Shown: positions 1 through 64,000 of the stretch, piece after piece
How the letters are laid out: every line of letters begins with the position of its first letter
Numbering within the stretch: position 1 is the first letter of the stretch
Assembly: GCA_964019425.1 (NCBI GenBank)
Contig: OZ025782.1
Span: 248,001 to 312,000, forward strand
Direction of reading: 5' to 3'
DNA: 64,000 bases
From: Flectonema sp. DT1601
Lineage: Eukaryota
Position numbers and translations under genes: made by a program
The notes under the pieces: model-generated
Databases searched by the model: none
What the model was told of the DNA's origin: nothing
Seen by the model: the letters and a program-made list of their open reading frames with translations, nothing else

Positions 1-826
1 GCTATCCCCAGCCACTGGAACATAGAGCTTGTAGCAGCGCCCTCAAGCAGCTATAGATTCTAGAAAAACTCCAGTAATCCTGAGGGTGCACTTATTGTGA
101 GCAACATGCTCACATTGCTCAACCATCACTGCCAGCAAGGGTGACTCAGAATCACCACCCGATATCGTACTCTGCAGTTCTCACGATCTATGATTCTCCT
201 GTCTCATCACTTCTCCAGTTCCTATCATTCCAGTCTTCATAGGAGCCCAGCGTGTAAACAAATTTCTGCAATGTAGCTGCTAAGCTGGTATTCGAGTATT
301 TTGAGGGCAACCAACAGAGATACTAGGCAAAAGTACCAGAAACAGTCAAAAAATATGGAATTTTGAAACTGGTGAGCAGTTAGAGGATGCCCCAGTACCG
401 GATTTGGGTTTTTTGGATAGTATTTTCGTGGGGTGGTGAGCTCGGATTGGGTATTAGGTGCCCACAGAATAGCCTGGTAAAAATTGGGGGGGGACCTTTG
501 ATACGATACGAAAAGATTTATCTGGGAAGAATACTGCAGGTCTTTGCACAAAAAATAAAAATACTGTCACCATGAAACAAGAGGCTTTGAACATTGCCCG
601 TTTTCTTTGGTGGAGGCCACGTGAACGTAGTTGAGCACCTCTTGCCTACGCTACCGGGGGGACCTTTGATACGATACGAAAAGATTTATCTGGGAAGAAT
701 ACTGCAGGTCTTTGCACAAAAAAATAAAAATACTGTCACCATGAAACAGAAGGCTTTGAACACCGGGGGGACCTTTGATACGATACGAAAAGATTTATCG
801 GGGGGGGGGAGTTTCTGCACCGCCTC
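1..826 (-). mobile_element. Right part of decayed long-TIR DNA transposon (copy 0, cut by window edge)
   Basis: Near-identical to 6917-7592 and 16111-16791; ends ...gtttctgcaccgcctc|aaat. Confidence 0.85.
486..809 (-). repeat. Three nested, progressively truncated copies (162, 103, 29 bp) of an insert separated by G6-G10 runs
   Basis: Units 494-655, 662-764 and 771-799 all start GGGGGG-ACCTTTGATACGATACG on +; single copy at 7406-7567 and about 16604-16765. Confidence 0.9.
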
Positions 827-1013
827 AAATAAATAAGGGAAAACCTACAAATCCACTCAAAGGTTCTGGTGGAAGCTCCACAAGACCGTGACTGTAGTAT
901 CCGATCAGTCAAACTACCCTGCCACTGATTTTCACTTTAACAGCGAGCTATTAGTATATATTATTATGTCAGCTGTTTAAAAGAGAGGGAAGGGCTAAGC
1001 ATGCGATGTCTTC

Positions 1014-1152
1014 AACTTCAGAGTTGGTTCTTCTATTTTGTATGATCGACAACCATTCCAACCTTGGTGTATTAATGTGATGGAGAATACGATTATTGAT
1101 ATTGCGAATGTTGTTGTTTTTTGAACTCCACGCAGTTGATCTGGAAACCAAA
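1014..1152 (-). pseudogene. ~140-bp fragment of the membrane-protein gene (19641-20336 variant); also at ~7771-7909 and ~16979-17117
   Basis: Matches 19753-19891 essentially base for base. Confidence 0.85.
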
Positions 1153-1814
1153 TTCATTATTATATCTCCCATTCTGTCGAAAAGCAATAACTAAAGAAGA
1201 GGAGAGACTTAATTCAGACGAGGAAAGAAGCCTCGAACACGAGGAGAGGATATAATCATCTCATTGATAATAACAAGCGTTTTGAATAAGATCTTTTCTT
1301 TGGCTCCATCATCATTATGGTTAAATATTAACAATTAGTTACACCTGACCAATACCGAGTATAAGATTCATCCCCAGTTTGTCCGAAGCATTACATTGTA
1401 ATGAGGGAGTACCGAAAAAGCTTTATATAAAAGTACCTCAAAAAAATTGGGAAGCGCGCAGCCCTTTCACAGCAACAAATGAAAACAAAAGGTTCACATA
1501 TATGATGAACGGTCAGTTTATCGCTGGATCAGTATGCATTTTGCTAAGAAAGTTAGTAGGAAATAAAAATATTGTTGGGATTGTCAAACAAACGAATAAA
1601 AATAATTCGTTCAAGACATCAAACAAATAAAATAAATTAAACAAATAATTAAATAAGTTAGTATTAATGTTTATCAGTCAAAAGAAGGGGAGAGGGAGGG
1701 AAAATTCAATCGAATGCAAAAGTTCGTAGGTATTAGGAAGTTCTAAGGGACTTCAGTTAGTTAATTAGCTAGCAGTATTAGTAAGTTCTAAGGGACTTCA
1801 GTTAGTTTAGTTAG

Positions 1815-2065
1815 CAAAATACAAACTGATGACTACGAGGGGTCTGGGTAGCCCGCATCAGTAAGTACCCAATCGCGAAGATTGTACTTTCACAGCTTCG
1901 GCTGGAAGTGATCGACTTCCAGCCTCCACCTTGCCCAGAGGCTAACAGGTTGTAAACAACTAAAGAAAATAAAAGAGAAATGATCTGGGAGTGGGGGGGA
2001 CTTGGATAAATAAATCAAGGTTAACACGCAACAAATTAGACATGAATCATTATAACTGGATTCTG

Positions 2066-2096
<31 letters not shown>

Positions 2097-2875
2097 GGAA
2101 GTCCAATACATTGCGTACTGTGCATCGCTGATACAGCAAACTAGGGAGCATCGGGTTAACTCCCTAGAGCTACGAGGCAACAGCAACGTAATTAGACCCA
2201 ATCTTATTAGGATTGTTTTTTTATAGCTTCGGCTGACGGGGCATAATGAACACAGTATGCCTATTGTCAGCTTTCCACCTTGTCCGATTGTTGTCAGGAG
2301 GTGATATGAGGATAACTAAAGAGAAAAGAAAACAAATAAATGAATATATAAATTTAAAAAGAAAATAAAATAAAATATATAAAAACAAAGACTCTGGGGG
2401 CGGGGCGTTTGGATTCTGTAAGGGATAGAATTTTTCTTTATTTTATTTTTTTTGATAATGTTGTATATAACTAAAGGAGAGTTATCGAACACACACGCAA
2501 ATCGCATGCTTTAAATAAACTACCAGAGAAAGAAATGCTGTCAAGTCAAATTGACCCGGGGACCACGCACGTGGGGGGGAGGTGAAAAAAATAAAAAGTC
2601 TTCTTTCTTTCATATACATCTTTCTTTATAATACGACCATATGTGCCATATGCCCACACTCCACGAAAGAAAATAGAAAACCCCGGAACAGTACCGAGGA
2701 TCGTTCACCCCCAGTTGTCCAAAGCATTATAATTGTACTGTGGGCTTACCGAAAAGCTTTAGAAATGTACCACAAAAAACTGGGCAGCACATAGCCATAT
2801 CACTCAGCAAGAAATGAAAACCAAAAGGATCAGGTAAGATGACAGTCAGTTTAAGGTCATAACTGCGACGGACCT
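1815..2875 (-). mobile_element. Non-coding retroelement 3' end (family 1, CTAA-type tail) interrupted by a related family-2 end with (ATCT)n tail
   Basis: Family 1 is uninterrupted at ~18170-18660; the 2000-2575 insertion includes the (AGAT)n tract at 2067-2095; the two families share structured motifs; repeated at 10725-11780. Confidence 0.6.
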
Positions 2876-2876
2876 A

Positions 2877-3021
2877 GACTTCATTCTATATTGAAGTTGC
2901 TTATCGTTCTAAGATAAAAATCCATCGGAGCTCGCCAGGATAGGGCTAGCAATATTTATTTGCTTTTGTTCAATTTGAATTTTAATTTTTGACGTCTGGT
3001 CGTTTCACTATTACAGTCGAG
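2877..3021 (-). mobile_element. 5'-truncated fragment of the Penelope-like element 3' end (also 11782-11927, 17578-17648)
   Basis: Matches 8757-8894 (ORF stop region and 3' UTR). Confidence 0.8.
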
Positions 3022-4350
3022 CCTTGATCTTAAATAAGTTAGTATTAATAATTATCAGTCAATTAAAAAAAAAAAAAGGCAAAATTTCGTAGGACAACAA
3101 ACAAGTTGGTTTCGGACTAAGATTAAAAACAATCTTTCTTCGGACCATTCCCCTTACCCAGCCCTCTTTAGTGAAGAAAGCAAGGGGGACACTGCTCCTA
3201 AATCAGTTAGTTAGTATATATATACTTTGGAGTCACGTAAGTATCAACCTCTTGCAGGCAAACACAATGGCTAAAAGTAATTCTATACTAAAACTGTACC
3301 ACTGGCCAGAAGATACGCAAGCTAACCACATGCACGAAGCAGGCAGTATAAGTGACGGATGATAAAGAGAGGAGGAAAAGTGGCAGAGAAATTTTGCTAT
3401 TCGGTCCGATTCTTTACTCTTTTTTTCGCTGCGCAAAGAGTATTCATTCAGTTATTTTTTTTTTTTTGCCTTTCTTTTTGCCGCTTCTGCCAAACCCATC
3501 CTTGGATTTTCATTTTTATCTTTCAACTACACCTCACTGTGTACTTAAACCGGTAAAATAAAGCATCCAACGAAAGCAAAAAAAAAATCGGAAAATAAAA
3601 TTATTGAACCCTCCGAATAGCAAAATCCAGCGCAAAATAAATAAGTAAAAAAGAATCCTTGTTATATACGAGATACTATTGTCAATTATATCTATTTTTA
3701 TATATATTTGTACCTACAAACCCATTGTTCGGTAGAAACAGAATTGCGGCAGCGTAAACTAACCTATTTCCTTTATTAGGATTTTGTACTGGTTGCGCAC
3801 AAACAAAATAAAAGTGTGAGTGAGTAAGTAAAAAAGTGATGTTTGCCGATTCCTTCTTTTTCATCTTTTTTCGAAGCAGAGTCTTGTGTGATTCCCCAGC
3901 TTATTTCAAACAAGGAAAGAAGAACAAGAAATCTCTAGCACGAACTGAGACCAAAGGATCGTTGACATGTTTTCACACCGTGGATCGGTGGACTGATTAG
4001 ATTTCTTTACCCGCACTAGTGTACCAGCTGGTGTATTTGCATTAAATAACAGAAACAGATTCAATCCATAAGAGAAGAGGAATAACTTGATACTAATATT
4101 AAATGGAAAGCCAACTTGAAACCGACCAAAACGAGAATAGGGTTCGGCCAAACCTGGTTGAAATATAAGAAAATCAACAATTGGTATCATGTAAAAAATC
4201 CCATATGTGCTGCCGAAGATGGGGATTCGGGGCCACGAACTACAAGTTGAGCGCCCCATGCCCTGTAGCCCGTCACAGCTTGAAATAGAGGGGGAGAGAT
4301 TGATTAAGAGCAGCCAGTGTTTGAATAATATATATTTTAGTGAGTTTCTT

Positions 4351-5046
4351 TTAAACAGAATTCAACGTATCTAATGAATCAGGTTGCTGTTTAATTATCA
4401 ATTCTTCGATCTGTTCTTTTTCATCTTCGCAATTGATGTCTTCGAGTTCGTGTGTTTCTCTGAACTTCAGAGTTGGTATTCTAATTACGTATGATCGACA
4501 ACCATTCCAACCCTGACATGTTAGTATAAGAGATAACGCAATTACTGATATTGTGTATTTAGTTGTTTTCTCAAAAGGATTTAACTGCTCTGGAAACCAT
4601 ATTCTTGTCGTAAAGTAGAACGGCATTAGACACAAACCAACAACAAGTAGACCTTTCCAAAATATTAGCGGAAATGATCGAATTGATTTCATACGTGCAT
4701 TTGCGATGTTCAATTTTATGTCAGTTTTTGGAAGATCAGCTACTTCTCTATGATTAAAATATATCCGAAAACCCACTACTAGAATATTAGCAACAACAGA
4801 CATACCAAACGCAAATGTCACTGAACAACCCAACCATATGAGCAGTACAGTAACCAGTACCACAACAATTTCAGCAGACACTCCGCTGATAAGAAGATTT
4901 CTGCGATGAGCTATAAATACTTCCTTCTTTCTCTTTTCACACGTAATTATTCTTCCAGAACCGAATCTTCCATTTGGATAGTAGATTGTGCTTCCGTCTT
5001 CCTGATCAGCGAAGACACTTTCTGTGAATCTGTCCAAGAATCTCAT
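4351..5046 (-). CDS. Uncharacterised 231-aa membrane protein (about 4 TM helices), copy 1
   Basis: Intact intronless ORF; ATG at 5046 matches the copy 3 start MRFLDRFTES; hydrophobic segments. Confidence 0.75.
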   Translation of the reverse strand: MRFLDRFTESVFADQEDGSTIYYPNGRFGSGRIITCEKRKKEVFIAHRRNLLISGVSAEIVVVLVTVLLIWLGCSVTFAFGMSVVANILVVGFRIYFNHREVADLPKTDIKLNIANARMKSIRSFPLIFWKGLLVVGLCLMPFYFTTRIWFPEQLNPFEKTTKYTISVIALSLILTCQGWNGCRSYVIRIPTLKFRETHELEDINCEDEKEQIEELIIKQQPDSLDTLNSV

Positions 5047-5194
5047 TTTATATTTTTTTTTCGTGTATACCACACTAATTTAAAAAAAGAAACCTTAACT
5101 CAAACAGTTTCTTTGCAAAGCAGTAGTGCCGGAAGCATCATCTCCAGACTTCTTAGCAAAATCCAAAAAAAGAAAAAAGATATGTGTATTAATT

Positions 5195-5666
5195 GAGGGG
5201 ATGCTTAAGTTGACATAATTCAACTCGAAAACAGTTTAATTATCGTCGAGTGGGGATTCCGGCGCCGAGCGCGAAAAGCGCGAGCACTCACGGGCTCAAT
5301 AATTTTACGTTTGAAAGAAGCGTGAAATTAGGGCTCATAATCCCACTGAGGTCATAATCACACTCTTACTGATGCCCATTATCCACATCCATTAAATTAT
5401 CCTCCCGGAAAACTTAAAATCACCCCCAACATAATTGCCATTATGTCAAAATCACCCGGATTATTACAGGTCAATAACTACATCGCCACAGCCATTTTAA
5501 ACCAAAAACAGAAAATCATAATTTTACTGCTGTATTAGATTTGGTCTTAACTTCACACTTTTGTGATAATTTCGATTTGCCAGCCATCGGCCTTGTGTAC
5601 GGAATGTAATTACCGGTGATGAAATGTGCACAGAAATAATTCGTTTATGGCATTAAATAAATAAAT
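5195..5666. mobile_element. Probable truncated end of a second GAGG-terminated DNA transposon (also 14401-14872)
   Basis: Absent from the empty site at ~20490; begins aatt|GAGGGGATGC, similar to GAGGATGTGC; recurrent CATAAT/ATTATG motifs; no partner end seen. Confidence 0.4.
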
Positions 5667-7592
5667 GAGGATGTGCAGAAACCCCCCCCAATTTTTACCA
5701 GGCTATCCCGTGGGCACCTAACAACCAATCCGAGCCCACCACCCCACGAAAATAGTATCCAAAAAACTCAAATCCGGTACTGGGGCACCCTTTTACTGCC
5801 CACCAGTTTAAAAATTTCACTTTTTTGACTGTTTCTAGTAACATTTGCCTTGTAAGCTGTGTAACACTGGTAGAAATTATGTTTGAAATTTTGCTTTTCT
5901 TGAAGGCCCAGATTTCCTGCGATTTAGATGCGAGTGTCAGCGCAGATGTGATATTGCCAAAGTGTCGATCACATTCGGACTTGCCATGCCGACTAGGGAA
6001 AAAGTTAACCCAAGCTGATTAACTTATTTTACAGAACAGGCTGATGACGGTTGTGTTCTCAAGGTGCCTACCAGCATCAGCCCAATAGTGAATCATCTTA
6101 TCATTCTCAGACATCAAGAAGAACTTATTCATAACTGGATACGTTACTATCGCATTCTAGTTGATGTGTGAGAGTAGGAAGTTGTTATGGCCACACTGAA
6201 CCTCAGTTCCAAACTGCTCATGTAGTACACATCCAAGCAGACTATTTCCCCAGTTGATAGAAAGGGGAATTTGTCCCTTCTGTCATTAGAAGCCCTTTTC
6301 TTTATAATCCAGAGTCATGATATAGTCACCAGGATGGATTAGATGTATCTTCTCAATACACCTGACATGTCTCTTATCTCCAATGTGAGAATCTATTTCA
6401 ATAATTCCTCTCATTGTTGTTCGCTTCTCAGCTTCGGACTTTATGAGCGCCAGAAGGAAGTTACGATGATGTTGAAGGCCCCAGAGATCCATCCATTACG
6501 TCTGTCAACATCACAGATACATGTGGCGAATACTGAAGATGCCGGGCAGGCAAGCTTCTTTCAGGGATTGCTGCCTGTGAGACGGTAGTTGCACACATTC
6601 ATACAGCGCCGAAACTGCTGAAACTCAACTCCAGGTAGAGAACAGTACTGTGTGTATGAGATAGTGTCTTTTAGAGGGGAGTTATTATTAACTAGGTCAT
6701 CATGTTTTCAACAGCAACAGTAACCGCCTCTCTCCCTTTTCTTGATACATGGAGGAGTTTTATACTATGGTACCACTCGAGGTTACTAGTTCATCTTGAA
6801 CCTGATTTTTCATGTCAGGTGTTACAGCTGACAGGCAACCACTGACTCCACCTTCTTGTCCCTGTTCTTCCACAATTCCTTTCCTACTTCTATCCCAGTC
6901 TTCTGCAGTCACTTCTGCTATCCCCAGCCACTGGAACATAGAGCTTGTAGCAGCGCCCTCAAGCAGCTATAGATTCTAGAAAAACTCCAGTAATCCTGAG
7001 GGTGCACTTATTGTGAGCAACATGCTCACATTGCTCAACCATCACTGCCAGCAAGGGTGACTCAGAATCACCACCCGATATCGTACTCTGCAGTTCTCAC
7101 GATCTATGATTCTCCTGTCTCATCACTTCTCCAGTTCCTATCATTCCAGTCTTCATAGGAGCCCAGCGTGTAAACAAATTTCTGCAATGTAGCTGCTAAG
7201 CTGGTATTCGAGTATTTTGAGGGCAACCAACAGAGATACTAGGCAAAAGTACCAGAAACAGTCAAAAAATATGGAATTTTGAAACTGGTGAGCAGTTAGA
7301 GGATGCCCCAGTACCGGATTTGGGTTTTTTGGATAGTATTTTCGTGGGGTGGTGAGCTCGGATTGGGTATTAGGTGCCCAGAATAGCCTGGTAAAAATTG
7401 GGGGGACCTTTGATACGATACGAAAAGATTTATCTGGGAAGAATACTGCAGGTCTTTGCACAAAAAATAAAAATACTGTCACCATGAAACAAGAGGCTTT
7501 GAACATTGCCCGTTTTCTTTGGTGGAGGCCACGTGAACGTAGTTGAGAACCTCTTGCCTACGCTACCGGGGGGGGAGTTTCTGCACCGCCTC
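5667..7592 (-). mobile_element. Decayed DDE DNA transposon with ~190-bp imperfect TIRs (Sola2-like or MULE-like), copy 1
   Basis: 5667-5853 is the reverse complement of 7238-7592 (minus a 162-bp insert); GAGG...CCTC termini; aaat (or aaataaat) duplicated; minus-strand remnants TCICD, TLDYKEK and IHYWADAGRHL with stops and frameshifts. Confidence 0.8.
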
Positions 7593-8567
7593 AAATAAAT
7601 AAGGGAAAACCTACAAATCTACTCAAAGGTTGCTCCACAAGACCGTGACTGTAGTATCCGATCAGTCAAACTACCCTGCCACTGATTTTCACTTTAACAG
7701 CGAGCTATTAGTATATATTATTATGTCAGCTGTTTAAAAGAGAGGGAAGGGCTAAGCATGCGATGTCTTCAACTTCAGAGTTGGTTCTTCTATTTTGTAT
7801 GATCGACAACCATTCCAACCTTGGTGTATTAATGTGATGGAGAATACGATTATTGATATTGCTAATGTTGTTGTTTTTTGAACTCCACGCAGTTGATCTG
7901 GAAACCAAATTCATTATTATATCTCCCATTCTGTCGAAAAGCAATAATTAAAGAAGAGGAGAGACTTAATTCAGACGAGGAAAGAAGCCTCGAACACGAG
8001 GAGAGGATATAATCATTTCATTGATAATAACAAGCGTTTTGAATAAGATCTTTTCTTTGGCTCCATCATCATTATGGTTAAATATTAACAATTAGTTACA
8101 CCTGACCAATACCGAGTATAAGATTCATCCCCAGTTTGTCCGAAGCATTACATTGTAATGAGGGAGTACCGAAAAAGCTTTATATAAAAGTACCTCAAAA
8201 AAATTGGGAAGCGCGCAGCCCTTTCACAGCAACAAATGAAAACAAAAGGTTCACACATATGATGAACGGTCAGTTTATCGCTGGATCAGTATGCATTTTG
8301 CTAAGAAAGTTAGTAGGAAATAAAAATATTGTTGGGATTGTCAAACAAACGAATAAAAATAATTCGTTCAAGACATCATTTATTTTTTTTTTTTTTTTTT
8401 ATCAAACAAATAAAATAAATTAAACAAATAATTTAATAAGTTAGTATTAATGTTTATCAGTCAAAAGAAGGGGAGAGGGCGGGAAAATTCAATCGAACGC
8501 AAAAGTTCGTAAGACAACAAACAAATAATGGTTGGTTTCGGGCTAAAATTAAAAAAAATCTTAAGTT

Positions 8568-8763
8568 AGTATCATTAATTTTAGAACAAAAAAGTGAGAA
8601 TAAGAAAAGTAGAGATCAATAAAAAAAAAAAAAAAAAAAAAAGGGGGTATTCATTTCTGCAGTTTCCTAACATCAAAGGGTAATAGAATATGTAGTTTCA
8701 GGCCTTAATCTTATACTACTTGTCCCTTTTTAGGCCTTCATCAGTAAGTTCTAAGGGACTTCA
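8568..8763 (-). repeat. Penelope pseudo-LTR-like direct repeat (partner 10381-10562)
   Basis: ~190-bp direct repeats flank the RT ORF; both contain a hammerhead core. Confidence 0.75.
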
Positions 8764-8769
8764 TTCTAT
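8683..8769 (-). ncRNA. Hammerhead ribozyme, rearranged topology
   Basis: CUUA-CUGAUGA-AGGCCU...GUAG-UA-UAAG...AGGCCU-GAAA-CUAC on the minus strand, about 100 nt downstream of the RT stop. Confidence 0.7.
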
Positions 8770-8848
8770 GTTGAAGTTGCTATCGTTCAAAGATAAAAAT
8801 CCATCGGAGCTCGCCAGGATAGGGCTAGCAATGTTTATTTGCTTTTGC

Positions 8849-10285
8849 TCAATTTGAATTTTTGACGTCTGGTCGTTTCACTATTACAGTCGAGTTAATG
8901 GATGAGTCGTCATCCAATTTGCGTTTTATTTTATCTTCGCATATCATCAAAGGTCCTATATTCGCAGGTGTCATTGTAACATCCATATCAGTCTGAGCTT
9001 TTAATGGTATCATATGGAAACTATACTCTGTAGTTCGGTACATCTTGTCAAAATGATCGAAAGGGAGTCTTAAATCTTTTGTGCCTTTAAGAATGTCTCG
9101 GATGATCATGGACTCAAATGAGACTAGCGCAACAATAAAGTGAGTCATCCTTGTTTTCGCTTTATGTAGAATAAGTGCTGCGGCTGCTTCAGGATAATCG
9201 AAATCTGCTGGGTTAACGAAGTACTCGATTCTCCTGTTGAATTTAGTCATGCAAGCCATGTTAAGTACTTGTAGCGAGAACCAACCATCTGGTGATGGTT
9301 TATGCTCTGAGTTGTTCGGTTCTACTTTAAGAGATTCTTCATAAAATCGCTGTTGGTAGTTTTGCAGAAAACTGAAGTTAATTCTATCGATATATAAATG
9401 ATCTGCAATGAAGTTGAGCGATGCCCATCCGCATTCTCCACCGAGAAGACCTTCTCCTGATGTTTGATGTAGGGATGGTGGAAATCGTTTATCCAAGGAA
9501 TGGCTTGTAGAGCCTGTGTGGTTAATTGTATCCTTTTCGATGCTTAATGGGACTTTGTGACTAAACTTCTCAAAAGTAAGGTTGATACGTCGACGCATTG
9601 CAGCTGCTGTATTACCATCATCAATGTGAGAGCTAATGAAGCGGAGGCATGCTGCTCTGATATTGTCAGATTTATAGCCCCGGTTGAGTAATCTATAAGT
9701 TACCGCTTCAAGTTCCTGTAAAAAGTCTGCCTGGTTGTTGCAGATTTTTAGAGCTCGTAAGATCATGGTGGTAAAGATACCTGAACCCATTGATTCTTGA
9801 GCTGCGGAATGCTGATGGGTAAACCTTGTTGGCGTAATATGCCAACCCCTGGCTTTGTCATTAACACTTAAACGAATCCATCGTTTATTTGTGTTAGTGA
9901 TCTCTATTCGGATACGAATTCCTATATAAGAGACGTCATCGATATTATTCGAAGTATCAGTGTAATCCATTGAGTATAGACTTGCTGGTGGAGGGTCACA
10001 ACTCCAGGTGAGGAAGTCGTCGATGTATCTACACGAGTGGTCATGTTGCCGAGCTAAGTCTAGATTTTTTGCTTCAATTAAAGAATCGATATATGCGGAT
10101 TCAACTCTATAGCAGTAGAGATTTGCTATATCGCTACTGGCGTTGCCACCCATTGGAATGCCTATTGTTTGTCTCCAAATATAACCTCTTAATGCAATAA
10201 AGGAGGAGTCAATACAGAATTCAAGTAATTTTTGACATTCTGCAAGCGCAAGAGAAGGGAATCGTGTAGGGTCACTCGATTCAAG
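8849..10285 (-). CDS. 5'-truncated Penelope-like reverse transcriptase with C-terminal Josephin-like protease domain
   Basis: Frame is open upstream of the listed ATG to 10285: LLEFCIDSSFIALRGYIWRQTIGIPMGGNASSDIANLY...RYIDD, thumb RFTHQHS..GIF..ILRALKIC; then C241/H338/D353 and DGWFSLQVL. Confidence 0.85.
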   Translation of the reverse strand, partial: LESSDPTRFPSLALAECQKLLEFCIDSSFIALRGYIWRQTIGIPMGGNASSDIANLYCYRVESAYIDSLIEAKNLDLARQHDHSCRYIDDFLTWSCDPPPASLYSMDYTDTSNNIDDVSYIGIRIRIEITNTNKRWIRLSVNDKARGWHITPTRFTHQHSAAQESMGSGIFTTMILRALKICNNQADFLQELEAVTYRLLNRGYKSDNIRAACLRFISSHIDDGNTAAAMRRRINLTFEKFSHKVPLSIEKDTINHTGSTSHSLDKRFPPSLHQTSGEGLLGGECGWASLNFIADHLYIDRINFSFLQNYQQRFYEESLKVEPNNSEHKPSPDGWFSLQVLNMACMTKFNRRIEYFVNPADFDYPEAAAALILHKAKTRMTHFIVALVSFESMIIRDILKGTKDLRLPFDHFDKMYRTTEYSFHMIPLKAQTDMDVTMTPANIGPLMICEDKIKRKLDDDSSINSTVIVKRPDVKNSN

Positions 10286-10490
10286 TTAGTTTATTATTAT
10301 AAAATATTTACTTTGAAGTCATGTAAGTATCGACCTCTTGCAGGCAAACTCAATGGCTAAAAGTAATTCTATTGATACATAGCATCATTAATTTTAGAAC
10401 AGAAAAAGTGAGAATAAGAAAATTAGAGATTAGTAAAAAGAAAAGTATTCATTTCTGCAGTTTCCTAATATCAAAAGGGTAATAGAATAT

Positions 10491-10560
10491 GTAGTTTCAG
10501 GTCTTAATCTCATACTACTTGTCCCTTTTTAGGCCTCCATCAGTAAGTTCTAAGGGACTT
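10491..10560 (-). ncRNA. Degenerate second copy of the hammerhead
   Basis: CUGAUGG instead of CUGAUGA; one stem II mismatch; UGAG wobble in stem I. Confidence 0.55.
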
Positions 10561-10975
10561 CAGTTAGTTAGTATTAATGGTTATCAGTCATAAGAAGGGG
10601 AGAGGGAGGGAAAATTCAATCGAATGCAAAAGTTCGTAGGTATTAGGAAGTTCTAAGGGACTTCAGTTAGTTAATTAGCTAGCAGTATTAGTAAGTTCTA
10701 AGGGACTTCAGTTAGTTTAGTTAGCAAAATACAAACTGATGACTACGAGGGGTCTGGGTAGCCCGCATCAGTAAGTACCCAATCGCGAAGATTGTACTTT
10801 CACAGCTTCGGCTGGAAGTGATCGACTTCCAGCCTCCACCTTGCCCAGAGGCTAACAGGTTGTAAACAACTAAAGAAAATAAAAGAGAAATGATCTGGGA
10901 GTGGGGGGGACTTGGATAAATAAATCAAGGTTAACACGCAACAAATTAGACATGAATCATTATAACTGGATTCTG

Positions 10976-11010
<35 letters not shown>

Positions 11011-13289
11011 GGAAGTCCAATACATTGCGTACTGTGCATCGCTGATACAGCAAACTAGGGAGCATCGGGTTAACTCCCTAGAGCTACGAGGCAACAGCAA
11101 CGTAATTAGACCCAATCTTATTAGGATTGTTTTTTTATAGCTTCGGCTGACGGGGCATAATGAACACAGTATGCCTATTGTCAGCTTTCCACCTTGTCCG
11201 ATTGTTGTCAGGAGGTGATATGAGGATAACTAAAGAGAAAAGAAAACAAATAAATGAATATATAAATTTAAAAAGAAAATAAAATAAAATATATAAAAAC
11301 AAAGACGCTGGGGGCGGGGCGTTTGGATTCTGTAAGGGATAGAATTTTTCTTTATTTTATTTTTTTTGATAATGTTGTATATAACTAAAGGAGAGTTATC
11401 GAACACACACGCAAATCGCATGCTTTAAATAAACTACCAGAGAAAGAAATGCTGTCAAGTCAAATTGACCCGGGGACCACGCACGTGGGGGGGAGGTGAA
11501 AAAAATAAAAAGTCTTCCTTCTTTCATATACATCTTTCTTTATAATACGACCATATGCCCACACTCCACGAAAGAAAATAGAAAACCCCGGAACAGTACC
11601 GAGGATCGTTCACCCCCAGTTGTCCAAAGCATTATAATTGTACTGTGGGCTTACCGAAAAGCTTTAGAAATGTACCACAAAAAACTGGGCAGCACATAGC
11701 CATATCACTCAGCAAGAAATGAAAACCAAAAGGATCAGGTAAGATGACAGTCAGTTTAAGGTCATAACTGCGACGGACCTAGACTTCATTCTATATTGAA
11801 GTTGCTTATCGTTCTAAGATAAAAATCCATCGGAGCTCGCCAGGATAGGGCTAGCAATATTTATTTGCTTTTGTTCAATTTGAATTTTAATTTTTGACGT
11901 CTGGTCGTTTCACTATTACAGTCGAGCCTTGATCTTAAATAAGTTAGTATTAATAATTATCAGTCAATTAAAAAAAAAAAAAGGCAAAATTTCGTAGGAC
12001 AACAAACAAGTTGGTTTCGGACTAAGATTAAAAACAATCTTTCTTCGGACCATTCCCCTTACCCAGCCCTCTTTAGTGAAGAAAGCAAGGGGGACACTGC
12101 TCCTAAATCAGTTAGTTAGTATATATATACTTTGGAGTCACGTAAGTATCAACCTCTTGCAGGCAAACACAATGGCTAAAAGTAATTCTATACTAAAACT
12201 GTACCACTGGCCAGAAGATACGCAAGCTAACCACATGCACGAAGCAGGCAGTATAAGTGACGGATGATAAAGAGAGGAGGAAAAGTGGCAGAGAAATTTT
12301 GCTATTCGGTCCGATTCTTTACTCTTTTTTTCGCTGCGCAAAGAGTATTCATTCAGTTATTTTTTTTTTTGCCTTTCTTTTTGCCGCTTCTGCCAAACCC
12401 ATCCTTGGATTTTCATTTTTATCTTTCAACTACACCTCACTGTGTACTTAAACCGGTAAAATAAAGCATCCAACGAAAGCAAAAAAAAAATCGGAAAATA
12501 AAATTATTGAACCCTCCGAATAGCAAAATCCAGCGCAAAATAAATAAGTAAAAAAGAATCCGTGTTATATACGAGATACTATTGTCAATTATATCTATTT
12601 TTATATATATTTGTACCTACAAACCCATTGTTCGGTAGAAACAGAATTGCGGCAGCGTAAACTAACCTATTTCCTTTATTAGGATTTTGTACTGGTTGCG
12701 CACAAACAAAATAAAAGTGTGAGTGTAAGTAAAAAAGTGATGTTTGCCGATTCCTTCTTTTTCATCTTTTTTCGAAGCAGAGTCTTGTGTGATTCCCCAG
12801 CTTATTTCAAACAAGGAAAGAAGAACAAGAAATCTCTAGCACGAACTGAGACCAAAGGATCGTTGACATGTTTTCACACCGTGGATCGGTGGACTGATTA
12901 GATTTCTTTACCCCGCACTAGTGTACCAGCCGGTGTATTTGCATTAAATAACAGAAACAGATTCAATCCATAAGAGAAGAGGAATAACTTGATACTAATA
13001 TTAAATGGAAAGCCAACTTGAAACCGACCAAAACGAGAATAGGGTTCGGCCAAACCTGGTTGCAATATAAGAAAATCAACAATTGGTATCATGTAAAAAA
13101 TCCCATATGTGTTGTCGAAGATGGGGATTCGGGGCCACGAACTACAAGTTGAGCGCCCCATGCCTATCTACGCACAGACGAGTTTCCTACACGCCGCACT
13201 AACCAAGATGAGGTATGAGAGCGCCAAAAACAAGTATACATGATCAGCTGTCTAAGGCTTGACATGAATAGCTGTGGAGTGGCGAAACC

Positions 13290-13505
13290 ATTTAGTTTAG
13301 TTTAGTTTAGTTTAACGTTCCCAAGTCTCACTGAGCCACACAAAACTGTCCCTTCGGAGTTTCTGTGAAGTAGCCCACAGAATACCAAAGATGCAATTAT
13401 TTTAAACTATTCATTCTCACCTATCTCAGCCATCTCGGTGTATTTTGGTACACTGCCCTATTATTGTTTGAAAAAAAGAGACCTTCAGCTAATAAAAATC
13501 ATTTC
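13290..13505 (-). mobile_element. LINE/SINE-type 3' end with (CTAAA)n tail
   Basis: Minus strand ...cttgggaacgtt-aaactaaactaaactaaactaaa; present only in unit 2. Confidence 0.5.
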
Positions 13506-13555
13506 ATTGAGAGAGCAGCCAGTGTTTGAATAATATATATTTTAGTGAGTTTCTT

Positions 13556-14251
13556 TTAAACAGAATTCAACGTATCTAATGAATCAGGTTGCTGTTTAAT
13601 TATCAATTCTTCGATCTGTTCTTTTTCATCTTCGCAATTGATGTATTCAAGTTCGTGTGTTTCTCTGAACTTCAGAGTTGGTATTCTAATTCCGTATGAT
13701 CGACAACCGTTCCAACCCTGACATGTTAGTATAAGAGATAACGCAATTACTGATATTGTGTATTTAGTTGTTTTCTCAAAAGGATTTAACTGCTCTGGAA
13801 ACCATATTCTTGTCGTAAAGTAGAACGGCATTAGACACAAACCAACAACAAGTAAACCTTTCCAAAATATTAGCGGAAATGATCGAACTGATTTCATACG
13901 TGCATTTGCGATGTTCAATTTTATGTCAGTTTTTGGAAGATCAGCTACTTCTCTATGATTAAAATATATCTGAAAACCCACTACCAGAATATTAGCAACA
14001 ACAGACATACCAAACGCAAATGTCACTGAACAACCCAACCATATGAGCAGTACAGTAACCAGTACTACAACAATTTCAGCAGACACTCCGCTGATAAGAA
14101 GATTTCTGCGATGAGCTATAAATACTTCCTTCTTTCTCTTTTCACACGTAATTATTCTTCCAGAACCGAATCTTCCATTTGGATAGTAGATTGTGCTTCC
14201 GTCTTCCTGATCAGCGAAGACACTTTCTGTGAATCTGTCCAAGAATCTCAT
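13556..14251 (-). CDS. Uncharacterised membrane protein, copy 2
   Basis: Differs from copy 1 at only about 4 residues. Confidence 0.75.
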   Translation of the reverse strand: MRFLDRFTESVFADQEDGSTIYYPNGRFGSGRIITCEKRKKEVFIAHRRNLLISGVSAEIVVVLVTVLLIWLGCSVTFAFGMSVVANILVVGFQIYFNHREVADLPKTDIKLNIANARMKSVRSFPLIFWKGLLVVGLCLMPFYFTTRIWFPEQLNPFEKTTKYTISVIALSLILTCQGWNGCRSYGIRIPTLKFRETHELEYINCEDEKEQIEELIIKQQPDSLDTLNSV

Positions 14252-14872
14252 TTTATATTTTTTTTTCGTGTATACCACACTAATTTAAAAAAAAGAAACC
14301 TTAACTCAAACAGTTTCTTTGCAAAGCAGTAGTGCCGGAAGCATCATCTCCAGGCTTCTTAGCAAAATCCAAAAAAAGAAAAAAGATATGTGTCTTAATT
14401 GAGGGGATGCTTAAGTTGACATAATTCAACTCGAAAACAGTTTAATTATCGTCGAGTGGGGATTCCGGCGCCGAGCGCGAAAAGCGCGAGCACTCACGGG
14501 CTCAATAATTTTACGTTTGAAAGAAGCGTGAAATTAGGGCTCATAATCCCACTGAGGTCATAATCACACTCTTACTGATGCCCATTATCCACATCCATTA
14601 AATTATCCTCCCGGAAAACTTAAAATCACCCCCAACATAATTGCCATTATGTCAAAATCACCCGGATTATTACAGGTCAATAACTACATCGCCACAGCCA
14701 TTTTAAACCAAAAACAGAAAATCATAATTTTACTGCTGTATTAGATTTGGTCTTAACTTCACACTTTTGTGATAATTTCGATTTGCCAGCCATCGGCCTT
14801 GTGTACGGAATGTAATTACCGGTGATGAAATGTGCACAGAAATAATTCGTTTATGGCATTAAATAAATAAAT

Positions 14873-16791
14873 GAGGATGTGCAGAAACCCCCCCCAATTT
14901 TTACCAGGCTATCCCGTGGGCACCTAACAACCAATCCGAGCCCACCACCCCACGAAAATAGTATCCAAAAAACTCAAATCCGGTACTGGGGCACCCTTTT
15001 ACTGCCCACCAGTTTAAAAATTTCACTTTTTTGACTGTTTCTAGTAACATTTGCCTTGTAAGCTGTGTAACACTGGTAGAAATTATGTTTGAAATTTTGC
15101 TTTTCTTGAAGGCCCAGATTTCCTGCGATTTAGATGCGAGTGTCAGCGCAGATGTGATATTGCCAAAGTGTCGATCACATTCGGACTTGCCATGCCGACT
15201 AGGGAAAAAGTTAACCCAAGCTGATTAACTTATTTTACAGAACAGGCTGATGACGGTTGTGTTCTCAAGCTGCCTACCAGCATCAGCCCAATAGTGAATC
15301 ATCTTATCATTCTCAGACATCAAGAAGAACTTATTCATAACCGGATACGTTACTATCGCATTCTGGTTGATGTGTGGGAGTAGGAAGTTGTTATGGCCAC
15401 ACTGAACCTCAGTTCCAAACTGCTCATGTAGTACACATCCAAGCAGACTATTTCCCCTGTTGATAGAAAGGGGAATTTGGCCCTTCTGTCATTAGAAGCC
15501 CTTTTCTTTATAATCCAGAGTCATGATATAGTCACCAGGATGGATTAGATGTATCTTCTCAATACACCTGACATGTCTCTTATCTTCAATGTGAGAATCT
15601 ATTTCAATAATTCCTCTCATTGTTGTTCGCTTCTCAGCTTCGGACTTTATGAGCGCCAGAAGGAAGTTACGATGATGTTGAAGGCCCCAGAGATCCATCC
15701 ATTACGTCTGTCAACATCACAGATACATGTGGCGAATACTGAAGATGCCGGGCAGGCAAGCTTCCTTCAGGGATTGCTGCCTGTGAGACGGTAGTTGCAC
15801 ACATTCATACAGCGCCGAAACTGCTGAAACTCAACTCCAGGTAGAGAACAGTACTGTGTGTATGAGATAGTGTCTTTTAGAGGGGAGTTATTATTAACTA
15901 GGTCATCATGTTTTCAACAGCAACAGTAACCGCCTCTCTCCCTTTTCTTGATACATGGAGGAGTTTTATACTATGGTACCACTCGAGGTTACTAGTTCAT
16001 CTTGAACCTGATTTTTCATGTCAGGTGTTACAGCTGACACTCCACCTTCTTGTCCCTGTTCTTCCACAATTCCTTTCCTACTTCTATCCCAGTCTTCTGC
16101 AGTCACCTCTGCTATCCCCAGCCACTGGAACATAGAGCTTGTAGCAGCGCCCTCAAGCAGCTATAGATTCTAGAAAAACTCCAGTAATCCTGAGGGTGCA
16201 CTTATTGTGAGCAACATGCTCACATTGCTCAACCATCACTGCCAGCAAGGGTGACTCAGAATCACCACCCGATATCGTACTCTGCAGTTCTCACGATCTA
16301 TGATTCTCCTGTCTCATCACTTCTCCAGTTCCTATCATTCCAGTCTTCATAGGAGCCCAGCGTGTAAACAAATTTCTGCAATGTAGCTGCTAAGCTGGTA
16401 TTCGAGTATTTTGAGGGCAACCAACAGAGATACTAGGCAGAAGTACCAGAAACAGTCAAAAAATATGGAATTTTGAAACTGGTGAGCAGTTAGAGGATGC
16501 CCCAGTACCGGATTTGGGTTTTTTGGATAGTATTTTCGTGGGGTGGTGAGCTCGGATTGGGTATTAGGTGCCCACAGAATAGCCTGGTAAAAATTGGGGG
16601 GGGACCTTTGATACGATACGAAAAGATTTATCTGGGAAGAATACTGCAGGTCTTTGCACAAAAAATAAAAATACTGTCACCATGAAACAGGAGGCTTTGA
16701 ACATTGCCCGTTTTCTTTGGTGGAGGCCACGTGAACGTAGTTGAGCACCTCTTGCCTACGCTACCGGGGGGGGGAGTTTCTGCACCGCCTC
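14873..16791 (-). mobile_element. Decayed long-TIR DDE transposon, copy 2
   Basis: Near-identical to 5667-7592 with identical flanks, so it was copied with the tandem unit rather than by transposition. Confidence 0.8.
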
Positions 16792-19254
16792 AAATAAATA
16801 AGGGAAAACCTACAAATCCACTCAAAGGTTCTGGTGGAAGCTCCACAAGACCGTGACTGTAGTATCCGATCAGTCAAACTACCCTGCCACTGATTTTCAC
16901 TTTAACAGCGAGCTATTAGTATATATTATTATGTCAGCTGTTTAAAAGAGAGGGAAGGGCTAAGCATGCGATGTCTTCAACTTCAGAGTTGGTTCTTCTA
17001 TTTTGTATGATCGACAACCATTCCAACCTTGGTGTATTAATGTGATGGAGAATACGATTATTGATATTGCGAATGTTGTTGTTTTTTGAACTCCACGCAG
17101 TTGATCTGGAAACCAAATTCATTATTATATCTCCCATTCTGTCGAAAAGCAATAATTAAAGAAGAGGAGAGACTTAATTCAGACGAGGAAAGAAGCCTCG
17201 AACACGAGAAGAGGATATAATCATCTCATTGATAATAACAGGCGTTTTGAATAAGATCTTTTCTTTGGCTCCATCATCATTATGGTTAAATATTAACAAT
17301 TAGTTACACCTGACCAATACCGAGTATAAGATTCATCCCCAGTTTGTCCGAAGTATTATAATTGTAATGAGGGAGTACCGAAAAAGCTTTATAAAAGTAC
17401 CTCAACATTTTGGGAAGCGCACAGCCCTTTCACAGCAACAAATGAAAACAAAAGGTTCACATATATGATGAACGGTCAGTTTATCGCTGGATCAGTATGC
17501 ATTTTGCTAAGAAAGTTAGTAGGAAATAAAAATATTGTTGGGATTGTCAAACAAACGAATAAAAATAATTCGTTCAGGATGTTTATTTGCTGTTGTTCAA
17601 TTTGAATTTTAATTTTTGACGTCTGGTCGTTTCACTATTACAGTCGAGCCTTGATCTTAAATAAGTTAGTATTAATAATTATCAGTCAATCAAAAAAAAA
17701 AAGGCAAAATTTCGTAGGACAACAAACAAGTTGGTTTCGGACTAAGATTAAAAACAATCTTTCTTCGGACCATTCCCCTTACCCAGCCCTCTTTAGTGAA
17801 GAAAGCAAGGGGGACACTGCTCCTAAATCAGTTAGTTAGTATATATATACTTTGGAGTCACGTAAGTATCAACCTCTTGCAGGCAAACACAATGGCTAAA
17901 AGTAATTCTATACTAAAACTGTATTGACCAGAAGATACGCAAGCTAACCACACGCACGAAGCAGGCAGTAAAAGTATCATTAATTTTAGAACAGAAAAGT
18001 GAGAATAAAAAGTAGAGACTAGTAAAATAAAAGTATTCATTTCTGCAGTTTCCTAACATCACAGGGTAATATTAATTTTAGAAGGCAGTATAGTTAGTTA
18101 GTATTAATGTTTATCAGTCAAAAGAAGGGGAGAGGGAGGGAAAATTCAATCGAATGCAACTAACATGTTAGTTTGTTATCAAAATACAAGCTGATGACTA
18201 GGGGTTTGGGTACCCAGCATCAGTAAGGACCCAATCGCGAAGATCGTACTTTCACAGCTTCGGCTGGAAGTGATCGACTTCCGGCTCCCACCTTGCCCAG
18301 AGGCTAACAGGTTGTAAACAACTAAAGAAAATAAAAGAGAAATGATCTGGGAGTGGGGGGAGGTGAAAAAAATAAAAAGTCTTCTTTCTTTCATATACAT
18401 GTTTCTTTATAATACGACCACATGTTCCATATGCCCACACTCCACGAAAGAAAATAGAAAACCCCGGAACAGTACCGAGGATCGTTCACCCCCAGTTGTC
18501 CAAAGCATTATAATTGTACTGTGGGCTTACCGAAAGCTTTAGAAACGTACCACAAAAGATTTGGGCAGCACATAGCCATATCACTCAGCAAGAAATGAAA
18601 ACCAAAAAGATCAGGTAAGATGACAGTCAGTTTAAGGTCATAACTGCGACGGATCTAAATGTATAAGTGACGGATGATAAAGAGAGGAGAGAAATTTTGC
18701 TATTCGGTCCGATTCTTTACTCTTTTTTCGCTACGCAAAGAGTATTCATTCAGTTATTTCTTTTTGCCTTTCTTTTTGCCGCTTCTGCCAAACCCATCCT
18801 TGGATTTTCATTTTTATCTTTCAACTACACCTCACTGTGTACTTAAACCGGTAAAATAAAACATCCAACGAAAGCAAAAAAAAAATCGGAAAATAAAATT
18901 ATTGGACCCTCCGAATAGCAAAATCCAGCGCAAAATAAATAAGTAAAAAAGAATCCTTGTTATATACGAGATACTATTGTCAATTACATCTATTTTTACT
19001 ACAAACTAATCTATTCCTTTATTAGGATTGTGTGTGGTTGCGCACAAACAAAATAAAAGTGAGAGTGATTAAGTAAAAAAGTGATGTTTGCCGATTCTTT
19101 TTTTTTTCATCTTTTTTCGAAGCAGAGACTTGTGTGATTCCCCAGCTTATTTCAAACAAGGAAAGAAATCTCTATCTCGAACTGAGACCAAAGGATCGTT
19201 GACAAAAAAAAAAAAAAAAAAAAAACATGTTAACGATCATATTTTTTTTTCGAG

Positions 19255-19334
19255 AGAGGGTGGTCTAGTGGTGCCGCGCCTAACAGCGATCAAGCTTCAC
19301 GTGGTCTGCCTGGGTTCAATAACAGCCGGTGTCA
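19255..19334 (+). pseudogene. Degenerate tRNA-like sequence / SINE head
   Basis: A-box-like TGGTCTAGTGG and B-box-like CTGGGTTCAAT; cloverleaf incomplete. Confidence 0.35.
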
Positions 19335-19640
19335 AAGTCCATGATCTTTGCATTAAATAACAGAAACAGATTCAATCCACAACTACTATGAAATGGAAAA
19401 CCAACTTGAAACCGGCCAAAACGAGAATAGGGTTCGGCCAAACCTGGTTGAAATATAAGAAAATCAACAATTGGTATCATGTAAAAAATCCCATATGTGC
19501 TGCCGAAGATGGGGATTCGGGGCCACGAACTACAAGTTGAGCGCCCCATGCCCTGTAGCCCGTCACAGCTTGAAATAGAGGGGGAGAGATTGATTAAGAG
19601 CAGCCAGTGTTTGAATAATATATATTTTAGTGAGTTTCTT

Positions 19641-20336
19641 TTAAACAGAATTCAACGTATCTAATGAATCAGGTTGCTGTTTAATTATCAATTCTTCGAT
19701 CTGTTCTTTTTCATCTTCGCAATTGATGTCTTCGAGTTCGTGTGTTTCTCTGAACTTCAGAGTTGGTTCTTCTATTTTGTATGATCGACAACCATTCCAA
19801 CCTTGGTGTATTAATGTGATGGAGAATACGATTATTGATATTGCGAATGTTGTTGTTTTTTGAACTCCACGCAGTTGATCTGGAAACCAAACTCTAATCG
19901 TAAAGTACAACAGTATCACATACAAACCAACAACAAGTAAACCTTTCCAAAATATTAGTGGAAAAGATCGTACTGACCTCGCTCGTGCATTTGCGACATT
20001 CAATTTTATATTTGTTTTTGGAAGATCAGCTACCTCTCTTCGATTAAAATATATTTGAAAATAAAATATCGGAATACAAGCAATAAATGCCATCCCATGC
20101 GCAAATTCCACAGAGCAACCCAACAGCATCAGCAGTAAGGGACCAACTCCTGTAACTACTCCAATACACACTCCGCTGATAACAAGATTTCTGCGATGAG
20201 CTATAAATACTTCCTTCTTTCTCTTTTCACACGTAATTATTCTTCCAGAACCGAATGTTCCATTTGGATAGTGGATTGTGCTTCCGTCTTCCTGATCAGC
20301 GAAGAAACTTTCTGTGAATCTATCCAAGAATCTCAT
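19641..20336 (-). CDS. Uncharacterised membrane protein, copy 3 (divergent)
   Basis: Intact ORF; ends nearly identical to copies 1 and 2, TM segments diverged. Confidence 0.8.
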   Translation of the reverse strand: MRFLDRFTESFFADQEDGSTIHYPNGTFGSGRIITCEKRKKEVFIAHRRNLVISGVCIGVVTGVGPLLLMLLGCSVEFAHGMAFIACIPIFYFQIYFNRREVADLPKTNIKLNVANARARSVRSFPLIFWKGLLVVGLYVILLYFTIRVWFPDQLRGVQKTTTFAISIIVFSITLIHQGWNGCRSYKIEEPTLKFRETHELEDINCEDEKEQIEELIIKQQPDSLDTLNSV

Positions 20337-20878
20337 TTTATTTTATTTTTTTCGTGTATACCACACTAATTTAAAAACAAAATTATTTCAAAAAAAGAAA
20401 CCTTAACTCAAACAGTTTCTTTGCAAAGCAGTAGTGCCGGAAGCATCATCTCCAGGCTTCTTAGCAAAATCCAAAAAAACAAAAAGATAAAAAAATAAAT
20501 AAGGGAAAAACCTACAAATCTACTCAAAGATTTTGGTGGAAGCTCCACAAGACCGTGACTGTGGTATCCTTTTCTCCAAACTTTAGGTTGGACTTGTAGG
20601 ATTGCCCATAAAATAATAGTTATAACAATTACTCACACACTTATCTATATTAATTTAATAAATGCAACACACAGTAATAAAATTAAAAGAAAATAAAGTA
20701 AAGTAAGTTGACTTTTTGAAATTTTTTCTGGGTTGGAAAAAAAAAAAAAAATAAAAAAAAATAAAATAACAATTTAATACAAGGCAACAAAGAAGAATAA
20801 TAATAAAAACAATTGCGAAGCTAATCTCTGCGCCGGTACCTTCGCTTTCTCGGAATAGCAAGGCTGCAGAGTAGCAAA

Positions 20879-20910
<32 letters not shown>

Positions 20911-20935
20911 AAATGACAACCGACAGAAATAATTT

Positions 20936-22847
20936 TTAGTTCTTGCTGGCCTTTAGTTCCGAGCAGAATTCCTGTTTTTTTTTTTTTTTTTTTTTTGAGA
21001 GTCTAAAAAAAAACATGACAAGAGAATCTCCTCAGATACTTCTGACATATCAAAAAGCAACGATTATAACATACGGATAGTACTTTAAGAATAGCATCGT
21101 GTGACCTCTCACATGTTCGTGGAGTTGTCGTCGGTCTCTCAGACTGGAAGACTTGTGCGAGAGCGCGAGGAACAGTAGCTGAAGTGCTGGATGTCAGTTC
21201 TTTGTATGTTGCAATCACGTCATATGGCTTTAGTGAAGCAGCTGATTCACCACGAAGACCTTCTTGAACTGCATCAGGGAATTTCGCAAATGAAGCTGTC
21301 GATGCCAAAATAATCGGAACAACAGATTCCCTCGTCTCAATATAGTCATTCATGACTTTGTATGCGACAGCTGTGTGAGTGTCGAGAAGGTAGTCATGAG
21401 ACTCCTGAACTAACTTGATAGTTTTCAAACATTCTTCTTCAGTGCAGTATCCGGAAGAAAACGATATCTTCAGCTCTTTGAGTATGCCTTCAGACACTGT
21501 GAAGTGTTTATTCGTATCTAATTCTTGCATCAAACGAGAAACCTCAACAGTATCCCCCCCAGATAGTAAATATAATAATCTTTCAACGTTGCTTGATTTC
21601 AATATGTCAATACTTGGTGATGCTGTCGGTGTCAATCCCTTTTCTCTGATATCGTAGACGCCCTTTTCAATAAAATCAGTCAAAACATTATTCACATTGG
21701 ACGCGCATACTAATTTTCGAATTGGAAGACCGGATAGCTTAGCGTAGTAGGCACTCAAGATATTTCCAAAATTACCAGTTGGGACGACAACGTCAATCTG
21801 ACGTTTGGATTCGTTGTCGGAGTGAGGATCAACCAGACCCTTTGAAATCAGATGAGAATAGCTGTAAACATAGTAGACAATTTGTGGTAATAACCTCCCC
21901 CAATTTATACTATTTGCACTCGATAAAACTGATCCAGAATTACTTAATAATTCCGACCTGTACGAATCATCTGTAAAAATCTTTTTTACTGTCGACTGAC
22001 AAAAATCAAAATCAGCATCGACTCCGAGAATCCTAACGTTTCCTCCATCGTATGAGAGCATCTGTTGACGTTGGACTTCTGAGACTCCGTCTTTCGGGTA
22101 CAAAACTAATACTGCTATTCCCTTTTCTTGCATGAATCCGCTAATTGCCGCCACACCTGTATCTCCAGACGTTGCTGCAAGAATTACATACTGAGACTCA
22201 TCTCCAGAGATAGACTCAGAAAAGAATTTTGGAAAAAGTTGAAGGGCGAAATCCTTAAAAGCTGCAGTAGGTCCATGCCATAATTCCATGACGTGGATTG
22301 TTGGATCTGCTCCTTTGGGAGTTTTCAGGACACAGATTTCGTCATCGTCCCAACGTTCAGGTGAGTAGGCGCGTGAAATAAGCTCGCGAAGCCTTGCAGG
22401 TTTAAGCTCAGAAGTAGAATTAAACGATTCTAGAACGTACTGTGCGCACTCTCTGTAGTGTTGTCCAGATAAAAGTTTGAAATCATCAGATGTGAATTTC
22501 GGAATTGACTCAGGGAGGTATAATCCTCCATCTGTAGCTAAACCTGATTTCACAGCCTTTAAGAAATCAACTTCTACTCCACCACTTCCTCTGGTTGAGT
22601 GAAACCACTTTGACTGTTGGACAGAATGAAGTATTCTGTTTGCTGTAATCTCATCGTCTTCAGTTTTTATTCTTTTCAATCGAATGTTGTAGTCGATAGT
22701 CTGTGTTGTTCCTTCAGTCTCGATAAACACACACATGCCTCCATCTTTTTCACACTGTTCCTTGTCGTATGCTGCAAATTTTCCCGATATCTTCTCATTT
22801 AATTTCTCTATCACCGCGTTGCTTGCACCTGCTATGTAGATCGTCAT
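20936..22847 (-). CDS. thrC: Threonine synthase (PLP-dependent); intron 20972-21074
   Basis: GLATDGGLY, HGPTAAFKDFALQ, ATSGDTG, SANSINWGR and PTGNFGN motifs; splicing gives ...LKVLS-EFCSELKASKN*. Confidence 0.92.
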
Positions 22848-23301
22848 TCTTTATTTTTTTTTCCTCTCTCTCTTCAAGAAAAAAAAAGAAATTCATTAAA
22901 AAAAATGGTCACTTAAAAAATATTTTTCATTCTTTTTTTTTAGAAGCTAGCAAAAAAAAGAGAGAAAAAAAACATGCAAAGAGAGGGAGAGAGAGACACT
23001 CACATGACGAATACAGGAAATCAGTGAGAGGCCCTGTTGCAACAGGCTGGATAAAGTCTCTGCTGAATAAATCACGTCACCATAGCAGGGAGCTATGGAG
23101 AAATACAAGAATAATAACAATTCAGATAAAAGCCTCATATCTTTGTTGATCACAGACAGTATTACTGAGCGCACACAGGGGGAAATAGATAAATCATTTT
23201 TGACAATAGTAAATAATCGGCTCTTAAAGAAAAAAAACACGTTTTTTTGTTTCCCACAGAATAATGTAAGTAAGGGAAGAAAAAAAAAAAAAAAAAAAAA
23301 A

Positions 23302-24282
23302 TCATCTTATCAAAACACCCTCAGGAACAGGATAACCCCATTTTTCTCTAAGCTGAGTGATGGTGATAGTTTTCTTATCATTAGTTTTGTCATCGGCGTA
23401 TGCCCCAGATAATTTCATACCAGAAAGCATTTGTTTGATATTATCCATAGTACCCATGTATCTCGGATCAGGTTGATGAGATTTCGGTTGCCATCTGTTA
23501 TCACAAGAAAGCCTAACGTGTTTTGTTATGTTAGTTGTTGACATGTGAAGTGTGTGCATTCCGAATACGATGATATCCCCTGCGAGGTAATCAGTGCAGG
23601 TCCATTGACCACCAAATTCATTTGTTATTTCTATTGGATCCATTGAGAACCATCCAGTTCCATCAAGATTATCTTTTTCATGATCAAGACTACCATATGT
23701 TTCCTGAAGCTTACTAAAGTGCTGACTTCCCTTACACATTGCAAGTGATCCCATGTCCATAGGTATGTCTCCAATAGGAATCCAACAGGTCATTAATTCT
23801 GGAGATCCACGTCTCATGTAGACAATGTCGTAATGAACTCCTGTGTAGCTTCCTGTTGAGACGCCACGTAGCCACTTGTAGTCGAATGAGATGACCTCTT
23901 GGTTGAATATTTTGGTAAAAATATTTTTTATAACTGGATTTTCAAGAACATTTATAACTTTAGAATTATGTGTAAACTCATTGTATCCTTCCATAAACGG
24001 AACACATCCAACCCCACAATTCTCTTCAAGTACCGCGTCAGTTGCTTCTCCCTTTATGATCCCACCAGCATCAAAAAACTTATTCAGTATGTATTCTCGG
24101 CATTCAAGTACCGCATTTCTGTCTAACACGCCGTCTAAATAGGCGTATCCGTCTTCAATGATGGCTTGTCGCAGGGAATCGAACTTGCCATTGCGTACCA
24201 TATCACCCCTTTTGGCCATTGGTTCTAAGTAGCATCCCTCTCCGAAGGACACATCTGAGTTTCCGAATCGTACTTGGCGCAT
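23302..24282 (-). CDS. Phytanoyl-CoA dioxygenase (PhyH) family Fe/2OG dioxygenase
   Basis: HYD...TCWIPIGD...AGDIIVF..TLH..S..RLSCD.R motifs. Confidence 0.85.
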   Translation of the reverse strand: MRQVRFGNSDVSFGEGCYLEPMAKRGDMVRNGKFDSLRQAIIEDGYAYLDGVLDRNAVLECREYILNKFFDAGGIIKGEATDAVLEENCGVGCVPFMEGYNEFTHNSKVINVLENPVIKNIFTKIFNQEVISFDYKWLRGVSTGSYTGVHYDIVYMRRGSPELMTCWIPIGDIPMDMGSLAMCKGSQHFSKLQETYGSLDHEKDNLDGTGWFSMDPIEITNEFGGQWTCTDYLAGDIIVFGMHTLHMSTTNITKHVRLSCDNRWQPKSHQPDPRYMGTMDNIKQMLSGMKLSGAYADDKTNDKKTITITQLREKWGYPVPEGVLIR

Positions 24283-25879
24283 TTTTTTTTTTGGGGGGGG
24301 GTTTCTGAGTGTTGGATTATGTTGTTATATTTCATATAAATACTGAATTTCACCTTTTTTTTTTTTTTTTCCACAATCTATTCTTTTGAGACAGCTCCGT
24401 AATAAGAATCACATCTCACTAAATACCAGACTAACTGATGCGTCGTATTGTATTGTTGTTGGGGAGGTTAAATGTTTGAATTTGTAAAATACAACTGTTT
24501 TTTGTATCACATTAACATAAAACGATAATTTAACAAATCCGTTAAAGGATACAGTGAACTACGGTGATGCTTAACTTAGCCTTTTAAAGTAACTATTTAG
24601 CCTCTATTTTCCCTCATCATCAATATGGTGTAGAGACTTACTGATGGGTTTGTATTGAACTATTGTTGGGGGGGAAGACTGTTTGATTGGTTTCATACGA
24701 ATATAAATCTCTCTGTATTGTATCAGAACTCAATAATAAAATTAAAAAACTCATGACACAAGTGACTAAAATGTTAATACAGGCTAACACTCTGCAATTG
24801 ACGTACTTGCTCTACATTATAATCAATGTTTCTAACTGTTGGGGGGAAGAGTATTTCTTTTTTTGATATACTTAAAGCAGATTTAAAACAAAAAAAAAAA
24901 AAAATATATATTCGCGAAACGAAAACAGAGAGAAAAGATATTTGAACTTACCAAATTCTATTAAGAAAAATAAATACCTGTCACGTACTGCAGTAGAGAA
25001 GAATATCAAACTTATTGTTATTGTTTTATCAACAGCAAAGGAAACGTTTTTTTTTTTTTGATTCCAATTCCTATTCATGCGGATTCCAAATAAAGCAACA
25101 AAGTCAACTGCTCCAGAGAAAACTTTAAAACTATTCAGATAAGCCTTTTCAAGGCATTTTTTTTTTTTTTTCACTTTCCGAGGCCAGATTAATAAGAGAA
25201 CTTTAAAATTAAAACATATTTTTTTTTACTTTTTTTATTGAAGTCAGGGAAAGTAAAAAAAAAAAGTATCGAAGTATTTTTGCAATTATCGAAACAGCGC
25301 TGTGGTGATGGTATTTTTTTTATTTGAATCAGAAACGGAGGTGAAAAAAAATCTCCAAAGTTCTGATTTACTTTACTTTACCTTTATCACGATTTGAATC
25401 ATCATGAAAAACCAATAAAAAAAAAAAAAAAAAAAAAAAAAAGGGTTTTTTTTTTTTTTTTTTTTCTTGAACAATAACCACAATTCTATTCACTCATTTT
25501 ACGTAGCATTTCATATCACAGCATAAACCATAAAGGATGATTGTGGATTTAAAAATCAGAATGAAAAAAAAAAAAAAAAAAAAAAAAACACAGAGTGAAA
25601 AAATATCAGCTCTCTCTCTCTCTACTAAAAACAGCAGTGGAGTAACAACGACTCAACAAATAGCCGAAAACATGCTGTTTTGGGGTGTCAACTATGTCTC
25701 TGCTTATTGAGATGAGATTACATTCTAAGAAAAAGAAAACTCAAAAAAAAAAAAAAAAAAAAAGGGCAGCCAGACTGGCTTCGGGACGATAACGCGCGAA
25801 GCTGAATGGGAAAAAGAAACTTGGTAGAACAGATATTTTCGCATGCAATACACCAACAGCACCAGATAGATGAAACAAT

Positions 25880-26944
25880 CTACTTCAACACAGCCAATCC
25901 AACAACAAGAACAACAACAACTACAATGATAACACAAAGGATGATTAGGCACATTTTCCTGTTTTTTGTTGATTTTTTTGATTTTTATAATAAACGTACC
26001 AATAAATGAAAAAAAAAGAGAAAAAAAAACATACTTCCTACTCCGCTCGCTTATCTTACGAGCTTCTGCTGTTTCTTTTCTTCCCTTGTGTACAAAGGTT
26101 GTGGCTCTATCAACATTGCTGCGAATGTCATTAAGCAATTCCCCTTGTTCTGCTACGAGGACTGCCATGTCAACAAATATTTGACGAAGCTCTTCCAGTG
26201 CAGTTTCTATTTTGTGGATGTCTTTGCGCATTTCGACAACTTCCTCAAGAGTGGTTGCAGCGATCTGTTTTTTTTTTTTTTTTGTTGTTGTTGTTGTTGA
26301 CATAAAAAAAAGATTATTAGAAAGCTTTAGAGAGAAAGTGTTAATCATACCGCCATTTTATTGCTTGAGAAAATTTGACTTTCCTGACCATTTTCCATTA
26401 CATCTTGAGTCATTTTTTCAACATCTTCTTCAGAGACTGACTGATGTGAGAATTTAGTTTTTATTCTCCTCTTAATTGTTTCTTTGTATTTCTCTTTGTT
26501 GCTTTGTTCGACTTGTTGAAAATTTGTAAGAGCTGCAACGAACTCTTGACGGAGAAGCATGTGCTGATTTTCCTGAATTCTTATTTCGGCTGGATGCTCG
26601 CACTCTTGCCGTTTTGCTTCAGTTGTGAGTTGTTGCATTTTATCAAGAGATGATTTTACACTTTGGCTCTCATCTTTAATTTTATCATGAAGGCTTCCAG
26701 CTTCTTCTCGAAGCGCCATTTTCTGACCATCATCAGTAGAGCAGTGTAGGTTGTTGTGAGTCGTGTCTAGTTTTGCAGTCCAATTTTTCATATTTTTTAT
26801 TTTTTGATTAACTTCAGCTACGATATCATAAAAAGCATTCAATCCACTACCTCCTTCCTGTTCATCTTCAGGCGGCAAGTCTACAGCTACATGCTCAGGG
26901 GCTAGTTCAGCCTTGAACTGTGGCAGTAAATCAACGGTACCCAT
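25880..26944 (-). CDS. Syntaxin (Qa-SNARE, plasma-membrane type); introns 26265-26350 and 25959-26034
   Basis: Habc helices, SNARE motif (ELRQIFVDMAVLVAEQGELLNDI); spliced C-terminal TM KKMCLIILCVIIVVVVVLVVGLAVLK*. Confidence 0.9.
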
Positions 26945-27297
26945 AATAGTATATTACCCTATTGGTGTAAAATTTAGGGGAACAAAAAATTTTAAAAAGA
27001 AAATTCACAAACTGCTATATAACCTATATAAATCATTCTCCCAATGAAAAAAAACCTTTTTTGACCCCTGCTTTGAGAAATAATAATCAAAATCATCCAT
27101 TTTTGATGAAGTCAGACATATCATGGCACCCCACGAACAAAGTTCATAAAGCAGGGATGTGACATATTTTTTTTTTTTCGTATTTTTTTTTTTTTTGATT
27201 ATTTTTTTTTTTCCCTGCTGGTTGAAAACTCCTATTGCTGTACGGCCATCGCTAAAAAGAACACTCGATGACTAACAAGAAAAGAACAACAACCAAA

Positions 27298-27777
27298 TTA
27301 GACCTTGTAAGCCTTGAGCGGGTCGAAGAATTCTGGACGAAGGTCAACGATGCTCTTCTGCTTCTTGATGATGCAAGCGGTTCTTGGCTGGTTGGCAGGA
27401 ACTCTCTTCACTCTCTGCTTCTTCTCCTTCTGAAGACCGGCGTTGGTGGCGATTCTTCTCTTCAAGTCATCCTGGCACTTCGACTTTCTAACGTGCTCAA
27501 CTCTGACATTGATTCTCTTTCTGAAGACCTTTCCGTTGTGCTTCTTGTTTACAATAACTCCGACAGCACGTGGGGTGACGTTCCATACGATTCCAGTCTT
27601 ACCCTGGTACACCTTGTGCGGAAGCGACTTCTGGATAGCTGGGTCGGCACAGATGTTGACGTAGTCTCCTGCTTTGTACTGGGTCAAGTATCTGGTCTGG
27701 TTTGGCATACCCTTAGTGCCAAAGGTCTTGGAGAACAAGTTCCTTGTTCCCGCACGGTAACCATAGGAGTGAACCAT
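27298..27777 (-). CDS. RPL21: 60S ribosomal protein L21 (eL21), copy 1
   Basis: GYRAGTR..F, PHKVYQGKTG, KRINVRVEHVRKS. Confidence 0.95.
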   Translation of the reverse strand: MVHSYGYRAGTRNLFSKTFGTKGMPNQTRYLTQYKAGDYVNICADPAIQKSLPHKVYQGKTGIVWNVTPRAVGVIVNKKHNGKVFRKRINVRVEHVRKSKCQDDLKRRIATNAGLQKEKKQRVKRVPANQPRTACIIKKQKSIVDLRPEFFDPLKAYKV

Positions 27778-27923
27778 TTTGACGATTTACAGCCTGGAAG
27801 GAAAAATAATTAATATCAGGGGAAGGGGACTACTCAATGAGAACACTCTTTACTACTTGATTGTTAACTTCAACACCATGACCATTATTTTCACTTTTTT
27901 TTGCGAAATACTTAACACACAAA

Positions 27924-28403
27924 TTAGACCTTGTAAGCCTTGAGCGGGTCGAAGAATTCTGGACGAAGGTCAACGATGCTCTTCTGCTTCTTGATGATGC
28001 AAGCGGTTCTTGGCTGGTTGGCAGGAACTCTCTTCACTCTCTGCTTCTTCTCCTTCTGAAGACCGGCGTTGGTGGCGATTCTTCTCTTCAAGTCATCCTG
28101 GCACTTCGACTTTCTAACGTGCTCAACTCTGACATTGATTCTCTTTCTGAAGACCTTTCCGTTGTGCTTCTTGTTTACAATAACTCCGACAGCACGTGGG
28201 GTGACGTTCCATACGATTCCAGTCTTACCCTGGTACACCTTGTGCGGAAGCGACTTCTGGATAGCTGGGTCGGCACAGATGTTGACGTAGTCTCCTGCTT
28301 TGTACTGGGTCAAGTATCTGGTCTGGTTTGGCATACCCTTAGTGCCAAAGGTCTTGGAGAACAAGTTCCTTGTTCCCGCACGGTAACCATAGGAGTGCAC
28401 CAT
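27924..28403 (-). CDS. RPL21: 60S ribosomal protein L21, copy 2
   Basis: Identical protein. Confidence 0.95.
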   Translation of the reverse strand: MVHSYGYRAGTRNLFSKTFGTKGMPNQTRYLTQYKAGDYVNICADPAIQKSLPHKVYQGKTGIVWNVTPRAVGVIVNKKHNGKVFRKRINVRVEHVRKSKCQDDLKRRIATNAGLQKEKKQRVKRVPANQPRTACIIKKQKSIVDLRPEFFDPLKAYKV

Positions 28404-28711
28404 TTTGTGATGAAGTAACTGTGGGGGAATTTTTTTTTTTTCATTCTCAGAAACAATGCATGCCCGTCACTCAGACTTCTTCTTCAACACCTGACTTGAC
28501 TATTCTTTTTTTTTTTTTTTTTTTTTTTTTGAACTCACTTGGTACATATTTTTTTTTGCTTTTCATTTTTAATTTCCTCCCTAATACTTTCAACTAGTTT
28601 TGAGTAAGAGCAACAGAGCTGCCTACTATAAAACTAATTTTATCACAAAAGAAATGCAAAGCAATAGACGTCCAGCCCCAAGTCGGAGCCAAGTGTCGCA
28701 CAAAGGCGAAA

Positions 28712-29191
28712 TTAGACCTTGTAAGCCTTGAGCGGGTCGAAGAATTCTGGGCGAAGGTCAACGATGCTCTTCTGCTTCTTGATGATGCAAGCGGTTCTTG
28801 GCTGGTTGGCAGGAACTCTCTTCACTCTCTGCTTCTTCTCCTTCTGAAGACCGGCGTTGGTGGCGATTCTTCTCTTCAAGTCATCCTGGCACTTCGACTT
28901 TCTAACGTGCTCAACTCTGACATTGATTCTCTTTCTGAAGACCTTTCCGTTGTGCTTCTTGTTTACAATAACTCCGACAGCACGTGGGGTGACGTTCCAT
29001 ACGATTCCAGTCTTACCCTGGTACACCTTGTGCGGAAGCGACTTCTGGATAGCTGGGTCGGCACAGATGTTGACGTAGTCTCCTGCTTTGTACTGGGTCA
29101 AGTATCTGGTCTGGTTTGGCATACCCTTAGTGCCAAAGGTCTTGGAGAACAAGTTCCTTGTTCCCGCACGGTAACCATAGGAGTGCACCAT
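28712..29191 (-). CDS. RPL21: 60S ribosomal protein L21, copy 3
   Basis: Identical protein. Confidence 0.95.
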   Translation of the reverse strand: MVHSYGYRAGTRNLFSKTFGTKGMPNQTRYLTQYKAGDYVNICADPAIQKSLPHKVYQGKTGIVWNVTPRAVGVIVNKKHNGKVFRKRINVRVEHVRKSKCQDDLKRRIATNAGLQKEKKQRVKRVPANQPRTACIIKKQKSIVDLRPEFFDPLKAYKV

Positions 29192-29715
29192 TTTGTGATG
29201 AGGGAGTAACTGAGATAAAGAAATACAATTAAATCCACCTGTCAGCTGAATGAAAACAGCTGAGTACCGGATAATATGACCGGCGTTAGTAGGATTCGTT
29301 GCTTTCCTACTACGCTACGATAACAAAACTGATAGGATAGTTACAAAGGCAAGATCAAGAAAAGCTAAAGCCACTTGATGACCTTTTGTTACTACCGAAG
29401 ACCATCTCTTATCACTTGGAATTATTATTTAGTCAAGTTCCATAACAGAACTGAGAGAGGGAATCACAAGGATAATTAAGTGTTTCTTACAACGTTAAGT
29501 CTTCAGGTCAGGTTAACTACAAAGACCCTCAAAGAACAACAAGAAACAAATTAAAATAAACTGAAAAGAGGGAAGGGGGGAGTAAAAACGAATATACAAG
29601 TCTGAAAAATAACAACAAACAAAAAAAAAAGAAAATAATAATAATAATAAACCACTACTACCATAAGAAAGTTACGTGTACGGATTGTTATGAAAAAAAA
29701 ACAGAAAGGGATTTT

Positions 29716-31212
29716 TCACTGACACGAATCGATCAAAGAAGACTCACAGGATCTGTTCATTGGTTCTCCACTACTTTCATCGTCAAGCATCAGGTCTCTT
29801 AAGAATTGCTCTTTTACTTCTCGTCGACGGAGGTCTCCTCTCAGTCCAATAGCTGCAGCTTCCCTAGTAATTGCTGTCACTGGCGTTAATGACGGATGAG
29901 GAGGTGTCTTTACTCGTAACTCAACTGACTTGTTAAGAGCAGTCTGCATAGATGATCTCTGTTCAATGTGATTGAATAAAAGATCAGCAAAAACAGTATT
30001 CGAGCGTTCTAACTGTTTTTGTTTTTCATTGTCACCTCTCTGAAGGGCTCGTAGAGTCTGTTGAGAAATTGGTGGAGGTGGTTCTTTTGATTTTGGTTTT
30101 GTAATAAGTTTCTTTCCTTTCCAATATGCTTTCATTCGCTCTTCGTGTTTTTGAAGTCTTCTTAAATACGATTTGTCTTTAGAGTCAAGGGCAGGTTGTT
30201 GAATGATGTCATCACCAGTAATTTCCGACATCACAGATTCAGTTACTTTTGACTCTCCAGATTCCGAGGGAGGAACAGATCCCGCATGAGAAGAAACAGC
30301 TTCAATGAAGCCGTGGATATTGTGTTGAACACCACACCAATCAAACAAACTACACAGTGATAATATAAGCTGCAGTGGATCATCGCATGTCGGTAAGATA
30401 ACATTTCTAAATTCAGTTTGACAGTCACAGCGTATCCTCCACCTAACCAAATCCCCATTCTGATCACAGTGCAACGCACAGTTCAAAAACCCATTCCTCA
30501 TTATATTATTAACACTATAACGACAACCACTATTCTTAATGCCCCCTTTCCATGGTACAAATTCTATCATGTCTCCATCATCGTCAGGGAATCGAACTGG
30601 ATAGCCACCAGCTGATGAAACTTCAGTTAAGACACTTCCTTCTTGACTACTTGATCTTTCTAAGTCTTTATCCGTATCTCCTAATGGGATAGTTTTATTA
30701 ATTGATTGTTGTTGAGGAGTTTCAGTTCCACATGTTTGAGGTGTTCTTTTGTACGATGACGACACATGTGATACCCTTTTGTGTGATTGAGGAATTGTTT
30801 GACTTAAATTGAGAACCTGACCTCCCTTTTCATTGTTTGGACATATGGAGAGTCGTAACCTAATTTTTGATGATGTATGAGGCTGTGATACCTTCGAAGA
30901 CTGATGTGATGGAACTTCTGAAATATTCGAGACCGAAGATAACGCCATCGGAGAGTCCGATACTAACGTACTCCTCCTGACCCGATCCTGATCGACTCTA
31001 ACTGAAGGAAGACTACTGTAACTCTCATGGTGATGGTGGTGGTGATGAACACAAGCTCCCTGGTATTCAGTTGTTATATTTGGAGATGCTATTCGTACCT
31101 CCTTATCATGTCCTTTATGGCCACCTCTACATCGAATACACATCCCACCTCGCAGTCTTTCTGGTGATGCGGAATACGGAGCAAGAGGTGAAATCCATGT
31201 TGTGTTATGCAT
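29716..31212 (-). CDS. Hypothetical protein, largely disordered with one globular central domain
   Basis: ~500-codon ORF; ATG at 31212 directly after an acag acceptor-like site. Confidence 0.7.
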   Translation of the reverse strand: MHNTTWISPLAPYSASPERLRGGMCIRCRGGHKGHDKEVRIASPNITTEYQGACVHHHHHHHESYSSLPSVRVDQDRVRRSTLVSDSPMALSSVSNISEVPSHQSSKVSQPHTSSKIRLRLSICPNNEKGGQVLNLSQTIPQSHKRVSHVSSSYKRTPQTCGTETPQQQSINKTIPLGDTDKDLERSSSQEGSVLTEVSSAGGYPVRFPDDDGDMIEFVPWKGGIKNSGCRYSVNNIMRNGFLNCALHCDQNGDLVRWRIRCDCQTEFRNVILPTCDDPLQLILSLCSLFDWCGVQHNIHGFIEAVSSHAGSVPPSESGESKVTESVMSEITGDDIIQQPALDSKDKSYLRRLQKHEERMKAYWKGKKLITKPKSKEPPPPISQQTLRALQRGDNEKQKQLERSNTVFADLLFNHIEQRSSMQTALNKSVELRVKTPPHPSLTPVTAITREAAAIGLRGDLRRREVKEQFLRDLMLDDESSGEPMNRSCESSLIDSCQ

Positions 31213-31677
31213 CCTGTTAAAGAAATATGTCTTTGTAAGAAAACAGTAACAACTTTTAGGTATTAATACAAAGCAAATATAAAAGTACTTAAAAAACAAA
31301 AAAAAAACAAAAAGGAAAATATATTATAGTTTATTAACCTGGTAAGAAAACAAAAGGGGAAAAAATAATTAATATTTCTTTAGTATAAGCATATCAACAT
31401 CTGCGCCTTGTATTTTGCCAATGCAATAAATAGAGTGCGGCTTTCACATCATTTAATTAAGGGGGTGAAGGGACGATAAACTTAACTGCGAGGAAATATT
31501 TACAAAAAAAATAAAAAAAAAATAAAAGAAAAGTTAAGGACGGTCCGGTAATGCGACCACTCACTATATAAACTTTTCTCTTATTAATTGACAGCAATTG
31601 AACATAAGATAAGCTCTAGTAAGCCTCTGTTATGGTTCTCAGTATGTGATAACTTCAAGTAGTCAAGACAAGTGATA

Positions 31678-34064
31678 TCACTCAGTAGCAGCAGGAGGTT
31701 CCTCAGCTGGCTTCTCTTCTTCTTTTGGAGTTTCTTCAGCTGCTGGTGCTTCTGCAGGAGGTTCCTCAGTTGGAGGGGTTTCCGCAGGAGTTTCTTCTTT
31801 GACTTCTTCTTCCTGCTTCGTCTCTTCCTTGGGTTCTTCCGCAGGTGGTTTTTCAGGTTCCGCAGCTGGTGTTTCCGCAGCTTCTGCTGCGGGTGTTTCT
31901 TCCGCTTTCTTCTCTTCTTCTTCAGCAGGCTTTTCCTCGGAAGGTGGGGTTTCCTCAGGTTTCTTGTCTTCGCTGGTTTCCTCAGCTGGTGCTTCCGGTT
32001 GTGCCTCTTCAGCGGGTGCTTCCTCAGCCGGTTTTTCCTCTTCTGGTGGGTTTGCGGCCGACCCTTCGGTAGGCGCTTCCTCGGCTTCGACCTTTTCCTC
32101 GGTCTCTGGGGGAGCTTCGTCCTTCTTTTCTTCCTCTGCTGGTGGTGTGGGTTCGCCGTCCTCAGCAGGTTTTGCGCCGTCTTCTTCGGAAGGTTTTTCT
32201 CCCTCTGGAGCTTCTGCTGGTTTCTCTGCAACTTCTTCTCCTGCTGGTGCTGCCTCGCCTTCTTCACCACCACCTTCACCTTCTTGTTTAGGGGCATCGG
32301 GTGACTGTTGTGAATGTTATAAAATATAAACTTTTTTATTATTATTAAGGCTTTCCAATCACCTAAAAGGGATTGCTCTACTACGTAAGATCTGTACAAA
32401 ACCATACCTGAGGTTCGTCTGTGTAACTTTCTCCAGTGGCATTTAAATCACCTTCAGGCTTTGGTTCCGCAGGTGGTGATGCAGGTTCAGCTACTTTCTC
32501 TGGTTCTGGGTCTTTGCACATTGACTTGTCTTCAGCCATCGCTGTAACATCTTCCGCAGTCAGGATTGTGTTGGATATTTTGAACCCAGCAATCTATTTA
32601 ATTATTATTTTTTTTTTCTTTTCTCTTTTATCACGATGACTTGGAAAAACAAAACACACAAACCTTTCCTAGAAATCCAGAATTAACACACTCCTCTTTG
32701 TATGAAATATTTCCAATAGTTGCAGCAGATTCTGGAGAGAGTGCGATGTCTTCTGTGAAGGTTGTTTTTTGAGATTCTGAACCATTAAGATATAAAGTAC
32801 CTTCCTTTGTGTCAGCTGAGTATGTTATAGCGACGTGAGCCCAAGTAGATTCAGTGATTTGAGAATCAGATGATGAAATCTGTTCAGCTCCGTTAAATGA
32901 GAATATAACATTCTGACTGCGGACTGACAGGTATAAGTATCCGTTTTCCTTTCCTGTTTCTCCGCAGCCAAAAATTCCGAAATCGTCATTGTCACGTTCC
33001 TCGTAGTTAGCTCCTTCAGCAAGCGACAACCAAACTGATATCGAAAATGACTCCATGAGACTTAAGCTTTCTGCTGTTCCAACATTCACAGCTTCTATCT
33101 CACCCAGAGCAATAGCCTTCTCAGAGAAGTCTTGTAGTGTTGGAGGTCCCTTTGGTTCTGGTGGAGGTGGTTCTTCTTCTTTTATTGGTTCTTCTTTTTC
33201 TTCTTCCTTTTCTTTTTCAACTTCCTTCTTTGGCGCTTCCACAGCTTCCTTTTCCTCTTTCTCTCTTCTCGCTCTTTCTTCAGATATTCTAGTTTCGTAT
33301 CCAGGGAGTACTTCGTGAAACTTTGCTTCGAACTTAACGTCGCCTACCCAGTCTTGGAGTCCTTTTGCGGTTACCATTGGCATAGAGCCTTTTTCAACAT
33401 TTAACCCAGACATGAGAACCTTGCTTTCTTCGTCGTTGAGAGATGGTGCTGTAGGTGGGAATAGACACCACACATTAATAGCTTTGCAAAACTTCTGCCA
33501 AGGAACCTCTGATTCGAGGGCACCAAACTGATCAGACCAGAGTTCGAGGAGGTCAGGGTTTGTGATGAATTCAGAGGCTGGTTTCTTCTCCTTAATAAGT
33601 TGTTTTATAGTCCTTTTGATGTAAGGAGTATTGACTCCTTCGATGCTGTTAATGTATTGACAATCTTTATAAAACAGAAATAATGGTTTTGCTTTTCCTT
33701 GTTGCTCCTGAAAACGTTCCCTCCAAGCATCTGGTAGAATGTCACGCTGTAACTCTGCTGGACGCTTAGCACTTCGAGGTGACAGTGGAGGTTCAGTAGA
33801 GGTTCGTGACTTTACATCAGTAAGAACCTGAGAGGCATTTACTTGACAAAATTTTAAACAAACTGCCTGATCATCAACTTCTTGTATAGATATATCCTTA
33901 AAGGTACTCTTCAGGACATTACACGCTCCCCAAGTACTACAATAAACATCAAGTACCGTTACACACGCTCTACCAGTTGTGTCTTTCTCATAACTTGACA
34001 GCTGCTCCATCAGCTCCGTCAAGCTGTTAACTGGAATAGTGATATCAGACTTACTTTGCGCCAT
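31678..34064 (-). CDS. Thioredoxin-like (NME8/dynein light chain type) + LamG/concanavalin-like domain + E/P/A/K-rich tail; introns 32594-32663 and 32305-32407
   Basis: VLDVYCSTWGAC, PLFLFYK..IEGVNTP; SFSISVW...WAHVAITY..GTLYLNG; three exons join in frame. Confidence 0.75.
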
Positions 34065-34659
34065 TTTCTGGAGCAAAAGTGTGTCTTTTGTTTTTTTTTT
34101 GGTACTGTAAAAAAGAAGGAAAAAAATGAAAGAAGTAATTAAATTAAAATAAAATAAAAAAATTCCCCTTGTACTCTCCAACAGCAGGTTCTACAAATAA
34201 AAATAAAAAAAATATGTTATAATACTCTAAAAGAATGGGTACAAAAAAGAAGGCATGCTTGATCTCTCTCTCTCCTCTCATGATATGATTTTAAGGAGAA
34301 TTTAACGAGAAAGTTTTTCGAGACGTAGAATCGAACTTGCCAAAATTTTAGATTCGAGAATTTTTTTTTTTTTTTTTTTTTTTTTTTCCCCTTCCCCTAT
34401 GAATTCAGACCCGAAGCACGAACTCCACAACTAACCTCTCTAAATAGGACACGGCAGAGAAGGTTTCACAATCCTGTATGGGATGCTGAATCAAGTCGCA
34501 AACCAACAGTCTGATATAAGAGAGTAGGAGAGACACGAAGTACAATTAGCTTCCCGAGAAACAACTGTCAGTGCTACATGAAGTATGAACTGCACACCAG
34601 AGAAGGTTCATTCAATCCTGTACGGGATGTTGTGTAGAAGAGAAGAAAAAAAAAACCCC

Positions 34660-35490
34660 TCACATCACCACACATGAAGTACAAACTCCACAACTAGCTT
34701 CTCTATCAATATTGATGGCGTCTCTAGTGAGGTTGTTACTCGAAGAAGCAGCTGCAGAAATAGGACACAATGGAGAAGGCTTTTTGTTAATAAAATGAGT
34801 GGTGGGTCGTTTTGTATGACCCACTGCACTGCCTACTGCGCTGTTTATAATTGGTACTGCTGACTCATTTGGATTGTAGTAGTCGGCGTCTTCACTGATG
34901 GTGTCAGTGTTGCTTTCCTTGGGACTGAATCGAGCGTTAGCATTAAGATGAGTGTGACGTGAGGCTACGGAAGCTGCGAGAACATCAGCCCTGGTTGTTG
35001 AACTGGTTATTGTTGAGTTTGTTATTCCGTCAGTCGATCGTGAATCTGACAATGACGTCACTTGTCTCAGAGATTTCAATTTCTGTAATCTCGATGACGG
35101 TGTATCAAACAAACCCTCTCTACAGTTAATTTGAGGTATAAACTGCTGAACAGGAGTTGATGGTTCCACAATATTCTTTTTTTCCTCTATCGAACTTTGT
35201 TCAGTTTTCGTAAAGTATAACACACAATCAGATACGAGTAAACCCTGCTCTATTAGACTCCTATCGTAAGTTATTTGTGACATCCTTCTTTCTGTTAACT
35301 CAAAAGGATCATCAATTTCACTATAATTATCTGGTGGATCAATGGCCCATACATCATAATCTACGACAGCATCATCCAACAGCAAGGCTTCAGAGAACAC
35401 TTCCAAGCATTCAGAGAGTGGAACGTCTAGGGGAATATCAACCTGTAAACCCTCTTCAGGAGGCCAAGCATCTCCAGTAAGACGAACCAT
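34660..35490 (-). CDS. Hypothetical protein with C-terminal CaaX (CVVM)
   Basis: ORF from MVRLTG; ends SCGVCTSCVVM*. Confidence 0.7.
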   Translation of the reverse strand: MVRLTGDAWPPEEGLQVDIPLDVPLSECLEVFSEALLLDDAVVDYDVWAIDPPDNYSEIDDPFELTERRMSQITYDRSLIEQGLLVSDCVLYFTKTEQSSIEEKKNIVEPSTPVQQFIPQINCREGLFDTPSSRLQKLKSLRQVTSLSDSRSTDGITNSTITSSTTRADVLAASVASRHTHLNANARFSPKESNTDTISEDADYYNPNESAVPIINSAVGSAVGHTKRPTTHFINKKPSPLCPISAAASSSNNLTRDAINIDREASCGVCTSCVVM

Positions 35491-35676
35491 CAAATGTAGT
35501 ATGGCTGTGACAATAAAAGAAACGTATATTGAAAAAAGATGTTTTTTTTTTTTTTTTTTGAAATATATAATATAACCTGAGACTAACACATAACTTATAA
35601 AAAACTCTATTGAACAAAGGCAAAGCAAAAAATGCTTGAAAGCAGATAAAATTCAGGGGTATTTGCGCACGCTTCG

Positions 35677-36831
35677 CTACAGAGGTATTGGAATCCTGCC
35701 TACTTCGTTCTTCACAAAGTCCCAACTAGACTTTGCTGCAGCAGATTGATAAGCTGCGCACCTTAATGATCCAGGGAGGTCATGGTCAATAAGAGAATTA
35801 GCGATCCCAAGAGAAGCATCTTCGTTGATCTTTGCTGACCAATAAGATGTTTTATGTTTACTTGGTGGTAGTAGTATAGGACCGTCCTCCATCTGTTCAA
35901 TATGTGGTTGGAGACTTAACCTATGAAACAAGAGATGAGGAATCACAGAACGAACATCTTCAGGTGTCGCAAACTCTCGACTAGTTGTGACAGATATATA
36001 AACACGGAGTAGTTTAACCGAGTTTGATAGTAGTGAGTGACTTGGTATGCTTAGGCCAACATCAGGATGTTGTCGACAGCTTCTTATACATTGCAAGAAA
36101 TACCTATGAACAGCTGACTGTATAAACACACCACTCTGGGAACTGCTCGGTAATATTTTAACTATCGCCTCCCCAGGATGGTTTTCAAGAAGTCTTTGAG
36201 CCTGTGTCGCCAATGGAGGTGGTTTCTCAGGTGTCGTTCTGGCTGCAACAGTAAATCGCTCTCTCAAACTGTGATGCATTTTTAGTAATTTTTTATCACT
36301 TACCGTTCCTAACACTGTTAAGTGATAACAAACTCTTTCACCAGCTCCATACACCTCACCATGTTGTAGGACTCCTATCAAACAGGATTGGACTTCTGGA
36401 GATGCGCGGTGAAGATTTTGAAGAAAAACTGGTCGGTTCTTTGGATGCATAGAAGTAGCACCTCTCGAACCTCCTGAAGACGCATCTGGTGATGGGAGAT
36501 CATCATCCTTTTGTAAATCAGCAGCATACAACCACTGAGCAACATCCATAACAGCTGTGCTTTGTGTTATAATCAATGATGGCATAATTCCACAGTGAAG
36601 ACCACATTCTATCTGACTTTTCAGCCTTTCATTTTCAACACGTAATTCCTCATCACCTAACTCCTCATCTTCTTCCAACGAAAACAACATATGTCCACAC
36701 TGACCTGGTTCTCTTAGTAGCAGTGAGGCAGCGCATAGATTTAAGTAAGACATATCATGTTGCATTGTGGCACTAGTCGCAAAGACGAGATACCTGTTCC
36801 TGTTTAGAAGATACCACAAAGAGATGAACAA
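35677..36831 (-). CDS. Degenerate MoxR/ChlI-like AAA+ protein (start uncertain)
   Basis: LQNLHRASPEVQSCL and ATPEDVRSVIPHLLFHRL lid motif; no Walker A seen. Confidence 0.6.
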   Translation of the reverse strand: MFISLWYLLNRNRYLVFATSATMQHDMSYLNLCAASLLLREPGQCGHMLFSLEEDEELGDEELRVENERLKSQIECGLHCGIMPSLIITQSTAVMDVAQWLYAADLQKDDDLPSPDASSGGSRGATSMHPKNRPVFLQNLHRASPEVQSCLIGVLQHGEVYGAGERVCYHLTVLGTVSDKKLLKMHHSLRERFTVAARTTPEKPPPLATQAQRLLENHPGEAIVKILPSSSQSGVFIQSAVHRYFLQCIRSCRQHPDVGLSIPSHSLLSNSVKLLRVYISVTTSREFATPEDVRSVIPHLLFHRLSLQPHIEQMEDGPILLPPSKHKTSYWSAKINEDASLGIANSLIDHDLPGSLRCAAYQSAAAKSSWDFVKNEVGRIPIPL

Positions 36832-37130
36832 CTGGTGTAGTGCTGCACCTCTATCAACACGAACATTACTTAATGTTGTAGACTGTGAATTCTGGTTAGG
36901 TTATGTCTTCACCGTGAAAAATTGTCGAATTTTTTTTTTTTTTTTTTTAAAATGATCTTTGAGGATATTGATGAACCAGTAACTGATGATTAACGAAAAC
37001 GAATGCACAGCCAAACATTCCGTGGCTGAAAATAAAACAGTTTTTTTTTTTAAATAAACGCTCTCTAACAAGCATGCTGTTTAACTCGTGTAATATATGA
37101 AAGAATACAATACAGAAACACACAACGGTA

Positions 37131-38229
37131 CTAAAACTTTGGTCCTCGACGACGACCAGTGTACTTTGTGTTGGCTCTGACGTTAACTCCCTTCTTTGCT
37201 TGTTTTTCCTTCTTCTCTATGATCCATTCTCGTGAGTATTTGTTTGTCTTGCGACGCTGTTTTATTATTTTTATTATATAGGAAGTATAAAGGTGTCGTC
37301 AAGTATTCTTTTATTAGGTCTTAATAGTACTTGTTGAGTGGAGGAGGGAAAAATAAATAAATTAAAAAAACCTTTAATTTCCCTCCACGTTTTTCAGACT
37401 CACGCATTTGTACCTTTCTTTTTGATTTTGTTCTGGTAGTGCCAGCTGTCATTCTGCTGCCAGCCATTGAAACTCTGTCAGGTGAATCGTTGCTGAGGTA
37501 GTCTGACAGAGAACTCTCTTCCTCGTACTCCTCGTCTTCTTCGTCGTCACTGTCCATGTCTTCATCGCTATCAGATTCCATTCCTGTTTTAGCTCTGATG
37601 TTCGAAAGTTCACTCTGTGGTCCGGTTGATAAAACTAAAAAATGCTTCTTAGCTCTCGTTGAATGAGGATAATCGACAACTAAACCACCAGAGAATCCAG
37701 ATCGAGTAGCCGCATGTACAATCATATTAGACTGGTGTACGTTAGCAGGATAGAATTGAAGAACTGCTTTGGCTCCACGTCGTAGAACCATGTATAGAGA
37801 ATCAAAAAACTTTTTCAAACGCAACTGAGGTATGTGTTCTTTTCTATCAGCATTGCACAACCATTGGATTGCTGAGACGCTAATCGCTCCATCGAATGAA
37901 CCCGCTCTGAATGGAAGGCCTAATCCCATGTCGTGTTGCAACATATCTCCGTCGACCTCTCTCTTTTGCGCAGCGTGAATCATATCGCGTGAGATGTCAG
38001 TTCCTATGAATCGATGACCCATCGTTTCTAAAGCCTCTCCTGACAATCCTGCACCACAACCAATATCGAGCATGAGACAACTAACGTCGTCAGGTAGATT
38101 TAATAATTCAATAGCTCTCATTGAAAGTTTTGTTTGTATGTACATCATTCTACTGTTTCTCATGTAGTTATCAGCTCCCTCTTTGTCATAAATCATCTCC
38201 GGGGGCGCGATTAATTCTGGACGCGACAT
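37131..38229 (-). CDS. BUD23: 18S rRNA m7G methyltransferase Bud23/WBSCR22; intron 37257-37371
   Basis: MSRPE..APPE, LDIGCGAGLSG, DYPHSTRAKK; spliced tail REWIIEKKE...TKYTGRRR. Confidence 0.93.
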
Positions 38230-38659
38230 TTTTGATTTAACTGTTTTTTTTTTTCTCACTTACTACTTAAACAATCTGATTAGTAGATCTGAGAGGGGAA
38301 GAGAATTGAATTTTTTTTTTTTACAATTAATAAATATATAAACTAGAAAGTGTGTTGACCAATTATCAAAAATCTGCTTAATAACGACATATTTTTTTTT
38401 TTTTTTCAAAAACTGACATCAAAGAATACAATGAGAGAATTTTTTTTTTTTTTTTTTTCCCAGAAATAAGTCTTTCGGATACTGAAATAAATCATCGCTT
38501 ATAAATCACAATAAAAGAAAGCGGACGGGGGGTGGGTTTTACACGTCTTCCTATGGGCTCCACCTAATAAAATAATTCAGGTTTGAGACAGCTGCCTCAT
38601 GGGTACTGAATATTTGGATGGTTAAACCTGAGGGAAAATACAAGGAAAGAACAACAACA

Positions 38660-38695
<36 letters not shown>

Positions 38696-39045
38696 CTTCG
38701 TTCGCAAAGTTGTTTGTTGTTTTTTTCCTCTTTTTAATTTTTAGTTTTTTTTTTTTTTTCTTTCTCCACGTTCAAATAGTCTTTACCGAACGCGAATGAC
38801 ACAAAAGAATATGGGGGAACAAAAAAAAAAAAAAAAAAAAACTAAAAATGAAAAAAATAACAACAAATCGTAATTAGCTGTTCATTTGTACTGAACTAGT
38901 AGAAAAGGGTGTGAGGGGCTGTACGACAAGACATAACATAACACTGCAGTAAAAAAAAATGTGAAAAAGAACGGGATATACAAACAAGTTGAAGGATACA
39001 AATAAAAAAATACTTATTATTTTATGTGACATCAAAAATCATTTT

Positions 39046-39136
39046 TTATGCACCAGATCCAGATCTGCCGCTTCTTCTTGGAGACAGGCTGTGTCTAAGC
39101 CTGCGAACTTCTTTAAGCGATCTAGGTGAGAGTGCT

Positions 39137-39169
<33 letters not shown>

Positions 39170-40207
39170 CCGTGAAATGTTTTATCCTCAGTAAAAACAA
39201 ATATACATACGAGCATCAATAAAACTAATAACTCCCTCAAGGTTGGCAGCTCCTTCCATGTTGAAACCCGGAGTGGTTGCAGTGGTTGAGTATGCAGTAA
39301 GAGCCTGTGGAGATTGCGACGCTACAGTTGTCGGGTTCAAAAAACCCCCAACCGGAGACACCACTGCCGGTGCAGTAAAATTAGCTGCCGGGGACGTTGC
39401 GTCAACCTTATCAGCGTGTGCCTGATATATCTGAATAATCTTTATCCAATTTCTAGCAATTGATTCCAATGACAAAGTTGGTTGAAATTCTGATAAAACT
39501 TCATAGAGTGCTTCTGGTGACTGAATGTGAAGCTGAGTACCTGTCGTAAGGGCATTACGTGAGGCCTCAACCTGCGACAAAGAACAGCGCATCTTCTGCT
39601 TTAAGAGGTTAATCGAATCGATTTGAGTGTTCGAAATCGGAACAGGTGGAGGAACAACCGCCGCTGGAAGACCAGCCAACATAATAGGAGGTGGTGGTGG
39701 TGGCATTACTGCCGCAGCTACCACAGGTTCTGGGATTGGTAGAATACCAACACTCGCTGCTGTGGCTATTAATCTCAAGTTGTGAGGAGGGATGTCGAAA
39801 ACATCTGCAGCATCTCTGTGGTGAAATTGAACTAAAACCTTATCTGATTGATGTCCCATAACTGTTCCTCGAAGACCGTTGTACTCAACTGAGTTTTGAA
39901 GACCGAGAGCCTCGATTTCACATCCAACAGGAAACATAATCCTACCAGCGTCAATACCACCCGGAAGAAGTGAACTCTCTACAGCAGTTGGCATCATTGA
40001 CGTTGCAGCTACTGGAGCAGCAGTCATAACACCAGCAGTCGCTGCTCCAGATTCTCCGATGCTCAATTGCTGATGCTCTGTTCCAGCTCTGTATCCCGGT
40101 TGAACCTTGCAGCTCTTCTTCAATCTGTGCAACGATGTTGGAGACAGCGGCTGATCAATAAAAGAAATCACCTCGTTGATAAATTGTTGGTTTTGTGGAG
40201 AATCCAT
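39046..40207 (-). CDS. Hypothetical protein with KOW/SH3-like domain and repeated VISFID.PLSP motif; intron 39135-39210
   Basis: GLQNSVEYNGLRGTV..HNL; splicing restores VISFIDAPLSP, matching the N-terminal VISFIDQPLSP. Confidence 0.75.
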
Positions 40208-40600
40208 TTTCTTTAAATATGTTATTATTTCCCTCCTTTTTTTGCTTCTTTGCAGTAGTGGAAAGTTGATAGCTTACAAGCTGGACAGAAAAAAAAAGAG
40301 AAATAATTGTTTTGATATTTTGTTTAAAATAAAAATAAAAAAACAGATCATAACTACACTTCACATATTTCAATGAAGAATACCTGTTCAACTGAATAAT
40401 AGTTTAGTTATTTTTACAAACATTTTGACTCCAAAACACTGAGCAATAGCACATTTATGTAGGCTCAATGAACAGCTATTTTGGGTGCTGTTTTAACATG
40501 TGAGCGAACACAAAAAATAGATAACTACGACAACAACCAGATAATCAGAACAGAAATAATAAAAGAAAAAGAAAAAAGTAAATAACCCTCATCAAAAGAA

Positions 40601-41636
40601 TTATTCCATTGAATCATCTGTGTCGTCAGCTGAATCGAAAGTGTTTGCCGAAAAGTGACTCCCTCTCGACGCTCTTGTTGGAAATACTTTCTTTCGATCA
40701 TTAGCACGTTGACTACGGTAACGAGATATTTCATCTACCAGACGGGCATTTAATTTTTTGACTGCCCGGAATTGCTCTCCGCCTTCCCATTCTTGGATTG
40801 CCAATAATAACAAGGACAGGTATGCTGCAAGAGTTCGAGGATCAGAAATAACATCCACACCCGTAGCTGGTTTCGGTATTCCGAGTCGTTGAGCACTCAC
40901 AGTGAGAGCTTTTCTTATATTTTCAACTCCTTTCGAAGGAGACAGATTATGAAAATCAATCCAACTAGAAGAGCAATCGTGGAGGAGAGAACAGAGAGCG
41001 AGACCGTTAGACCAACCTGAACGAAACTCATCGAGATTCTGCGACGAGTACGACGTACCGGAATCGAACCTGCGCTTCACTCTGAGCCACATTTCCTGTT
41101 GAAATGTAGAATCAATACCCCCCAAGTTAGCATTGCTGCTGAAGTCAGCAGTGCTAATGGTCGGCATGCCAGTCCCTCGATCTTCTAGTTTCTTTTTTAC
41201 AACTCTCCTCTTTGCTTTCTCAGGTTGAGTTGTGTCCGCTCCCGGAAATGAATCACTAGTAGACTTAACAGGACTGTGTCTTGTTACGACTTTTGTCTTT
41301 ATTCTTCTCTTTGATGTTCTCGTAGGCGAAGAAGGAACTCGGATCACTTCTAAAACTGGAGCATCTTCTAACTGTCTGTCTCCAGTAGGCCATTCTGCAT
41401 CGCCCTCAGCATCAGGATCCTTGGTTGGGGATGTTGGGACCTGTTGGGTAATTACAGTCAGTTATGTGAAAGAAAAAACTAATAAACGTTAATTCACATA
41501 CCTGTTGTAGATATTTCAACTCGTTTCTTGAAACTCTACTGCCGTCAAGACTGAACTCAGAAGGGTTGAGAAGCTCTGTAAAGATCTCCAGAATCTGATT
41601 GGTTTTTGTTACGTTTCCTTTTTCTCTAAATTTTTC

Positions 41637-41667
<31 letters not shown>

Positions 41668-42741
41668 AACTTGCCGAGTACTCTTCACCGTCGAGATATT
41701 ATAAATTGGATTTCCAGTGAGGGTAATCGACATTAATTTTTCCAATCTCGCAAGAGACTGGAGTTCTTCGAATTCCTCAACCTGACAATTTTGAGCATTC
41801 AACACAATCAGTGAACTAAGCCATGGTCCTATTCCCTTAAGAGACGAAATCGGATTTCCAGAAACATCCAAGGACTCTATCACTTTAATATGAAGGTTTC
41901 CGTTATTTTCATATAAAAAGTCAAGGCTCTCTATGTTGTTATTTGAGATGTCGAGTGTACCTAGAAGAGGTAGAGATCCTAATTTTGAAACGTCAGAAAT
42001 TTTATTTTGAGATAGACTCAGAGCTTGTAAACTAACAAGTGACTGAATATCAACAGGGAGTTCAGTCCATCCGCAATTTATAATTTCTAAACGTACTAAA
42101 TTCAAACAATATTTCGACAACAAAGACGAACTAACAATCGATTCCGTTGCAGTAACTCCCAGTAAAGTCGAGGATAGCCCATGCAGAATATTACTAGCAT
42201 TGCAGGACACCATTTCAATTTCGGTACACTGTGGAAACACTTTTGCCGGCAAGTCATCAGAAAAAGCAGCTTCATCATCAAGAGTGAGCGACGTAACATT
42301 ATCCCCAGACTTAACGTGTATGACCTGAATTCCAGTTATTTGAAGCCTTTCTGCCTTTGGAAATAGTTCCAAGTTGATTTCTGAAAGCTCCGTTTCATCA
42401 GTCTGTGATGCATCTTTTTTAAAACGGATTGCTTGCAATTTTCCAAAAAAATCTGTCACATCATTTAAAGGTGTGTGCTGCTGCTCCTCAGAGCTGCAGT
42501 GTCTCTTTTGTTCTCTTGATAAGGCGTTTATGTGTCTCGCTGTTTTTGTTAGTAAGGCAAATGAGTTCTTGCCTTGTAAAACATCACCTCCACCATTTTT
42601 TATGAATCTCCGCAATGCAGCAACAGTTTCGTCAGCATTGTCTTCAGAAGAACGTTTGTCTTTCTTGAGAGAAGCGAACAGATTTCTTCCCTTGGAAAAA
42701 ATATCTTTTATATTCGTGTTCTCATCAGGGTGATCAGCCAT
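40601..42741 (-). CDS. Leucine-rich-repeat protein with C-terminal calponin-homology domain; introns 41595-41667 and 41441-41501
   Basis: LxxLxLxxN repeats with LRRcap; SGWSNGLALCSLLH CH motif; three exons join in frame. Confidence 0.8.
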
Positions 42742-43829
42742 AATTATGTTGTGTTCCCCCCAACCTGTTGTTTTGTCTATTATAAATAAACATCTTTGAT
42801 TAAGGTATTTAGTATCATATGTAAAGTAATCATCTGCATGATTGCTTTTTTCTCCCTTATTTTTTTTAAAATACCAATGCTTTAACTTGCATGGGGTGGG
42901 TGTGATAACTTATTATTTCCTTTACCTAATTTATTATCTGTTTATTTTTTTTTTTTTTTTTAAAAAAACTATTTTTTATTATTTTTTTTTTTTTTTTTTC
43001 CCTCTCGAAGCGGCATTCGTAAGGGTATAAGAATCCATCCGCATGACCTGATTTTTTTTTTAAAAAAAAAAAAAAAAAAGAAAAAACCAACCAACAGAAA
43101 AAAAGAAAGAAAAAAAAGGATGGGGATGGCAGTAAGCGAACCGCCGCTAACAGAATCTATTTTTTTTTTTTTTTTTTTTTTAAATTTGTCAGCCAAAAAA
43201 AAAAAAAAAAAAAAAAAAAAGAAAAAATAATAAAGTTAGAAACTCAATTTCAGTAAGAATCCAAAAAAAAAAGACTGCCAACAGCCCAGGAGGAAAAAAA
43301 AAAAGAGGAAAAAAAAGCGCGGGTAGAGAGAAAAGATCTAATAAAGAGCAAGAAATCAGAAGCCTTGAGTGATACTGCAGCCATTTCTTACGGTGGTCTT
43401 GTTTTTTTTTTTTTGGTTTTTTTCTCAAATGGGGGTGGAGAGCTAAACTACAGTCCCTCAGCGGAATAAGTAAACCCGTCATACACCCCTGCGATACCAA
43501 TTTAAATGGGATGACCAAAAAAAAAAAAAAGAAATAATCACGCTAACAGGGGGAATCGAAAAAAGGAAAAACAGCATGACAATCTTAAAAGCAATCAACT
43601 CGAAGCCGAACACTTGCCCAGCCACGACGGTTCTTACGACCGCATCTGGAAAATAAAAAAATTACAGCGCAAAAGCAATAAGGAAAACAAGGGGTGCAGG
43701 AGGGGATCTTCCTGTTACCAAAGTGAGCCTACCCACGAGAGTACTATAATAAGCTATAACTGATTACGGATCTACTGGTCAGATGACTTGTTTTTCCTGT
43801 TTGTTTTGTTTTGGTTGTGGTGTTGTATC

Positions 43830-45536
43830 TTAGAAGGGTATTAGTCGTGGTACATACTTTCCGCCCTTCTTGCCTCCCTTCTTACCTCCCTTTCCCTTTC
43901 CTTTTCCCTTGGAACCCTTTCCAGTGTGCTCTTTGTTATCAGATTTTTCCTTCTTCTCCTCAGTCTTTACCGGCTTGGTTCTCCAGTCTTCGTACTTTTC
44001 GTCCATCTTGGCGGTGGCAAACCACTCCTTTCTCTTTACGAGTTTCTCGAGTGCGTCTGATGCCTCTACGATGGTGAGAGGGGTGTCAACTTTGAGGTCG
44101 TCGAAGGCGTGGAACTTATCAACCGTGTGCTGGATTGAAGAAGAAGCTGGTTTGTCATCCTTCTTTTCTTCTTCCTTCTTCGCTGTCTTTCCCTTTGCTG
44201 CTGGAGGTTGGTGCTTGGAAACAGGGGCGGCCTTAACTGGTTTCTTAAATTTCATAAAGTCATCAGAGTCGTCACCCTTTCCGATAACTTTACATGTTCC
44301 TTTAAGCTCCATCATCTTCTTCATGGCTTCTTCCATCTTCTCCTTGTCAGTCTTTTGCTTTTCAACTTCAGTTGAAGATTTCTTACCAAGAGTTCTCTCT
44401 AAGTAGTTGATAAGGTGATCGCATAGAGTTCTCTCGTCCTTCCATGGGTCTTGCTTTTTAATTTCAGCAACTTCGGCATCAATGACAGCCTTCTCTTCGT
44501 CACGTTTCTTCTGTCTTTCGAGCTTCTCGCGGTAGTCCTTGTCGGTTTCCTTGCGTCTTTCTTCAGCTTCCTGACGACGGACTTCGGCTTCTTCCTTGCG
44601 CTCGGCTTCCTTGGATTCCCATTCGACGAGGTCTTCTTCGTGTTGAACTTTGCGTTTCTTGTATGAGATCTTTCTCTGGACCATGTTACGCTGCTTTGTT
44701 GAGGATTCTAGGGAACGCTCAGCCTTCTTTAATTCCTGTTCACCACCGTTGGTAATGTCATCAAGTTCAGCCTTGAGTTTGTTAATCTCATTGTTGACAA
44801 CCTTCACTTCAGCTTTCTTCTCATCAGCAACTGAAGTAACCTTACTGACTTCACCCTTCTGCTTATTTATTTCATCAGATTTCTTAGCAAGAGCAATGTC
44901 GTACTTCTCCAATCCCTTAAGGTTCTTCTTGATCTGTTCAAGATTTCTAAGCTGAACCATAAACTGACGCTCTGACTTAGCAGAGAGTTTAGTAGTCGAT
45001 TCGTGGTCTTGCTCAACCTTCTTAATCGCCTTTACGACGTCTTCAGAGCTGTAGGTGATGTTTTGGGCTTCTTTCTTGCTCTGGAGTTCTTCTCTTATTT
45101 TCTTGTGTTCGCCGATGATTTCCTTCTTTCTGTCCTGAGCAGCGGTGACCTGGCTGGAGATTCCGTTGAACTCCTCAGAAAGAATCGCCTTCTCAGCAAC
45201 CTTCTCATCGATCTTCTCACGTACATCAGAGATTATCTTGTCTTTGGAATCGAAGTCGACATTGTCTTTTGCTTTCTTCAGACCTTCGACCTTTTCCTTC
45301 TTTGATTCGATGTCATCAGCGATCTTCTTCTCTTGTTCCTCTAACTCTTCTATGCTTTTAGATTCTTTTTCCATATCCTGATCAATATTGAACCATGGTC
45401 TTCTTGAACCTCCTCCTTTGTAACCACTCTTTCCACCTTTTCCTCCCTTCTTTCCACCCTTCTTACCCTTTCCGGTTCTCTCAGTCGTTGGCTTCTCCTC
45501 GGTGGAGGTAGGCTTCTGGTCAATCTCTTCAGACAT
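43830..45536 (-). CDS. Bfr1/proton-pump-interactor-like coiled-coil protein
   Basis: Long coiled coil; SAKSERQFMVQLRNL, CDHLINYL and HTVDKFHAFDDLKVDTP; GKG-rich ends. Confidence 0.7.
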   Translation of the reverse strand: MSEEIDQKPTSTEEKPTTERTGKGKKGGKKGGKGGKSGYKGGGSRRPWFNIDQDMEKESKSIEELEEQEKKIADDIESKKEKVEGLKKAKDNVDFDSKDKIISDVREKIDEKVAEKAILSEEFNGISSQVTAAQDRKKEIIGEHKKIREELQSKKEAQNITYSSEDVVKAIKKVEQDHESTTKLSAKSERQFMVQLRNLEQIKKNLKGLEKYDIALAKKSDEINKQKGEVSKVTSVADEKKAEVKVVNNEINKLKAELDDITNGGEQELKKAERSLESSTKQRNMVQRKISYKKRKVQHEEDLVEWESKEAERKEEAEVRRQEAEERRKETDKDYREKLERQKKRDEEKAVIDAEVAEIKKQDPWKDERTLCDHLINYLERTLGKKSSTEVEKQKTDKEKMEEAMKKMMELKGTCKVIGKGDDSDDFMKFKKPVKAAPVSKHQPPAAKGKTAKKEEEKKDDKPASSSIQHTVDKFHAFDDLKVDTPLTIVEASDALEKLVKRKEWFATAKMDEKYEDWRTKPVKTEEKKEKSDNKEHTGKGSKGKGKGKGGKKGGKKGGKYVPRLIPF

Positions 45537-45892
45537 ATGGGTTAATATATTTATATAAAGGTTTGATTACCTGGTGAGTCATTGAGATTTATAACTTATT
45601 CAAATATAACACTTTGATATGGAAAAAAATTATTTTCGCAGTTGGGCTCTACAATTGTTGTCATTGTCTGAAATTTCCTTCAAAAAAGAGAAAGAGGGGG
45701 GGAAAATGGAAAAATGAAGTGATAAAAATAGCCAATACAAACTACTACATAAAAAAACTGTGAGCAGTGTTACAGTTGTATGTGAGAGAAATATTAACGA
45801 CGTTGTACCCGCAGGGAACACTACAACAGAGTAGCGGGGATGGGTCAATAAAAATTGAACAAAACGACAGAGTAATAATTTTATAATAAATC

Positions 45893-47561
45893 CTACTTCT
45901 TCTTCTTCTTTTTGTTCTTCTTTTTTGCTGTGGCAGTTTCAGGTGCGACTCCAGCACCTCCACCACCACCCAGCTGACTTGCCATTTGAGCCAAACCGCC
46001 TGCTCCTCCGGCTCCACCTAAAGCTGCTGCGAGAGCGCCTTGATCAGTATTAGCAAATTGCTGCATCATGTTTTGAAGACCTCCGACACCTCCTAGTTGT
46101 TGGATTACCTGTTTTAATTGTGTTGTTTTATTGTCTCGATTGGTCTTTTTTTTTTGATAGTAGGAAATAACATACTGAAGGGTCCAAGGCACGGGCTAGT
46201 TGTTGCATGCGCATGTTACCCTGTTTGCCTGTCAGTGCCGTTGGGTCTTCTAATTTTTTAAGATCCATCTTCTGTAAGTTTTTTACCATTCCTTCAAACT
46301 TGACATAAGCCATCATAAGCTCTCGTATTTCCATTGGGTTCCGACCAGAACCCATTCCTATGCGACGCTGTCTCTCTGGAGTCATAAGTTTTCTGACATT
46401 CGGATGGTCTAATTCTTTATTATTCATACTGTCCATTAAGACCATGAATATTTTCATTTTTTGTGAGCTGTGCTCTCCATCAACGTTTGCTTGTCTCATC
46501 CCCGGAAGCATGTCCATCAACTTCCCCACCGGACCCATCTTCATTATATTTTGAAGATGTCCGTAGAGGTCTCTGAAGGTGAATTCTCCTTCAGAAAATC
46601 TTTGATAAAGCTCGTCGTTGTGAGTGATGCCAGCATCTTTTATTTTATCAAGAAACCCAGCAATATCACCCATTCCTAGTAACTGTTGAAGAAAACCGTT
46701 CGGTTCAAAAGCAGTGAAATCGTCAAAACCTTCACCAGTTCCAATGAAAACGATTGGAGCGTTTGTAGCTGCGACAGCAGATAGAGCCCCACCTCCTTTT
46801 GCATGTCCATCAAGTTTAGTGATGATGACTGATCCAATATCGACTGTGTCTTTGAATGCCTTTGCCTGATCGTGAGCTGCTTGACCAATAGATGAATCCA
46901 TTATAAATATGATATCATCTGGAGTGACTGCTGCTCTTATTTGATCCATTTCATCGAAGAGTGCTGATTCTTGTTTGTGTCTTCCAGAAGTGTCTACTAT
47001 TATTATTTCACATCCCTCACTTTTCATCTTCTCAACTCCATCTCTTGCTATCACTGCTGGATCTGTTTCTGTTAGTGATCCATGAAATGGTACTTTCGCT
47101 TTTGCTGCGTTTTGTTTTAGCTGATCGTATGCTCCTGCTCTGAATGTGTCGGCGCATATGAGTCCAACTTTCCAATTTTTATTTTGATGCCAAAGAGCAT
47201 ATTTCGTGCAAGTTGTAGTTTTTCCAGATCCCTGAAGACCTACGAACATAATAATATTTGATTTTCCCCTTACAGGTTTGAACGGTTTCACTCCCGGATC
47301 TAAGAGACTCCTCAGCTCCTGAAAAACAACATTTTTAATAAATTTTTGTTTGCTGAACCCGGCAGGTATGTCGTCGAGTTTCAATTTTTCAGTCATTTTA
47401 TCCTTTAAGTATTTAACCAGTTTCACGTTTACGTCAGCGATGAGAAGGGCATTGCAGATATCACCAATGACTTTGGCAACCAGTTCATCATCTATTACAG
47501 CAGACTTACTAACAGAGACCAGAGCTTGGTTTATTTGATCTCCTAGCTCTGCGAGAACCAT
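45893..47561 (-). CDS. SRP54: Signal recognition particle 54 kDa subunit; intron 46109-46175
   Basis: [41 protein letters not shown] domain. Confidence 0.95.
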
Positions 47562-47783
47562 CTTGTTAGATGTCTATAGGGGAATGTTAGTTTTAAAAAA
47601 AAAAAAAAAAACAACAGAACTTTCAACTTTATTAAACGAACTACTGAGAAAAATAATAAAAAAAAAATATATTTAAAAAAAAAAAAAAAAAGGAAACAAA
47701 GAGATCTCTCCCCTCCCATCCATGTGTAGTAAGTACTATGAAAATAAACTTCGCAAAACATAACTGCAAAAAGGGGGATTTGG

Positions 47784-48159
47784 TTAATCAGAGTCGTCAT
47801 CTTGTTGACCAAATCTGTCTAAGTCTTTCACAGCCTGTGATTTAAATGTTTTTTTTATAAAATAAATAATCTAAAACAAATCTTTGTATAAGATTCACAC
47901 AAACCTCGATATCTTCTTTACGGGACAACTCGTCTTGAGACTGAGCTGAAGAACGTCTTAATGGTGGTTGTTGTACTGATTGTATATTCTGAGATCTCTG
48001 TTGCGGAGCAGCTCCAACTGAAGGTTTCTGTCTGGCATTTATCGCTGCGACGTTTCCGTTGAGTCGATTTTCAAAATCAGCGATATCATCTTTACATTTT
48101 TCTGCTTCGTTTACGGAGTCGAATTCATATGTCTCGTTTAAAGAATTATTAGTGTCCAT
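47784..48159 (-). CDS. Small hypothetical protein; intron 47835-47904
   Basis: Spliced ORF of 101 aa ending RKEDIE-AVKDLDRFGQQDDDSD*. Confidence 0.6.
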
Positions 48160-48773
48160 TTATTGTTATTATTATTATTGTTGTTGTTGTTGTTGTTGTT
48201 TGTTTCTTTACGAAAAATGACTTATCCCCTACACAAGAAAAAAAAAAAAAAAAAAGGAAAGGAAAGGAAAGGAAATAATTTTTATTATTTATTATTGAAA
48301 TGATCTTTACAACGTTGTCGGAAACGAGTTGGATTCAATGAAAGTGAGGCGTCCCTTTTCATCATTTTTGATACTGCTGTCTTGTTTTGATAAAATATTA
48401 CGATAAGGAATTTTCGTTACCTTCTAATAATATTATCACCGTCTGTGTTATTTTAGATACAATGTAAATACCCACTATAAATATTTTTTTTTATAAAAAA
48501 AAAAAAAATAAAAAAAACACCTGAGAACAGGCCAGAAATACATTAGAGAGAAGGGTAATTTGATACTGCATTTTCAAGCTCAAAAGGAACAACAATTTCT
48601 CCGACAATCTTGACTGTCAGCAGAAGGGGAAAACTATTCAGATAAAAAAAAAAGCCTTTTTTATATTTTGTTGATCGGTAATTGCCGACGAACATAATAA
48701 ATAAAAAATCTGAAATAGTTTCTTCTCCGACTTCGTCGTCGGTGCAAAAAAGAAAAATAATAAATGAATAAAC

Positions 48774-49898
48774 TCACTTCTTTTTCTTACCTCCCTTTTT
48801 ATTTCCCTTCTTTTTCTTTTCTGCATGTGCCTTCGTTTCTTGAATAATTTGTTCAAAGAGATCATTCTCCACTCTTTCATAAACATGAAAGACTTCAATT
48901 TTTTGTTTCGTTCGGAGCATTTCCAATAACATTGTGACTCCTGCTGGAACCATTGAGTTGAGGTTTAAATCAATTGAAGTGAGAGTGTCATTTGCTTCAA
49001 TCCCATCTCTCAACGATTCAATCGCGTCAAGGTGAATACCAAAACAATTATCAGATAAGTCGAGATGAACTAAAGTCATGTTTTTTGCCAATGCTTGGCT
49101 TATTGCTTGAACTCCCTTTGCTCCCAAATGATTACCTCTCAAATGCAGTTCTTTTATTGAGGATGCCCTTACTATGTTTCTGCCTATGTCTTCTCCTCCT
49201 CTCCATCCTATTCCACAATATTCTAATTTCAAAATTTCGAGTGTTGAGTTCCATTTAAGACCATCACCGAGAGCAATAACTCCGTCATCAGAGATGTCTC
49301 TGTTGTGAGATAAATTCAGGTATCGAAGGCTTTCATTTTGTGTCAGTGATCGACCTAAATAGCCACATCCCTTTGCTGTTATTCCATTCATTATTAGTTC
49401 TAAGTTTTGGAGGTTTGCTCCGTCAGGATGGTCAGTTTTGAGGAATTCATGGATAAGCATTGCACCGTCATCGCCGCTGCATTGGGTGGGTTCGACTTTG
49501 TCTTCTCTTCCCCAGCATCTCCATATGCATAGCATGCACATGTATTTCCAATTTGCTGGCCAATATTGAAAACTTTCAGTCACAGCACGTGTTCCCAAAT
49601 ACGATATACTCTCGTTAAATATAAGTGAAAAGTTTGGAGGAAAATCACCTCCCTTATCTCCCATTCGATATTCAAATCTTCTTTCATTAGTTTCAGGTTT
49701 CCAAGCATGAGTCTCTTTGTTTAATTTTTTAATAAACTTATCTACAGAGGGGACCCCATATCTCACACACAGCTGTTCATATTTTGCTCGATATCTGGGT
49801 ATTTCTTTATCAGGTGGGTTGGCCAGGATATTTGAGTCTTTTATTGCATTTTTTCCAGGCTTACCGAGACTTTTACCGCTACCAGCCTTCTTTGACAT
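48774..49898 (-). CDS. RNI-like leucine-rich-repeat protein
   Basis: 28-residue repeats LxxLxLxxNxIxxxG. Confidence 0.85.
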   Translation of the reverse strand: MSKKAGSGKSLGKPGKNAIKDSNILANPPDKEIPRYRAKYEQLCVRYGVPSVDKFIKKLNKETHAWKPETNERRFEYRMGDKGGDFPPNFSLIFNESISYLGTRAVTESFQYWPANWKYMCMLCIWRCWGREDKVEPTQCSGDDGAMLIHEFLKTDHPDGANLQNLELIMNGITAKGCGYLGRSLTQNESLRYLNLSHNRDISDDGVIALGDGLKWNSTLEILKLEYCGIGWRGGEDIGRNIVRASSIKELHLRGNHLGAKGVQAISQALAKNMTLVHLDLSDNCFGIHLDAIESLRDGIEANDTLTSIDLNLNSMVPAGVTMLLEMLRTKQKIEVFHVYERVENDLFEQIIQETKAHAEKKKKGNKKGGKKKK

Positions 49899-50220
49899 TG
49901 TTGAGTTAGTCTTATTCAGACTCTGTGAAATAATTAAATAATAAGAACTTAACCAGCGGTAAGTTATCTTCTCTTCCTTTTACCTATACTATGATTAGTA
50001 GTAGTCAAATGACTCGATATAAAAACAGTTTTGTTAGGGTATCGAGACCTTTACCGCTACCAGCCTTCTTTGATATTGTTGAGTTAGTCTTATTCAGACT
50101 CTGTGAAATAATTGAATGATGGGAACCTGTTCAAGTGATATTTTTTTATTATTATGATAAGTAGCAGTCAAATGACTTGATATAAAAAAACAGTCAGCCT
50201 TCTTTGATATTGTTGAGTTA
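49863..50220. repeat. Degenerate ~180-bp tandem repeats of the LRR gene start region
   Basis: cagccttctttga(c/t)attgttgagtta at ~49883, ~50061 and ~50195. Confidence 0.75.
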
Positions 50221-51568
50221 TCCTGTCTTTCATTCTGCGTGTTCTGTTAGTTGTAAAAAAAAAAAAAAAAAAATTATTATTAATTTATGTAAAGTAGTCA
50301 ACTATCGTTAATCACAAAATACAAAAACAGTTAGTTTTTTTTTTTTTTTTTTAAATGTTTTAATTATTGAGTAAGTTGGGAATACGGTCTCTCGTTGGTT
50401 AATTTCTCTTCCCATTGACGAACAAAAAGTTTTTACAACAACAAAAAAAAAAAAAAAAAAAAAGGTAGGGAATTTTTTTTTTTTTTATATAATTTTGTGG
50501 TATTTCTCTGCCAAGCCTTGGAAGAAAAAAAGGAGCTGACCTCCAGACTAGAAGTGAAAAGAACTGTCGCATTCATTACGGATGCTCCCTCATATGCACA
50601 AAAATTATTTTCTACGGGAGAGAAAAAAAAAACAACAAGAAGAAATTTTAAAAAAAAAAAAAAAAGGAAAGGAAAGGAAAGGAAAGGAAAAAAATATGTG
50701 TAGTATTGCTCAACCAAATATATTTTAATGTTTGATATTACATTTTTTACAGTGATGCATCCCTCGGAAAGCACACAAACAAAAGAGAGCATAAAGGCAA
50801 GAAATAAGACTTACAGAAAAAGAACATTAGCAGGCGGAGAAAACATCATTCCGCGATTTGCGAGGAATATGAACAAAAGTTGTTAAGTTTTTTTTTTTAA
50901 AGGTTCTGATCTACGGCTACCTCTAATCAAAAAAAAATAAAAAATTTAAAAAAAAATTAAAGGGAAAAAAACAAGAGGAGTTTTTTTTTTTTTGCCAAGT
51001 CAGAAGAAGATGAAGGTGCGACAAAACAAACGGGTCAGCTGGACAGCAGGGATTGTTTTTCTCCTTTCGCCAGAAGACAGATCCTTCAGTAAACCGCGTC
51101 AACAATAATACGGCAAACTCTTCACTTTTTTTTTACTTTTTTTTAACTCACACCTTTGTTTTGTTTCGTGCGTAAAATCCTAATAAAGGAATAGGTTAGT
51201 TACGCTGCCACAATACCGAACAATGGGTTTTGTAGGTTTTTTTTTTGAAGGATGCAAGGTAGATACCAAAACAAGGTGAACTAAACACTAACTGCTACTA
51301 CCACACAAGGTAAGAGACAAAGGGAAAAAAAAAACAAAACGAAAACACAAAGTCGGAACGTTGGAATAGAATATTCCCCTTTTTTTTTTTTTTTTTTAAT
51401 AAGTATTCTGGTTTCACTACATTCAGCCAAATAGTGAAAGCCGAAAGTAAAGAGATTCTCTGCGGTAAACAAAAAAAAAAAAAAAAAAAAGAATCAGTAA
51501 TTGCATTAAAAATGGGCGTGCGTTAGATTTTCACCAAATAAAAAATTTTCATCAAACTCTACCCTCTT

Positions 51569-51602
<34 letters not shown>

Positions 51603-52103
51603 TAAAACAGACAACTAAATGAAAGTACCAAATTAGCTAAGAAAAAAAAACATTAACGCCACGTTTTTTGTTTTTTGTTTTTTGTTTTTTTTTTTTTCTA
51701 CCTTAGTCTACATACACTATGCCTCAACCACTTTATATATGTTCGACTGATGTGCTCTTTGTTTTTTTTATTTATGACTAATCCTACAGTGCGACAAGAA
51801 AAATGACTTCTGAGTCATACGACTCATTTCCTTTTATAATCAACCATTTTTGTTAAACAAAAAAAATATGTAATTGGGTGGCCAGTAAGGAGTCATTTTG
51901 TTGGCTTAAAAAAAAAAAAGTGGTCGTCACAAGAGAGAAAAAAAATGCTCATTAAAAAAAAAAAAAAAAGCAATAATTCTCTCATACGCAGGTAGATGAA
52001 AAAAAAAAAAAAAAAAAAATCACAACAATAAATAAATATAGCTCTTGTCGGCTTGAACACGTCAAAAAGAAAGTGTGAATCTGAATTCGCATACAGGGAA
52101 AAC

Positions 52104-55004
52104 TCATGCAGTTAAAAAGTCGCATACGAAGTATGAGTTGCTCCCGGTAATTTTAGCACCTGAAAAATCAGGAAACTCCTTTCCATTTGAAGTGAGAATC
52201 CCATTACGGTCTATTGTATATGGATAAGTAACTAAATGACATGTGATACCCTTTGATGATGAATCGCAGTATTCTTTCCAAGCCTTGTCGGTACGGTCTC
52301 GTACATATCGAGCGCATTCAGGTAGTTCAGGGCGTTCAATTTGCGACGGATAGGAACCCATAAAATTTAAGTGTTCAGTCCATAAAGACATTCTAAAACA
52401 ACGAACCATTCCAGTAGCTGACTGACGTATAAAGTGAGGTTGGCAAAGACCAACAGCTATTTCTGTGTCACGGTTACCAGACATCGATCTGTCGTTTATG
52501 TTTGCTGATCCCATAATTATGTATTCATCGTCAACGATCAACATTTTAGAGTGAACGTATATCGGACATCTTCTGTTTTTAATAAGCTTTTTCAATTCAG
52601 TAAACTTTTTGAACACTCCGTCTTTCGGCATCTCTTTCGCGATCGCTTTCTCACACGCATCTGAAAGGCTTTCCTTATTACAAGTTGCAAAGAATTGCAA
52701 ATAATCTTGAGGATGACTCTGTGACTTTACATCATTCAATGTTGATCCAATCTCTTTGTACATTGCCTTGATTGTGTGGTACTGCCAATGAAGTAATTCT
52801 TGCATGGGTGCGCTGGATGGATCACCTTCAGGAAAAAGAGGTATAAGGATGTAGGCGCAGTAAGGGTCATTTTGTCTAATCGCCCTTTGAATCCTTTTAA
52901 CGATAGTGGCTGGGATCATGTTTGAGGCTCCAGCGTCGGGTTTTTCAGACCAGAGTTCAGAGCTTCCCATGAAATATTGATTTTCTATAAAAAGAAATCG
53001 ACGACTCTTCTCAATTGCGTACACCCATGCTCTGTGACAGTCTGATTCAATTCCGTTCACTGTGAAGTCAGACGTCGTGTCTACGGATCTAAACAATTGA
53101 GCATTCCAAGCCTCAGCGTTTTGTTCGTCTAAAAGCACATCATCTTGCATTGGAATAATAGCGTTACCTCTGTATAACTCTTCTCTGTGACCTTGAGTTG
53201 ACCATCTTTGATGAAAGTTAGTGAGGGCGTCATGAGCAAGCTGACCCTCAACCATGCAATGAATATCCTCCCATGGTTGTCTCATTACATTTTTACCACC
53301 AGAATTGACAAGATTTTGATAATAATCGTGTTCGTGAATGTTGAATAAATGCTTTCCTGGACAATCCCAACGACCTCCAGTTAGATCGATCCCCCCCAAA
53401 AATGCGATTAAACGCCGTTTTCGAGACGATTCATTGTCGACTGGAGCGTCTAGGATGACACCCTTTTGATGATGAGTTAGTGTTGCTGTGAGACGCACAG
53501 ATGCAACGCTTCTCATCATAAGTCTGACTTTAACATTTGTCCCTCTAAAGTACGATGCACAGGAAGCAGAACCAGTTCCTGCCATTCCAGTTGCGTCATT
53601 CCAAATCATGATTAGAACTTTAACTCCTTGGTTTGCTTTTTCTTTTAACACATCACCAAGTCTGTGATGCCATTTTTTCCATAATGCCTGCTTTAATGAT
53701 TCTGGTGTATCAGGCTTAATACTAGAAGGTCCACTAGCTTCCATTCCATGGAATTCTTTACTGTTTGGGGATAGACGTTCACTTGCTGGTGGAGGCATTT
53801 CTCTAATTAATTGCATCGAAGGATCGACAGACCATCCATAGACGTATATCAACTCTCGTGATAATCTCATTCTGTGATAGAGGTCTACCCAATAGCTTTC
53901 ACGTTCATATGGTCTAGCTAGGTTTGTATATTCGTAAAGACTTATTGGTGCTAATCGTTGATTCCATTCCCTTCCAACATGTGCGGATTGATAAAGAGAA
54001 ACTCTGTTTCCTGATGTTGCTGCGAATTTTGTTCTCGGGATTTCCCATGTTAAAGTTTTTCCAGCTTTTTCATTTTCAGCTTCCAAGCATTCGATTTCAA
54101 CCATGAGTTCACCCGATGGTTTTGGTCTTCCGATATGAGGATCTTTGAAGAGTGGAACCACACCTCTGAATCGTCCACCATTTGACACCATGTTAAGTCC
54201 AAAGGCTGGTGCTAGGATTCCTTCACAAACTAATTCATTTCTGAATGCGCATCCCGACAGGACACTCAAATCTTCATCTTTGACTGCGAAGTAGAGTAGG
54301 TTAGTATTCGCGATACGAACAGTTTCTTCATGATTCCATCGTGGGTTAGTAGTATTCTGTTCTACTTTTGTAGCTGTTATTAGTCTTCCCTTGCGGTCAT
54401 AGACCTCAACGAAGGGATCTCCTGCTTTGTGTCCAAATAAATCGGATTTGGGAATACCTAAGGCTTCTGTGATTCTTATTCTGATTAGACCATGTGTTTG
54501 ATGATCGTAGCGTTCTTTTTGAGGAATCGGACGTGATCGAGGTTTGACTTGGTTTGGTTGGACTCCAAAAGTTTTTGCTGCACCCCATTCAACGTCATAG
54601 CTCGTTCCAAAGTTTGATTTCATAATTTCAGCGTCGTAGTATTCACCCATCCATAATGCCTTTACTAAGTCTCCTTCTTCATAGTGTGGGACTTCTCGTA
54701 TTGCTTCAGGGGAAATGATGTCGTAGAGTCGTTCGTTTGTGTATGTTGCCCATTTAACTTCATAGCATTCTTTTCCGTTTTCTAATCTTAGTGAGTTTAT
54801 TACAGCTGGCCAGTAGTCACCTTTCCAAAGAACTTCTACAGGCTCACCACTTTTATATTTAAAATGACCTTTATAATGTTTTTCCATCACTGCATTAAAT
54901 TTTTCAATGTGTCTTTTACGTTGGTCTGCAGACCTTCTGATGCAGGTACCCATCTCTCCATCTGTACGATCTGCCTTCGAAGCAAAACAGCACAAAAGCC
55001 GCAT
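52104..55004 (-). CDS. Phospholipase D, plant C2-PLD type, with two N-terminal Tudor/Agenet-like domains (paralogue A)
   Basis: HHQKGVILD and HSKMLIVDD HKD motifs, IENQYF, GSANINDRS, C2 domain (DPFVEV..NPRWN). Confidence 0.92.
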   Translation of the reverse strand: MRLLCCFASKADRTDGEMGTCIRRSADQRKRHIEKFNAVMEKHYKGHFKYKSGEPVEVLWKGDYWPAVINSLRLENGKECYEVKWATYTNERLYDIISPEAIREVPHYEEGDLVKALWMGEYYDAEIMKSNFGTSYDVEWGAAKTFGVQPNQVKPRSRPIPQKERYDHQTHGLIRIRITEALGIPKSDLFGHKAGDPFVEVYDRKGRLITATKVEQNTTNPRWNHEETVRIANTNLLYFAVKDEDLSVLSGCAFRNELVCEGILAPAFGLNMVSNGGRFRGVVPLFKDPHIGRPKPSGELMVEIECLEAENEKAGKTLTWEIPRTKFAATSGNRVSLYQSAHVGREWNQRLAPISLYEYTNLARPYERESYWVDLYHRMRLSRELIYVYGWSVDPSMQLIREMPPPASERLSPNSKEFHGMEASGPSSIKPDTPESLKQALWKKWHHRLGDVLKEKANQGVKVLIMIWNDATGMAGTGSASCASYFRGTNVKVRLMMRSVASVRLTATLTHHQKGVILDAPVDNESSRKRRLIAFLGGIDLTGGRWDCPGKHLFNIHEHDYYQNLVNSGGKNVMRQPWEDIHCMVEGQLAHDALTNFHQRWSTQGHREELYRGNAIIPMQDDVLLDEQNAEAWNAQLFRSVDTTSDFTVNGIESDCHRAWVYAIEKSRRFLFIENQYFMGSSELWSEKPDAGASNMIPATIVKRIQRAIRQNDPYCAYILIPLFPEGDPSSAPMQELLHWQYHTIKAMYKEIGSTLNDVKSQSHPQDYLQFFATCNKESLSDACEKAIAKEMPKDGVFKKFTELKKLIKNRRCPIYVHSKMLIVDDEYIIMGSANINDRSMSGNRDTEIAVGLCQPHFIRQSATGMVRCFRMSLWTEHLNFMGSYPSQIERPELPECARYVRDRTDKAWKEYCDSSSKGITCHLVTYPYTIDRNGILTSNGKEFPDFSGAKITGSNSYFVCDFLTA

Positions 55005-56372
55005 CTTTAATGCTGAGCGGCTGTAAGGAAAAGGTAAATAATTTATTTATTTTTTTAAAAAAAAAAATAATAACTGATGCTGTGTATAACTAAAAATATT
55101 GCTAGAAATAATTCATCTTCTTCTGAAAAAAAAAATAAATAAAATAATAATAATGACTAGCACTACTCACTGAAAGATTTTTAACAAGCCTCTGGGTAGT
55201 TTGGGTAGTAGATACACTTAACTGGTAGAAGGAAAACGAAAATTTTCCCCCTTTCCATTTTCTCGTTCGGAATTTAATTTTAAAAACAAAAAGGGAATAA
55301 ACGTGAATTCAAAATCACAAAAAGTTTTATTGAGTTTACAACTAAGGTAGGGATAATTACCTTAATAAGAAGACGTGCAACATCAGCTACACGAGAAGAA
55401 GAAAAAAAAGAGAGAAAAAAAGAAAAGACCCACAATTCACCGATTGTCGAAAGCGAATGGAAACCAAGAAGGAAAAAAAAAAAAACGATCGCTCTAATAA
55501 CCTTTTTTTTTTAAATTTTTTTTTAAATTCTTAAGCTATTGCTGTGACTGGGGAAAATTTGAATGTTTTTTTTTTGAATTTTGTAAAAATACAATAATTG
55601 TATCAATATAACGCAATACGATAATTTAATATTTTAACGCTAGTTAAGGATACATGACTATGGTGGAAAAAAAAACAAAAAAAAAAACAAAAAGAAAAAA
55701 AGAGTTTGGGGGGAAATACACGAGTTGAAAGCATCTCATTCTTAAGACGTCAATATTTATTGACAATTTACTTTTTTTTTTTTTTTTTTTTTTGATTTGA
55801 TTAGAAAAAAAACAACGTGTTGTGTCGGGGTCAATTTTTTTTCATCCAGCGGGGGAACAACTACAGAACCCTCCCTCCCACAAAGGATGTAAAATATATC
55901 TAAAAAAAAATATTATATCCCCATAATCTGTATTCCTTACAAAGCAAGAAAATAAGAATAGAAAAGTGTCTCACTTCGACAAGACTGACCTCCTTTCAAC
56001 ATTGAAGAGCCATAAAGGATAATCCACCGACCTGTTGTTGTTGATATTGCAAACGTTTACAAAAGGAGAAGGGAGAAAGGAGCAATTGGGGGGAAAGGGA
56101 GGAAAGAGAGAAACAATTCGAACAGAGCAAGGAACACAGAGAACTAGTGTTTCTTCTGTGATCGATTACACTGAAATATCAAAAAACAGACATTTAACGT
56201 CTCTAATCGCAAGTAGACATCATTTTTATTAGCCTTTGGTAAACTACAATTTTTTTTTTTTTTTTTTTTTTGTTCTTTTTTTTTTTTCATACCAATATCC
56301 ATTCTTTTTAGTTCATCGTGACGAATCCTTTTGCAAAGCCATTCACGGAAAGGAAAAGAAAAATCCCAACTC

Positions 56373-56405
<33 letters not shown>

Positions 56406-57250
56406 AGTGTTTGGAACACTACTTTTTTTTTTTTTTTTTTTTTTCGAACTAAAGAAAATAGATATAGATAGACTACCAGTCCACATTACATGTTGCTCAT
56501 CACTGATACAGCAACGTCTGTAAAGGGGACAAAGGGAAAGAAATTCAGACAATACTTATATTTCGTTGAAAAGAATAAACACAACAGGCAGCTGAATCAA
56601 AGAACAAGTCCTCGCTCGGCAGGGCTCTGCCGAGTGAACACGACATTTTTTTTCCTCCAGAGAAAGTGGAAAAAAAACTAAATGCGTTGGGCCAAAGGAA
56701 GGGGGGGAAAAAAAAAAAAAAAAAAAGGCAGCGGAAAGAACGAATCTTTTTAAAAAATAACTAAGAAAAAGTCGAGAAATCGACTTAAAAAATACTATAT
56801 GTAGACTACGGGCTTCATACCAGTGTCAATGAATAAAACTACAGCGTAGGCAAATTACAGAATCAAATTTTTTGATGACACAAAAAAACCAATGTCGGAA
56901 TGCAACATGCAAAAAATAATTTCGGGAGGAAAAATTAACCAAAAAAAAGACTCAGAGAAAGTTTTTTTTTTTTTTAAATTATTTTATTGTAATTTATTTT
57001 TGTGTGTGCTATCGGTAAAAAAGAATTTGAGTGGTACCTTAAGGTGAGGAATTCGATCACGAAACCCCCGTGAAACGAAATAAAACTGAGAAAAGCTAAA
57101 AAAAAAAAAAACTTTCCACTTAAGAAAAATAACAACGCTTTACGAGTAAAGAGAGAAAAACGAATTCCCGTAAATCGTGATTACAGCTGTACGATGAAAA
57201 GAGGAGAACAACCATCTTTTTTTTTTTTTTTTTTTTTTAAAGTACCAAGC

Positions 57251-60157
57251 CTAGGCAGTCATATGATCAGGGAGTATGGAATCCTTACCCAAGATACTCG
57301 AACCCGGATAGTCTGGAAATTCTTTTGTTTGTCCCAAAGATAATTTTCCTTCCTTTGTAATTACGTATGGGTAAGCCAACAAATGACATGTCAACTCATT
57401 CGATGTACTACAGTAATCATTCCACGCTTGCTCAGTACGCTCTCTAACGTATCTTGAACAGTCAATTGTTTCTGGATTCCTGACAACGTCAGGAAGAGAT
57501 CCATAAAATTTCATATGTTCACACCACAGAGAAAGTCTAAAACACTTAACAGCACCATGAGCATCACTGCCAGTAAAGTGAGGTTGGCAAAGACCAACAG
57601 CTATTTCTGTGTCACGGTTACCAGACATCGATCTGTCGTTTATGTTTGCTGATCCCAAAATAATGTATTCATCATCAACGAGTAACATTTTAGAGTGAAT
57701 GTAGATTGCAGCTCTTCTGTTTGTAACCATGTTACGAAGTTCGTCATATTTTTTCATAAAACTGTTGCTCGGGACCATTTTCTTCAACGAATCACTCTCA
57801 GAAGAACTAAGAGATTCCCTGTTTCCAGCAGCAAAGAACTGCAAATAGTCCCTTGGGTGAGCTGGTGAATTTGCTTCTTTGAGAGTTCTTCCAATCGCAT
57901 CATACATCCCTTGAATCGTATTTTTCTGCCAACGAAGCAATTCCTGTACAACTGCACTCGCAGGTAATCCTTCAGGAAAGAGAGGAATAAGAACATAGAC
58001 ACAGTATGGCTCCTTGTTTCTGATTGCTTGCTGAATTCTCTTTGTGATGACCTGAGGGATTATGTTGGATGCCCCTCCGTGGGTTTTTTCATTGATCCAC
58101 ATTTCACTGCTTCCAATAAAGTACTGGTTTTCAATATAGATAAATTTGGTTGATCTCTCAATTGCGTCAACCCATGCACGTTGGCAATCCGCTTCGATAC
58201 CAACGACTGAGCTGTCGCTGGTGGTGTCAATTGAACGGAAGAGTTGGGCATTCCAAGACTCTTGATCATTGTTTTGGTAGATCCCTGAAGACTCCTTGTT
58301 GAGGACTTGTTTAGCGAGGGCGCCGCTGTCAATCTTAACTGAACCATCTTTTCCTCCCTGAGTCTTCCATCTGTTTTGAAAGTTCAGATATGCGTCGTAT
58401 GCAAGTGGACCCTCAACTTTGCTATGGATGTCGGACCACGGTTGTCTCATTGGTTTTCCTTCTCCCTTAGCTGCGTATTGTTGGTAGACATCGTGATTGT
58501 GAAGGCTGAAGAGATGTTTTGCAGGACAGTCCCAACGTCCTCCAGTCAAGTCGATTCCTCCAATAAAAGCAACAAGTCGAAGCATGTCTCCTTCAGCTGG
58601 AGCATCACAGATTACACCCTTTTGATGATGAGTGAGAGAGGCGCTTAGAACAGCTGATTGAACATCACGTTTCATACATCTGACTTGAACTGATGTGTCA
58701 CGAAAGAATTCACGGCAAGCTGCTGATCCGGTTCCTGCAGCACCGTAACCCGCTACTACTTCATCCCAAATCATAATACAAACAGGGACTCCGTCTCTAG
58801 CTTTCTTCTTGATGATCGCACCAAGAGTGCAGTTGCGTCTATCCCTAATAATCTTCTTTACTTCATCAGAATGAGATTCACTAAGAGGAATGGTACCATC
58901 TTCAATAGATGAAATAAGAGCTTCATCATCACCTAATCGTTCAGTTGTTCCTGGAGGTAGATTTCTTAATAACTGCATTGAGGGATCTACAGACCATCCG
59001 TAAATATAAATCATTTTTTTAGCATCAATTAAATTTTGATACAAATCTTCCCAACAACTTTCCCTAACGTATGGTCTCGCTAATGGGGTTCCCTCATACA
59101 GAGTTAAAGGAGCAAGCGTTTTGTTCCAATAATCACCCACGTAAGCCGATTGGTATAAAGTTGAGTTGTTTCCAGTGGTCGATCGAAACCTAGTGCGAGT
59201 GATTTCCCACTTGTTTAGGTTCTTAACAAGCAGATTATTTTGAAATTGTAATGTCAATTTAATTTCTCCAGTTCTTTTAACGCGTCCTAAAGTAACATCG
59301 TATAGCGGGATCGTTCCAGTGAAAAACCCGAATTGGATTAAATTAGACAGACCGTCTTCCATTGAGAGGAATCCCTTTGCTATGATCTCATTTCGAGCAG
59401 AACAGTTTCCGAAACAGTTCAGATCAGTGTCCTTGATGACGATGAAAATTAAATCAGTGTTGGCTATTCTTACAATCTCTTCGTGATTCCAAACTGGGTT
59501 ACTGGTCGACGGAATTGGGTTCGTTGATGAAATTAAACGTCCCTTTCTATCGTACAATTCACAATAAGGATCACCGTCAGTTGTTCCACACTGATCACTC
59601 TTCGGAAGGTCATTCGCTTGATGGATTTTTAAGGTTACCAGTCCATGGGCATATTCAAGGTTTTGTTCCCTGCGAGGGATTCCTGAATTCTGTTGTATCG
59701 TCGATGGTGAGACTCCACAATGTAATTCTCCGTCGGTCACTTGAACATCGTATTTTATACCCATGTAAGATTCAGCGATGATCGCATCTCTGTCTTTAAA
59801 AAAAACTCTCTCTCCCTCTCTGAATGAAGGAACAGCTTTCATGTCTGATGCCTTTACCATGACGTACTTCCCTTTACCTGCGGCGTGTAATGGAACTTCT
59901 TCAGCGATTCTGACCTCGTATCTAGTGTCAGTGGATGACTTGACCGGGTGACGAGTGTTTACAATTGCTGGAACCTCTTTACCGTCGACCATAATAAGAA
60001 CTGATTGCGAACTTAGAAACTCTCTCTTTCCCCAATGTCCTTTTAGTGCTTTCAGTAATTTGGACATCAAATGCTTTCTCCTGTCTGCCTTAGATGAGAG
60101 TAATGTAACATTTTCTCCTTCAGCTCTGGTCGCTCGAGTTGCAAAGCAACAAGACAT
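57251..60157 (-). CDS. Phospholipase D, C2-PLD type (paralogue B)
   Basis: HHQKGVICD and HSKMLLVDD motifs; same architecture as paralogue A. Confidence 0.92.
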   Translation of the reverse strand: MSCCFATRATRAEGENVTLLSSKADRRKHLMSKLLKALKGHWGKREFLSSQSVLIMVDGKEVPAIVNTRHPVKSSTDTRYEVRIAEEVPLHAAGKGKYVMVKASDMKAVPSFREGERVFFKDRDAIIAESYMGIKYDVQVTDGELHCGVSPSTIQQNSGIPRREQNLEYAHGLVTLKIHQANDLPKSDQCGTTDGDPYCELYDRKGRLISSTNPIPSTSNPVWNHEEIVRIANTDLIFIVIKDTDLNCFGNCSARNEIIAKGFLSMEDGLSNLIQFGFFTGTIPLYDVTLGRVKRTGEIKLTLQFQNNLLVKNLNKWEITRTRFRSTTGNNSTLYQSAYVGDYWNKTLAPLTLYEGTPLARPYVRESCWEDLYQNLIDAKKMIYIYGWSVDPSMQLLRNLPPGTTERLGDDEALISSIEDGTIPLSESHSDEVKKIIRDRRNCTLGAIIKKKARDGVPVCIMIWDEVVAGYGAAGTGSAACREFFRDTSVQVRCMKRDVQSAVLSASLTHHQKGVICDAPAEGDMLRLVAFIGGIDLTGGRWDCPAKHLFSLHNHDVYQQYAAKGEGKPMRQPWSDIHSKVEGPLAYDAYLNFQNRWKTQGGKDGSVKIDSGALAKQVLNKESSGIYQNNDQESWNAQLFRSIDTTSDSSVVGIEADCQRAWVDAIERSTKFIYIENQYFIGSSEMWINEKTHGGASNIIPQVITKRIQQAIRNKEPYCVYVLIPLFPEGLPASAVVQELLRWQKNTIQGMYDAIGRTLKEANSPAHPRDYLQFFAAGNRESLSSSESDSLKKMVPSNSFMKKYDELRNMVTNRRAAIYIHSKMLLVDDEYIILGSANINDRSMSGNRDTEIAVGLCQPHFTGSDAHGAVKCFRLSLWCEHMKFYGSLPDVVRNPETIDCSRYVRERTEQAWNDYCSTSNELTCHLLAYPYVITKEGKLSLGQTKEFPDYPGSSILGKDSILPDHMTA

Positions 60158-60540
60158 TTTTTCGAATTTTTTTTTTTTTTTTTTTTGTTCTGGATTCCCT
60201 TCCTTGGTTAGAAATATTATGTCATAAAATTAATAATTGAACCATTAATAAGAGTTGTTTTCTTGCTGAAAAATCAATACAAAAAAAAAAAAAAAAAAAA
60301 AGAAGAAGGAATAAAAAAAAATTACAATCAACCTGTCAGTAATACAAGAATAACGTTTTTTTTTTTTTTTTTTTTTTTTTAAAACTTTTAGCACTATAAA
60401 TATTTTTGATTTAAAAAAATAACTGAAAAGGAAAAGAAAAAAAAATACAAACAGGCGAACAATACAACAGCAAAAAAAAAAAGAGAATAAAAAAAAAAAA
60501 CACAAAGCAATCGGGTTAAGATTCCGTGAGTGTAAAATAA

Positions 60541-61374
60541 TTAACGTGAACGAAGAGGAGAACCAGCAGGACTAACAAGAAGATAACAGTCTTCTGGCCT
60601 CATTGGAAAAACTCCTTTATCTTTGCCGTCGAATTCACAAAGTAAGAGCGTTCCTCGATAACCAACAACAACACCGTGCCTTCCTCGAACAGAACCAACA
60701 GCAATATCAGACCCGAGAGGGTATGCAGGAGACTCTGTTGGAGCTTCCCTTGTATGATGAGGGCTGATGGCTAGAGTTATTCCTCCTCTGATGAAGAATT
60801 TAATTTGATATTTAGATCCCTTTGTACCAACAATCACACCTCTCAATCCATTGAACTGACTACGATCTCCATCATAACCACACGACTCAACTGGAGAATA
60901 CAACGGTAATTCTGTTAAAGTCATATCAGTAGTGTGAGCTACTGCCGCTATTGGTAGGAAATCATCAACATTTTCTGTGTGGTGATGATGGTGATGGTGA
61001 TGAGTTGTTTGAGGAGATACAGACGCTGCTGCTATGTGATTCTGTGGACAGTACATTCGATGAAATGGCCATCCCATAGCTTGGCATTGCTGACCACAGT
61101 AAACTGTGACTAAACATCCTGTACAAGGCCATAAAGTCGTATCCGATGAACCACAATAGTCACATGCTAGCATCTCATCATTTTCATCTTCATCTGTTGC
61201 CTCACTCCCTGAAGGTGTTGCGCTGGGTCTTATAAACTGACTTGGGTACGGTACTATCTTTTTCCATTGTCCCCATTGAACTAGCACTTCTCCGTTACCG
61301 CTAGACACAACAATTGCACTTTGCCACTTTCCAGACTTTCTAAACACCTCAACAGTATCACCTTTGTGAAACAT
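60541..61374 (-). CDS. MYND zinc-finger protein with Tudor/SH3-like and KOW-like domains
   Basis: CDYC..CTGC..YCGQQCQ..W..H..C. Confidence 0.8.
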   Translation of the reverse strand: MFHKGDTVEVFRKSGKWQSAIVVSSGNGEVLVQWGQWKKIVPYPSQFIRPSATPSGSEATDEDENDEMLACDYCGSSDTTLWPCTGCLVTVYCGQQCQAMGWPFHRMYCPQNHIAAASVSPQTTHHHHHHHHTENVDDFLPIAAVAHTTDMTLTELPLYSPVESCGYDGDRSQFNGLRGVIVGTKGSKYQIKFFIRGGITLAISPHHTREAPTESPAYPLGSDIAVGSVRGRHGVVVGYRGTLLLCEFDGKDKGVFPMRPEDCYLLVSPAGSPLRSR

Positions 61375-62157
61375 TATTGAGCTGTTTGCGTACTGAAAAA
61401 ATTGAAAAAAAAAAATGGTAATACACTTGTTATAATAAAAAAAAAACCAGACTTCTGACGGTTGTCTCAGGGCTGTAATGCCGTTGTTCTTTTTTTTTTT
61501 TTTTTTTTTCCAATTTATTTTTCTCTCTTTTTTTTTTTTTAAAAAACATTATTCCTCCAAAGAAAAAAACAAAAAATAGGTACAATTTTTCTTACACATT
61601 TAACCACATATAAGAAGAGACGCGAGGAGGGCAGCCAAATTGAAAAAAAAAAAAAAGAGAAAAAAAAAGAGAATAAAAAAATTCTCTTTTTTTTTTTTTT
61701 TTTTTTTTTTGACAGGGTAACAATCAGTCACCAAGGCTAGGCGTTTTTTTTTTTTTTTTTTTTTTCCCCGAAGATGTGTATAATGCAGTGGCAAAGAAGT
61801 AACATTCGGACAGGCAACGCAAGGTAATAATGCACAAAGAAAGGAGGATAGGTGACTGTCATATCGCTGGCAAACTGTTAGGGAAGGTTTTTATTCTTGT
61901 ATCACCCTCCCCCCGCTTCGAGAAATCTATTGCATATTTCTTTTTTTTTTTTTTTTTGAATTTTACTTTCAAAGAGAAAAAAAAAAAAACAGAACACGAA
62001 AAATCCATGTGTAATTTTATGTGCAAAAAAAATTAACACAAGATTCACACAACAAACAAAAAAAATATTATAAGTTGCCAAGACTTTTTCTTCTAACTTT
62101 TTTTTTTTCCCCTTCCCTACTACAACCCTCTTTAGAATTGTAAAAAAGAGACCATCT

Positions 62158-64000
62158 TCACATAAACTGACACCCTCCCCTATCAGTTGGCTTATCAACG
62201 GTTGGAACAGGCGGAGCATGACAAGCTTCCGTCACTCTTGGAAATACATCTCCAATGTGTTTATCAGATGCATCATCTCTTTGATAGAATAAGATGTAGG
62301 CGCTGCTTGTTACGACTGCCTCTTCTGCTGTTTGAGTATTAAAACGAGTCGGGTGTATTGTTTGATGAGTGAGAACATCGTTGTACGTCCACCAAGTACC
62401 AGTGTGATCAAGACGAACTTGGGAATAATAGTGTCCTGCAGTAGCTGAACCGATATGATTCAGCACTGCGTATAAAGTGTACGTGTGTTCTCCAATTTTT
62501 AATCCTGACAACGGAAATTTAATAAATGTATTAAGTTTAGTTGTCGAGTAGCCATCAAAAGTGAATCTCTTCAACTGAATTACAAGAATCAAAGGAGATA
62601 ATTTTATTTCTAATTTTTTCAAAGCAGCATCGTCTCTCTCGACATCTGACACAACAGTTGGTTGAAATGTTCCATTAAAGCTGAGTACAAACTCTGATTT
62701 ATCCTTTAACGTAATCGCTGTTAGATTATCTAAAACTATTCCGTTTTCATCCATAAGAATCAATTCATTAGTTATCTGGATCGACTCTAAGTCATTAATC
62801 TGAATACACCTTCTAACCGTTTTCCAAATCTCACCTTTGATCGCTTTTGGAGTTGTTTCAGTAAGACTTTTAATTATAAATGGATTCAGTTTTTTTGAAT
62901 CACCCTTCACAACAACAGTATCAGCAATGGTGATTGCTATCAAAGTTTCATTCTCAGCAAGCATGGGAACGACCGTCGGAGATGTTAAATCTTTAAGCAT
63001 CGCATCACCAGGAACAATAAAGCCATTATCATCTTTTTCACTGTAGTCAACAACCATTAGATCCTCAACCTTCAACGGTCTTTGTTTGCATAAAGATTTT
63101 AACAAACCTCTGCTGGTACCTTCAGGAACTGATGCTTTCAATGTGATTGAATAGTCATTCGTCGTTAGGTAGAATTGCTGCTCAATGTAGTCACCACCGA
63201 GTTCCAAGTCTCGACTGCGACACTTTGAACAGTTGATTGAGATGTCTTCAGGTGTACTAAACTTTTCAAGACAAGAATCTAAAGTCGATCCATCCAGAAC
63301 TGGTGCTTGAACTTTTTCAAGTTCAAATTCTACATCAGCAGACCACACTGGTCGGTGTTCTTTGTGGAGAACACCATCATCCCAAACAATTGATATATGA
63401 CGCTCTGTTTTATTAGCACCTGGTAAATCATAGTCTAACACAACTTTACATCCAGTACAACTACCTAACCAACTACAATGCAAGCATCGTAGAGGATTGT
63501 TTGACTTAACATCTACAATATAAAAAGGTGTCGGTTTTAATGCCAACGAGTAGTCAGGAACCATCGTTTGAACTTCTTTCTTCAGTATGTCGTAGAGTCC
63601 TTTTAGTGTCAGTTGTTTGTCAGTAAAAAACGGTATCTGGATGATAAATGGTTTTCCCAAAAGCCGATTCTCCCCAGAAAACCTATGTGAAATATGCAAT
63701 GTCACTATTTTTTCACTATCAGAAAGTTTCTCGCTCATATAATAGATCGGTACTTCGAAACCTGCAGGATCGGCAAGATTAAATCTATGCGCTGGTACTT
63801 GTGACTGAGTAGATGCAATGCCGGATTTGTATAAAATTCGTCTGACGACAGAGAATTGAACTTGAGCGACTAAAACAGAGCAATTTGGGAACTTTTCAGC
63901 AACCACAACGGCTAAGTCGGAGATCAATTGTTTGTCACGAGGGACTGTCAGTCTCATTTTCTGATAGTTTCCTCCAATTTCTCGAATAATTACATCACAA
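62158..64000 (-). CDS. Ubiquitin-specific protease, USP32-like, 5' part outside window
   Basis: LVIQLKRF, His box NHIGSATAGHY, AYILFYQR; CxxCxWxxxCxGC motif; C-terminal CaaX CQFM; frame open to window end. Confidence 0.88.
   Translation of the reverse strand, partial: CDVIIREIGGNYQKMRLTVPRDKQLISDLAVVVAEKFPNCSVLVAQVQFSVVRRILYKSGIASTQSQVPAHRFNLADPAGFEVPIYYMSEKLSDSEKIVTLHISHRFSGENRLLGKPFIIQIPFFTDKQLTLKGLYDILKKEVQTMVPDYSLALKPTPFYIVDVKSNNPLRCLHCSWLGSCTGCKVVLDYDLPGANKTERHISIVWDDGVLHKEHRPVWSADVEFELEKVQAPVLDGSTLDSCLEKFSTPEDISINCSKCRSRDLELGGDYIEQQFYLTTNDYSITLKASVPEGTSRGLLKSLCKQRPLKVEDLMVVDYSEKDDNGFIVPGDAMLKDLTSPTVVPMLAENETLIAITIADTVVVKGDSKKLNPFIIKSLTETTPKAIKGEIWKTVRRCIQINDLESIQITNELILMDENGIVLDNLTAITLKDKSEFVLSFNGTFQPTVVSDVERDDAALKKLEIKLSPLILVIQLKRFTFDGYSTTKLNTFIKFPLSGLKIGEHTYTLYAVLNHIGSATAGHYYSQVRLDHTGTWWTYNDVLTHQTIHPTRFNTQTAEEAVVTSSAYILFYQRDDASDKHIGDVFPRVTEACHAPPVPTVDKPTDRGGCQFM

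Follow-up and report, generated by a model that had tools for sequence, protein, structure and literature searches.

The terminal repeat of a Penelope-like retroelement (PLE) is likely to carry a hammerhead ribozyme motif of the non-circularly permuted type CSG, and a cut of the element's own RNA in cis is predicted between A8714 and U8713. The motif was found on the minus strand of the window (the whole 64-kb stretch of DNA that was analysed), 80 nt past the stop codon of a reverse transcriptase (RT) ORF on the same strand and at the 5' edge of a repeat of about 190 bp. It is a known, rare kind of hammerhead in a new biological home.

The hammerhead can be split into three blocks, C (with CUGAnGA between stems I and II), S (with the site between stems III and I) and G (with GAAA between stems II and III), and types I, II and III represent the circular orders CGS, GSC and SCG (Eckert et al. 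2023, PMC10085705). Type CSG was previously represented by two nearly identical soil-metagenome sequences, named CSG-1 and CSG-2, with neither a host nor a function named in the available text of that paper (PMC10085705). While being transcribed, both cleaved where expected and did so as single RNAs, with rates of 0.004 and 0.026 per min (PMC10085705). According to its authors, the type occurs in metagenomic DNA only, without other ribozymes associated with it, and the want of covariation makes the case for its biological relevance less strong (PMC10085705). The initial annotation of the window had proposed a non-circularly permuted hammerhead; its order of blocks, C-S-G, is that of this published type, as far as the available text of Eckert et al. 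2023 (PMC10085705) describes it.

Fold of the motif and its expectation by chance

Every conserved nucleotide of the hammerhead, together with three perfect stems, was present on the minus strand from 8759 to 8692. With the outer helix included, the whole motif spans 8683..8769 and reads, from 8769 to 8683, AUAGAAU GAA GUCCCUU AGAA CUUA CUGAUGA AGGCCU AAA AAGGGAC, followed by AA GUAG U A^UAAG AUUA AGGCCU GAAA CUAC AU AUUCUAU, where the predicted cut is marked by a caret. Block C (8732..8748) consists of the stem I strand CUUA (8748-8745), CUGAUGA (8744-8738) and the stem II strand AGGCCU (8737-8732), and was matched by our scanner with C3 at 8744. Block S (8710..8719) contains GUAG (8719-8716), U16.1 (8715), A17 (8714) and UAAG (8713-8710), and pairs with CUUA and CUAC. 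The linker AUUA (8709-8706) leads into block G, which is composed of AGGCCU (8705-8700), GAAA (8699-8696) and CUAC (8695-8692), linker and block together covering 8692..8709. All of these lie on the minus strand, on which the blocks follow each other 5' to 3' as C, with CUGAUGA between the strands of stems I and II, S, with UA^ between those of stems III and I, and G, with GAAA between those of stems II and III. Each block is uninterrupted, so that the order is that of type CSG.

The core nucleotides that characterise the type (CUGAUGA at 8744-8738, GAAA at 8699-8696, U8715 and A8714) were all found. In hammerhead numbering the core is complete, with C3-A9 as CUGAUGA, G12-A14, A15.1-U16.1 and A as H17; the A15.1-U16.1 pair extends stem III (GUAG/CUAC), and stems I, II and III abut the core without a gap. 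A script that checked the window sequence pair by pair returned Watson-Crick pairs throughout for all five helices, whose lengths are 7 bp for the outer helix, 7 bp for the clamp helix, 4 bp for stem I, 6 bp for stem II and 4 bp for stem III. The clamp is formed by the 5' arm GUCCCUU (8753..8759, minus strand), which pairs perfectly with 8722-8728, and by the 3' arm AAGGGAC (8722..8728, minus strand), which passed the same check and also forms in the minimum-free-energy fold. This 7-bp helix encloses block C, to which it is connected through the linkers AGAA and AAA, and links stem I to stem II at their distal ends, as the joining helix of type CSG does. The initial annotation had called the core boxes and stem II perfect and had paired GUAG-UA-UAAG with CUAC (stem III) and CUUA (stem I), with both of which the pair check agrees. 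It had also placed the cut between 8714 and 8713, the same position that hammerhead numbering predicts.

One feature departs from the published searches. The closing pair of stem II is A8737-U8700 (A10.1-U11.1), where the search descriptor of Eckert et al. 2023 asks for G10.1-C11.1; this is a requirement of the descriptor and not, in the available text, part of the stated definition of type CSG (PMC10085705). As the descriptors demand CUGAUGAG ... CGAAA in the text available, the window motif, with A10.1-U11.1, would be missed by them.

Two bracing helices had been suggested for the fold. GUCCCUU/AAGGGAC was retained, and a helix of this kind also belongs to type CSG. AUAGAAU (8769-8763) and AUUCUAU (8689-8683) do pair as suggested, but the outer helix that they form does not belong to the constant motif: it is found at the 3' copy only, because its 5' arm falls outside the repeat.

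It had likewise been claimed that no substrate strand flanks the core in the way that types I to III require. When substrate strands were searched for within 300 nt on either side, one other candidate, a weak one (3+2 pairs), was seen at 9025, and besides this match the same range held no further U-H substrate strand with at least 2+2 pairs to CUUA and CUAC. The claim is thereby upheld, and since there is no alternative substrate strand within ±300 nt, a conventional type I, II or III reading is unavailable. A canonical hammerhead of type I, II or III was accordingly rejected as a candidate, there being neither a flanking substrate strand within ±300 nt nor an Rfam match. Rfam 15 gave no hammerhead in the whole window at gathering scores, or in 8400-9100 at E<=10. 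The missing match was expected, as covariance models cannot hold crossed stems. The sole Rfam match in these searches was HTH-XRE, at chance level.

The minimum-free-energy fold of the motif had -21.1 kcal/mol (z = -2.1) and contained the nested helices, and the loop-loop duplex of stem II was calculated at -11.2 kcal/mol.

The frequency of such motifs by chance was estimated with our own scanner, in which the three hammerhead blocks may stand in any of their six orders. In the real window it returned this motif (stems of 4, 6 and 4 bp) and one weak GCS match (3,3,7). Three hundred first-order Markov shuffles of the 64-kb window served as the null set. Matches with stems of at least (4,6,4) were obtained in one of the 300 shuffles in any order and in none of the 300 in CSG order, and the rate of matches whose stems summed to at least 14 pairs was 0.07 per window. 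The clamp helix was outside this test, and the true odds are therefore lower still. These figures bear on the explanation that AT-rich repeat DNA has come to resemble a hammerhead by chance, without ribozyme ancestry. Very many windows were screened, so that rare chance motifs are to be expected, and the absence of an Rfam match would also be in keeping with it. Against this stand the empty CSG class among the 300 shuffles, with the clamp not yet counted, and three features that chance would not lead one to expect, namely that the motif stands in a repeat that follows an RT, that a diverged contig has it without a listed change and that Naiad elements share its architecture (see below). A chance origin was thus regarded as extremely improbable.

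The retroelement, its host and its copies

The long ORFs of the window lie almost all on one strand and are uninterrupted, and the genes include two for phospholipase D, one for threonine synthase and one for SRP54. The SRP54 ORF was 69% identical to the protein of Diplonema papillatum, 62% identical to a transcriptome protein tagged 'Hpha' (which we take to stand for Hemistasia) and about 55% identical to kinetoplastid proteins. From these identities we infer that the host is a diplonemid-like euglenozoan.

Three copies of a segmental repeat of about 9 kb occupy the first 20 kb of the window, and the middle copy has an insertion of about 2.1 kb relative to the first. On the minus strand, this insertion is made up of a direct repeat (10562-10380), the ORF (10285-8849), a second repeat (8763-8567) and about 130 nt more. 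The 3' terminal direct repeat, which is pLTR-like (8567..8763, minus strand), is 86% identical to 10562-10380 over 199 aligned positions. Its 5' counterpart (10380..10562, minus strand) carries a damaged ribozyme that extends from the clamp at 10558-10552 to stem III at 10494-10491. Direct repeats thus flank the ORF, which is the pLTR or partial-tandem organisation of PLEs, and they fit the pseudo-LTRs of Naiad/Chlamys-type elements. Tail-to-head junctions, in which ...ACTAACT is joined directly to GAAGTCCC, were found at three places per segmental copy. A stretch of about 70 bp, which ends in ...TAATACTAACT, was identified on both sides of the insertion (8439..8511, minus strand, with the other copy at 10562-10629) by comparison with the uninterrupted copy at 1656-1728; it is either the tail of the element or a long target duplication.

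The RT ORF (8849..10285, minus strand) has 478 codons from stop to stop, with the motifs GIPMGG and RYIDD, and is 5'-truncated. In translation the ORF start falls inside the RT, and the C-terminal part is Cys-protease-like (GECGWASLNF). Pfam returned nothing for the window RT ORF itself, and a protein atlas queried with it gave sub-threshold leads only. It was 99% identical to a protein cluster of 610 aa and 59 members that reaches further upstream. In relatives of the ORF, the RT is followed by a protease domain, Josephin or UCH. The truncated window ORF has no GIY-YIG domain, whereas in longer relatives an N-terminal one precedes the RT: in P0027, which bears the label Diplonema papillatum, GIY-YIG was found at 787-874 (23.8 bits, cut-off 22.6) and RT at 1261-1632, in P0031 GIY-YIG at 243-340 (22.2 bits) and RT at 738-1107, and in P0029 a weak GIY-YIG at 252-287, RT at about 1001-1067 and UCH at 1850-2049. 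By eye, a CxC-like 'NCPCH' and a VDK motif 'PVDKL' were recognised between GIY-YIG and RT in P0031, and 'TCEC' and 'TPTDKAAQN' in P0016. GIY-YIG followed by RT is the order of the Naiad/Chlamys clade, which is also marked by a CxC and a DKG/DKA-type motif in the stretch from EN to RT and by an IFD within the RT fingers, and a Josephin-like C-terminal extension occurs in one Chlamys family (Craig et al. 2021, PMC8557442). These domain orders support the assignment of the window element to the PLEs, with RT relatives of Naiad/Chlamys-type architecture. The Penelope-type context given in the initial annotation was borne out, in that a terminal direct repeat following the RT ORF contains the motif and longer relatives of this RT have an N-terminal GIY-YIG.

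The motif was also looked for in metagenome loci with relatives of the RT, for which 80 loci (270,532 nt; 23-37% protein identity) were kept of 458 confirmed. None of these 80 loci yielded a convincing hammerhead, whichever of the six orders was allowed; a strict scan gave one weak GCS match, and a relaxed scan seven weak matches, none of them in CSG order. Rfam ribozymes were absent from the 20 of the 80 loci that were searched, in which the only match was a c-di-AMP riboswitch, in L019. The motif is thus not universal in the wider RT family, and these relatives lent it no comparative support.

The sequence of the element was found in two sequencing runs only, in both as contigs. The contigs of the first run (X1) were identical to the window where they overlapped it and may come from the source organism itself. 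The second run (X2) was a marine metatranscriptome, in which a contig of 709 nt spans 8655-9357. Of its 39 substitutions and 8 gaps, at least 37 and 7, respectively, fell within the 588 nt of 8770-9357, and none was listed in the 87 nt of 8683-8769. At a rate of 37/588, zero changes in 87 nt have a probability of 0.0035 (Fisher one-sided 0.005). Coming from one additional diverged copy, these values suggest a modest conservation of the motif. The contig crosses the predicted cut uncut, an observation that is uninformative either way, since contigs carry no RNA ends.

The ribozyme copy in the 5' repeat (10558-10491) differs by A9 to G (10537), by a change of a stem I A-U pair to G.U (10511) and by a change of a stem II G-C pair to an A.C mismatch (10502). 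One of the three changes would be harmless and two damaging. With CUGAUGG as its core, this copy lacks one of the core nucleotides of type CSG. The 3' and 5' copies of the repeat differed at 3 of 68 positions inside the ribozyme, and at 6 of 100 positions plus indels outside it. The lack of any greater likeness inside the ribozyme is the pattern expected from neutral decay after insertion. Given the truncated ORF and the damaged 5' copy, this insertion is probably dead as an element.

Relation to type CSG and to Naiad elements

The window motif resembles CSG-1 and CSG-2 (PMC10085705) in the C-S-G order on one strand, the same core and the double pseudoknot, and in a helix around block C that brings stems I and II together at their distal ends. 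The spacer before stem III has 2 nt in type CSG and is AA in both CSG-1 and the window motif, and the linker from stem I to stem II is short and made of A and U (UUAAU in CSG-1/2, AUUA in the window). No sequence similarity was seen beyond the core. The clamp is joined directly in CSG-1/2 but through linkers of 4 nt and 3 nt in the window motif, stem I has 6 bp in CSG-1/2 and 4 bp here, the closing pair of stem II is G-C in CSG-1/2 and A10.1-U11.1 here, and the cleavage triplet is GUC in CSG-1/2 and GUA here. CSG-1/2 are from soil metagenomes without a named host, whereas the window motif lies in a retroelement of a protist genome. The clamp or linker that holds stems I and II together was likened by Eckert et al. 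to the loop-loop contacts of ordinary hammerheads (PMC10085705). Type SGC (HRIMA-1 and variants) shares with the window motif the non-circular order, two pseudoknots, a linker that directly connects stem I with stem II and a joining helix, but its order is S-G-C, and it occurs in metatranscriptomes beside hairpin ribozymes, that is, in circular-RNA-like agents (PMC10085705).

Hammerheads are typical of the pLTRs of PLEs, whereas Naiads were reported to be without canonical hammerheads (Craig et al. 2021, PMC8557442). Some Naiads have a catalytic core that fits no descriptor, among them eight 'HHR_half_core' cases in which CUGANGA and GAAA are 35-50 nt apart (PMC8557442); in the window motif this distance is 38 nt, within the range of the Naiad half-cores. 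The permuted fold of these cores is not given in the available text of Craig et al. 2021 (PMC8557442).

When the published Naiad consensi in the available supplement of that paper (PMC8557442) were inspected by eye, five from nematodes presented perfect C-S-G hammerheads with a clamp helix. The names of (a), (d) and (e) below are deduced from the order of the file. In (a), just before Naiad-2_Nbra, the helices are the clamp AAGAUCAUCC/GGAUGAUCUU, stem I CCUUA/UAAGG, stem II GUUCC/GGAAC and stem III AAUAUCCG/CGGAUAUU, with the core CUGAGGA. Naiad-2_Nbra itself (b) has the clamp AAAAACCCCCUC/GAGGGGGUUUUU, stem I GCUUA/UAAGC, the core CUGACGA, stem II GUCCC/GGGAC and stem III GCUCG/CGAGC. Naiad-3_Nbra (c), which had been flagged as a half-core, has the clamp GAGCCUCCC/GGGAGGCUC, stem I UCUUA/UAAGA, the core CUGAUGA, stem II GUCC/GGAC and stem III GCUCG/CGAGC. 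The fourth (d), Naiad_Parc or its neighbour, combines the clamp CGAAGGG/CCCUUCG with stem I GUCGUA/UACGAC, the core CUGACGA, stem II GGUCC/GGACC and a stem III of 11 bp. In (e), just before Naiad_Hpol and probably Naiad_Hcon, the clamp is GAUGCGCUGGUC/GACCAGCGCAUC, stem I AACUCA/UGAGUU, the core CUGAUGA, stem II GCCUC/GAGGC and stem III CAUGAUUCG/CGAAUCAUG. All five, again by eye, have GUC at the site and G10.1-C11.1 as the closing pair, in contrast to GUA and A10.1-U11.1 in the window motif, and stem I CUUA/UAAG recurs in the window motif and in (a) to (c).

The Naiads resemble the window element as PLEs with an N-terminal endonuclease and with the motif in the 3' region (PMC8557442). The motif stands at the very 3' end in Naiad-2_Nbra and Naiad-3_Nbra, while about 190-320 nt follow it in the window element; the hosts of the Naiad examples are animals and that of the window element a diplonemid-like protist. 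Other Naiad 3' ends did not have the C-S-G order by eye, namely three related consensi and the spider-type and another 'CCCCUGACGAGAC' cores, which looked S-G-C-like or as if the partner of stem II were elsewhere.

Across eight sequences (the five Naiads, CSG-1, CSG-2 and the window), the clamp, stem II and stem III differ and yet are complementary, by eye. The check proposed in the initial annotation, covariation across genomic copies, thus had a divided outcome: no compensatory change was found within the lineage (two genomic copies and one contig), and between lineages the helices, read by eye in the material available, do differ with complementarity kept. Qualitatively, the differences between lineages suggest strong covariation.

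A literature search covering journals outside subscription turned up no publication in which a type-CSG hammerhead is assigned to a retroelement or the Naiad half-cores are re-read. In the available text of a 2026 preprint on animal retrozymes, Naiads are named only as a PLE clade.

The palindromic stem II had led to the suggestion of a reciprocal dimer, in which block C of one RNA would pair with blocks S and G of another via AGGCCU. The palindrome is real and makes intermolecular pairing possible. Lunse et al. 2017 reportedly described dimeric hammerheads in Penelope-like elements. Dimeric PLE hammerheads are also present in the literature consulted (PMC4209133). In the window motif, however, the clamp helix and the 4-nt linker keep both partners in one molecule, and a dimer is not needed, as CSG-1 and CSG-2 were cut as single transcripts (PMC10085705). 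Nor does the palindrome have the significance first given to it: stem II is non-palindromic in the seven other type-CSG sequences seen (the five Naiads and CSG-1/2), and the palindrome here therefore looks incidental. Dimeric action appears very unlikely.

A type-CSG hammerhead by descent whose version in this lineage is dead or very slow, and persists as a relic in the repeat, was also weighed. This would agree with the A10.1-U11.1 pair, which is G-C in all seven other type-CSG sequences examined in the available sources, with the stem I of the window being the shortest of the set, with the visible decay of the 5' repeat copy and the 5' truncation of the RT ORF, and with the low rate of even CSG-1 (0.004 per min, PMC10085705). 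On the other side, a copy with a difference of about 6% in its ORF has the motif unaltered, and the 3' copy retains all catalytic core bases. Non-G-C closing pairs also appear in the PLE hammerhead list of Craig et al. (PMC8557442), for example 'ctgatgat' followed by 'tgcc ... ggca tgaa', the list carrying no activity values in the form available. We regard a relic as unlikely, and a cis-cutting type-CSG hammerhead was retained as the preferred reading.

Proposed cleavage and its meaning for the retroelements

In the mechanism proposed for the type-CSG hammerhead, the clamp hairpin and the stem III hairpin, which within the outer helix make up most of the minimum-free-energy structure, would form first. 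The clamp hairpin would hold block C in a loop of 24 nt, and the loop of the stem III hairpin, 20 nt long, would contain the site, the stem I strand, AUUA, the stem II strand and GAAA. Next, pairing of the two loops with each other, by way of stem II (6 bp) and stem I (4 bp), would build the three-way core as a double pseudoknot, while the clamp and the AUUA linker would keep stems I and II side by side. Cleavage would take place after A8714 in the transcripts of the element. The ribozyme may be slow on account of its A-U closing pair, its stem I of 4 bp and its GUA triplet.

Canonical type I hammerheads of PLEs, like the window motif, are located in pLTRs on the sense strand, and they are presumed to process tandem transcripts, but they have the order C-G-S and a very short stem III, are often dimeric and, in the available text, have no pseudoknot (PMC4209133). 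By analogy, the role of the window motif might be the trimming of tandem or read-through transcripts of pLTR-ORF-pLTR arrays. The role of the hammerhead is unsettled even for canonical PLEs; in one PLE, cleavage was unnecessary for insertion in vitro, and there were no RNA-seq reads ending at the hammerhead site.

The window supplies a genomic host for type CSG, a Penelope-like retroelement of a marine protist, and it led to five more examples in published Naiad consensi. It is also a first case from beyond the animals. Genome annotation pipelines and Rfam-type models would overlook such motifs. The finding makes it possible to ask whether a large retroelement clade makes regular use of this rare permutation, whether Naiad/Chlamys elements were reported to be without hammerheads because the descriptors presuppose types I to III, and to what extent A10.1-U11.1 is tolerated by the core within a pseudoknotted frame. 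Tentatively, and with slightly less than even confidence, type CSG might be the native ribozyme of PLEs with an N-terminal endonuclease, from diplonemids to nematodes; the orphans CSG-1 and CSG-2 would in that case derive from retroelements of this kind in soil eukaryotes, and the permutation would be either old or of repeated origin within the clade. If this is true, a clade described as hammerhead-less carries hammerheads in permuted form.

Host gene layout and possible protease domains

Nearly all of the long ORFs between 20000 and 64000 of the window were on the minus strand and ran without interruptions. An ORF survey placed two phospholipase D paralogues there (52104-55046 and 57251-60229, both minus strand), and further long ORFs included threonine synthase, SRP54 and LRR proteins, among others. 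Many poly(A)/poly(T) tracts of 20-35 nt separated the ORFs. This gene layout is of a euglenozoan-like polycistronic kind.

The reverse transcriptase (RT) ORF of the Penelope-like retroelement contained, C-terminal to the RT, a conserved region with the motif GECGWA(S/A)LNF (8849-9600, minus strand). Because a Josephin or UCH deubiquitinase domain occupies the matching position in distant relatives, this C-terminal half of the ORF may be a cysteine protease. A match to a UCH ubiquitin-hydrolase domain was also present in an open frame at 62158-63999 (minus strand), which continued past the end of the window; this frame may belong to the host's own genes, or it may be the tail of a further element from the same retroelement family.

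Among the metagenome loci encoding relatives of the RT, L019, which was obtained via the RT search, carried a c-di-AMP riboswitch (positions 276-405 of the locus, 78 bits). The contig is probably of bacterial origin, and the RT relative that it encodes may belong to a different kind.

Possible decayed and split relatives of the ribozyme

An upstream relic sharing ACUUACUGAUG with the predicted hammerhead ribozyme was present on the minus strand at 10780-10736, and also at about 1870-1826 and 18233-18195. It reads GGGUA CUUA CUGAUGC GGGC UACCC ... GUAG UC AUCAG, and looks like a decayed block C (stem I, CUGAUGA, stem II) and block S (stem III, site, stem I) of a related type-CSG hammerhead. Block G (stem II, GAAA, stem III) was absent downstream of its block S, and CUGAUG and CAUCAG can alternatively pair as a plain hairpin.

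In parts 10-11 of File_S5 of Craig et al. 2021 (PMC8557442), three related consensus sequences of Naiad Penelope-like elements presented block S, a UUAAU linker and block G, with AUCCUA-CUGAUGA about 27 nt further on. The partner of their stem II strand GGCUCC was located upstream of block S and not 3' of the core. The predicted layout of these three consensi is split and S-G-C-like.

Segmental repeats and a recurrent breakpoint

A segment of ~9 kb was present in three copies within 1-20200 (offsets of about 6.9 and 9.2 kb; 74-100% identity), and pieces of the same retroelement family were scattered through all three. In the third copy, the repeat at 18130-17960 lacked the ribozyme. A contig from a marine RNA library joined 8539 to 10556 via 8 other letters, with the entire insertion missing; this contig is apparently an empty-site-like or recombined form from a related genome.

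Short minus-strand fragments of GAAGTCCCTTAGAACTT(A/C)C, followed by TAATAC..., occurred at 10710-10680, 10665-10635, 1800-1770 and 1755-1725, and in each case the tail of the element, ...CTAACT, came before the fragment. Tail-to-head junctions therefore carry the ribozyme's first 19 nt again, ending exactly at the start of the core. GAAGTC was the exact end of a fragment at 2877-3021 (and 11782-11926). The 5' edge of the ribozyme is a recurrent breakpoint.

Follow-up and report, generated by a model that had tools for sequence, protein, structure and literature searches.

The closest described counterparts of the element discussed here are Chlamys-1/4/6_cBra of Chara braunii, which are presented as Penelope-like elements whose C-terminal extension carries a Josephin domain in the sections of Craig, Yushenova, Rodriguez and Arkhipova (2021, PMC8557442) that deal with them. 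In the same source the sections on diagnostic features give CxC, KR-rich and GxKF/Y motifs as marks of the Naiad and Chlamys groups, together with modification of the DKG motif that follows the reverse transcriptase (RT) core, which is DKA in Naiad and DK+x in Chlamys. A Josephin-like cysteine protease is also recorded for the Dualen/RandI LINEs (Kojima and Fujiwara 2005, as cited in the relevant part of PMC8557442), and the portion of PMC13405545 that describes the Haematococcus ORF2p has a Josephin DUB at its N-terminus. These LINEs likewise encode a Josephin-type domain within a retroelement, but they belong to another RT class and have the domain N-terminal, whereas in our element it is C-terminal. 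For trypanosomatids and Bodo, the part of PMC12278014 that covers their retroelements lists only four other clades. Within the literature retrieved on Penelope-like elements and deubiquitination there was, judging by titles, nothing on the topic, and the question of why several retroelement classes carry deubiquitinase-type proteases has so far been met by sequence annotations only.

The window, by which we mean the whole 64,000 nucleotide stretch of DNA analysed, comes from a protist with a euglenozoan-like gene layout. We think it likely that positions 8849-10285 of the minus strand are a 5'-truncated and recently inserted copy of a Naiad/Chlamys-type Penelope-like element (PLE) with a terminal Josephin-like protease that is probably a deubiquitinase. 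An earlier reading of the same DNA, made from the letters alone and referred to below as the sequence-only reading, did not know of such a fusion in Penelope-like elements. However Chlamys-1/4/6_cBra had already been described with Josephin in the sections of PMC8557442 cited above, and as the Chara braunii fusion is in print, the one in the window is a new example and not a new kind.

The window ORF is a single stop-to-stop frame of 478 codons, with a TGA-type stop at 8849-8851, and the uninterrupted frame that had been claimed is thus borne out. The chance of 478 open codons calculated from base composition is 4e-15, and the longest ORF across 50 shuffles of the window had 202 codons. Residues 1-238 (9572-10285) are the remnant of an RT, for which a homology search found RT homologues. 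It comprises the end of the A-to-B spacer, motif B (GIPMGG, residues 42-47, 10145-10162), motif C (RYIDDF, residues 86-91, 10013-10030), the DKA motif in the form NDKARGW (residues 142-148, 9842-9862) and the thumb, and is without RT motifs 1, 2 and A. The Josephin-like cysteine-protease domain occupies residues 268-428 (9002-9484), and is followed by a poorly conserved C-terminal tail of 50 residues (8852-9001) that has 42% identity between sister families. The absence of a GIY-YIG domain after the RT thumb, which had also been pointed out, agrees with a Pfam scan of the ORF at E up to 10 that found no GIY-YIG; no other family passed the threshold.

The nature of the element is much clearer from its full-length sister copies. 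At 90% identity the window ORF falls in a cluster of 59 sequences that includes two long proteins, P0056 (1350 aa) and P0050 (1279 aa). It corresponds to residues 873-1350 of P0056 with 99.4% identity (3 mismatches in 478 and no gaps), and is likewise 99.4% identical to residues 802-1279 of P0050. Given sisters of this length the window copy lacks the first 872 codons, and since the sisters carry an N-terminal GIY-YIG-like nuclease together with CxC and GxKF motifs we take it to be 5'-truncated. A tblastn search with P0056 (E up to 1) gave no homology upstream of 10285 in the window, its only matches being residues 873-1350 at 10285-8852 and two 3' fragments of 14 codons.

The full-length proteins begin with a basic N-terminal region, followed in order by a GIY-YIG-like nuclease, CxC, GxKF, the RT with DKA and thumb, the Josephin-like domain and a short tail. 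In P0056 the GIY-YIG-like motif GVIYAL...YVGQT is at 237-256, CxC is present as C-N-C at 560 with NGH after it, and GxKF as GQKF at 596; the RT motifs are KLHK (743), FDF (839), GIPMG (914), YIDD (959) and DKA (1015), and the protease Cys motif ECGW is at 1156. From FDF to GIPMG, the spacer between RT3(A) and RT4(B) that is lengthened by an insertion-in-fingers domain in the N-terminal-endonuclease clade, P0056 has 74 residues. The Pfam GIY-YIG model gives 12.8 bits for residues 237-286 of P0056 and 17 bits for P0060, both under its cut-off of 22.6. However Diplonema papillatum P0039 aligns with P0056 from residue 237 onward (33% identity over 883 aa, E 7e-140), and its stretch matching the P0056 nuclease scores 23.8 bits, which is above the cut-off. 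The CxC, KR-rich and GxKF/Y motifs are also found in P0039, P0041, P0042 and P0043; the window copy has neither CxC nor GxKF. The sequence-only reading had guessed that an N-terminal nuclease was lost by 5' truncation, and this is what the sisters indicate. It had also named a Naiad/Chlamys/Hydra-like clade: CxC and GxKF uphold the Naiad/Chlamys part, but Hydra is not the right comparison, because the Hydra nuclease is C-terminal according to the relevant section of PMC8557442. By eye, the GIY-YIG-like stretches of P0056 and P0039 seem to have too few Cys residues for a CCHH zinc-finger motif, which Naiad has and Chlamys lacks, and this points to Chlamys. No hammerhead was matched in Rfam, either at gathering score over the whole window or at E up to 1 over 8000-12600. 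Naiad/Chlamys elements are characterised by the lack of a canonical hammerhead ribozyme, by pseudo-LTRs that stem from partial tandem insertion, and by frequent 5' truncation.

On these motifs we take the element to be a Naiad/Chlamys-type PLE. That the RT should come instead from a non-Penelope class of retroelement, the likeness being one of generic RT motifs, is in our view extremely improbable. It is true that Pfam assigns the ORF to no family, and that a mixed RT profile run against PDB sequences gave no telomerase match; that search found USP12/46 (through its USP-bearing rows) and one RT chain at E 0.01, and is uninformative on RT class. However the full-length combination of GIY-YIG-like nuclease, CxC, GxKF, KLHK and DKA is described only for Naiad/Chlamys, and the GIPMGG form of motif B is shared with Chlamys-7_cRei and Naiad-Bfor in the portion of the PMC8557442 supplement that gives these sequences.

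The sequence-only reading expected the fusion of RT and protease in other copies as well, and it occurs in no fewer than three families of elements, with clusters of 59, 24 and 35 sequences, and in one transcriptome-derived relative. Comparison with Chlamys_cBra, as described in the sections of PMC8557442 concerned, shows the same single long ORF with CxC, RT and an annotated C-terminal Josephin, and the Chara elements are similarly multi-copy and often 5'-truncated. Their N-terminal GIY-YIG without CCHH would have its counterpart in the GIY-YIG-like stretch of the sister copies. There are differences. The Chara ORFs are given there as about 1800 aa with a second Cys/His-rich motif after Josephin, and the 50-residue tail here is without it. 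The domain here is overlooked by Pfam's Josephin model. The comparison is one of described features. The host also differs, being a streptophyte alga in the one case and a protist with a euglenozoan-like gene layout in the other. From gene layout and the closest named relatives, Euglenozoa appears to be a new host group for a fusion of this type. PMC8557442 has no mention of 'Euglen', 'diplonem' or 'kinetoplast', nor are 'PLE' or 'GIY-YIG' mentioned in the paper on the Diplonema genome. The element would extend PLEs with an N-terminal endonuclease to a euglenozoan-like lineage.

The assignment of the protease domain rests on a candidate triad, profile comparison and a predicted fold. In the Josephin domain of ataxin-3 the triad is C14/H119/N134, and JOSD proteins use Asp. 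The strings ECGWASLN, DGWFSLQVLNMA, THFIVA and IIRDIL that had been quoted in support of a Josephin-like domain are all found in the ORF, and the range of about 9000-9475 given for it was right. If the first codon of the frame is numbered 1, the candidate residues are Cys285 (9431-9433), His382 (9140-9142) and Asp397 (9095-9097), with spacings of 97 from Cys to His and 15 from His to Asp. They had been listed as C241/H338/D353, with the correct residues and spacings but with numbering that is 44 too low. The order and spacing Cys...His-15-Asp are those of Josephins. Conservation of the triad among homologues also holds, as each of the three residues is kept in nine of the ten aligned homologues of the family; in P0030, a member of the family, Cys is replaced by Ser and His by Gln.

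Sequence searches with single proteins gave little. Pfam Josephin (PF02099) has no match in the window ORF (E up to 10), nor in a further 10 members of the family (E up to 1); BLASTP of the domain against P0008 gave nothing, and nothing useful came from phmmer searches of PDB sequences with P0002 or with the domain. With regard to profiles, when a family profile of 10 rows was compared by hhalign with the RT-fused domains of P0008 and P0009, the probability was 87.6% and E 3.5e-6 over 135 columns, with the Cys and His columns lining up in the case of P0008; an earlier 4-row profile had given E 0.11 only. P0008 and P0009 score 25.8 and 20.9 bits with Pfam Josephin (cut-off 26), and have their Josephin domain at the same position after the RT as the domain in the window. 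The family profile run against PDB sequences (E up to 10) had ataxin-3-like as its sole match, at a non-significant E of 0.21, and that alignment pairs DGWFS with GFFS and also HW, the family His falling on HW. We appear to be dealing with a new Josephin-like subfamily that Pfam's model overlooks.

An AlphaFold2 model of the domain, built from an input alignment of 12 rows, has a pLDDT of 82.3 and a pTM of 0.82. The papain-like fold that had been expected is what the model shows, and both structural searches put Josephin first. In Foldseek against PDB ranks 1 to 5 are all Josephin (3o65_A at E 5.8e-5 and TM 0.56; also 1yzb and 2dos). In VIA-align, over a comparison set of 48,161 chains, the top match is Josephin-2 (6pgv_A, Z 12.7, rmsd 2.6, 128 aligned) and the second ataxin-3-like (3o65_A, Z 12.4, rmsd 2.8, 142 aligned), followed by the bacterial Josephin-like PcJOS and BpJOS at Z 9.4 and C39 at Z 9.1. 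Identity to Josephins in the structural alignments is 10-16%. The domain is thus predicted to have a Josephin fold, with the Josephins ataxin-3, ataxin-3-like and JOSD1/2 (PF02099) as the best structural match of the model. These are cellular enzymes, whereas the domain here is fused to a retroelement polyprotein and its activity is a prediction.

The activity could be that of a deubiquitinase or of a self-processing protease, as the sequence-only reading proposed. It is conceivable, although we think it rather unlikely, that the domain is a papain-like protease that acts on its own polyprotein, for instance to free nuclease and RT from the tail, or on some other non-ubiquitin substrate. The fold is common to many clan-CA processing proteases, and other papain-like proteases, including C39-type, match the model at Z 8-9; C39 peptidases and staphopain do so at Z 8.7-9.1 and are also in the Foldseek list, while the look-alikes in the ESM Atlas belong to clusters of Peptidase_C39 (0.94) and IpaJ protease (0.91), and not of Josephin. 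The lack of a Pfam Josephin match in the ORF can be read in the same way. However the two Josephins from eukaryotes score 3 Z units higher than any other fold match and span almost all of the domain, and by hhalign the family is linked to Josephin domains of Pfam level in related elements. In addition the family alignment has no conserved Gly-Gly-type cleavage motif ahead of the domain.

An argument for a ubiquitin-directed role comes from relatives in which the domain is of another type. In a tree of database hits the window element falls in an RT clade of 12 of the 27 rows with SH-aLRT 100, and in the same clade P0041 (27.3 bits) and P0042 (76.9 bits) have USP/UCH at the C-terminus instead, while P0040 of Diplonema papillatum has a motif like the USP Cys box. 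USP domains are also present in P0013 and P0022, from the other RT clade. These USP/UCH relatives have the same GIY-YIG, CxC, GxKF and RT type, and carry a ubiquitin-protease module after the thumb, as here. USP (PF00443) is, however, an unrelated protease family, and their RTs are only 27-40% identical to that of the window element. USPs and Josephins have ubiquitin-directed activity in common, and the presence of USP at the same place in related elements would favour such a role for the Josephin-like domain over self-processing.

This alternation of Josephin and USP among related elements appears to be new. The Josephin-like family extends further, as P0035, an APE-type LINE protein (APE and RT), has it at the N-terminus, and there are short stand-alone ORFs bearing the domain (P0028, P0032-34 and P0037). 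We suggest tentatively, and with less than even confidence, that ubiquitin-protease modules are a recurrent and exchangeable accessory of the N-terminal-endonuclease PLEs, and of LINEs, in protists, captured repeatedly in response to ubiquitin-dependent destruction, with Josephin-like, Pfam-level Josephin and USP domains all found at one C-terminal position in a single RT clade. If this is so, deubiquitinases would have been taken up again and again against destruction of the RNP or of a stalled translation product, and the young full-length copies here would allow a direct test.

In the reading that we prefer, that of a truncated PLE copy with a likely deubiquitinase, the truncation would have arisen, as it usually does in such elements, from reverse transcription that remained incomplete at the target, and the window copy would be unable to move alone. 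In intact copies the protease domain may remove ubiquitin, or a modifier resembling it, from the protein or RNP of the element itself or from host factors, and so might protect the element against degradation or restriction that depends on ubiquitin. With near-identical full-length copies, a compact domain that is confidently modelled and USP-bearing comparators, self-protection by ubiquitin removal is a testable proposal. The window copy has the same orientation as every neighbouring gene of a co-directional array, and as such would be co-transcribed with them. This orientation, the intact frame of a copy that cannot transpose, the Ser and Gln substitutions of P0030 and the stand-alone ORFs could all be accommodated if the truncated copy, or the domain in general, were catalytically idle or taken over by the host, as a module that binds ubiquitin or serves as a scaffold, or as a domesticated gene expressed from the polycistron, and played no part in retrotransposition. 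However we regard this as very unlikely. The 99.4% identity to full-length elements fits a young insertion and not a gene domesticated long ago, nine of ten rows retain the triad, and there are further short 3' fragments of the same element nearby. Between element families, moreover, the domain is conserved to the same degree as the nuclease, with 64% identity between sister families for the protease domain and 67% for the nuclease, against 42% for the tail and 50% for the N-terminal region.

These fragments share the 3' untranslated stretch at 8757-8848 (minus strand), which is common to three very short 3'-terminal pieces in the window. The match of 8757-8894 to 11782-11926 and to 2877-3021 is 92%, and that of 8831-8894 to 17579-17648 is 89%. 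The piece at 11782-11926, also on the minus strand, is an extremely 5'-truncated fragment with the last 14 codons and the 3' UTR, and has a twin at 2877-3021 and a shorter relative at 17579-17648. Truncation in the window is thus seen in one copy that is 65% truncated and in three very short 3' fragments.

The flanks of the copy are themselves repetitive. A direct repeat of about 190 bp brackets the ORF segment, with its downstream copy at 8567-8763 and its upstream copy at 10380-10562 (both on the minus strand, 86% identical), and could be a pseudo-LTR or a pre-existing spacer repeat. A 69-bp module at 10304-10372 (minus strand) lies next to the 5' end at which the ORF is truncated, and is also present, at 93%, at 12123-12191 and 3218-3286. 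A 73-bp stretch at 8439-8511 (minus strand) is duplicated at 10566-10638 with 94.5% identity; the duplicates flank a 2054-bp segment (8512-10565) that is missing from the sister unit at 1243-3697, and could represent either a duplicated target site or the joint of a recombination. A description of the flanks as a clean pseudo-LTR with target-site duplication was considered and set aside, as the order of the modules differs among the three array units.

Among sequencing runs the sequence was found in only two, X1 and X2. Run X1 (share 0.39) has short contigs of 90-100% identity. Run X2, a marine metatranscriptome, has a 709-nt contig over 8655-9357 that is about 94% identical, with 39 differences and 8 gaps; this places the sequence in an RNA library, for which DNA carry-over could be the source. 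Run X2 also has joints at 8539/10556 and 8674/10717, which represent related sequence without the insert.

The element in the window is represented by one frame that runs from stop to stop for 478 codons (minus strand, 8849-10285, by ORF calling), for which base composition gives a chance probability of 4e-15; the longest frame among 50 shuffled windows was 202 codons. Of the RT motifs it has B (GIPMGG, aa 42-47) and C (RYIDDF, aa 86-91); DKA lies at aa 142-148, and past a thumb-like stretch there follow ECGWASLN, then DGWFSLQVLNMA, THFIVA and IIRDIL. Cys285 (nt 9431-9433), His382 (nt 9140-9142) and Asp397 (nt 9095-9097), all on the minus strand and in frame numbering, make up the candidate triad. 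The sequence-only reading had named the same residues as C241/H338/D353, and they stand, with the numbering corrected by an offset of 44. It had also reported that no GIY-YIG follows the RT, and a Pfam scan of the window ORF agrees, with GIY-YIG absent and no other family above threshold.

A word-indexed search with the window ORF gave 24 relatives, the nearest being P0002 (99%, cluster of 59), P0003 (66%, cluster of 24) and the transcriptome ORF P0005 (53%), and the clusters include full-length members. The sister copies P0056 (1350 aa) and P0050 (1279 aa) are each 99.4% identical to the window ORF across all 478 residues. As the window ORF is equivalent to P0056 residues 873-1350, the window copy is without the first 872 codons, which in the full-length sisters include the nuclease; also gone are RT motifs 1, 2 and A. 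It is a dead, young copy with the 5' truncation that had been proposed earlier. When the other parts of the full-length protein were compared with the window by tblastn, nothing was found beyond two 14-codon 3' fragments; a third 3' fragment was detected at the DNA level.

The order of motifs in P0056 is GVIYAL...YVGQT (237-256), CxC (560), GxKF (596), KLHK of RT motif 1 (743), FDF of motif A (839), GIPMG (914), YIDD (959), DKA (1015) and ECGW (1156). The diagnostics given for the Penelope-like elements of the Naiad/Chlamys type in the sections consulted of Craig et al. (PMC8557442) are an N-terminal GIY-YIG, CxC, GxKF/Y and replacement of DKG by DKA or DK, and the Chlamys-7_cRei and Naiad-Bfor rows there have GIPMGG, as does the window element. 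The Pfam GIY-YIG model scores 12.8 bits, below threshold, on P0056 237-286 and 17 bits on the sister P0060 (61% identical). P0039, a Diplonema papillatum relative, aligns from P0056 residue 237 (33% across 883 aa, E 7e-140), and its matching stretch passes at 23.8 bits against a cut-off of 22.6. A KR-rich block, the CxC motif and the GxKF/Y motif can be seen in the relatives P0039, P0041, P0042 and P0043. No hammerhead ribozyme was detectable at the window element, and most Naiad/Chlamys elements also have none.

With regard to the C-terminal domain, a Josephin or papain-like fold had been expected, and the predicted structure bears this out. The AlphaFold2 model (12-row alignment; pLDDT 82.3, pTM 0.82) gave seven Foldseek matches in PDB at E up to 0.001, the first five being Josephin domains (3o65 chains, 5.8e-5 to 1.3e-4, TM 0.55-0.57; 1yzb; 2dos), followed by Alr0975 and then PcJOS, a bacterial Josephin-like protein. 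VIA-align, which is independent of Foldseek and covered 48,161 representative chains, put human Josephin-2 at the top (Z 12.7, rmsd 2.6, 128/152 aligned) and ataxin-3-like second (Z 12.4, rmsd 2.8, 142/181), then PcJOS and BpJOS (both Z 9.4) and a C39 peptidase (9.1). The look-alikes in ESM Atlas belonged to C39 and IpaJ clusters, both papain-like but outside Josephin.

At the sequence level the tie to Josephin is indirect. The Pfam Josephin model had no match on the window ORF or on the 10 family members scanned, and the sole match of the family profile among PDB sequences was ataxin-3-like (E 0.21), in register at DGWFS/GFFS and HW. P0008 and P0009, distant relatives in the same RT clade, have RT-fused domains for which the Pfam Josephin model gives 25.8 and 20.9 bits (cut-off 26), and hhalign matched the family profile to these domains (probability 87.6%, E 3.5e-6, 135 columns) with Cys opposite Cys, His opposite His and Asp397 opposite Glu. 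We use the name Josephin-like because the predicted fold and the candidate triad agree with those of Josephins; the sequence profile of the Josephin family does not match.

An exhaustive HMMER search with aa 253-430 of the window ORF against 1.84 billion representatives yielded 13 proteins with E no higher than 0.001, among them seven short ORFs and P0035, a 1748-aa LINE protein (Exo_endo_phos and RVT_1) that begins with the domain. P0044 (cluster of 35) came from a profile search and represents a third Penelope-like family in which RT and Josephin-like domain are combined. In the 10-row domain alignment G27, E32, G34, W35, A36, N39, G82 and F84 are invariant. Conservation of the triad among homologues, an earlier expectation, was found in 9 of the 10 rows at Cys33, His130 and Asp145 (equivalent to 285, 382 and 397); in P0030, the one row that departs, Ser and Gln stand instead and the Asp stretch is missing. 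The fusion recurs in other copies, one uninterrupted frame spanning RT and domain in P0056, P0050, P0060, P0003, P0044 and P0079 as in the window ORF. When the two sister families are compared, identity is 64% in the domain, near the 67% of the nuclease; the RT core is higher at 71-79%, and the N-terminal region (50%) and tail (42%) are lower. P0044/P0079, from the same assembly, have a spacer of ~190 aa with several Cys between thumb and protease domain, and a long QDPKEVI heptapeptide array after the latter.

In a quick RT tree built from 27 database hits, 12 rows form a clade (SH-aLRT 100) in which three domain types are mixed: Josephin-like families, the group with Pfam-level Josephin, and elements bearing USP; its inner forks are not resolved, and the USP-bearing P0013 and P0022 fall outside it. 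P0001 (the window ORF), P0004, P0006, P0026 and P0038 were left out, as were all proteins that lack a G-x-P-M/Q-G motif or have <250 residues around it. That this slot is occupied by two ubiquitin-protease families unrelated to each other argues for selection on the removal of ubiquitin, or of a ubiquitin-like modifier, and not on proteolysis in general. The domain would then strip such a modifier, and we consider a role in deubiquitination somewhat probable; self-processing, or action on another substrate, seems unlikely. We found no account of this Josephin/USP alternation in the literature searched.

The fusion had been thought new for Penelope-like elements, but the portions of PMC8557442 consulted describe a C-terminal Josephin domain in Chlamys-1_cBra of Chara braunii and list Josephin for Chlamys-4 and Chlamys-6 as well. 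They also mention that Dualen LINEs have Josephin-like proteases, and a 2026 preprint (PMC13405545, consulted in part) describes N-terminal Josephin domains in Dualen/RandI ORF2p. This kind of fusion is therefore known. What appears new is a member from another host lineage, a divergent domain subfamily, and relatives in which Josephin and USP alternate.

The ORF lies in a 2054-bp segment (8512-10565) within one of the three units of a tandem array; this segment is missing from the sister unit 1243-3697. It is flanked by direct repeats of ~190 bp (86% identical) and a 73-bp duplication, which may represent pseudo-LTRs, duplication of the target or repeats of the spacer. The core of ~45 nt tandem units (CTAACTGAAGTCCCTTAGAACTTAC...) at 10640-10720 begins both direct repeats. 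Contigs of the marine metatranscriptome run X2 connect 8539/10556 and 8674/10717, bypassing the insert, so related insert-free sequence exists elsewhere. The array is made up of an ORF of 233-242 aa that occurs three times on the minus strand (4351-5079, 13556-14284, 19641-20342), contains hydrophobic stretches and matches no Pfam family. The array's spacers (1243-3697, 8000-12600, 17210-18995) are mosaics in which short repeat modules are combined with fragments of the Penelope-like element.

The window holds at least 18 long intron-free ORFs, every one on the minus strand, including threonine synthase, three tandem near-identical RPL21e genes (27298-29314, minus), SRP54, two phospholipase D paralogues and a USP. 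From 21000 to 64000, where PhyH, methyltransferase, LRR and MYND proteins are also encoded, all ORFs of >=280 aa are on the minus strand and apparently intron-free, so that the layout is co-directional and resembles polycistrons, as it does in Euglenozoa. Co-directional clusters are described for the Diplonema papillatum genome in the part of PMC10161547 consulted, and gene models of that species are the closest named relatives of the element. From the layout and these relatives we infer a euglenozoan-like host. Each L21e gene faces a long plus-strand antisense ORF, probably meaningless, and the low-complexity region 31584-32447, with several frames open on both strands (one a Glu/Pro/Ala-rich frame of 212 aa), is probably one repetitive acidic protein. 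Among the D. papillatum models, P0038 (2811 aa, 'kinesin-like protein 3') has a GIY-YIG domain and two RT cores and looks like a host gene model into which Penelope-like elements, nested or in tandem, were merged; in P0040 ('STIP1-like') TPR repeats are joined in a similar way to an RT and a USP-like start.

Follow-up and report, generated by a model that had tools for sequence, protein, structure and literature searches.

Short GT-AG introns in a Flectonema gene cluster end in A/C-rich sequence without a nearby pyrimidine tract

In most organisms, a pyrimidine tract precedes the intron's 3' end. Poly(A) replaces this tract in Diplonema japonicum, where donors read GTATG and U2AF1/2 are described (Thakur et al. 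2025, PMC12621601); A-rich intron ends are thus largely known already, being in print for a relative of the organism considered here. The available text of that study draws no comparison between cis and leader acceptors and leaves Flectonema unmentioned. Because the cis acceptors of Sulcionema specki do have pyrimidine tracts (PMC12621601), avoidance of the tract is not universal in diplonemids. Diplonema papillatum has co-transcribed, leader-spliced gene clusters (PMC10161547). Fungal introns place pyrimidine tracts between the donor and the branch site (PMC5677156, which cites Kupfer et al. 2004), and the kinetoplastid cis introns of PAP1, DBP2B, and RBP20 combine GTATG donors with tracts that lack a fixed position (PMC11613528).

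The window analyzed here, a 64,000-nt stretch of Flectonema sp. DT1601 DNA, is a one-strand gene cluster of a marine protist, a diplonemid. Of its 28 ATG-started ORFs of at least 150 amino acids, 27 share one strand, a layout like that of the D. papillatum clusters, which are transcribed together and leader-spliced (PMC10161547). Flectonema neradi was the nearest relative among the matches listed, with 87% protein identity for SRP54, 76% for threonine synthase (60% to D. japonicum), and 72% for the product of the gene starting at ATG 40207; SRP54 was 69% identical to its D. papillatum homologue and at most 55% identical to those of named trypanosomatids. The host genome has a GC content of 38%, and sense-strand non-coding DNA is T-rich (39% T, 30% A, 14.8% G). 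No snRNA genes were found within the window.

Our sample comprises 11 introns of 61-115 nt in eight genes. All were present as the original prediction had described them, with GT-AG ends throughout, and all lie on the minus strand, which the prediction had not specified. The donor types likewise agreed, with GTATG in eight introns, GTTTGT in two, and GTTTTT in one. Position +4 was T in all 11 introns and position +5 was G in 10, while an exon-end AG preceded all three non-GTATG donors vs two of the eight GTATG donors. Among 31 unannotated donor-like motifs, just four had an A-rich YAG 45-140 nt downstream. The acceptor triplet was CAG in 10 cases and TAG in one. YTRAY occurred within 50 nt of the acceptor in three introns, a motif reported at 13-16% in most Diplonemidae (PMC12621601). 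The introns are likely ordinary major-spliceosome (U2-type) introns; absence of a proximal pyrimidine tract is a peculiarity that they share with D. japonicum, and no bar to U2-type classification, the tract being optional in fungi (PMC5677156).

Splicing had also been proposed to restore reading frames and conserved C-termini. This held with exact ends for three introns, each the best fit to an F. neradi transcript-derived protein. In SRP54 (ATG 47561, stop 45893), the ends of the 67-nt intron at 46175-46109 were the best of 163 donor/acceptor pairs, scoring 479 vs 134 unspliced, and the genomic ORFs P0004 and P0005 break at its position. The gene at ATG 40207 (stop 39046), for which every named homologue is diplonemid, has a 76-nt intron at 39210-39135 that gave the best of 113 pairs (263 vs 79 unspliced). 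For threonine synthase (ATG 22847, stop 20936; 602 amino acids, as in F. neradi), the 103-nt intron at 21074-20972 gave the best of 109 pairs (152 vs 91 unspliced), a position where P0126, a genomic ORF, seems to read through. An alternative threonine synthase acceptor, a T-run followed by TAG at 21003, 31 nt upstream of 20972, had a lower homologue score.

Homologue or domain continuity supports five further introns. The gene encoding leucine-rich repeats (LRR) and a calponin-homology domain (ATG 42741, stop 40601) contains two. The first (73 nt, 41667-41595) has a T25 run in its 5' half; homologues P0255-P0258 align across its junction, and P0253 and P0254 diverge or stop there. The second (61 nt, 41501-41441; YTRAY at -21) separates exon 2 from the calponin-homology exon; the two occupy different frames and are joined in homologues, with the exact intron ends falling within a poorly conserved linker. 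In the BUD23/WBSCR22-type gene (ATG 38229, stop 37131), exon 1 encodes the methyltransferase and exon 2 matches PF12589 positions 46-81 (E 3.2e-11); the intervening 115-nt intron (37371-37257) has the donor GTTTTT after an exon-end AG, at a position that homologues do not fix. The syntaxin gene (ATG 26944, stop 25880) is interrupted by an 86-nt intron (26350-26265), with an in-frame stop one codon inside, and a 76-nt intron (26034-25959) with a 21-nt pyrimidine run at its 5' end. Exon 1 matches PF00804, and the SNARE helix of syntaxin is encoded by exon 2 (E 9.1e-12). Exon 3 searched alone gave chance matches only; the spliced product of 300 residues ends in a hydrophobic tail anchor, as syntaxins do.

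Motifs and reading frame account for most of the evidence on the remaining three. In the LamG-domain gene (ATG 34064, stop 31678), intron 1 (70 nt, 32663-32594) has the donor GTTTGT after an exon-end AG and the single TAG acceptor, and intron 2 (103 nt, 32407-32305) has ends placed by motif alone. The PF13385 match of exon 1 stops at profile position 123 of 151, exon 2 searched alone gave no informative match, and the 212 codons of the downstream frame contain no Met, such that splicing is required to read it. The least supported of the 11 is the 70-nt intron at 47904-47835, placed by motifs and frame, with the donor GTTTGT after an exon-end AG; it lies in a small gene (ATG 48159) with no Pfam match and no known family. 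A motif scan retrieved a candidate twelfth intron, absent from the original prediction, on the minus strand at 43797..43857; it spans 61 nt, has the donor GTATGT and an acceptor rich in A/C (A 0.67), and lies where a coiled-coil gene (ATG 45536) that may be BFR1-like ends. Having been picked by composition, it was excluded from all statistics. Each of the 11 introns sits in the 3' half of its gene; lengths of 3n+1 occur in 10.

Two points favor the view that the introns are artefacts of frameshifting assembly errors at homopolymers: long homopolymers are error-prone, and three of the introns lack homologue support. We consider this explanation extremely improbable: removal of 61-115 nt GT-AG insertions gives the best fit to transcript-derived proteins, 9 of the 11 introns contain an in-frame stop, and the ORFs of other genomes break at the same positions.

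The last 20-30 nt of the introns are A/C-rich and nearly G-free. As anticipated, A-runs of 22, 16, and 32 nt stand directly before the CAG at 20972, 26265 (where CAA repeats also occur), and 39135, respectively. The A fraction at -30..-4 had a median of 0.63, compared with 0.26 at 317 non-coding sense-strand YAGs (p 1e-6), and reached at least 0.55 at 9 of the 11 acceptors vs 24 of those 317 sites. The enrichment stays significant for the three exactly anchored introns (p 0.002) and for seven homology-anchored introns (p 4e-5). Individual values were 0.63 at 46109 and 41595, 0.59 at 37257, 0.78 at 32594 and 25959, and 0.56 at 47835; the two acceptors singled out beforehand as moderately A-rich, 41441 and 32305, indeed had 0.37 and 0.44. 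Pooled over the introns, A made up 0.75 of positions -13..-4 and 0.71 of -23..-14, median A+C was 0.78 against a background of 0.44, and G accounted for 4 of the 220 nt at positions -23..-4 (p 5e-11 vs the non-coding G content). A pyrimidine tract lay near the acceptor of one intron, vs 223 of 314 background YAGs (71%; p 5e-5). All 11 introns carry such a tract in the 5' half, a count marginal against background (p about 0.045). Those halves, described beforehand as often T-rich, are so only mildly, with a median of 0.44 T vs 0.37 in intergenic DNA (p 0.016).

Could this composition be neutral, a product of homopolymer slippage in an AT-rich genome together with exclusion of AG upstream of the acceptor? 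Between 19000 and 62100 the sense strand holds 55 A-runs and 50 T-runs of at least 10 nt, and A is likewise enriched in the 27 nt ahead of start codons (median 0.41), so that the U-to-A polarity of the introns is partly general. Nevertheless, we judge a neutral origin highly improbable. Sense non-coding DNA is richer in T than in A, A reaches at least 0.55 in 11% of 555 intergenic 27-nt windows, far below its frequency among the acceptors (p 7e-7), AG can be excluded without U being lost, and D. japonicum shows the same bias genome-wide.

The original prediction further suggested that the U-rich 5' half of an intron could pair with its A-rich 3' half, bringing the splice sites together. The polarity along the intron is real in 11 of 11 cases (p 0.001), and four introns have at least 11 expected pairs between the first and last thirds. 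However, ensemble energies were not below those of dinucleotide shuffles (at 37 C, mean z -0.31, p 0.21; at 20 C, -0.51, p 0.12), and seven introns had fewer than three such pairs; among the seven are the three whose A-runs are longest, which are unpaired end to end (0.1-1.8 expected end pairs). There was no covariation between T in the 5' half and A in the 3' half (rho 0.21, p 0.55), and end pairing is reported to be lower in diplonemids with canonical introns (PMC12621601). Pairing therefore found no support from folding, and we hold it to be very improbable as the function of the polarity.

Whether acceptor composition separates cis- from trans-splicing, as had been proposed, depends on what precedes the start codons, where we used the YAG nearest to each of 21 ATGs as a proxy for the leader-addition acceptor. 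The cis side of the proposal stood: a nearby pyrimidine tract was found at 1 of 11 cis acceptors vs 15 of 21 proxies (p 0.002), with a matching contrast in A (p 1e-4). The leader side gave a mixed picture: proxies equal the non-coding background in tract frequency (p 1.0), A (p 0.30), and pyrimidine content (p 0.18), a second rule places YAGs upstream of the ATG weakly above it (p 0.03-0.05), and several proxies are A-rich. Both upstream exceptions that had been flagged were confirmed on the minus strand. The YAG at 42765..42767 (A 0.48), 23 nt before the LRR ATG, has no donor-like motif 45-140 nt upstream, and because homologue N-termini match ATG 42741, the gene has no upstream coding exon; the site is either a leader acceptor or the end of a 5' UTR intron. 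The YAG at 38241..38243 (A 0.63), 11 nt before the BUD23 start, has pyrimidine-rich alternatives at 38276 and 38289. Further A-rich upstream YAGs are found at 24305, 34068, 45571, 60190, and 28419. The last (28419..28421, minus strand; A 0.59), which follows an A-run and a short stretch of pyrimidines, is likely the leader-addition acceptor of RPL21 copy b and a counter-example to a strict code; similarity between RPL21 copies a and b starts at this CAG, with no donor-like motif upstream. For ATGs 60157, 45536, 28403, and 24282, the sole YAG below the nearest upstream ATG has less than 50% pyrimidine, and the two such YAGs of ATG 42741 have 41% and 52%.

These exceptions bear on a strict two-way code, in which a dedicated factor, for example a diplonemid-specific U2AF large-subunit paralogue, would bind A/C tracts for cis-splicing and the ancestral U2AF would serve leader addition by binding U tracts. 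The contrast between cis acceptors and proxies fits this idea, and a supplementary table of PMC10161547 includes OG0019132, gained in the diplonemid ancestor and annotated as a U2AF large subunit, alongside OG0001114, which is pan-eukaryotic. The label of the former was assigned automatically, however, and A/C binding is putative; OG0019132 is absent from the Rhynchopus humris column of the same table. With A-rich proxies on one side and two cis acceptors of just 37-44% A on the other, we regard a strict code as quite improbable.

A different account casts the A/C zone as a positive element of the 3' splice site, or as a scanning zone that is unstructured and free of AG, and leaves the choice between cis and trans to an upstream donor (intron vs outron), so that leader acceptors may themselves be A-rich. 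A donor-like motif lies 45-140 nt upstream of all 11 cis acceptors and of one among the 71 YAGs that lie no more than 130 nt from a start codon; this count does not demonstrate a depletion, as intergenic DNA holds few such motifs in any case (10 in 14,681 nt). Given that count, donor presence explains the split between cis acceptors and proxies equally well. A-rich, donor-less YAGs precede 5 of 21 ATGs, RPL21 copy b included, flatworm outrons follow such a rule, with the same acceptors serving both modes (PMC12582326), and CA-rich motifs occur in other diplonemid introns (PMC12621601). Yet a donor rule alone leaves the lack of U tracts at cis acceptors unexplained when most non-coding YAGs have one, and a pyrimidine-rich YAG lies within 130 nt of the ATG in most genes (16 of 21, vs 33 of 64 background windows; best-score p 0.03). 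We rate this account as somewhat unlikely.

The reading we prefer, though we give it slightly less than an even chance, is that these are ordinary major-spliceosome introns of a diplonemid, recognized mainly via a strong donor, in which the missing tract averts use of the A/C-rich ends as leader-addition sites. The sequence itself shows that the donor is GTATG, or GTTT(G/T) backed by the exon-end AG, with the invariant T at +4, and that pyrimidine tracts occur in the 5' half, ahead of the A/C-rich, almost G-free end. In the proposed mechanism, U1 and U6 would engage the donor, and the spliceosome would assemble across the short intron; branching may use a loosely specified A, inside the A-rich zone or immediately ahead of it, and the first YAG thereafter would serve as the acceptor. 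By extension from trypanosomes, a U-rich tract plus AG in polycistronic RNA would trigger spliced-leader addition and coupled polyadenylation, and selection would therefore strip such tracts from internal acceptors, the absence of which probably keeps those acceptors from being taken for leader addition. Within this proposal, the signal is one-sided, with cis acceptors avoiding U tracts, rather than a strict two-letter code. In a bolder, unlikely version, Diplonemidae would sort the two reactions by acceptor chemistry, with A/C tracts for cis and U tracts for leader addition, two U2AF-like readers, and a conflict that also pushed introns toward the 3' half of genes; if true, this would operate where universal leader trans-splicing of polycistronic RNA coexists with thousands of cis introns.

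Set against known systems, the introns share only the end-pairing idea with the nonconventional introns of euglenids and hemistasiid diplonemids, which lack GT-AG ends and have G/C-rich ends that pair. All 11 introns here have GT-AG ends, and stable end pairing gave no energy signal over shuffles (4 of 11 fold end to end). Fungi with 5'-displaced tracts are not known to use leader trans-splicing. As in fungi, introns here are short, with a tract in the 5' part and an optional acceptor-proximal one; Fusarium, however, has a strong CTRAY branch site (91%), compared with YTRAY in 3 of 11 here (PMC5677156). Kinetoplastid cis introns likewise combine GTATG donors, no branch consensus, unpositioned tracts, and a polycistronic context, but occur in only three genes, and the portion of PMC11613528 concerned reports no A-rich 3' zone. 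Rhynchopus humris and Lacrimia lanifica have CA-rich intron motifs (PMC12621601), echoed here by the A+C content and CAA repeats, although A outweighs C in this low-GC genome; where P0004 reads through the SRP54 intron that it shares, its translation is rich in His, Pro, and Thr, probably the product of C/A-rich sequence. The closest match is the A-rich canonical intron of D. japonicum, also of Diplonemidae: both have GT-AG ends, the GTATG donor (8 of 11 here), the CAG acceptor (10 of 11), rare YTRAY, A as the commonest base in the last 20 nt, and no strong end pairing (PMC12621601). The Flectonema introns, from another lineage, are longer than the D. japonicum median of 41 nt and, unlike those described for that species, carry pure A-runs of up to 32 nt.

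All 11 introns of the original prediction are present, all on the minus strand, and each has GT-AG ends (11/11). For SRP54, the gene starting at ATG 40207, and threonine synthase, we enumerated every combination of GT or GC donors within 60 nt and AG acceptors 30-220 nt on, and scored the splice products against the Flectonema neradi protein. The predicted pair ranked first in all three genes: best of 163 for SRP54 (score 479 vs 134 unspliced), best of 113 for the ATG-40207 gene (263 vs 79), and best of 109 for threonine synthase (152 vs 91, with the next pair at 143). The three exons of the LRR gene lie in three frames, yet all fall within one protein in homologues. BUD23 exon 2 matches PF12589 (E 3.2e-11); syntaxin exon 1 matches PF00804, exon 2 matches a SNARE helix, and exon 3 contributes a hydrophobic tail. 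Neither the third syntaxin exon nor the second exon of the LamG gene (ATG 34064) gave more than chance matches among solved structures, and support for both LamG gene introns and the 47904-47835 intron comes from frame and motifs. An in-frame stop lies inside 9/11 introns, and an artefactual origin of the set is scarcely credible. In the protein encoded at 39046-40207 (minus strand), the N- and C-terminal ends share a similar short motif, and the intron interrupts one of the two copies; its last exon gives a weak CFAP410_C match (E 0.035, below cut-off), and its named homologues are diplonemid only.

At the place of the SRP54 intron, ORFs of other genomes (P0004, P0005) terminate or become aberrant, and so do P0126 at the threonine synthase intron and P0253 and P0254 in the LRR gene. 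Because these foreign ORFs break at the same places, the comparison suggests that the introns are old and common to several genomes. Unspliced ORFs represent all four genes checked in the protein collection (P0001, P0122, P0242, P0252). Gene-prediction software that has learned to expect pyrimidine tracts will get these genes wrong.

The predicted A-richness of the cis acceptors was borne out and exceeds chance. Their median A fraction at positions -30 to -4 is 0.63, with values of at least 0.55 in 9/11, against a median of 0.26 at non-coding sense YAG (CAG or TAG) sites, 24/317 of which reach 0.55 (p 1e-6). A fraction is 0.37 at antisense YAG sites (n=301; p 3e-5) and 0.33 at exonic ones (n=747). 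The excess persists in the three exactly anchored introns taken alone (p 0.002), and also when the full set of 555 intergenic 27-nt windows serves as background (p 7e-7). Guanine has almost vanished from positions -23 to -4 (4/220 nt over 11 introns), and the median A+C of the acceptor zone is 0.78. Neutral drift, which would leave A-richness without a function, is highly improbable as its source. Under a fungal definition of the tract (at least six bases without A, at least three of them T; PMC5677156), a tract whose end is no more than 25 nt from the acceptor occurs in 1/11 introns vs 223/314 non-coding YAGs (p 5e-5). The 5′ halves, often T-rich according to the original prediction, contain a tract in 11/11 cases, but this is marginal against background (p ~0.045). 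The special part of these introns is the 3′ end, and the 5′ halves closely resemble ordinary intergenic DNA. Donors carry T at +4 in 11/11 and G at +5 in 10/11, and an exon-end AG precedes all three that depart from GTATG. The 11 introns yielded no branch-point consensus, and YTRAY lies within 50 nt of the acceptor in 3/11.

The proposal that U-rich 5′ and A-rich 3′ halves pair to bring the splice sites together has in its favour a U-to-A polarity present in 11/11 introns. Intergenic stretches running from a stop codon to the next start codon show a weaker version of this polarity (skew of -0.33 following stops and +0.20 ahead of ATGs). When each of the 11 introns was folded against 100 dinucleotide shuffles, the mean z was -0.31 at 37 °C (p 0.21) and -0.51 at 20 °C (p 0.12), and z passed -2 in 0/11. 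At least 11 pairs are expected between the first and last thirds in 4/11 introns, and fewer than three in 7/11. The latter group includes the three introns whose A-runs are longest; for two of them, the A-run pairs solely with a nearby T-run. Across introns, T in the 5′ half showed no covariation with A in the 3′ half (rho 0.21, p 0.55). Fold energies and pair counts rule out end pairing as a general mechanism, and pairing of the halves to bring the splice sites together is very improbable.

On a single polycistronic RNA, diplonemids must distinguish internal acceptors, which number in the thousands, from the sites of leader addition, and acceptor composition had been proposed as the distinguishing code. 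As stand-ins for leader sites, we used proxies chosen blind to composition for 21 genes, a set without the two tandem duplicates of the ATG-20336 gene, a retroelement-like ORF, and a gene truncated at the edge of the window. At the YAG closest to each ATG, the medians are 0.30 for A and 0.63 for pyrimidine, differing from cis acceptors in both (A p 1e-4, pyrimidine p 6e-4). These proxies showed no difference from 218 distant non-coding YAGs (A p 0.30, pyrimidine p 0.18). The proposed code therefore survives in one half: cis acceptors avoid U tracts (1/11), but leader proxies carry them at the background rate (15/21). When the YAG richest in pyrimidines within 100-160 nt of the ATG is chosen instead, a weak excess over background windows appears (p 0.03-0.05), and a pyrimidine-rich YAG within 130 nt occurs in 16/21 genes vs 33/64 background windows.

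The A-rich upstream exceptions at 42765 and 38241 proved genuine, and five more were found (28419, 24305, 34068, 45571, and 60190). Pyrimidine-rich alternative YAGs lie 35 nt upstream of 38241 and 37 nt upstream of 34068. The clearest exception is RPL21 copy b (28419), since its likeness to copy a begins at the CAG and an A-run precedes it. RPL21 is present three times in tandem (27298-29191, minus strand), with coding regions >99% identical and spacers unrelated, and the trio offers a natural test set for the choice of leader acceptor. Site 42765 as the end of a coding intron was ruled out, as the N-termini of homologues agree with a start at ATG 42741.

Among the 71 YAGs that lie no more than 130 nt from an ATG, one is preceded by a donor-like motif at a distance of 45-140 nt, so the effect of composition cannot be separated from that of donor presence. 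This rarity fits a rule in which the donor alone decides between cis- and trans-splicing, a reading we hold possible if doubtful beside the observed tract avoidance. It is unlikely that A/C tracts mark cis and U tracts leader acceptors through two U2AF-like factors, with introns pushed 3′; a diplonemid-gained orthogroup, OG0019132, is annotated as U2AF large subunit, and one annotated as polypyrimidine tract-binding protein has 11-32 copies in four diplonemids and 0-3 in kinetoplastids (both in supplementary file 5 of PMC10161547). A strict two-factor acceptor code is improbable, given the A-rich exceptions.

The reading we prefer, at a little short of an even chance, is that introns are donor-defined and lost the tract to avoid leader addition. 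The spliceosome would define short introns starting from a strong donor, whose +4 T would fit direct U6 pairing (PMC11347140). Branching may use a loosely placed A, since a branch consensus is lacking in kinetoplastids (PMC11613528, section 8) and trypanosomatid U2 reportedly lacks the branch-recognition region (bioRxiv 10.64898/2026.10.18.760011). The first YAG past the G-free zone would then be taken as acceptor. In trypanosomes, efficient leader sites are marked by U-rich tracts, polyadenylation is coupled to leader addition, and a weak-tract exception is also described (bioRxiv 10.64898/2026.10.18.760011). A U tract plus AG inside a gene would risk splitting the mRNA in two, a possible reason for tract loss.

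Every one of the 11 introns falls within the 3′ half of its CDS (relative position 0.54-0.98; uniform null 2^-11 = 0.0005, post hoc), with the caveat that short 5′ exons could be missed, homologues fixing the N-termini of four genes (SRP54, threonine synthase, the ATG-40207 gene, and the LRR gene). Intron-poor genomes usually show the opposite, a 5′ bias. Lengths are 3n+1 in 10/11, 3n+2 in one, and 3n in none (10:1, p 0.012, post hoc), an excess that may be chance; phase 0 occurs in 9/11. Outside the annotated introns, 31 donor-like motifs occur, and an A-rich YAG follows in four. One is a likely twelfth intron overlooked originally (43797-43857, minus strand; 61 nt, again 3n+1), with a GTATGT donor and A/C-rich acceptor at the extreme end of a BFR1-like gene. 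The others, all GTATG and on the minus strand, are possibly introns: 36269-36352 (84 nt, in-frame, within an ORF), and 51747-51820 and 56244-56292, both in intergenic or UTR DNA. In a 407-codon open frame with a weak AAA-lid match (35677-36900, minus strand), 45 codons precede the first ATG in frame (36765), leaving its start or a 5′ exon uncertain.

The window is eukaryotic DNA of ~38% GC whose minus strand carries 27/28 ATG-started ORFs of at least 150 aa; the sole plus-strand ORF overlies RPL21. Positions 1-20500 hold nested repeats (0.3-4 kb, 86-99% identity) and three copies of a 231-aa membrane-protein-like gene. A 478-codon ORF (8849-10285) has no Pfam match and resembles, by its motifs, a retroelement reverse transcriptase. 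Two tandem intronless C2-domain phospholipase D genes (52104-60157, minus strand) have a domain order we take to be plant-like. An Rfam search of the window gave no match. For SRP54 exon 1, identity reaches 87% with a transcript-derived F. neradi protein, 70% with Rhynchopus euleeides, 69% with Diplonema papillatum, 67% with D. ambulator, and at most 55% with named trypanosomatids; identities to F. neradi and D. japonicum are 76% and 60% for threonine synthase and 72% and 38% for the ATG-40207 gene. On these identities, the organism is placed as a diplonemid (Diplonemidae) close to Flectonema and distinct from D. japonicum. Scanning metagenomes with a diplonemid SRP54 alignment yielded no close relative among the best 80 of 516 loci (47-60% identity), which were left out of the statistics. 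One metagenome contig (L057:1-35) opens with a stretch that resembles the terminus of a euglenozoan spliced leader, after which come a short A/C-rich 5′ UTR and SRP54 at 55% identity. In D. papillatum, a free-living and transformable species, genes form one-strand clusters and essentially all mRNAs bear a spliced leader (PMC10161547), and by analogy the same probably holds here.

The core observation is already in print for a relative: Thakur et al. 2025 (PMC12621601) describe RNA-seq-supported introns of D. japonicum in which A is the most abundant base of the tract ('atypical poly(A) tracts'). The same source finds A predominance weak in L. lanifica and R. humris, and reports GTATG donors, CAG acceptors, CA-rich motifs, rare YTRAY, and the presence of U2AF1/2. 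A diplonemid comparison of cis and leader acceptors was not found in the full-text literature searched; the supplements of PMC10161547 and PMC12621601 may contain one. Separation by acceptor composition, if true, would be a splice-site rule absent from the literature searched. Relative to D. japonicum, the present data extend A-rich acceptors to a second Diplonemidae lineage, with intron age as the other addition.
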